Origin: a virus
IMG/VR virus record: IMGVR_UViG_3300027746_001082
DNA: 12,955 nucleotides
Direction: 5' to 3' (one strand)
This document shows, one piece after another, positions 1 through 12,955 of the stretch. The notes under the pieces are model-generated. The model did not search any database and had not been told where the DNA came from. It saw only the letters and a list, made by a program, of their open reading frames with translations. Numbering within the stretch: position 1 is the first letter of the stretch; each line of letters opens with the position of its first letter. The translations under genes and the position numbers were made by a program.

Positions 1-127
1 GGACAAATGGTATCGGCCACTTTATTTAATATGGTATGTACAAATGATAATTTAATAGATAGTGCTACTTTTTATTATCAATTATATGTAAATGTAAATT
101 TTCAAGTAGCTGACGGAGTATTATCAA
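1..127. repeat. Terminal overlap copy A, identical to 12829-12955; marks circular closure
   Basis: Base-for-base identity over 127 nt with the last 127 nt of the window, in direct orientation at the two ends. A 127-nt overlap is what a k-mer assembler leaves on a circular contig. Confidence 0.9.
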
Positions 128-225
128 TGAGTGGTGCAGATTATATTGCCTATTCAACCAGCACTACTGCAAATGATTATGCTTACCAATGGGGTGCAAC
201 ACAATTAAATCTTACCTTAGTTTAA
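1..225 (+). CDS. 3' part of an 86-aa hypothetical beta-rich protein that spans the circle junction
   Basis: The frame is open from base 1 (gga caa ATG...) to TAA at 223-225. In the duplicate copy the same frame starts at ATG 12793. The joined ORF reads MKQILPVSIWYNGQMVSATLF...LNLTLV. It has no TM segment and lies directly after the fibre gene. Confidence 0.6.
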   Translation, partial: GQMVSATLFNMVCTNDNLIDSATFYYQLYVNVNFQVADGVLSMSGADYIAYSTSTTANDYAYQWGATQLNLTLV

Positions 226-240
226 TCAAATACAATATAT

Positions 241-405
241 ATGGAAAACCAAAAAGCCCTAGAATTAATTAAAGCCTTAATTGATGAATCAATTAAAAAA
301 GGTGTATTACTAAACATTGATACGGCAGTACAAGTCGCAGAAGCGTTTAATACAATCGTTAAGGCAATTCAAAACAATGCTTCCAATGAGGCACAAATTG
401 ATTAA
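241..405 (+). CDS. Hypothetical 54-aa helical protein, below the ORF-track length cutoff
   Basis: ATG 241 to TAA 403-405 gives MENQKALELIKALIDESIKKGVLLNIDTAVQVAEAFNTIVKAIQNNASNEAQID. It fills the gap between neighbouring genes, and its stop is 1 nt before the next ATG (407). Confidence 0.45.
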   Translation: MENQKALELIKALIDESIKKGVLLNIDTAVQVAEAFNTIVKAIQNNASNEAQID

Positions 406-406
406 G

Positions 407-583
407 ATGACTGATAAAAATGGTATAAGTGGTGCTATTGCTAGTGTAGGTACTTACATATTAAGTATTAACCAAATTAACGCCTATATGTCGTTATTTT
501 TGGGCTTACTCTCTGGTATTAGTTCCATTTATACCATTTTACATATTTACAAAATAAACAAAAAGAAAAATGAAAAATCCTAA
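407..583 (+). CDS. Holin-like small membrane protein (58 aa, two hydrophobic segments, basic C-terminus)
   Basis: ATG at 407 inside track ORF 317..583 gives MTDKNGISGAIASVGTYILSI...MSLFLGLLSGISSIYTILHIYKINKKKNEKS. The longer 317 start uses a non-ATG codon and overlaps ORF 241..405. The gene lies just upstream of the lysozyme gene. Confidence 0.55.
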   Translation: MTDKNGISGAIASVGTYILSINQINAYMSLFLGLLSGISSIYTILHIYKINKKKNEKS

Positions 584-731
584 AACAACTATATTCGGTT
601 TACTTGCTGCTATAAGTGGCTACTTTGCAACTGCTGGTACTGGTAAAGTACAAGTTATTGCTCAAGCAATAGCTGGCATATCTACATTTTTATTGGGTGG
701 CGTAGCAGCTGATTCTAAAAAAGATAATTAA
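570..731 (+). CDS. Second holin/antiholin-like small membrane protein (53 aa, two TM)
   Basis: ATG 570 to TAA 729-731 gives MKNPKTTIFGLLAAISGYFATAGTGKVQVIAQAIAGISTFLLGGVAADSKKDN. It overlaps the previous ORF by 14 nt and ends 8 nt before the lysozyme start. It is not in the ORF track because it is short. Confidence 0.5.
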   Translation: MKNPKTTIFGLLAAISGYFATAGTGKVQVIAQAIAGISTFLLGGVAADSKKDN

Positions 732-739
732 TTGACTAT

Positions 740-1285
740 ATGGCTAGTAAGAAAAAAGTATTAGCTACTTTAGTTATAACTACAATAGTATTATATATGT
801 TACGAAAACGCATAGCTACGGTTTTAAATAATACGCCTTTTGCTTTAGTTAGCGATAAGCTATTTAATGTAATATCAAGTTTAGAGGGATTTATAGCAAT
901 ACCTATTTGGGACTATATGCAATATTCAGTTGGTTATGGATCTGGTTATAATTGGGATTTAAAAAGACCGGTTATAAAAACTGATGTAATTGATAAAGAA
1001 ACGGCTAAAAAGTGGCTTTTATTAGAAGCCCAAGACAAATATGACTTTGTTATGAGTAAGGTTAGGGTACCAGTTACCGATAACCAGTTATTAGCTATGG
1101 CTAGTTTTACCTATAATGAAGGGGAAAATGCTTTTGCTAATAGTACATTACTTAGATTGCTTAATGAGGGGGTTAGTAAGGACAAAGTAGCCCTACAATT
1201 TGATAGGTGGGTATATGCTGGGGGAAAGGTTAGTAGTGGCTTAAAAAAGCGTAGAATGGCTGAAAAACGACTATTTTTATCATAG
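740..1285 (+). CDS. Endolysin: GH24 phage lysozyme (PF00959-like) with an N-terminal membrane anchor or SAR-like segment
   Basis: The catalytic region SSLEGFIAIPIWDYMQYSVGYGSG fits the E-x8-D...(T/S)-x-GYG pattern. Later motifs LLAMASFTYNEGENAFANSTLLRLLN and FDRWVYAGGKVSSGLKKRRMAEKRLF are typical of lambda/T4-type lysozymes. The N-terminus has a hydrophobic stretch, VLATLVITTIVLYML. Confidence 0.9.
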   Translation: MASKKKVLATLVITTIVLYMLRKRIATVLNNTPFALVSDKLFNVISSLEGFIAIPIWDYMQYSVGYGSGYNWDLKRPVIKTDVIDKETAKKWLLLEAQDKYDFVMSKVRVPVTDNQLLAMASFTYNEGENAFANSTLLRLLNEGVSKDKVALQFDRWVYAGGKVSSGLKKRRMAEKRLFLS

Positions 1286-1312
1286 GTTGGGGTTTTTGCA
1301 TAGTATAAAGGT

Positions 1313-1339
1313 AAAGGGGTATTTCTATACCCCTTTTTT
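1313..1339 (+). terminator. Intrinsic terminator ending the long plus-strand operon, at the convergence point with minus-strand genes
   Basis: The sequence is aaaGGGGTATttctATACCCCtttttt: a 7-bp G/C-containing stem extendable by AAA/TTT, a 4-nt loop and a T6 run. The stop codon of minus ORF 1325..1516 lies in the loop. The minus direction has only UUU after the stem. Confidence 0.7.
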
Positions 1340-1516
1340 AATGTATATACGTTCTACATATAATCTAGTATCCTTTTCGTACAAGTTAAAATACTCGGCA
1401 TTTAGGGATTTAGCAAAAGTTATAAAATTATTAATACTAGAAATATTATGATATTTACGAACTGGCTGGATATTATCCTTGAAAAAAACAATAGCACTAT
1501 ACAACTTTTTAGCCAT
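1325..1516 (-). CDS. Hypothetical protein (63 aa)
   Basis: Track ORF with an ATG start, placed 1 nt after the stop of the upstream gene, so packing is tight. I recognise no motif. Confidence 0.55.
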   Translation of the reverse strand: MAKKLYSAIVFFKDNIQPVRKYHNISSINNFITFAKSLNAEYFNLYEKDTRLYVERIYIKKGV

Positions 1517-1517
1517 T

Positions 1518-1754
1518 TTAAAGGGGTTTATCGTTTATAGCGAAGTATCTAACATTATCTTGGGTAACTGCTCTAATTTTGCGTTTAACTACCAGCGGTG
1601 CAACTGCTCGTAATATAGTAAATCTTTGCCATTTAGTAATCTCTTGCAAATCCTTTAAACTTACTACTTTGCGTTCTAATATAATAAAATATATTTTTGT
1701 TTTATTTGTCATAGTGGTATATTTGTGATGAAAAGTGTTAGAGTAGGCAATCAT
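1518..1754 (-). CDS. Small winged-helix/HTH-like DNA-binding candidate (78 aa; alternative ATG at 1712 gives 64 aa)
   Basis: The segment VVSLKDLQEITKWQRFTILRAVAPLVVKRKIRAV looks like a helix-turn-helix recognition helix plus wing. ATG 1754 lies 5 nt after the repeated CTGACTATAAAAT motif, mirroring the arrangement at 4087. Confidence 0.45.
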   Translation of the reverse strand: MIAYSNTFHHKYTTMTNKTKIYFIILERKVVSLKDLQEITKWQRFTILRAVAPLVVKRKIRAVTQDNVRYFAINDKPL

Positions 1755-1759
1755 TGTCT

Positions 1760-1772
1760 ATTTTATAGTCAG
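1760..1772 (-). promoter_or_regulatory. Repeated motif site 1: CTGACTATAAAAT on the minus strand
   Basis: The plus strand reads attttatagtcag. The core TTATAGTCAG is identical to 3002-3011 and 4099-4108. The site lies 5 nt upstream of ATG 1754. A second CTGACT sits 11 nt further upstream on the minus strand. Confidence 0.5.
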
Positions 1773-1809
1773 CGAGAAGTCAGCCTAAAAACTGGCTTCT
1801 CGTTTTTTT
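1773..1809 (+). terminator. Plus-strand-oriented intrinsic terminator inside the minus-strand gene block
   Basis: CGAGAAGTCAG (1773-1783) pairs with CTGGCTTCTCG (1792-1802), giving 11 bp with one G-U pair, an 8-nt loop and T7 at 1803-1809. On the minus strand the stem is followed by cugacuauaaaa, which is not a U tract. Confidence 0.55.
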
Positions 1810-1827
1810 ATGACTACAAACTAACCA

Positions 1828-1956
1828 TTAGTATTTTTTTATTTTTGAGTTATTAATTATATGCTCTATAAAAGCTATTAACATTATCCATAAAGTACAT
1901 ACAATAGCCATAGGAAGTATAAAAAATATCAAATAAAGTCTTTTTAGAATTGTCAT
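1828..1956 (-). CDS. Possible 42-aa single-TM peptide
   Basis: ATG 1956 to TAA 1828-1830 gives MTILKRLYLIFFILPMAIVCTLWIMLIAFIEHIINNSKIKKY. It fills the gap between the helicase gene and the hairpin, but it is short and could be a chance ORF. Confidence 0.25.
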   Translation of the reverse strand: MTILKRLYLIFFILPMAIVCTLWIMLIAFIEHIINNSKIKKY

Positions 1957-2026
1957 ATATCCCTATTTATTAGTTTATAAAATAATTTTTTAGCTAGTTC
2001 CCAAATTAGTATTGTTATAATTATCT

Positions 2027-2887
2027 TCATAATATCTTATAATTGTTTTTACTATCTTTTACAATATAGTTTTTACTTATCCATAATTTAATTAAGTTTT
2101 TAGCAAAGGCTTTACTGGTAGCAGTCCTTTCAATAATTTCGCTGGATATATCATTGTAAGGCATTGGCATAGTAACTATTTGATGTAACAAGCGTTTACT
2201 TTCAATTTCATCAATATCCGTAGCTTTTTTACCAGTATTTTTTTGCTTTTCAGTTTCTATCTGCTGGAATATCCCATTAAAATTCATTAATGTAATTGGT
2301 TCAAAATCCGAATCACTACGCATAAACCTACTAGATAGTACATAAGTATTTTTATCTTTATCTTTTGTAATATCTAAAGTAGATTGAGCAAAACGATCGC
2401 TGGCACTACCAATATGTCCAGTAGTGGCTAAATTGCTTTTTGACTGATGCAAAACTGATATTAATAAAATATTAAATTGCTTTGTTATCTTTTTTAACCA
2501 GCTAGTCAATAAACTACTTTCTTTTTCATCATTGTAATTAACTAGCAAATCTAAAAGTCCGTCAACAATCAATATAGAGCAATCTAGGTTTAATTCTAAA
2601 TAGCGTTCTATCATTTGTTTAATGGCGTTGCTGGAATCCTCACGTACTTGGAAAGCGTCAAAATAAGGTGGCAGATCGTTAATCTCAGCAAATCCTTTAA
2701 TTTTTTTAATAGTCCTATAAAAGTCGTAATCGCTACTTTCAGTATCAATTAAACATACTTTAGCCCTACTGGGGGGAGTATGCAATTTCATTGTGAAAAT
2801 ATCATAGGTATTAAATACGCTACTTATCATAGCACAAATAAAGGTTGATTTACCAGCTTTTGTTACGGCAACCCAGAAAATATACAA
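2027..2887 (-). CDS. RecA-fold P-loop NTPase, AAA_25/RepA (RSF1010)-type or DnaB-C-like replicative helicase, with a C-terminal winged-helix-like tail
   Basis: Walker A is AVTKAGKST (aa 7-15). It is followed by KVCLIDTESSDYDFYRTI, Walker B CSILIVDGLLDL and the sensor-like VLHQSKSNLATTGHIGSASDRF. The track start is TTG and the P-loop sits almost at the N-terminus, so the 5' end is doubtful (see 2863..3021). Confidence 0.8.
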   Translation of the reverse strand: MYIFWVAVTKAGKSTFICAMISSVFNTYDIFTMKLHTPPSRAKVCLIDTESSDYDFYRTIKKIKGFAEINDLPPYFDAFQVREDSSNAIKQMIERYLELNLDCSILIVDGLLDLLVNYNDEKESSLLTSWLKKITKQFNILLISVLHQSKSNLATTGHIGSASDRFAQSTLDITKDKDKNTYVLSSRFMRSDSDFEPITLMNFNGIFQQIETEKQKNTGKKATDIDEIESKRLLHQIVTMPMPYNDISSEIIERTATSKAFAKNLIKLWISKNYIVKDSKNNYKIL

Positions 2888-3021
2888 AAGTTTTGGAGTG
2901 ATCCTATATGTTTACCTTGAATAGTAAATATAATATTTTCCTTGCTTGGTATATATGCTGGGTTGTATTTGCGTTTTTTTAGTAATTCATCAATGTTTAT
3001 CTTATAGTCAGTATTTTCCAC
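2863..3021 (-). CDS. 52-codon open frame abutting the helicase gene; likely its displaced N-terminal segment
   Basis: GTG 3021 to TAA 2863-2865 gives (M)ENTDYKINIDELLKKRKYNPAYIPSKENIIFTIQGKHIGSLQNFCIFSGLP. It overlaps the helicase frame by 25 nt and is offset by one base. The overlap contains the A4 and T4 runs ccaaaacttttgtatattttctgg. Confidence 0.4.
   Translation of the reverse strand: MENTDYKINIDELLKKRKYNPAYIPSKENIIFTIQGKHIGSLQNFCIFSGLP
3002..3013 (-). promoter_or_regulatory. Repeated motif site 2: TACTGACTATAA on the minus strand
   Basis: The plus strand reads ttatagtcagta, the same 12-mer as 4099-4110. It lies at the 5' end of the helicase region. Confidence 0.45.
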
Positions 3022-3087
3022 ATTTAAAAATTTTCAAGTAAAGCACAAACTAAAAAAGCAATTAATACAAAAAGTACTGCATTTCCA

Positions 3088-3420
3088 TTAATGGTTGTAA
3101 ATAACCATTTCATCATTTTTATCATTTGTTAAGGTTTTAGTTTTTTCTTCAATAAGATTTAAAAAGTCAATAGCATCATCAATAGCAATATCCATAATAA
3201 ATAAATTTATTGCTCTATATTCTTTTTTACTATCGTCTTGATTATATTCTTCTTGATTCATAATTGCTATTTCATTTTCATTACTATCAATTTTATAACT
3301 TTTATATAATTCAAGAGCAAAATGCTCTAATTTAGATAGTCCAGGAATAGGCACTACTAAGCGTTTAAAATTGTCTTGTAATGGTACTACTGGATAAGCT
3401 GGCTGAGTTAAATTATTCAT
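3088..3420 (-). CDS. Hypothetical acidic protein (110 aa)
   Basis: Track ORF with an ATG start that overlaps the upstream gene stop by 8 nt. Acidic stretches include NQEEYNQDD and IDDAIDFLNLIEE. I recognise no motif. Confidence 0.6.
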   Translation of the reverse strand: MNNLTQPAYPVVPLQDNFKRLVVPIPGLSKLEHFALELYKSYKIDSNENEIAIMNQEEYNQDDSKKEYRAINLFIMDIAIDDAIDFLNLIEEKTKTLTNDKNDEMVIYNH

Positions 3421-3607
3421 TTGTATTAAGTTTTAATGGTTCTGCTTCATAAATTTTGTAATCTGGTTGCGTAGGTTTCATCTTAAATTCATTTTTCCAC
3501 ATTGTATATAGTTTTCCTTCAATAGTAAAACTGATATAGGTTTTACTATTTTTTGTGGATTTGTCCCAAGCACCGATACTTTGTTTTTTTTCAGTTTCGT
3601 TTTGCAT
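3413..3607 (-). CDS. Hypothetical 64-aa protein, weakly reminiscent of the DUF736 pattern
   Basis: Internal ATG 3607 gives MQNETEKKQSIGAWDKSTKNSKTYISFTIEGKLYTMWKNEFKMKPTQPDYKIY. The IGaW...yiS..i.g....w.N..K...qPDY.I pattern resembles DUF736 from memory only. The longer 3682 start would overlap ORF 3655..3801. Confidence 0.5.
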   Translation of the reverse strand: MQNETEKKQSIGAWDKSTKNSKTYISFTIEGKLYTMWKNEFKMKPTQPDYKIYEAEPLKLNTNE

Positions 3608-3654
3608 TTTTTTAAATTTTGAGTTTTTGCTAATAATAAAAAGTAGTTCATAAT

Positions 3655-3801
3655 TTATTGTGTTAAAAAGTCTATATGGCATTTTGCACTGGTTAAAGTA
3701 CTATGCTCGGACATATCCATTTGAACAATATAAATTTTTGGAGTTAAGTGATCGTATAAGGTTTCAAAAATAATATAACCTAAATAATATATTTTTTTCA
3801 T
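3655..3801 (-). CDS. Possible 48-aa hypothetical protein
   Basis: ATG 3801 lies 1 nt after the stop of ORF 3803..4087, and the stop TAA is at 3655-3657. The sequence is MKKIYYLGYIIFETLYDHLTPKIYIVQMDMSEHSTLTSAKCHIDFLTQ. It fills an otherwise empty gap of about 190 nt. Confidence 0.3.
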   Translation of the reverse strand: MKKIYYLGYIIFETLYDHLTPKIYIVQMDMSEHSTLTSAKCHIDFLTQ

Positions 3802-3802
3802 T

Positions 3803-4087
3803 TTATAAATTTTTTAAGTGTTGATTAAGTGAGGATATATCTTTTTCGTATTGATCTATGCTATCTTCTAAAATATTGATTATTTCACTAGGCAGATGAA
3901 ATGGTAGCATATCATTTGTAATATGTATCATTTTAATTTCTGCTGATTCATTAGCAGTAAATAAAATAGAAACATCTCGGTACTGGTTTAATTGATAAAT
4001 TTCAACCAGCTTTTCTTTTTTTCGTACAATTTTTTGAATTTCAAGCAATACGGCGTTGGTATTACTCAATGAGTGGTAATTAATCAT
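3803..4087 (-). CDS. Hypothetical protein (94 aa), first gene of the minus-strand block
   Basis: Track ORF. Its ATG lies 8 nt downstream of the CTGACTATAAAAT motif. I recognise no family. Confidence 0.6.
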   Translation of the reverse strand: MINYHSLSNTNAVLLEIQKIVRKKEKLVEIYQLNQYRDVSILFTANESAEIKMIHITNDMLPFHLPSEIINILEDSIDQYEKDISSLNQHLKNL

Positions 4088-4095
4088 TTTTTTAA

Positions 4096-4110
4096 ATTTT
4101 ATAGTCAGTA
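4096..4110 (-). promoter_or_regulatory. Repeated motif site 3: TACTGACTATAAAAT on the minus strand; candidate early promoter or operator
   Basis: The plus strand reads attttatagtcagta. It shares 13 nt with site 1 and 12 nt with site 2, and lies 8 nt upstream of ATG 4087 at the head of the minus-strand block. It contains a TATAAAAT element. Confidence 0.5.
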
Positions 4111-4215
4111 AAATAGAATAACGATATAAAATAAAGGATATTATATCAAACTACCAAAATATTTAATATAATATCTATTTTTAAAGGTCAAAAGTGTTAA
4201 AATAATAGTGTTTTA

Positions 4216-4319
4216 GGGGTATTTCTGTTTTATTAGATTTCTTGTTGCGAGCTTATGCTCGGCAAAAGCAAATCTAATAAAAATAAAACAAGAAAAAGAC
4301 ATTTACCCGATTTTTTTTT
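4216..4319 (+). other. Long imperfect palindrome/hairpin ending in T9: candidate origin element or structured small RNA
   Basis: Exact 13-nt arms TTTTATTAGATTT (4228-4240) and AAATCTAATAAAA (4270-4282) flank an apical CGAGC-ttat-GCTCG at 4248-4261. Outer pairs are GTTTTA/TAAAAC and GGGTA (4217-4221)/TACCC (4304-4308). A T9 run follows at 4311-4319. Confidence 0.5.
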
Positions 4320-4443
4320 CCACAAGCCTAAAAATTTAACATTTCTAGGCATTTTTTACTCAATTTTGAGTAGTTTATAAACAAAAACAATAAAATTTTG
4401 TTATTTTAAATTATTGCCTTAATTTTATGGTAATTAGATTTTT

Positions 4444-4869
4444 ATGACTAAAAAGAATTGGTGGTTACTTCCAGCAACAATTATTGGGTATTTAGTTTAT
4501 AAAAAATATGTATTAGCAAAAAGCACTTCAGTTTTTTTTAAGTCTATTGATTTTAGTAGTATGAGTTTATTATATCCTACTATTAATATTATAGTACAAG
4601 TTAATAACCCTACTGATATTACGGCAACTATTCAAAATATTAAAGGAGATCTATATTTAAACAATGTATATGTAGGTAATGTAATAGGTATAACGCCTAC
4701 AATTTTACAAACTGGTAGCTCTACTTTAAGAATACCAGTAACTTTATCATATACTGGTGTTGCATCTTTAATAAAAGGATTTAGTACTGGTGGAATAAAA
4801 TTAAAATTTAATGGTAGTATATTAGTAGATTTTATTACTTTACCTTTAGATTTTGAGTATAATATATGA
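4444..4869 (+). CDS. Membrane-anchored LEA_2/WHy-like (LEA14-type, PF03168-like) beta-sandwich protein
   Basis: The N-terminal TM is WWLLPATIIGYLVY. It is followed by INIIVQVNNPTDITATIQNIKGDLYLNNVYVGNVIGITPTILQTGSSTLRIPVTL, which fits the v.NPN.f.i.i..i.y.l.lng..ig.g....i.a.g...l.vpv pattern of LEA type 2 proteins. Confidence 0.6.
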   Translation: MTKKNWWLLPATIIGYLVYKKYVLAKSTSVFFKSIDFSSMSLLYPTINIIVQVNNPTDITATIQNIKGDLYLNNVYVGNVIGITPTILQTGSSTLRIPVTLSYTGVASLIKGFSTGGIKLKFNGSILVDFITLPLDFEYNI

Positions 4870-5840
4870 TTAGTAAAAATATGGTGCTACAAAAACTAGC
4901 ACCTTTTAATAATTTTAAAAAAGTATTAATAGAGGATCAAAATACTGGTGATATTATACAAGGCATTTTAGATAATCATAATAACTACGAAAAAGAGTAT
5001 GATAAGATTAGCGAAATGTTTATTGATGATAATGAAGTAGAAACGGCAAAAAATGTTTTTGAATTTTTAAAACAGAATGTACCTTATTATGTTGAGCCTA
5101 TTGAAAAACAAACTTTAAGAAGTCCTAGTGCTATTATAAGTATAAAAGAGGGTGCAGACTGCAAAAGTTACGCTAGCTTTATTAACGGCATTATGAGTTC
5201 TTTAAATAGAAAAGGAATATTTAAAGTACCACTAGCTTACCGATTTGCTAGTTATAGATATGATACAAGAGAACCCCAGCACGTTTTTAGTGTATTATAT
5301 CCTTCTACTAAAAATGAGGTTTGGGTAGATCCAGTATTAAACAAATTTGATCAAAGAAAGGAACCAGTATTTATAAAAGATAAAAAAATTAAAATGGCAC
5401 TAATAGCTATGTCTGGAACGGCAAATCAATCAACGGCAACTTTACAAGATATGCAAAATTACCGCGATAAATTAGTAGGTTTAAAAAATAAATATTTGAA
5501 TAGTGGTGTAATTACGCCAGGTAGTCAAGAGGAAAATCAATATATTATGGCAATAGATAAAGTAACAAAATGTATTCAAATGGCAAGTATTAACGGAGTT
5601 CCAAATATTAGTGGAATGTTTGACGGAGAAAGTAGTAGTAGTGGTGGTATTGATTGGAATAATATATTTGGAAAACTAATTGATACTGGTGCAAATTTAA
5701 TAAATCGTAATCAGTCTAGTAGTGGTGGTGGTTTTATTCCACCAATTCCAAAAGATGAAACTAAAGGAATTAACACTAATACATTGTTATTAATAGGTGC
5801 TGGTGGTTTAGTATTATATTTAATACTTAGAAAAAAATAA
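4866..5840 (+). CDS. Transglutaminase-like cysteine peptidase-fold protein with a C-terminal TM anchor
   Basis: EGADC(99)KSYASFINGIM...PQH(139)VFSVLY...EVWVD(155)PVL reproduces the Cys-His-Asp order and spacing of the transglutaminase-like core. Ser/Gly linkers follow, then the terminal LLLIGAGGLVLYLILRKK. The ATGA start overlaps the previous stop. Confidence 0.6.
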   Translation: MISKNMVLQKLAPFNNFKKVLIEDQNTGDIIQGILDNHNNYEKEYDKISEMFIDDNEVETAKNVFEFLKQNVPYYVEPIEKQTLRSPSAIISIKEGADCKSYASFINGIMSSLNRKGIFKVPLAYRFASYRYDTREPQHVFSVLYPSTKNEVWVDPVLNKFDQRKEPVFIKDKKIKMALIAMSGTANQSTATLQDMQNYRDKLVGLKNKYLNSGVITPGSQEENQYIMAIDKVTKCIQMASINGVPNISGMFDGESSSSGGIDWNNIFGKLIDTGANLINRNQSSSGGGFIPPIPKDETKGINTNTLLLIGAGGLVLYLILRKK

Positions 5841-6439
5841 TGGCATATTATACTAATTATATAGGTTATAAACAAATAGGTTTTGGTGAAGCCACATTGG
5901 CAACTGGTGGTGCTGCTTTTCCAATCACGGCAGTGATAGATGGTGCAATAGCATTATTGCCTATATTAATACCTTGGATTGGTAATGCATTTAAACACCC
6001 AGCAAGAGACGCAAATAAATTAATAGATGGAATTAAAACACAATTAATTAATAGTGATCCAAGACAAAGATTAGCATTAGTATTAGCTACTGCAAATAGA
6101 ATTAGTCCAGCTGCTAGAGATGTATCTGCTGAAAAACTTTTTTTGTGGTATAAAAATACATATAATCAAGATTATAAGACTTTATCATTAGAAGATAAAG
6201 AATATTATAATAAGTTTTTACAAAATGCAATACAAACGCAAGCAGACGGAAACAATTTTTGGGCAAATTCTCGTAGAGCAATGTTTACAAATTCGGAATT
6301 AAATTATAATGCAAATCCAGTACAAACAATTACTAATACTGCAAGTAACATAATTACTAATTTAACACAAAGTCCAAGTAGTTTAATTTTATATACTGGT
6401 ATTGGACTAGGTTTATATTTAATATTAAAAAATAAATAA
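5840..6439 (+). CDS. Membrane protein (199 aa) with an N-proximal hydrophobic helix and a C-terminal anchor
   Basis: The helices are AAFPITAVIDGAIALLPILIPWIG and the C-terminal LILYTGIGLGLYLILKNK. There are TAATG start/stop overlaps at both ends. Confidence 0.65.
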   Translation: MAYYTNYIGYKQIGFGEATLATGGAAFPITAVIDGAIALLPILIPWIGNAFKHPARDANKLIDGIKTQLINSDPRQRLALVLATANRISPAARDVSAEKLFLWYKNTYNQDYKTLSLEDKEYYNKFLQNAIQTQADGNNFWANSRRAMFTNSELNYNANPVQTITNTASNIITNLTQSPSSLILYTGIGLGLYLILKNK

Positions 6440-6768
6440 TGAAAAAGGGAAATTTAATTTTTATTGTAGGTGGTTTAGGTTTACTTTATTACTATTATAT
6501 GCGTAATAAAAAAACTGCAATTTTACCACCAGCAACAATAATAAAGCCAAGCACTACAAATATAGCTAAGCCTACTTATCCAGAGGGGTTATTTGAATTA
6601 GATGTAGTGGCAAATGGAGTAGAAACTGCTCAATTATATCAAGGTCAATTAAGACCTTTAACGGCTGCTTATGTAGATCGTTATTTACCTAATAGCTGGG
6701 CAACTACTAAAATAATACCAGATATCGTATATAGAAGTATCCCTAGAGGTGCAGTTTTAGATATTTAA
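6439..6768 (+). CDS. Small membrane protein (109 aa) with an N-terminal TM
   Basis: The N-terminus is MKKGNLIFIVGGLGLLYYYYMRNKK, followed by a soluble domain. A TAATG overlap links it to the upstream gene. Confidence 0.65.
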   Translation: MKKGNLIFIVGGLGLLYYYYMRNKKTAILPPATIIKPSTTNIAKPTYPEGLFELDVVANGVETAQLYQGQLRPLTAAYVDRYLPNSWATTKIIPDIVYRSIPRGAVLDI

Positions 6769-6778
6769 AATTAAACAA

Positions 6779-7363
6779 ATGACACAAGCACAAAAAACTG
6801 CGAAAGCAAAATTTAAGCAAGCTATTGCTTATAGACAAAAGACTGGCGTTTCACTTAAAGAAGCGTTTGCACATATTTACGGAAAAAAGAAAGTAGGTGC
6901 AGTTAAGAAAAAATCGGCACCTAAAAAGAAAGCTGCTAAAAAAGTAGTTAAAAAGAAATATGGGTTAAACACTAAATTAGATAAGTTATATAGTGCAAAA
7001 AAACCAGGAAAGCGTGTAAGTAAAAGTGGTAAAACATATTACGAAAATAGAGAAAATCGTAGCGACAAAGGTAAAATGTATGGAGTAGTAAAAGCAAAAC
7101 CTACAATTATATCTTTAGCTAAAAAAATTGCAAGACAAACTGATTTAAATGAACATAATTTAGCAATATTATCATTAGCAAAATTTTTAAAAGCAAAAAA
7201 AGCAATAGAATTAATGAATAATGTAATTAAAATGCACGATAATTTTGGATATATGCCAAAAAATTTAATTGACATTAGAGATGAAATTTATGATACATTA
7301 ATGATGTTATTAAAATCAAAATACGGAGATATAGATTATAAAACAATACAAAATTCTTTTTAA
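6779..7363 (+). CDS. Lysine-rich histone H1-like DNA-binding candidate (194 aa)
   Basis: The basic tracts are GKKKVGAVKKKSAPKKKAAKKVVKKKYG and SAKKPGKRVSKSGKTYYENRENRSDKGK, followed by a helical C-terminal half. There is no TM segment. Confidence 0.55.
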   Translation: MTQAQKTAKAKFKQAIAYRQKTGVSLKEAFAHIYGKKKVGAVKKKSAPKKKAAKKVVKKKYGLNTKLDKLYSAKKPGKRVSKSGKTYYENRENRSDKGKMYGVVKAKPTIISLAKKIARQTDLNEHNLAILSLAKFLKAKKAIELMNNVIKMHDNFGYMPKNLIDIRDEIYDTLMMLLKSKYGDIDYKTIQNSF

Positions 7364-7404
7364 ATAAAAATTTTCTCATAAACAATAATTAAAAATCAAA
7401 CAAA

Positions 7405-7830
7405 ATGGCAAGAAGAAAAAGATCAACTAAAAAAAGTAGCTACCGCAGACGCAGAATGTCTGGTGTAGGTGCTATGGGTAGTCAAATTACTGGTGCATTA
7501 TATACAATCGCTGGTGCCGTTGCTGCTGGGGCAGTAACAAAATTTTTACCCGCAACTATGAACGATAAGCTAAAAGCAGCAGTTCCAGTAGTAGTAGGTA
7601 TTATGTTACCTAAATATTTAAAAGGCAATATCGGTCAAGGAATTGGTGCTGGTATGGTTGCAACTGGTGGGCTTAAATTAGTACAATCATTTGGAATCCT
7701 TAATGGAATCGGTGGTGGTTATGCTGGTTATCAAGTACCGCAAGTATCTGGATCATATAATAATGCTGGTTTAGTAGATACTAGCTATATGACACCTTCT
7801 ATTGCTGGTATGGACGAGGCGAATTGTTAA
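7405..7830 (+). CDS. Membrane protein with an arginine-rich N-terminus (141 aa)
   Basis: MARRKRSTKKSSYRRRRMSG is followed by Gly/Ala-rich hydrophobic helices: ITGALYTIAGAVAAGAV, AAVPVVVGIML and GIGAGMVATGGL. The leader is long and A-rich. Confidence 0.6.
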   Translation: MARRKRSTKKSSYRRRRMSGVGAMGSQITGALYTIAGAVAAGAVTKFLPATMNDKLKAAVPVVVGIMLPKYLKGNIGQGIGAGMVATGGLKLVQSFGILNGIGGGYAGYQVPQVSGSYNNAGLVDTSYMTPSIAGMDEANC

Positions 7831-7885
7831 TCTAACACATTTCACCTTTAATATAAATTTAATAAAAAATAAAAATTAAAAAACA

Positions 7886-8545
7886 ATGGCAACTCAAATG
7901 GGACAAAGAATGGTCTTTGAAAATGCAAAAGCATTAGTAAGAGGTCTAGGATATAGCGTAGATCAAGCAGTTCTTACGCAATCATATTTACGCAGTGAGG
8001 TAGCTTTATCTACTTCTATTGCAAACTATCATTTACCAGTATTAGTTAATGATACGCAAAATGGTGCCGTTCGCGTAAACGAACGTCGTCTAAATTTACA
8101 AGATATATTTGTGGCAAGTGAAATATCGGTATTAATTGGTGTTGGTTCTGCAACAAGCACAAAAGCACCATTATATACTTACCCTAATGGTGTAATATTT
8201 ACAAGTGCAACTGATGATGATTTATTGTCTATTTACAATGGTTCATTGAATTTAACAATTAACAATCAACAAGTATTACCAGCTTGGGACGTATATCGTC
8301 ATTACTATGTGCCACAAACACAAGGTGGTGTTGGTATTACTGCACAAACTATTTTCCCAGTAGACCAAAACGATGGTAGCGATAATGGATTTTATCCAGT
8401 AGAGCCAGGAATCGTATTCAATGGTGCTGCAAACATCAATTTCCAATTAACGGCAAATGGTGCACCAGCAACAATTTTAGCTAATAGTTTTATCTGCGTA
8501 ATTCAACGAGGCATTTTATTACAGAACGTCACAACGGTTAAGTAA
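7886..8545 (+). CDS. Major capsid protein candidate (219 aa; beta-rich, jelly-roll-like composition)
   Basis: The protein has no TM and is rich in V/T/N/Q/G with alternating strand-like segments: LRSEVALSTSIANYHLPVLV, RLNLQDIFVASEISVLIG, SLNLTINNQQVL, GIVFNGAANINFQLT and SFICVIQRGILLQN. It has its own 55-nt A-rich leader and is followed by a hairpin plus T-run. The call rests on position and composition only. Confidence 0.45.
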   Translation: MATQMGQRMVFENAKALVRGLGYSVDQAVLTQSYLRSEVALSTSIANYHLPVLVNDTQNGAVRVNERRLNLQDIFVASEISVLIGVGSATSTKAPLYTYPNGVIFTSATDDDLLSIYNGSLNLTINNQQVLPAWDVYRHYYVPQTQGGVGITAQTIFPVDQNDGSDNGFYPVEPGIVFNGAANINFQLTANGAPATILANSFICVIQRGILLQNVTTVK

Positions 8546-8602
8546 TTGATTATCAACTACTTGTAGTAAAAATATACTTTGGCGAAGTTAAACGCTACTG
8601 CC

Positions 8603-8629
8603 AGCGGTCAGTAACTACCGCTATTTTTT
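8603..8629 (+). terminator. Weak intrinsic terminator or attenuator after the capsid candidate
   Basis: AGCGGT (8603-8608) pairs with ACCGCT (8617-8622), with an 8-nt loop, then aTTTTTT (8624-8629). It lies in the largest intergenic gap of the plus operon, about 104 nt. Confidence 0.4.
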
Positions 8630-8649
8630 AAATTATTAAAAATAAAGAT

Positions 8650-9057
8650 ATGCGTATTAAAAGATACCAAGCAGTTGAGATTAATGTGCCAAGTGGAAGT
8701 ACACTAACTTTCTTTTCGTTCACTGATCAACCACAGCTAAGGAATGCTAAAATACAAGGTATTCAAGTATATACGCCTACTGCAATTACAAAAACGCCTT
8801 TAAGTGGTGCTACCCCAGTTACATTAGCAGACTTAAAGCAATCGTTTTTAACATTGTATCAAGGCGACTTACAAATTATATATAGATTACCATTGTTAGC
8901 ATTCAACAATATACAAGATTTAACAAGTCCAAGTGTTTGGGAATTACCAGAAATGAACGATATAGATATTAGTTGGACTAAAAGTAGTGTTACAACGGCA
9001 GCGGCATTAGCAACTACTGGTGTAACATATAGTTTCGGAATTTATTATTATTTATAA
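8650..9057 (+). CDS. Second small beta-rich structural candidate (135 aa; minor capsid, second jelly-roll or penton)
   Basis: The sequence is MRIKRYQAVEINVPSGSTLTFFSFTDQPQLRNAKIQGIQVYTP...LQIIYRLPLLAFNN...VTYSFGIYYYL. It has no TM and a strand-like periodicity, and lies directly after the capsid candidate. Confidence 0.4.
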   Translation: MRIKRYQAVEINVPSGSTLTFFSFTDQPQLRNAKIQGIQVYTPTAITKTPLSGATPVTLADLKQSFLTLYQGDLQIIYRLPLLAFNNIQDLTSPSVWELPEMNDIDISWTKSSVTTAAALATTGVTYSFGIYYYL

Positions 9058-9069
9058 TATAGTTTTATT

Positions 9070-9792
9070 ATGGCAGTTCAAAAAGCAATGACTACTGGAA
9101 CTAACGGAGTTATGGACTGGTTTGACAGAAATGCAACCAGTCCGTATTACTCGGTTTGTGAAATAATTAGTCCTACAAAAAAAGAGTTACTTTTTTCTTG
9201 TAATGAAGATAGCGTAGATAACGCTAGGCGAATATTAGAAGAAAATATATCTGCGTTTGAGCAAAACGGAGTTAATACTTTATATGCTTTAATCTTGCAC
9301 CCTAAAAAAGACAAGACTGGATATATTACTATGAATACGCCAAGCCACGCTATGCTAAAATTTAGACCAGCAGAATTAGAGCAACCAATCTACGGAGTAG
9401 GTGCCTATACTGGTGGTGGAAGCAATCGTTATGAAATGGAAAAAATAATGGAAAAGCTAAATTTATTGGAAAATAAACTAGCAATGGCAGAAGAAGAAGA
9501 AGATATTGTAGATACGCCAGTAAATCCATTAAACGCAATGCTTCATAATATGGCTGCAAATCCGCAAGTACAAGAGGCTTTAATTAGTGGTTTATTAGGT
9601 GTAGTAGGTGGTTTTTTAAATAATGGTAAACAAATGCAAGGCGTAGCTGGTATTAATGTAACTGCTGAAATTACAGAAGAATCATTGCAAATACTAGATA
9701 GCTTAATGAAAAAAGGTGTTAGTTTAGATCATCTAAGAAAATTAGATGCTATGCCTAATACTAAATTACAAAGTTTATTAATAATGTTATAA
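9070..9792 (+). CDS. Hypothetical structural/assembly protein (240 aa) with a central acidic coiled-coil-like stretch and one hydrophobic segment
   Basis: The coiled-coil-like stretch is YEMEKIMEKLNLLENKLAMAEEEEDIV and the hydrophobic segment is ALISGLLGVVGGFL. I recognise no family. Confidence 0.6.
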   Translation: MAVQKAMTTGTNGVMDWFDRNATSPYYSVCEIISPTKKELLFSCNEDSVDNARRILEENISAFEQNGVNTLYALILHPKKDKTGYITMNTPSHAMLKFRPAELEQPIYGVGAYTGGGSNRYEMEKIMEKLNLLENKLAMAEEEEDIVDTPVNPLNAMLHNMAANPQVQEALISGLLGVVGGFLNNGKQMQGVAGINVTAEITEESLQILDSLMKKGVSLDHLRKLDAMPNTKLQSLLIML

Positions 9793-10277
9793 TGGCAATA
9801 GATAAGCAAACACAAAAACTTTTATTATATGCTGCAATCGGTGGCGGTGCGTATTTTTTAATATTACGCCCATTACTTATTAAATTAGGTATTTTAAAGA
9901 GTCCTTTAGAATTACAGCAAGAGCAAAGCCAAAAAGAAAATATTGATAGCTATGTTAATAGTTCTTTGAAAATACAAACGCCAACTAAATCAAAAGGCGA
10001 ATGGCAAATTATTGCAGATCAAATATATAATGATCTAAAATTTAGTGGAATTGCTGACAATAAAAGTGATGCTGGTTCTCAAGTAGCAAGAGTTCAAAAT
10101 GATGCAGATGTCGCATTATTAATACAAATTTTTGGAATGAGGCAAGAAAGTTTTTTTGGAATCAATACTGGTGGATTGCAAAATTTACCACAATTTATTA
10201 TTGGTAATTTAAGCAAAAGTGATATAGCTAAGATTAACGATAATTATGCTAGAAAAAAAATAAAATTTAGGTTTTAA
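9792..10277 (+). CDS. Membrane protein (161 aa) with an N-terminal TM
   Basis: The TM is LLLYAAIGGGAYFLILRPLLI. A TAATG overlap links it to the upstream gene. Confidence 0.6.
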   Translation: MAIDKQTQKLLLYAAIGGGAYFLILRPLLIKLGILKSPLELQQEQSQKENIDSYVNSSLKIQTPTKSKGEWQIIADQIYNDLKFSGIADNKSDAGSQVARVQNDADVALLIQIFGMRQESFFGINTGGLQNLPQFIIGNLSKSDIAKINDNYARKKIKFRF

Positions 10278-10291
10278 CTAAAAAAAGAATT

Positions 10292-10579
10292 ATGAAAAAT
10301 AAAAGTACAATGTTATTAGTAGGTATTGGAATAGCTTATTTATTATACCGATTATATGCAAAAAAATCAATGGCACCAGTTAATACTGCAAGTGCTAAAC
10401 CAAATATATTAGATACAAACGATCATAATGTTGTAACTGCTCAATTACCTAATCAATTTTTAGTAGATTCTATTAATACGGCTGAACTTGTTGATATGCC
10501 ATCAATTTATCAAACTTATTATGGAAATACTAATGTAAGAATAAATGGTGCTATGTCAAAAGTACCTTCTACTTGCTAA
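10292..10579 (+). CDS. Small membrane protein (95 aa) with an N-terminal TM
   Basis: The N-terminus is MKNKSTMLLVGIGIAYLLYRLYAKK, followed by a soluble tail. Confidence 0.6.
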   Translation: MKNKSTMLLVGIGIAYLLYRLYAKKSMAPVNTASAKPNILDTNDHNVVTAQLPNQFLVDSINTAELVDMPSIYQTYYGNTNVRINGAMSKVPSTC

Positions 10580-10606
10580 CATTTTTAACCTTTAAAAAAT
10601 ATTAAT

Positions 10607-10879
10607 ATGAGTAATTTTACTTTAAAAGCTGGATATATTGAATATGATGTAAACTTTATTACTTATGATGTAAACGGATTTGTAACAACTAATTGTAATA
10701 GTATTACTTTTATTAATTACGGATCTAATCAAGTAACTATTGAAAGCGTTGTATTGCAACAAAATCAAAGTTTAGCAATAGATGGAAATGCTGGCGAAAT
10801 AATGCACAAACAATTTTTAGCAACCTTTAGTGGTGCTGGTACTAATAACTTAGTAACAATAAAGAAAAATTATTTATAA
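10607..10879 (+). CDS. Small beta-rich protein (90 aa); possible vertex or fibre-adaptor component
   Basis: The sequence is all strand-like: ITFINYGSNQVTIESVVL, SLAIDGNAGE and LVTIKKNYL. Its stop is 1 nt before the fibre gene ATG. The functional call rests on position only. Confidence 0.5.
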   Translation: MSNFTLKAGYIEYDVNFITYDVNGFVTTNCNSITFINYGSNQVTIESVVLQQNQSLAIDGNAGEIMHKQFLATFSGAGTNNLVTIKKNYL

Positions 10880-10880
10880 T

Positions 10881-12791
10881 ATGAGTATGATAGGCGTAGA
10901 TTATGGAGTACTGAATCAAAAAGGCAGTCCGTCTTGGTTTAGTGATATATATGCCAATATACCTACGGCTGGTTATAAAGGTCGTATGTTTATATCTATT
11001 GATACATACGCATTTTATAGAGATACTGGTACGGGCTGGGATTTAATTGGTGGCCCTGGTACTGGAACTTTAACTGGTAGTGGTGTAAGCGGGCAAGTAT
11101 CTTTTTTTAATGGTACCCAAACAATTACTGGAAACAATAACTTATTTTGGGATAATACTAATAACAGATTAGGAATTAATACAGCAACGCCAGGACAAGC
11201 CTTAGATATACATTCAACTGCAAATACTTTAGTACAATTAAATAATACGACTACTGGAGATAGTGTTATTGCTTTTCAAAATCAAAATGTAACTAAGTGG
11301 AAAATTGGAAATGTTTACAATGCTGGTGCTAATAGTTTTAGTATAACTAATCCAATTTTGTCAAGTACGCCATTTACAATTAGTAGTGGTGATGCAATTA
11401 CTTTAAATTCAAATGTTACTACGACTGGTGCACAATTTGTTCAAAATGGGTTATATTTAACAAATGCAAATGCTGGTGCTTTAGCATTTTACACAAATAT
11501 TTGGGGGAGGAATGATGGAATAAATTTTGCTTTAAGAAATTTAACTGGAGGTGCAGGTTTTATTTTTCAAAGTGCAGCTAGTTATGATTATACTTTTCCA
11601 GCAAGTGCTGGTACTTTAGCACTAACAAGCAATTTAAGTAGTTATCTTCCTTTAACTGGTGGAACTTTAACTGGTGCATTAGTTATTAACCCAACTAATA
11701 CTCTTACTATTGGTTTAGATGTAGCTAGTAATACAACAAGATTTAGAAGTGATAATTTAGAGGGTAATAAAAGGCAATTAGAAATTGTAATGGGTAGTGG
11801 TACTTTAGTACAATTAACTGCAAAAGGTTATCTTGCTAATTATGGTACCGATATGGCTTTTTATACTGCCACTACTGGTGGAACAAATGCTAGTCCAGGA
11901 ATATATATAACTGGTACTAATAATAGAGTAGGTATTAAAACTGGAACGCCTAGTTATGATTTAGATGTAACTGGAACTTTTGGTACAAGTGGCTCGGCTA
12001 CTTTTGGTAGTGATGTATTTACATATAATAATGGAGGTATTTTTTTTAGTGGTGGTGGTACTTATACAAGTGGAATATTACAAAACGCAAATGGATTAGC
12101 TTTACAATCAGGAACAGCAGTTAGAATGGTTATAGGCTCAACAGGTAATGTAGGTATTGGTACATCTTCACCAAATTCATTATTAACTGTTAGAGGAACT
12201 CCTAATACTGATTATGGTTCTATTAATGCTTTTGATACTAGAACGGCAGCCATAAATCAAGGGCCATCTATTGCTTTTGGAGGATTTGTTACAGGAACTT
12301 CATCAGGTGCTACATTTGGTTTAATTGGAGCAAAAAAAGAAAATGCTACTGCTGGTGATGAAGCAGGTTACATAACTTTTAATCCGAATAATGGTGGTGG
12401 AGTTTATACTGAAAGAATGCGTATTAGCTCTGCTGGAGTAGTTACAATAACCAATTTAGGAACAGGAACAGTAACTTCAACAAGTGGTGTATTATCTGTT
12501 GTTTCAGATATGAATTTAAAAATTGAAGATGGATATATAGAAAACGCATTAGAAAAGGTAATAAATTTAAAGCCAAGATATTTCTTATGGAAAGATGAAA
12601 GTGGCTTACCTACTAATTTAAGACAATTAGGATTTTATGCTCAAGAAGTTAATGCAGCATTAGGAGAAGAAGTAGCAAATACACCAAGTGAAAATAATAA
12701 TTGGGGAATTCATGATAGAGGTATAATAGCAATGTTAACAAAAGCAATACAAGAATTAAACGAAAAATTAGTAAAAAATAATATAAATTAA
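10881..12791 (+). CDS. Receptor-binding fibre/spike with a C-terminal peptidase S74 intramolecular chaperone (autoproteolytic) domain
   Basis: The C-terminus SDMNLKIEDGYIENALEKVINLKPRYFLWKDESG...RQLGFYAQEVNAALGEEV...GIHDRGIIAMLTKAIQELNEKL matches the endosialidase-chaperone pattern (SD.r.K...l..l.pv.f.......GfiAQEv....p..v......v.y..l.a.l..AiqeL). Upstream fibre hallmarks are LPLTGGTLTGAL and three N.(L/V)GI.T..P...L.(I/V) repeats. Confidence 0.85.
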   Translation: MSMIGVDYGVLNQKGSPSWFSDIYANIPTAGYKGRMFISIDTYAFYRDTGTGWDLIGGPGTGTLTGSGVSGQVSFFNGTQTITGNNNLFWDNTNNRLGINTATPGQALDIHSTANTLVQLNNTTTGDSVIAFQNQNVTKWKIGNVYNAGANSFSITNPILSSTPFTISSGDAITLNSNVTTTGAQFVQNGLYLTNANAGALAFYTNIWGRNDGINFALRNLTGGAGFIFQSAASYDYTFPASAGTLALTSNLSSYLPLTGGTLTGALVINPTNTLTIGLDVASNTTRFRSDNLEGNKRQLEIVMGSGTLVQLTAKGYLANYGTDMAFYTATTGGTNASPGIYITGTNNRVGIKTGTPSYDLDVTGTFGTSGSATFGSDVFTYNNGGIFFSGGGTYTSGILQNANGLALQSGTAVRMVIGSTGNVGIGTSSPNSLLTVRGTPNTDYGSINAFDTRTAAINQGPSIAFGGFVTGTSSGATFGLIGAKKENATAGDEAGYITFNPNNGGGVYTERMRISSAGVVTITNLGTGTVTSTSGVLSVVSDMNLKIEDGYIENALEKVINLKPRYFLWKDESGLPTNLRQLGFYAQEVNAALGEEVANTPSENNNWGIHDRGIIAMLTKAIQELNEKLVKNNIN

Positions 12792-12792
12792 T

Positions 12793-12955
12793 ATGAAACA
12801 AATATTACCAGTATCAATATGGTACAACGGACAAATGGTATCGGCCACTTTATTTAATATGGTATGTACAAATGATAATTTAATAGATAGTGCTACTTTT
12901 TATTATCAATTATATGTAAATGTAAATTTTCAAGTAGCTGACGGAGTATTATCAA
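12793..12955 (+). CDS. 5' part of the junction-spanning 86-aa ORF (continues at base 1)
   Basis: ATG 12793 lies 1 nt after the fibre stop. The frame stays open to the window end and is in phase with 1..225 through the 127-nt duplicate. Confidence 0.6.
   Translation, partial: MKQILPVSIWYNGQMVSATLFNMVCTNDNLIDSATFYYQLYVNVNFQVADGVLS
12829..12955. repeat. Terminal overlap copy B, identical to 1-127
   Basis: Same 127-nt string as bases 1-127. The unit genome length is therefore 12,828 bp. Confidence 0.9.

Follow-up and report, generated by a model that had tools for sequence, protein, structure and literature searches.

The window analysed here (the whole 12,955-nt stretch of IMG/VR record IMGVR_UViG_3300027746_001082) carries the genome of what is probably a lytic, uncultivated, tail-less phage with an internal membrane, two single-jelly-roll proteins and no recognisable packaging motor, and it belongs to a large freshwater phage family that is undescribed so far. 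The initial annotation had proposed a new tail-less, membrane-containing type, two terms that are read from gene content; every testable part of that interpretation held and we regard it as supported. The features of the genome are listed in Table 1.

Nucleotides 1-127 match nucleotides 12829-12955 exactly and close the window into a circle of 12,828 bp (30% G+C), as had been noted earlier, and 50 relatives close by end overlaps in the same way, with unit lengths of 11.0-13.6 kb. Because the overlap lengths (127, 123, 141, 99, and 55 among the first 26 of the 50 relatives listed) resemble assembler k-mer sizes, the 127-nt repeat is read as an assembler overlap and not as a physical terminal repeat. 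Three longer contigs (36,986, 20,270, and 16,316 bp) were examined and consist of head-to-tail copies with identical gene order and no host flanks. Given the exact overlap, the closing relatives and these tandem contigs, we concluded that the 12.8-kb circular genome is complete and not a fragment of a larger one. The ORF previously reported to read across the junction does so; the family of its 86-aa product occurs in 45 of the 51 complete relatives, always directly after the fibre gene, has no Pfam or PHROG match, and is a candidate vertex or fibre accessory. The length range held by the 51 genomes suggests a container of fixed size.

Table 1. Features of the window and the evidence for each (aa, amino acids; TM, transmembrane).
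Feature	Coordinates	Strand	Evidence
Assembly overlap	1..127	.	Identical to 12829-12955; closes 12,828-bp circle
Two small overlapping TM ORFs (317-583 and 570-731)	317..731	+	Hydrophobic segments; just upstream of endolysin
GH24 endolysin with N-terminal signal-anchor (SAR-like)	740..1285	+	Phage_lysozyme E 8e-26; phrog_7 E 2e-29
G+C-rich hairpin, then T run	1313..1336	.	Terminator scan; between convergent transcription-unit ends
Two small basic ORFs, 63 and 78 aa	1325..1754	-	End of replication/early module
RecA-fold AAA_25 (DnaB/RepA-like, SF4-type) ATPase	2027..3021	-	Profile matches; sole P-loop
Early/replication ORFs, 110 (acidic), 89, 48, and 94 aa	3088..4087	-	Synteny
Divergent intergenic region, 356 nt	4088..4443	.	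Hairpin-type inverted repeats 4130-4182, 4228-4282
141-aa protein, N-terminal anchor and LEA_2 (WHy-type beta-sandwich)	4444..4869	+	LEA_2 E 1.2e-7
324-aa transglutaminase/papain-fold cysteine peptidase, C-terminal anchor	4866..5840	+	DUF553 E 1.3e-4
199-aa membrane protein, two hydrophobic segments	5840..6439	+	Hydrophobicity scan
109-aa protein, N-terminal anchor	6439..6768	+	Paralogue of ORF 10292-10579 (cluster together)
Lysine-rich 194-aa protein	6779..7363	+	Composition: 48 K+R vs 15 D+E
141-aa protein, arginine-rich N-terminus (MARRKRSTKKSSYRRRR), then Gly/Ala-rich hydrophobic segments	7405..7830	+	Sequence
Candidate major capsid protein, 219 aa	7886..8545	+	Conservation, covariation
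Terminator-like hairpin	8603..8622	+	Terminator scan; between two jelly-roll genes, after 219-aa gene
Single-jelly-roll protein, 135 aa	8650..9057	+	AF2 model, Foldseek
240-aa core protein, acidic coiled-coil-like middle, short hydrophobic segment	9070..9792	+	In 51/51 genomes
Two membrane-anchored proteins, 161 and 95 aa	9792..10579	+	N-terminal hydrophobic segments
90-aa beta-rich protein	10607..10879	+	Directly upstream of fibre gene
636-aa receptor-binding fibre	10881..12791	+	Peptidase_S74 E 4e-8; PHROG tail-fibre families
86-aa beta-rich ORF	12793..12955, on across junction to 225	+	Junction ORF

The family comprises ∼700 clusters at 50% identity (219-aa protein); seven gene families occur in all 51 complete genomes and a further seven in at least 44. 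The genome is part of a very large, coherent metagenomic family and no singleton. Many of the contigs originate from IMG/VR. The family as such matched nothing in INPHARED, PLSDB, PDB sequences, Pfam, or PHROGs, and the earlier remark that the genome is unlike any nameable family stands, no similarity to any classified phage having been found. Terminase, portal, HK97 capsid, tail tube, and tape measure genes are absent from the window and the 51 complete relatives, as are FtsK/HerA ATPase, HUH Rep, polymerase, and integrase. For no window ORF did Pfam, PHROGs, or NCBIfam give a terminase, portal, HK97, tail, or packaging-ATPase match, and no relaxase was found in profile searches. Apart from those of polymerase, integrase, and relaxase, these absences had been listed in the initial annotation, which was also right that no ORF besides the fibre exceeds 324 aa (the length of the longest) and that a GH24 endolysin, an S74-domain fibre, and a replicative helicase are present, all three domains being matched. 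The small size of the circle, its plasmid-type helicase, and the lack of packaging genes that can be recognised would also suit a plasmid or phage satellite that has no particle of its own and uses a helper's capsid; we consider this highly improbable, since a conserved late module (fibre, jelly rolls, and lysis) takes up about two thirds of the genome, neither integrase nor relaxase was detected, PLSDB holds no match, and IMG/VR is the source of many contigs.

The shell would be built from the 219-aa protein, the best conserved in the genome (83-98% identity across the top 120 hits). Its covariation forms one nested antiparallel ladder, with B-I and I-D pairings too: by two independent covariation methods 29 of the top 110 pairs fall on one antidiagonal (3.3 expected), and twelve further covarying pairs lie on the B-I ladder (1.0 expected); no covariation signal appeared for the H-E pairing that would be expected. 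At the low effective depth of this alignment (Neff ∼140), the pattern fits one jelly roll at about residues 74-215, preceded by an N-terminal extension of ∼70 aa. A double jelly roll does not fit this pattern. AF2 returned no usable model of it (pLDDT 35). For the 135-aa protein, AF2 predicted eight strands (pLDDT 79, pTM 0.73); the top Foldseek matches in the PDB, all weak (best E 5e-3, TM 0.48), were mostly viral jelly-roll coat proteins including that of Sulfolobus polyhedral virus 1 (SPV1, 6oj0), and in BFVD two unnamed viral proteins were matched at TM 0.73-0.76 (E 2e-8). As modelled, the protein is an eight-stranded jelly roll, and it is a candidate penton or second capsid protein (co-capsomer). 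These two small single-jelly-roll proteins, unrecognised by the initial annotation, are the likely capsid genes, and the hairpin between them is a possible attenuator setting the ratio of their products.

Single-jelly-roll membrane viruses (Portogloboviridae, Helvetiavirae) are the closest architectural analogues of a particle that is known here from its genes, whereas PM2, PRD1, and FLiP are double-jelly-roll phages and differ from the arrangement of two single jelly rolls. The likeness to PM2, tectiviruses, and FLiP drawn earlier is replaced by this nearer one. We weighed an ssDNA membrane phage of the FLiP/PhiCjT23 kind, with the strand packaged while displaced in replication, which would account for the missing packaging ATPase. 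FLiP and PhiCjT23 share Flavobacterium hosts, a freshwater origin, lipid, and the lack of a packaging ATPase; their capsid proteins are very small jelly rolls (no double jelly roll smaller than the 239-aa one of PhiCjT23 is known); and an arginine-rich N-terminus, present in the ORF 7405 protein, is common among ssDNA virus capsid or DNA-binding proteins. This reading is nonetheless unlikely: a rolling-circle HUH Rep occurs in none of the 51 genomes, the SF4 helicase is the only replication enzyme, both strands of the window carry genes, the FLiP capsid protein showed no similarity, the 219-aa covariation gives a single jelly roll, the family is plentiful in ordinary metagenome assemblies, and the 12.8-kb circle is longer than the genome of FLiP (9.2 kb) and of any other icosahedral ssDNA phage known. 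The genome is most likely dsDNA; third-position skew was uninformative. Several relatives encode C5 DNA methyltransferases (E 8e-48), which would serve a replicative form too and so fit either dsDNA or ssDNA.

Beneath the shell would lie an internal lipid membrane in which at least six anchor proteins of the virus sit, among them the transglutaminase-fold cysteine peptidase. Hydrophobic anchors are found family-wide in ORFs 4866, 5840, 7405, 9792, and 10292 and in the endolysin, and at least six structural-module families have conserved anchors by a scan that is crude and flags beta strands too, in line with the earlier description of transmembrane-rich structural ORFs. ORF 4444 opens the structural module and its family is in all 51 genomes, with a hydrophobic segment in about two thirds of homologues; the scan missed the window copy. 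Relatives of the 324-aa protein match Transglut_core at 6e-9, residues C99, H139, and D155 are kept in at least 95% of 50 homologues, and a TM segment lies at 307-321; it is a candidate virion-associated cell-wall or maturation enzyme. The 199-aa gene is fused to it in some relatives, and the C-terminal anchors of the two proteins are duplicates (repeat D3). Within the family shared by the 109-aa protein and ORF 10292, 94% of members have a hydrophobic segment; the anchor of window ORF 6439 was missed by the scan and seen by eye only. Two proteins of the module are strongly basic: the 194-aa protein (51/51 genomes, middle part variable), a candidate DNA-condensing protein, and that of ORF 7405 (44/51 genomes, hydrophobic segment in 95%), a candidate membrane-DNA link. 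The 240-aa core protein has no profile match.

The 636-aa protein would form the vertex fibres, assisted by the beta-rich 90- and 86-aa proteins encoded on either side of its gene. The fibre has a conserved N-terminus, a variable middle, and a C-terminal S74 intramolecular chaperone domain (aa 542-598), and ranges from 227 to 971 aa in the family; the 90-aa protein, a candidate vertex adaptor with no profile match, is in 47 of the 51 genomes in fixed synteny. Hydrophobic residues 7-21 of the endolysin are kept in 47/47 homologues. For the two ORFs upstream, called holin-like before, the TM segments and position were borne out; the label draws on size, position, and TM only, and we list them as candidate holins. 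A pleomorphic virus with an envelope, like the plasmaviruses, or an element carried in vesicles, in which the jelly rolls serve as spike or matrix and no icosahedral shell exists, would suit a 12.8-kb circle of 30% G+C (Acholeplasma phage L2 is similar in size and composition) that encodes numerous membrane proteins and lacks a packaging ATPase. It is very unlikely in view of two adjoining, extremely conserved jelly-roll proteins, a lysis cassette including an endolysin, the S74 chaperone domain on the fibre, and a length so tightly held across 51 genomes.

Replication would be plasmid-like, relying on the DnaB/RepA-like SF4 ATPase as the sole DNA-metabolism enzyme of the phage, on a handful of small proteins, and on enzymes of the host. 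The ATPase family is in all 51 genomes; 15 of 15 diverse homologues matched AAA_25 (best E 1.7e-9), PHROG matches were to primase/helicase and DnaB-like helicase (phrog_239, phrog_19), and the profile hit FlaH (1e-3) and, weakly, T7 gp4 among PDB sequences. The matches are thus to AAA_25 and DnaB-like helicase families, not to FtsK/HerA. The replicative helicase of the initial annotation stood as to family but not as one intact ORF: the window copy is split exactly at the Walker A/P-loop into ORFs of 52 aa (2863-3021) and 286 aa (2027-2887). Six-frame translation of the whole circle contains one genuine Walker A motif, in this protein. The same particle architecture could use the ATPase (also) as packaging motor, a vertex hexamer like the SF4-like P4 NTPase of cystoviruses; the P4 packaging NTPase of phi6 is an SF4-type RecA-fold hexamer. 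The ATPase is the genome's only P-loop protein, occurs in every one of the 51 genomes, and is encoded just upstream of the structural module in co-oriented relatives. We give this motor role little credence, as the profile matches are to families of replicative helicases from plasmids and phages (AAA_25, phrog_239, and phrog_19), many members have a C-terminal extension, missing from shorter ones, that by eye looks like a DNA-binding winged helix, and the gene moves with the small early genes, the whole inverting as a module in relatives. The 110- and 94-aa families (48/51 and 49/51 genomes) always adjoin the ATPase, and the 63-aa family is in 35/51; neither these nor the 78-, 89-, and 48-aa ORFs have a domain match. 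The divergent intergenic region is a candidate for promoters and origin, and the hairpin at 1313-1336 is a likely terminator.

Among 942 genes, a strict Shine-Dalgarno motif was found upstream of 0.3%; leaders are A-rich instead. Two "Bacteroidetes" MAG bins contain such contigs. Both observations point, indirectly, to hosts that are probably freshwater Bacteroidota.

For the preferred internal-membrane phage, the sole argument for packaging by co-assembly is that a motor is missing and basic proteins are encoded. Two of these would most likely condense the DNA, the lysine-rich one of 194 aa and, through its arginine-rich N-terminus, the 141-aa membrane protein, and the condensed DNA would be enclosed while membrane and shell assemble around it, an arrangement proposed by likeness to SPV1, whose DNA is condensed by proteins and enclosed during membrane and shell assembly (PMC8459092). 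Release would then proceed through the small TM proteins and the signal-anchored GH24 endolysin.

The window starts and ends with the same 127 nt, which gives a 12,828-bp unit with 30% G+C, and an 86-aa ORF spans the junction; the complete circle with an ORF across its ends, as described in the initial annotation, was thus confirmed. Exact end overlaps were also found in 50 relatives, with units of 11.0-13.6 kb. In the first 26 relatives (median unit ~12.6 kb) the overlap lengths resemble assembler k-mer sizes (127, 123, 141, 99, 55 and so on), and the 127-nt overlap is a product of assembly rather than a terminal repeat of the DNA itself. Three long contigs of related metagenomic loci, L001 (36,986 bp), L174 (20,270 bp) and L176 (16,316 bp), consist of head-to-tail units with unchanged gene order, and host flanks sought in these contigs were absent. 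We concluded from the end overlaps in 50 relatives and the multi-unit contigs lacking host flanks that the genome is complete; a fragment of a larger genome is ruled out by the same observations. The window genome assembles as a circle with no sign of integration. The 1.3 to ~2.9 tandem unit copies in L001, L174 and L176 could be assembly wrap-around of a circle or true concatemers, e.g., replication intermediates.

Profile scans of all window ORFs (Pfam, PHROGs, NCBIfam) detected no terminase, portal, HK97 capsid, tail tube, tape measure or baseplate gene, and no FtsK/HerA or A32-type ATPase, HUH Rep, primase, polymerase or integrase; the hallmark genes are likewise missing from the gene complement of 51 complete family genomes. 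A six-frame scan of the circle found one genuine Walker A motif, within the AAA_25 ATPase. The empty scans and this sole P-loop of AAA_25 type uphold what had been claimed from the sequence, namely that terminase, portal, HK97 and tail genes, an FtsK/HerA ATPase and an HUH Rep are all lacking. The PHROG 'tail fiber' families were matched by the fibre alone, via its shaft and S74 region. The proposed endolysin, fibre and replicative helicase also agree with the scans (a GH24 lysozyme domain; Peptidase_S74 at the C-terminus of the 636-aa protein; an AAA_25/DnaB-like ATPase on the minus strand), and the longest ORF apart from the fibre is indeed 324 aa. tRNA and Rfam families were not found in the window. 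The features discussed here are collected in the table.

Features of the window. The last column gives the share of family members with a hydrophobic segment; these percentages are indicative only, because the crude scan also flags beta strands (helicase, capsid protein).
Feature	Coordinates	Strand	Reading or detail	Hydrophobic segment
86-aa ORF	12793 -> 225		spans the junction	
Endolysin	740-1285		GH24 lysozyme domain	100%
Early/replication module	1325-4087	minus	94-aa, 110-aa, ATPase, 63-aa genes	
ATPase	2027-3021	minus	AAA_25	
Walker A break	2855-2890	minus	between GLP and KAGKST	
Inverted repeats, hairpin type	4130-4182; 4228-4282		21-nt arms, 81% and 86% complementary	
LEA_2 protein	4444-4869		anchor protein	67%
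324-aa protein	4866-5840		candidate virion enzyme	99% (324/199-aa pair)
199-aa protein	5840-6439			99% (324/199-aa pair)
39-nt direct repeat	5804-5842; 6403-6441		79% identity	
109-aa protein	6439-6768			94% (95/109-aa paralogues)
194-aa protein	6779-7363		Lys-rich	
52-nt direct repeat	7348-7399; 7835-7886		A/T-rich, 73% identity	
141-aa protein	7405-7830		Arg-rich	95%
219-aa protein	7886-8545		candidate major capsid protein	
Hairpin	8603-8622		terminator-like	
135-aa protein	8650-9057		candidate penton/second capsid protein	
240-aa protein	9070-9792			
161-aa and 95-aa proteins	9792-10579			100% (161-aa); 94% (95/109-aa paralogues)
90-aa protein	10607-10879			
Fibre	10881-12791		636 aa, Peptidase_S74	

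The initial annotation had considered this genome by itself; judged by its homologues, it is one of hundreds. The 219-aa protein has more than 1,000 close homologues (83-98% identity in the top 120 hits) on contigs that cluster at 12-13.8 kb and come mostly from freshwater metagenomes (JGI, ENA, Logan). An exhaustive profile search gave ~700 clusters at 50% identity (318 at E <= 1e-10), nearly all of them 215-240 aa in length. IMG/VR holds more than 250 matches to the family. Single distant capsid proteins used as IMG/VR queries found no loci; distant loci were retrieved with an alignment of a distant subgroup, and contigs with a capsid protein 40-50% identical to the scan query are again 11-14 kb. 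BLAST against INPHARED at the DNA or protein level (genome, 219-aa and 135-aa proteins as queries) returned nothing meaningful, so near-identity to a classified phage was not found; PLSDB plasmids gave no match to the 219-aa protein, and a literature search covering Charybdis elements and Tisza et al. found no description of the family.

G+C ranges from 25 to 44% across the 51 complete genomes. Seven families are universal (51/51): the LEA_2 anchor protein, the 324/199-aa pair, the 194-aa, 219-aa, 135-aa and 240-aa proteins, and the ATPase. A further seven are present in at least 44 of 51 (94-aa, 110-aa, 90-aa, 86-aa, fibre, endolysin and Arg-rich 141-aa). Accessory genes encode C5 DNA methyltransferases, other muramidases, an SGNH-like protein and small ORFs. 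Some relatives carry a glucosaminidase-type muramidase replacing or added to the GH24 enzyme. Relative to the late module, the early/replication module runs in the opposite direction in 8 of 51 genomes, the window included (seen by comparison with loci L002, L011, L047 and L089), and in the same direction in the other 43.

The most conserved gene of the window encodes the 219-aa protein and has a terminator-like hairpin downstream. AF2 was unsuccessful on this protein (pLDDT 35 with a shallow alignment, 83-98% identity), and residue covariation was therefore computed from 370 non-redundant homologues (Neff ~140) by mean-field and pseudo-likelihood (Adam) methods, which agree. Twenty-nine of the top 110 pairs fall on a single antidiagonal from 108/201 inwards to a hairpin at 150/157 (3.3 by chance), 12 further pairs link 74-89 with 203-218 (1.0 expected), and 137 and 140 pair with 211. 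The pattern points to the nested B-I, C-H, D-G and E-F pairs plus I-D of one jelly roll (residues ~74-215), with an N-terminal arm of ~70 residues that would touch the last two strands; the expected H-E contacts were absent at this low depth. A double jelly roll is argued against because there is one nested ladder where a double would give two, and because a second barrel would not fit into the N-terminal 73 residues. For comparison, double-jelly-roll capsid proteins are known down to a size of 239 residues (PMC9719478). Profile searches with 109 diverse members of the family matched no PDB sequence, and the Pfam matches were limited to two single-member, chance-level hits, Cucumo_coat (E 0.006) and LCAT (E 0.01). 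By hhalign, the family scored 0.2% probability against the FLiP capsid protein and PM2 P2, and no paralogy was detected among the 219-aa, 135-aa, 90-aa and 86-aa families.

For the adjacent 135-aa protein, AF2 gave a model with eight strands (pLDDT 79, pTM 0.73), which we interpret as a jelly roll. Its best PDB fold matches are mostly viral jelly-roll coat proteins (cucumovirus, SPV1 capsid protein 6oj0, vaccinia D13, luteovirus, bromovirus, PBCV-1), all weak (best E 5e-3, TM 0.48); 6oj0_A ranks third (E 0.03, TM 0.35). Two viral proteins in BFVD matched well, A0A345N0K5 (157 aa, TM 0.76, E 2e-8, 30% identity) and A0A345MR68 (146 aa, TM 0.73, E 4e-6, 18% identity), and the shared fold indicates that distant family relatives are already in GenBank virus records. 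Two neighbouring genes thus encode jelly rolls, one by covariation and the other by AF2, and the initial annotation is amended on this point: candidate capsid genes are present, as single jelly rolls.

Around the candidate capsid genes, the late module encodes anchor proteins, basic proteins and the fibre. The 324-aa protein combines a transglutaminase/papain-fold domain with a C-terminal anchor, and at least 95% of 50 homologues keep C99, H139 and D155; the protein is a putative virion enzyme that may act in entry or maturation. The 39-nt repeat covers the C-terminal anchor and overlapping stop/start of this gene and the next (anchor ends …LYLILRKK and …LYLILKNK), and some relatives have a single fused gene of 424-466 aa in their place. 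The 194-aa protein contains 48 K+R and 15 D+E; its inserted domains differ between genomes (TreK, DUF7222, DUF7447, DnaJ). The 141-aa protein begins with MARRKRSTKKSSYRRRR, followed by Gly/Ala-rich hydrophobic stretches. The 52-nt repeat lies just 5' of the 141-aa and 219-aa genes and may be a common leader or promoter. Variation is greatest in the fibre gene (227-971 aa), as would be expected of a receptor-binding protein.

AAA_25 was matched by 15 of 15 diverse ATPase homologues (best E 1.7e-9), in PHROGs the full-length form hit primase/helicase and DnaB-like helicase families, and the profile found FlaH (E 1e-3) and, weakly, T7 gp4 helicase among PDB sequences. These matches make the ATPase a RecA-fold, SF4-type enzyme, not FtsK/HerA. 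The gene moves together with the small early genes upon module inversion, and in our reading a plasmid-like replicon uses it as replicative helicase and depends on the host for its other needs. The origin is probably located in the 356-nt intergenic stretch from which the early and late modules diverge; this stretch contains both inverted repeats, candidate operator or origin elements.

In the window the ATPase gene is broken exactly inside Walker A. The break is shared by 12 loci (L005-L007, L012, L013, L015, L016, L018, L019, L021, L174 and L176) and confined to the window's own subclade; the gene is whole in 128 other loci. Two different indels share the site: CCG TAA C AAA AGC, a 5-nt insertion (downstream frame -1/+2), and CCC TAA AGC, a 1-nt insertion (downstream frame +1) that resembles a classic +1 slip site beside a stop codon. 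Purifying selection acts on each of the two halves (pN/pS 0.02-0.35 upstream and 0.02-0.06 downstream; pS ~0.5). Programmed recoding and a two-piece enzyme are the candidate explanations.

How the genome enters the virion was considered together with its strandedness. The SF4 ATPase might itself be the packaging motor, an alternative with a parallel in the P4 NTPase, the packaging motor of cystoviruses. The most economical route would be condensation of the DNA on basic proteins and then enclosure by co-assembly, because no motor was found and two core proteins are strongly basic. Such a route is known from SPV1, whose hexon and penton are both single-jelly-roll proteins and which has a nucleoprotein core and an internal membrane (PMC8459092). 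We put co-assembly forward tentatively. A virion holding ssDNA, as in FLiP, is disfavoured by the missing Rep, the genome size (12.8 kb) and the genes on both strands. Third-position skew was uninformative as a compositional test for ssDNA: the strand-specific skew is gene-specific, and in co-oriented genomes the replication genes show the same skew. C5 cytosine DNA methyltransferases (PF00145; E 8e-48, 7e-8) in relatives L085, L114, L159 and L166 (~306-342 aa) and L102 (211 aa) would speak, weakly, for dsDNA. Taken as a whole, a dsDNA genome is likely.

Bacteroidota are the likely hosts, on indirect indications. Scanning 25 nt upstream of 942 genes in all 51 complete genomes, we found Shine-Dalgarno sequences before 0.3% (strict definition) or 6.7% (loose), and A-rich leaders with adenine enrichment at ~-13 to -10, peaking near -12, and further peaks at -5, -3 and -1 before start codons. 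A-rich leaders lacking Shine-Dalgarno sequences are typical of Bacteroidota. Family contigs are present in two GTDB MAGs labelled 'uncultured Bacteroidetes bacterium', and one of these contigs is a whole 12.4-kb genome with end overlap. The Bacteroidetes -7 promoter motif TAnnTTTG was not enriched (21 found, 27 expected).

The genome was also compared with known groups. Membership in Caudoviricetes was rejected, as neither the window nor 51 relatives encode an HK97 capsid, portal or large terminase; tail tube, tape measure and baseplate genes are missing, and apart from the fibre no ORF exceeds 324 aa. For Microviridae (F-type capsid of ~430-500 aa, HUH Rep, 4-9 kb ssDNA) there is no such ORF and no family match, and the genome is 12.8 kb. 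The corticovirus PM2 (circle of ~10 kb) resembles the window phage in its many small membrane proteins, an early module divergent from the late one, and the tail-less virion with internal membrane that is predicted here. In the PM2 annotation, P2 is the major capsid protein, P9 a structural protein and P12 a putative replication initiator; P9 is the packaging ATPase and P12 a rolling-circle initiator. Unlike PM2, the window has no counterpart of the double-jelly-roll P2, of P9 or of P12. Bamfordvirae/Tectiliviricetes (PRD1, PM2, Autolykiviridae) were set aside on the single ladder at 74-215, the lack of a profile match to PM2 P2 or PDB capsids (the structural model being of low confidence, pLDDT 35) and the absence of an FtsK/HerA ATPase, the sole Walker A being AAA_25/DnaB-like.

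Finnlakeviridae and PhiCjT23 infect Flavobacterium in freshwater and are lipid-containing and tail-less, with small circles and no packaging ATPase; their ssDNA of 7.6-9.2 kb encodes an HUH Rep and a double-jelly-roll capsid protein (239-311 aa). The window phage shares the freshwater habitat, a likely Bacteroidota host, very small candidate capsid proteins, a small circle, the lack of a packaging ATPase and, by prediction, the lipid-containing, tail-less design. Its genome, at 12.8 kb, encodes an SF4 helicase but no Rep, and each of its putative capsid proteins has a single jelly roll. Membership was rejected (no HUH Rep hit; hhalign 0.2% against the FLiP capsid protein).

Helvetiavirae lack a tail, have an internal membrane and build their shell from two major capsid proteins, each a single jelly roll, and Simuloviridae have circular dsDNA of 16-19 kb. 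In the Helvetiavirae, P23-77 and IN93 included, the two capsid genes lie side by side, and in its families (Matsushitaviridae P23-77/IN93, Simuloviridae, Sphaerolipoviridae) an FtsK/HerA-type packaging ATPase adjoins them. The window phage would be alike in a tail-less design with a membrane and in its adjacent genes for two single-jelly-roll proteins, candidate vertical-barrel shell proteins; it differs in lacking the FtsK/HerA ATPase, in its smaller genomes and in its hosts. No sequence or profile similarity to the solved Helvetiavirae capsid proteins (VP16/VP17-type) was detected, and no PDB chain matched.

Among the systems compared, most appears to be shared with Portogloboviridae. SPV1 has a circular genome, two different single-jelly-roll proteins forming hexameric capsomers and pentons, an internal membrane, many small membrane and subcapsomer proteins, and DNA as nucleoprotein with a basic protein; its profile names no packaging ATPase (PMC8459092). 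From genes alone, the window phage would match it in the circle, the pair of single-jelly-roll proteins, the anchor proteins, the two basic proteins and the lack of a motor; its endolysin, S74 fibre and SF4 helicase set it apart. SPV1 infects an archaeal hyperthermophile, has 20 kb and T=43, and is reported non-lytic. The likeness is architectural: sequence similarity to SPV1 was not found, the fold match is weak and the SPV1 host is archaeal.

The initial annotation had placed this phage outside any known family, and that stands: Caudoviricetes, Tectiliviricetes/Bamfordvirae, Finnlakeviridae and Microviridae each fail on the defining features tested. Its tail-less, membrane-containing virion agrees with the gene content, but it is from that content that we infer both features. 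We consider it highly probable that the window represents the entire genome of a non-tailed virus whose capsid proteins are jelly rolls; an internal membrane is moderately likely. Given the failed memberships, the lack of Helvetiavirae homology and ATPase, and the architectural likeness to Portogloboviridae, we place it among the tail-less jelly-roll membrane viruses, as at least a new family. A bolder reading, which we hold to be rather unlikely, is that the family is the bacterial counterpart of the archaeal portogloboviruses: a separate single-jelly-roll, internal-membrane lineage with circular dsDNA and no dedicated motor (basic-protein condensation or a re-used SF4 helicase). On this reading it would be abundant among Bacteroidota of freshwater, and its rank would be that of a new family at the least, perhaps of a new order or class not covered by the present schemes for Bamfordvirae and Helvetiavirae.

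Sequence searches miss the capsid proteins of tail-less membrane phages, and these phages are badly under-sampled for that reason. The present family, with ~700 clusters at 50% identity and more than 250 IMG/VR matches, nonetheless escapes searches of Pfam, PHROGs, NCBIfam, INPHARED and PDB sequences. If our reading is true, it would add a common predator of freshwater Bacteroidota and a bacterial virus with a two-single-jelly-roll shell but no FtsK/HerA motor, which to our knowledge is otherwise the second hallmark of jelly-roll membrane viruses. The family would offer a small testable system for how a circular genome enters a membrane-lined shell without a pump, and would bear on the question whether the double-jelly-roll lineage descends from single-jelly-roll shells.

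Follow-up and report, generated by a model that had tools for sequence, protein, structure and literature searches.

Which proteins build the capsid of the virus behind IMG/VR record IMGVR_UViG_3300027746_001082, and in what arrangement? The stretch of DNA analyzed here (12,955 nucleotides; referred to as the window) represents a complete genome, a circle of 12,828 bp. A first-pass annotation had singled out two neighboring beta-rich open reading frames (ORFs) of 219 and 135 amino acids (aa) as capsid proteins, possibly a pair of single jelly rolls (Table 1). Our leading interpretation, to which we assign a probability of roughly 0.45, is that the two ORFs encode two jelly-roll shell proteins, i.e., a 219-aa major capsid protein (MCP) and a less abundant 135-aa protein that is most likely the penton. 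The first-pass observation holds, and its interpretation is supported in part.

Table 1. Features of the window discussed in the text (aa, amino acids).
Feature	Coordinates	Strand	Remarks
194-aa Lys-rich basic protein, pI 10.2	6779..7363	+	Counterparts in L082, L084, L086, and L092
141-aa protein, Arg-rich N-terminus MARRKRSTKKSSYRRRR, Gly/hydrophobic-rich body	7405..7830	+	Directly upstream of the 219-aa gene
219-aa single jelly-roll protein gene	7886..8545	+	Proposed major capsid protein
Intergenic element	8575..8629	+	Upstream hairpin, then G+C-rich hairpin and T-run
135-aa compact single jelly-roll gene	8650..9057	+	Proposed less abundant shell protein
240-aa acidic protein, no P-loop	9070..9792	+	Always after the small jelly-roll gene
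90-aa beta-rich protein	10607..10879	+	Always directly upstream of the fiber gene
636-aa fiber/spike, C-terminal intramolecular chaperone domain	10881..12791	+	Peptidase_S74 (4.1e-08); PHROG tail-fiber families

Two adjacent jelly-roll genes and their lineage

Both ORFs are real genes that evolve under purifying selection (median dN/dS against 26 relatives, 0.094 for the 219-aa gene and 0.082 for the 135-aa gene), and the leaders that had been described as A-rich are indeed A/T-rich for both. The 135-aa gene invariably follows the 219-aa gene directly, and synteny of the pair extends to all related loci large enough to contain it. The surrounding block (i.e., basic protein, Arg-rich protein, 219-aa protein, 135-aa protein, 240-aa protein and, farther downstream, 90-aa protein and fiber) is kept down to approximately 32% MCP identity. 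Both jelly-roll genes are universally conserved at the center of the late operon.

The 219-aa family formed 623 clusters at 50% identity, mostly from 11- to 14-kb contigs and many from lake metagenomes; in terms of 90%-identity clusters, the 219-aa protein had 1,024 relatives and the 135-aa protein had 439. No known relative was detected among GenBank phages by megablast with the whole window, and tblastn searches of 50,697 phage records with both proteins and two distant family members yielded no match. The 219-aa protein likewise matched no plasmid. Neither protein, nor any of 113 family members, had a match in Pfam or PHROGs, and phmmer and profile searches of PDB sequences returned nothing for the 219-aa or the 135-aa protein. 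The lineage is probably a large, abundant, uncultivated, and undescribed group of tailless phages, found largely in lake metagenomes and presumably containing an internal membrane. Its host phylum is probably Bacteroidota, as judged solely from the binning of relatives into metagenome-assembled genomes (MAGs); a Bacteroidota-type promoter (TTTG...TAnnTTTG) was neither found upstream of the MCP gene nor enriched.

The suspected jelly-roll folds were borne out by AlphaFold2, which gave confident single eight-stranded beta-sandwiches for both proteins; the outcome named beforehand as refuting, folds of another kind, did not arise. The 219-aa model (pLDDT, 87.6; pTM, 0.83) consists of an N-terminal helix (residues 4 to 20) followed by about eight long strands that form a single jelly roll. 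Its best Foldseek matches in the PDB were two chains of SPV1 (VP4/VP10; 6oj0_Z/A; probability, 0.97 to 0.99), and further PDB and BFVD matches included the circovirus PCV2 Cap, the FLiP penton, P23-77 VP17, PRD1 P3, and SPV1 VP4. The scores were weak throughout: the best Foldseek E value for the 219-aa model was 4.5e-4, and no TM-score exceeded 0.5 in any structural match. Its neighbors in the PDB and BFVD were overwhelmingly viral capsid proteins, which, together with the confident beta-sandwich, is the pattern of a viral single jelly-roll capsid fold. The 135-aa model (pLDDT, 91.4; pTM, 0.85) is also a single jelly roll, with eight or nine strands, and had weak, generic jelly-roll matches (best E value, 3.3e-2), including the coat proteins of CMV and CCMV, CD40L, and SPV1 (6oj0_A; TMq, 0.44). 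At the level of predicted structure, the jelly-roll fold is established for both proteins; the weak matches do not place the proteins in a particular viral lineage.

A minimal double jelly-roll MCP was also considered for the 219-aa protein and was rejected on its predicted strand number (about 8 versus about 16). Among the best 50 Foldseek matches of the 219-aa model, the MCPs of FLiP, PhiCjT23, and PM2 were absent, and PRD1 P3 appeared at ranks 28 to 48 only. The original argument against a double jelly roll had been one of size, with PM2 P2 taken as the smallest such MCP; that minimum was outdated, given that PhiCjT23 P5 is smaller (239 aa; PMC9719478). Nor are the two ORFs the only sizeable soluble strand-rich ones, as had been supposed, since a conserved 90-aa beta-rich ORF and the fiber are also encoded.

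The intergenic element and the relative amounts of the two proteins

The hairpin and T-run noted at positions 8603 to 8629 were picked up by a terminator scan, which found 14 terminator-like sites in the window compared with 4.6 ± 2.5 in shuffled sequences. The element is composed of an upstream conserved hairpin (GGCG...CGCT; approximately 8581 to 8596) and a second hairpin (AGCGGT-loop-ACCGCT; 8603 to 8622) followed by ATTTTTT, and the stem lies just 27 nt ahead of the next start codon. The hairpin is kept in well over 100 related genomes. Together with the T-run, it is retained with compensatory stem changes in loci L001 to L085 and in 61 of 65 further loci; RNAalifold supported five pairs, four of which had changes on both sides. 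A G+C-rich stem-loop, a T-run, and covariation, the hallmarks of an intrinsic (Rho-independent) terminator, are therefore all present. Judged from the sequence, the element looks like a terminator/attenuator or a 3'-end stabilizer for the 219-aa gene.

As an indirect proxy for protein abundance, we used codon bias, expressed as the fraction of C-ending two-fold codons. Across 88 loci, this fraction was 0.38 to 0.41 for the 219-aa gene versus 0.29 for the 135-aa gene, and an independent set of loci gave 0.40 versus 0.28. The same order was seen in a clade with two paralogues of the small gene (0.32 for the 219-aa gene versus 0.17 and 0.23 for the small genes). The highest value in the genome was that of the 141-aa Arg-rich gene (0.43), with the 219-aa gene next among late genes. 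Both this codon bias and the family-wide conservation of the element support the earlier suggestion that the hairpin increases the proportion of the first protein. Because its gene is followed by a terminator-like element and has the higher codon bias, the 219-aa protein appears to be the more abundant of the two, and we therefore propose it as the MCP. Both signals point to a lower output of the 135-aa protein, which fits a penton, the alternative role already offered in the first-pass annotation, at least as well as a second MCP.

Proposed shell architecture and competing interpretations

The proposed capsid would be assembled as follows. The 219-aa protein, with its N-terminal helix and one jelly roll, would form hexamers that build the hexagonal capsomers, by analogy with SPV1 VP4, and its jelly roll would stand vertically in the shell. 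The hairpin and T-run directly after its gene may end or stabilize most transcripts at that point, so that the 219-aa protein would be in excess over everything downstream. The 135-aa protein would be translated from read-through transcripts, and its pentamers would close the five-fold vertices in the manner of SPV1 VP10, PRD1 P31, and the FLiP penton.

The remaining genes say more about packaging than about the shell itself. A sequence-level search turned up no FtsK/HerA-type packaging ATPase, either in the window or among the relatives that were inspected. A single ORF of the window carries a P-loop; it matches AAA_25 and primase-helicase families and lies on the minus strand in the early module, and the replication module to which it belongs is replaced in relatives by Rep_1, REP_ORF2-G2P, or VapE-like genes. 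Since no such ATPase was found and two basic proteins are encoded upstream of the jelly-roll genes, the genome is probably condensed and enclosed during assembly and not pumped in. One of the basic proteins is as codon biased as the MCP. The 194-aa Lys-rich protein is a candidate DNA-condensing protein. The 141-aa Arg-rich protein, whose gene keeps its position in distant relatives and always adjoins the 219-aa gene, is a candidate for an abundant internal protein contacting DNA or membrane. Given the genome size and the number of small transmembrane proteins in the late operon, the particle is probably larger and membrane containing; on the same grounds, we rejected a small T=1 or T=3 capsid with tangential jelly rolls.

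Downstream of the pair, the 240-aa acidic protein has homologues in related loci (L087_229 and L091_244; E value, approximately 4e-14) and no Pfam or PHROG match; it is a candidate assembly/scaffold or membrane-associated factor. The 90-aa beta-rich protein belongs to a family of 80 ORFs from near and distant loci with no detectable relation to the 219-aa and 135-aa families and is an alternative candidate for a vertex or penton-adaptor role. Other annotated ORFs encode a lysozyme, the fiber, the P-loop protein, LEA_2-like and transglutaminase-like proteins, small transmembrane proteins, and basic proteins. Among all remaining ORFs of the 12.8-kb genome that were scanned, no match to a known capsid family turned up.

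The history of the small gene bears on its role. Two adjacent, tightly coupled paralogues of this gene were present in 21 of 75 related loci, and in one locus (L084) they are fused into a single 305-aa double jelly-roll-like ORF with two homologous halves. These halves are still 28% identical to each other, and the duplication is therefore recent. The fused form was found in one lineage only. A 149-aa ORF of another locus (L096) was examined as a second paralogue and could not be established as such (hhalign probability, 4%). A duplicated or fused small gene fits a six-fold (3 + 3) capsomer more naturally than a five-fold one, and for a penton role, the second copy would have to sit on top of the first. 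Stacked multi-jelly-roll vertex proteins are found in STIV (A223) and PM2 (P1).

Paired and fused small genes are what one would expect if the small protein formed a dimer inside a six-barrel capsomer. [quoted passage not shown] The genes are adjacent, both products are predicted single jelly rolls, and P23-77 VP17 is among the matches of the 219-aa model. The 135:219 size ratio resembles those of VP16/VP17 and VP7/VP4, and P23-77 VP16 forms homodimers. Capsomers of HCIV-1 contain VP7-VP4 heterodimers as well as individual VP7 (PMC6414509). We nevertheless consider this arrangement unlikely. It calls for a comparable or greater stoichiometry of the 135-aa protein, which is at odds with the terminator-like element between the genes and with the clearly weaker codon bias of the small one, and helvetiaviruses have an FtsK/HerA ATPase (PMC8812541), whereas none was found here. 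Profile-profile comparison also detected no common origin of the 219-aa and 135-aa families (hhalign probability, 2%), and mirror-tree distances showed no special coevolution of the two proteins, although this signal was dominated by shared phylogeny and is not discriminating. For the 135-aa protein, we accordingly favor a penton over a second MCP.

The roles could also be reversed, with the 135-aa protein forming the hexagonal capsomers (as homohexamers, as 3 + 3 assemblies where the gene is duplicated, and as double jelly-roll trimers in L084) and the 219-aa protein serving as the penton. The series from a single gene through a coupled pair to a fused 305-aa protein matches the steps expected on the classical view of how double jelly-roll MCPs arose from single ones, and 135 aa is about one-half the length of PhiCjT23's minimal double jelly-roll MCP (239 aa; PMC9719478). 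The FLiP penton is among the matches of the 219-aa model, and the HCIV-1 penton VP9 (PMC6414509), like that model, combines an N-terminal helix with a jelly roll. We find this reversal very improbable: a penton of 60 copies should not rank first among the late genes in conservation and codon bias, the terminator would lower the expression of a protein present at >1,000 copies, and in the two-paralogue clade, the small genes are the least biased of the three compared. The restriction of the fusion to one lineage weighs against it as well. That the lineage preserves the whole path from single to double jelly roll (i.e., one gene, coupled paralogues in a sizeable clade, and the L084 fusion) is in our estimate a long shot.

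There is little chance that one or both proteins lie outside the shell (as jelly-roll/TNF-like adhesins, decoration/cement proteins, or carbohydrate-binding modules, with the capsid made of an unrecognized protein), even though jelly rolls are common outside capsids and the 135-aa matches are generic (CD40L, neuropilin b1, botulinum toxin Hc, and the Pam1 cement protein; E > 0.03), because no plausible alternative MCP is encoded elsewhere in the 12.8-kb genome, both genes are universally conserved at the late-operon center, and capsid proteins dominate the matches of the 219-aa model.

Significance and comparison with known systems

Tailless jelly-roll phages are badly undersampled. To our knowledge, single jelly-roll hexon capsids are known only from a few extremophile viruses (i.e., those of Thermus, Salisaeta, haloarchaea, and Sulfolobus). 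The same building block would here occur in a very diverse lineage, largely from ordinary freshwater lakes and probably hosted by Bacteroidota, in which both protein families escape detection by Pfam, PHROGs, and PDB sequence searches. The two families may serve annotators as new hallmarks for recognizing such phages in metagenomes. No packaging ATPase is detectable in the lineage, which also swaps its replication module and shows a natural duplication-to-fusion series of jelly rolls. This series bears on the debate over the origin of double jelly rolls, i.e., fusion of viral single jelly rolls versus cellular ancestors (PMC8812541). If the single-to-double path were true, the group would be a bacterial counterpart, within one family, of the series formed by portogloboviruses, helvetiaviruses, and bamfordviruses.

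FLiP (Finnlakeviridae) and PhiCjT23 are lipid-containing single-stranded DNA phages of Flavobacterium; both share the probable host phylum of the present lineage, and FLiP shares the lake habitat as well. FLiP has a small circular genome (~9 kb) and uses a rolling-circle Rep, and some relatives of the window likewise encode rolling-circle Rep proteins. At 147 residues, the FLiP penton chain (8a06), a match of the 219-aa model, is only slightly longer than the 135-aa protein. FLiP is also without a packaging ATPase (PMC8812541), and none was found here either. The MCPs of PhiCjT23 (239 aa; PMC9719478) and FLiP (larger) are double jelly rolls, whereas the MCP candidate here is a single one, and neither phage shows sequence similarity to the proteins of the window. 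The vertex proteins of STIV and PM2 offer a precedent for stacked jelly rolls that could explain a duplicated or fused small gene if its product is a penton.

Viruses of the Helvetiavirae/Singelaviria type (P23-77 VP16/VP17; VP7/VP4 of HCIV-1, HHIV-2, and SH1; possibly SSIP-1) have in common with the phage described here two neighboring single jelly-roll genes of unequal length, an internal membrane (likely here), and the structural match to P23-77 VP17. They differ in having an FtsK/HerA ATPase and a genome two to three times larger than the present one, and the expression signals here indicate unequal abundance of the two proteins. No sequence or profile homology to the known single jelly-roll MCPs (VP16/VP17 and VP4/VP7) was detected in the PDB, Pfam, PHROGs, or phage records. 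SSIP-1 encodes a pair of structural proteins, 210 and 211 aa long, next to each other. The best same-sized BFVD match of the 219-aa model (I1ZBH9; 211 aa; TM-score, 0.48 to 0.50) can be likened to SSIP-1 gp46 by length alone, and gp45 and gp46 have no sequence or profile similarity to the 219-aa and 135-aa families. SSIP-1 also qualifies the novelty claimed at the outset for paired single jelly-roll MCPs in phages of Bacteroidota-like hosts: this phage of Salisaeta (Bacteroidetes affiliated) is already a two-MCP membrane phage (PMC6356626).

SPV1 (Portogloboviridae) has a shell of single jelly-roll VP4 hexamers and VP10 pentamers around a nucleoprotein core and lacks a packaging ATPase (PMC8459092, PMC8812541). 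It differs from the phage described here in its hyperthermophilic archaeal host, 20-kb genome, T=43 capsid, and chains of similar length (~180 residues each, compared with 219 and 135 aa); the present phage, unlike SPV1, has a lysozyme and an S74-type fiber. The two show no sequence similarity, and their TM-scores are only 0.30 to 0.45. Like SPV1, the present phage has a circular genome, no detected packaging ATPase, and, putatively, two single jelly-roll shell proteins and a core of nucleoprotein or basic proteins. The SPV1 chains are the best PDB matches of the 219-aa model, one of them (6oj0_A) also matching the 135-aa model.

Closed genome and predicted folds

The same 127 bases occur at both ends of the window, which means that a genome of 12,828 bp has been assembled as a closed circle; an 87-aa ORF spans the circle junction. 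The first-pass annotation had placed two adjacent capsid genes here, and their coordinates, their A/T-rich leaders, and the hairpin plus T-run between them were all confirmed. Given their many relatives (1,024 for the 219-aa protein and 439 for the 135-aa protein in a 90%-identity clustered database) and their median dN/dS values (0.094 and 0.082, respectively, versus 26 relatives), both ORFs are real genes. Contigs bearing these relatives are mostly 11 to 14 kb. One contig of 20,551 bp (Ga0315903_10003825) carries two copies of the major capsid protein (MCP) gene (loci L147 and L162) roughly 13 kb apart; this spacing is similar to the genome size of the lineage, and the contig may represent a circular genome assembled as a head-to-tail dimer.

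Features of the window and of related loci (L handles)
Feature	Locus	Position	Strand	Remark
Identical ends	window	1-127; 12829-12955		
87-aa ORF	window	about 12790 to 225		
Replication module	window	1325-4087	-	
Split P-loop gene	window	2027-3021	-	frameshift; two ORFs (52 and 286 aa)
First late gene	window	4444-4869	+	141 aa
Two very basic proteins	window	6779-7830	+	directly upstream of MCP gene
219-aa gene	window	7886-8545	+	
Second conserved hairpin	window	8581-8596		
Terminator hairpin	window	8603-8622		AGCGGT/ACCGCT, then ATTTTTT; 27 nt before second start codon
135-aa gene	window	8650-9057	+	
90-aa protein	window	10607-10879	+	about eight strand-like segments by eye
Spacer	L084	7138-7436		299 nt, between MCP and small gene
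Small gene	L084	7437-8354		fused
Small genes	L087	9773-10647		two paralogs
Small genes	L098-L121 and others			

The AlphaFold2 model of the 219-aa protein, computed from an alignment of 113 sequences with identities as low as about 30% (pLDDT, 87.6; pTM, 0.83), contains an N-terminal helix (residues 4 to 20), about eight long strands, and a helix at residues 107 to 117; as modeled, the protein is one jelly roll, not two. In the PDB, Foldseek ranked two chains of Sulfolobus polyhedral virus 1 (SPV1) at the top (E values of 4.5e-4 and 4.1e-3; probability, 0.97 to 0.99), followed by circovirus Cap, the FLiP penton, P23-77 VP17, and bromovirus and tymovirus coats, with PRD1 P3 lower in the list. 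The BFVD matches were I1ZBH9 (211 aa; TM, 0.48 to 0.50), SPV1 VP4, and many CRESS-virus capsids. All of these scores are weak (TM of at most 0.5), and they establish fold class and capsid flavor rather than descent. The alignment for the 135-aa protein comprised 33 sequences (down to 24% identity) from neighbors of distant MCP genes, looked up as cluster members. The model of this protein (pLDDT, 91.4; pTM, 0.85) is a compact sandwich of 8 to 9 strands that matched only generic jelly rolls in the PDB, all with E values of 0.03 or more (i.e., CMV and CCMV coat, CD40L, SPV1 6oj0_A [TMq, 0.44], and enterovirus VP1). The jelly-roll fold proposed from the sequence was thus borne out for both proteins. 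Comparison of the two families detected no relation between them.

Relative abundance and assignment of roles

The hairpin plus T-run 3' of the 219-aa gene is family-wide despite quite different stems (e.g., AGCGGT/ACCGCT, GAGGGT/ACCCTC, GGTGGGG/CCCCACC, and GGGGCGG/CCGCCCC). It was found in 61 of 65 further loci, and four of the five pairs in RNAalifold showed changes on both sides. A second conserved hairpin (GGCG...CGCT; in relatives also GGCGGG...CGCCGCC) lies in the same intergenic region, just upstream. Codon bias, measured at 88 loci as the fraction of C-ending two-fold codons, was 0.43 for the Arg-rich protein, 0.38 to 0.41 for the 219-aa protein, 0.31 for the 90-aa protein, 0.29 for the 135-aa protein, 0.26 for the 240-aa protein, and 0.17 for the fiber. 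An independent locus set gave 0.40 for the 219-aa protein versus 0.28 for the 135-aa protein, and the clade with two small paralogs in that set gave 0.32 for the MCP gene versus 0.17 and 0.23 for the small genes. Because these two independent proxies agree, the 219-aa protein would be produced in larger amounts than the 135-aa protein, although this evidence is indirect.

We strongly infer a capsid role for both proteins. Unequal abundance fits an MCP plus a penton better than two co-equal MCPs, and our leading reading (probability of about 0.45) is that the 219-aa protein is the MCP and the 135-aa protein a less abundant penton-like protein. The two-MCP architecture raised as a possibility in the first-pass annotation appears unlikely: both proxies point to an excess of the 219-aa protein, and the packaging ATPase expected of its helvetiavirus type was not found. 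Reversed roles, with the 135-aa protein forming the hexons, are improbable, as both proxies point to this protein as the less abundant. It is similarly improbable that one or both are not shell proteins, and no plausible MCP is present among the remaining window ORFs scanned.

Small-gene duplication and fusion

Downstream of the MCP gene, L087 and L088 carry two small genes (141 and 145 aa) in different frames, separated by 13 nt; both are homologous to the 135-aa protein. L084, whose MCP is 52% identical to that of L087, has one 305-aa ORF in their place. Its N-terminal half matches the 141-aa protein of L087 (34% identity; 1e-20), its C-terminal half matches the second L087 paralog (36%; 2e-19), and the two halves match each other (28%; 4e-8). 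A metagenome scan of the wider clade yielded 75 informative loci, with one small gene in 54, two adjacent paralogs in 21 (gaps typically of 2 to 23 nt), and a fused gene in none; fused proteins form one cluster, on three contigs, and a metagenome scan for further fused copies found none. The single, coupled, and fused states read as a recent duplication-to-fusion series of a jelly-roll gene. Such tight coupling and fusion would imply that the two copies form an obligate 1:1 complex, which would be natural in a six-barrel capsomer and possible as stacked vertex domains. Within the L084 spacer, two terminator-like hairpins flank an additional short ORF of roughly 55 codons.

Genome organization, lineage, and known systems

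The plus-strand late operon encodes, in order, a LEA_2-like transmembrane protein, a transglutaminase-like protein, transmembrane proteins, a Lys-rich basic protein (194 aa), an Arg-rich Gly/hydrophobic protein of 141 aa (its gene the most codon biased in the genome), the 219-aa protein, the hairpin, the 135-aa protein, an acidic 240-aa protein, transmembrane proteins, a 90-aa beta protein, a fiber with an S74 chaperone domain, small proteins, and a lysozyme. The core order is kept in relatives down to about 32% MCP identity. At its N terminus, the first late protein carries a hydrophobic stretch that is borderline by hydropathy, and it also has a LEA_2 beta-sandwich domain (PF03168; E value, 1.2e-7), which is unusual for a phage and is weakly matched in L087 and L094 as well. 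In near and distant relatives alike, the fiber gene is always directly preceded by that of the 90-aa protein, a candidate vertex adaptor or miniature penton with no sequence relation to the two jelly-roll families.

A search among the genome's genes for an FtsK/HerA-type packaging ATPase found none; the sole P-loop gene sits in the early module and has matches to the AAA_25 and primase-helicase families. Together with the two basic proteins, this suggests DNA condensed by proteins, by analogy with the SPV1 nucleoprotein core. The frameshift in the P-loop gene coincides precisely with the Walker A motif (...FSGLP* / ...TKAGKST). A similar split occurs in L008 and L010, and the gene is one ORF in 67 relatives (typically 332 to 338 aa); either the split reflects an error of assembly, or this copy is a defective or frameshifting variant. 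Within the lineage, the replication module is interchangeable: AAA_25 P-loop in the window and L087, REP_ORF2-G2P in L086, Rep_1 in L094, and a VapE-like primase-helicase in L096. REP_ORF2-G2P and Rep_1 are rolling-circle initiators. Many close relatives have the P-loop gene on the MCP strand, and the module is therefore inverted relative to the window.

An exhaustive HMMER scan of 50%-identity representatives placed the 219-aa family at 623 clusters, with nearly all full-length members at 210 to 240 aa. Neither window protein nor 113 diverse members matched Pfam or PHROGs; PDB sequence and profile searches, 50,697 GenBank phage records (two distant members also being used as queries), and 72,556 plasmids likewise gave no match. 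No resource searched contains a description of this lineage. The sole genome-collection matches were short contigs in "uncultured Bacteroidetes" MAGs from lakes, a weak hint of a Bacteroidetes host that is consistent with the 30% G+C content of the window.

FLiP and PhiCjT23, which infect the probable host phylum of the window phage, differ in having double jelly-roll MCPs. The smallest such MCP known is PhiCjT23 P5, with 239 aa (PMC9719478), which corrects an earlier size argument that gave this place to PM2 P2. In SSIP-1 of Salisaeta, for which two MCP types are reported (PMC6356626), two adjacent structural proteins (210 and 211 aa) showed no profile similarity to the window family. In viruses of the helvetiavirus type, a packaging ATPase accompanies two single jelly-roll MCPs and a separate penton (VP9), itself a single jelly roll with an N-terminal helix (PMC6414509, PMC8812541); no such ATPase was found in the window. 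SPV1, with single jelly-roll hexamers (VP4), single jelly-roll pentamers (VP10), and a nucleoprotein core without a packaging ATPase (PMC8459092, PMC8812541), is the closest analog of the way in which the window phage probably works.
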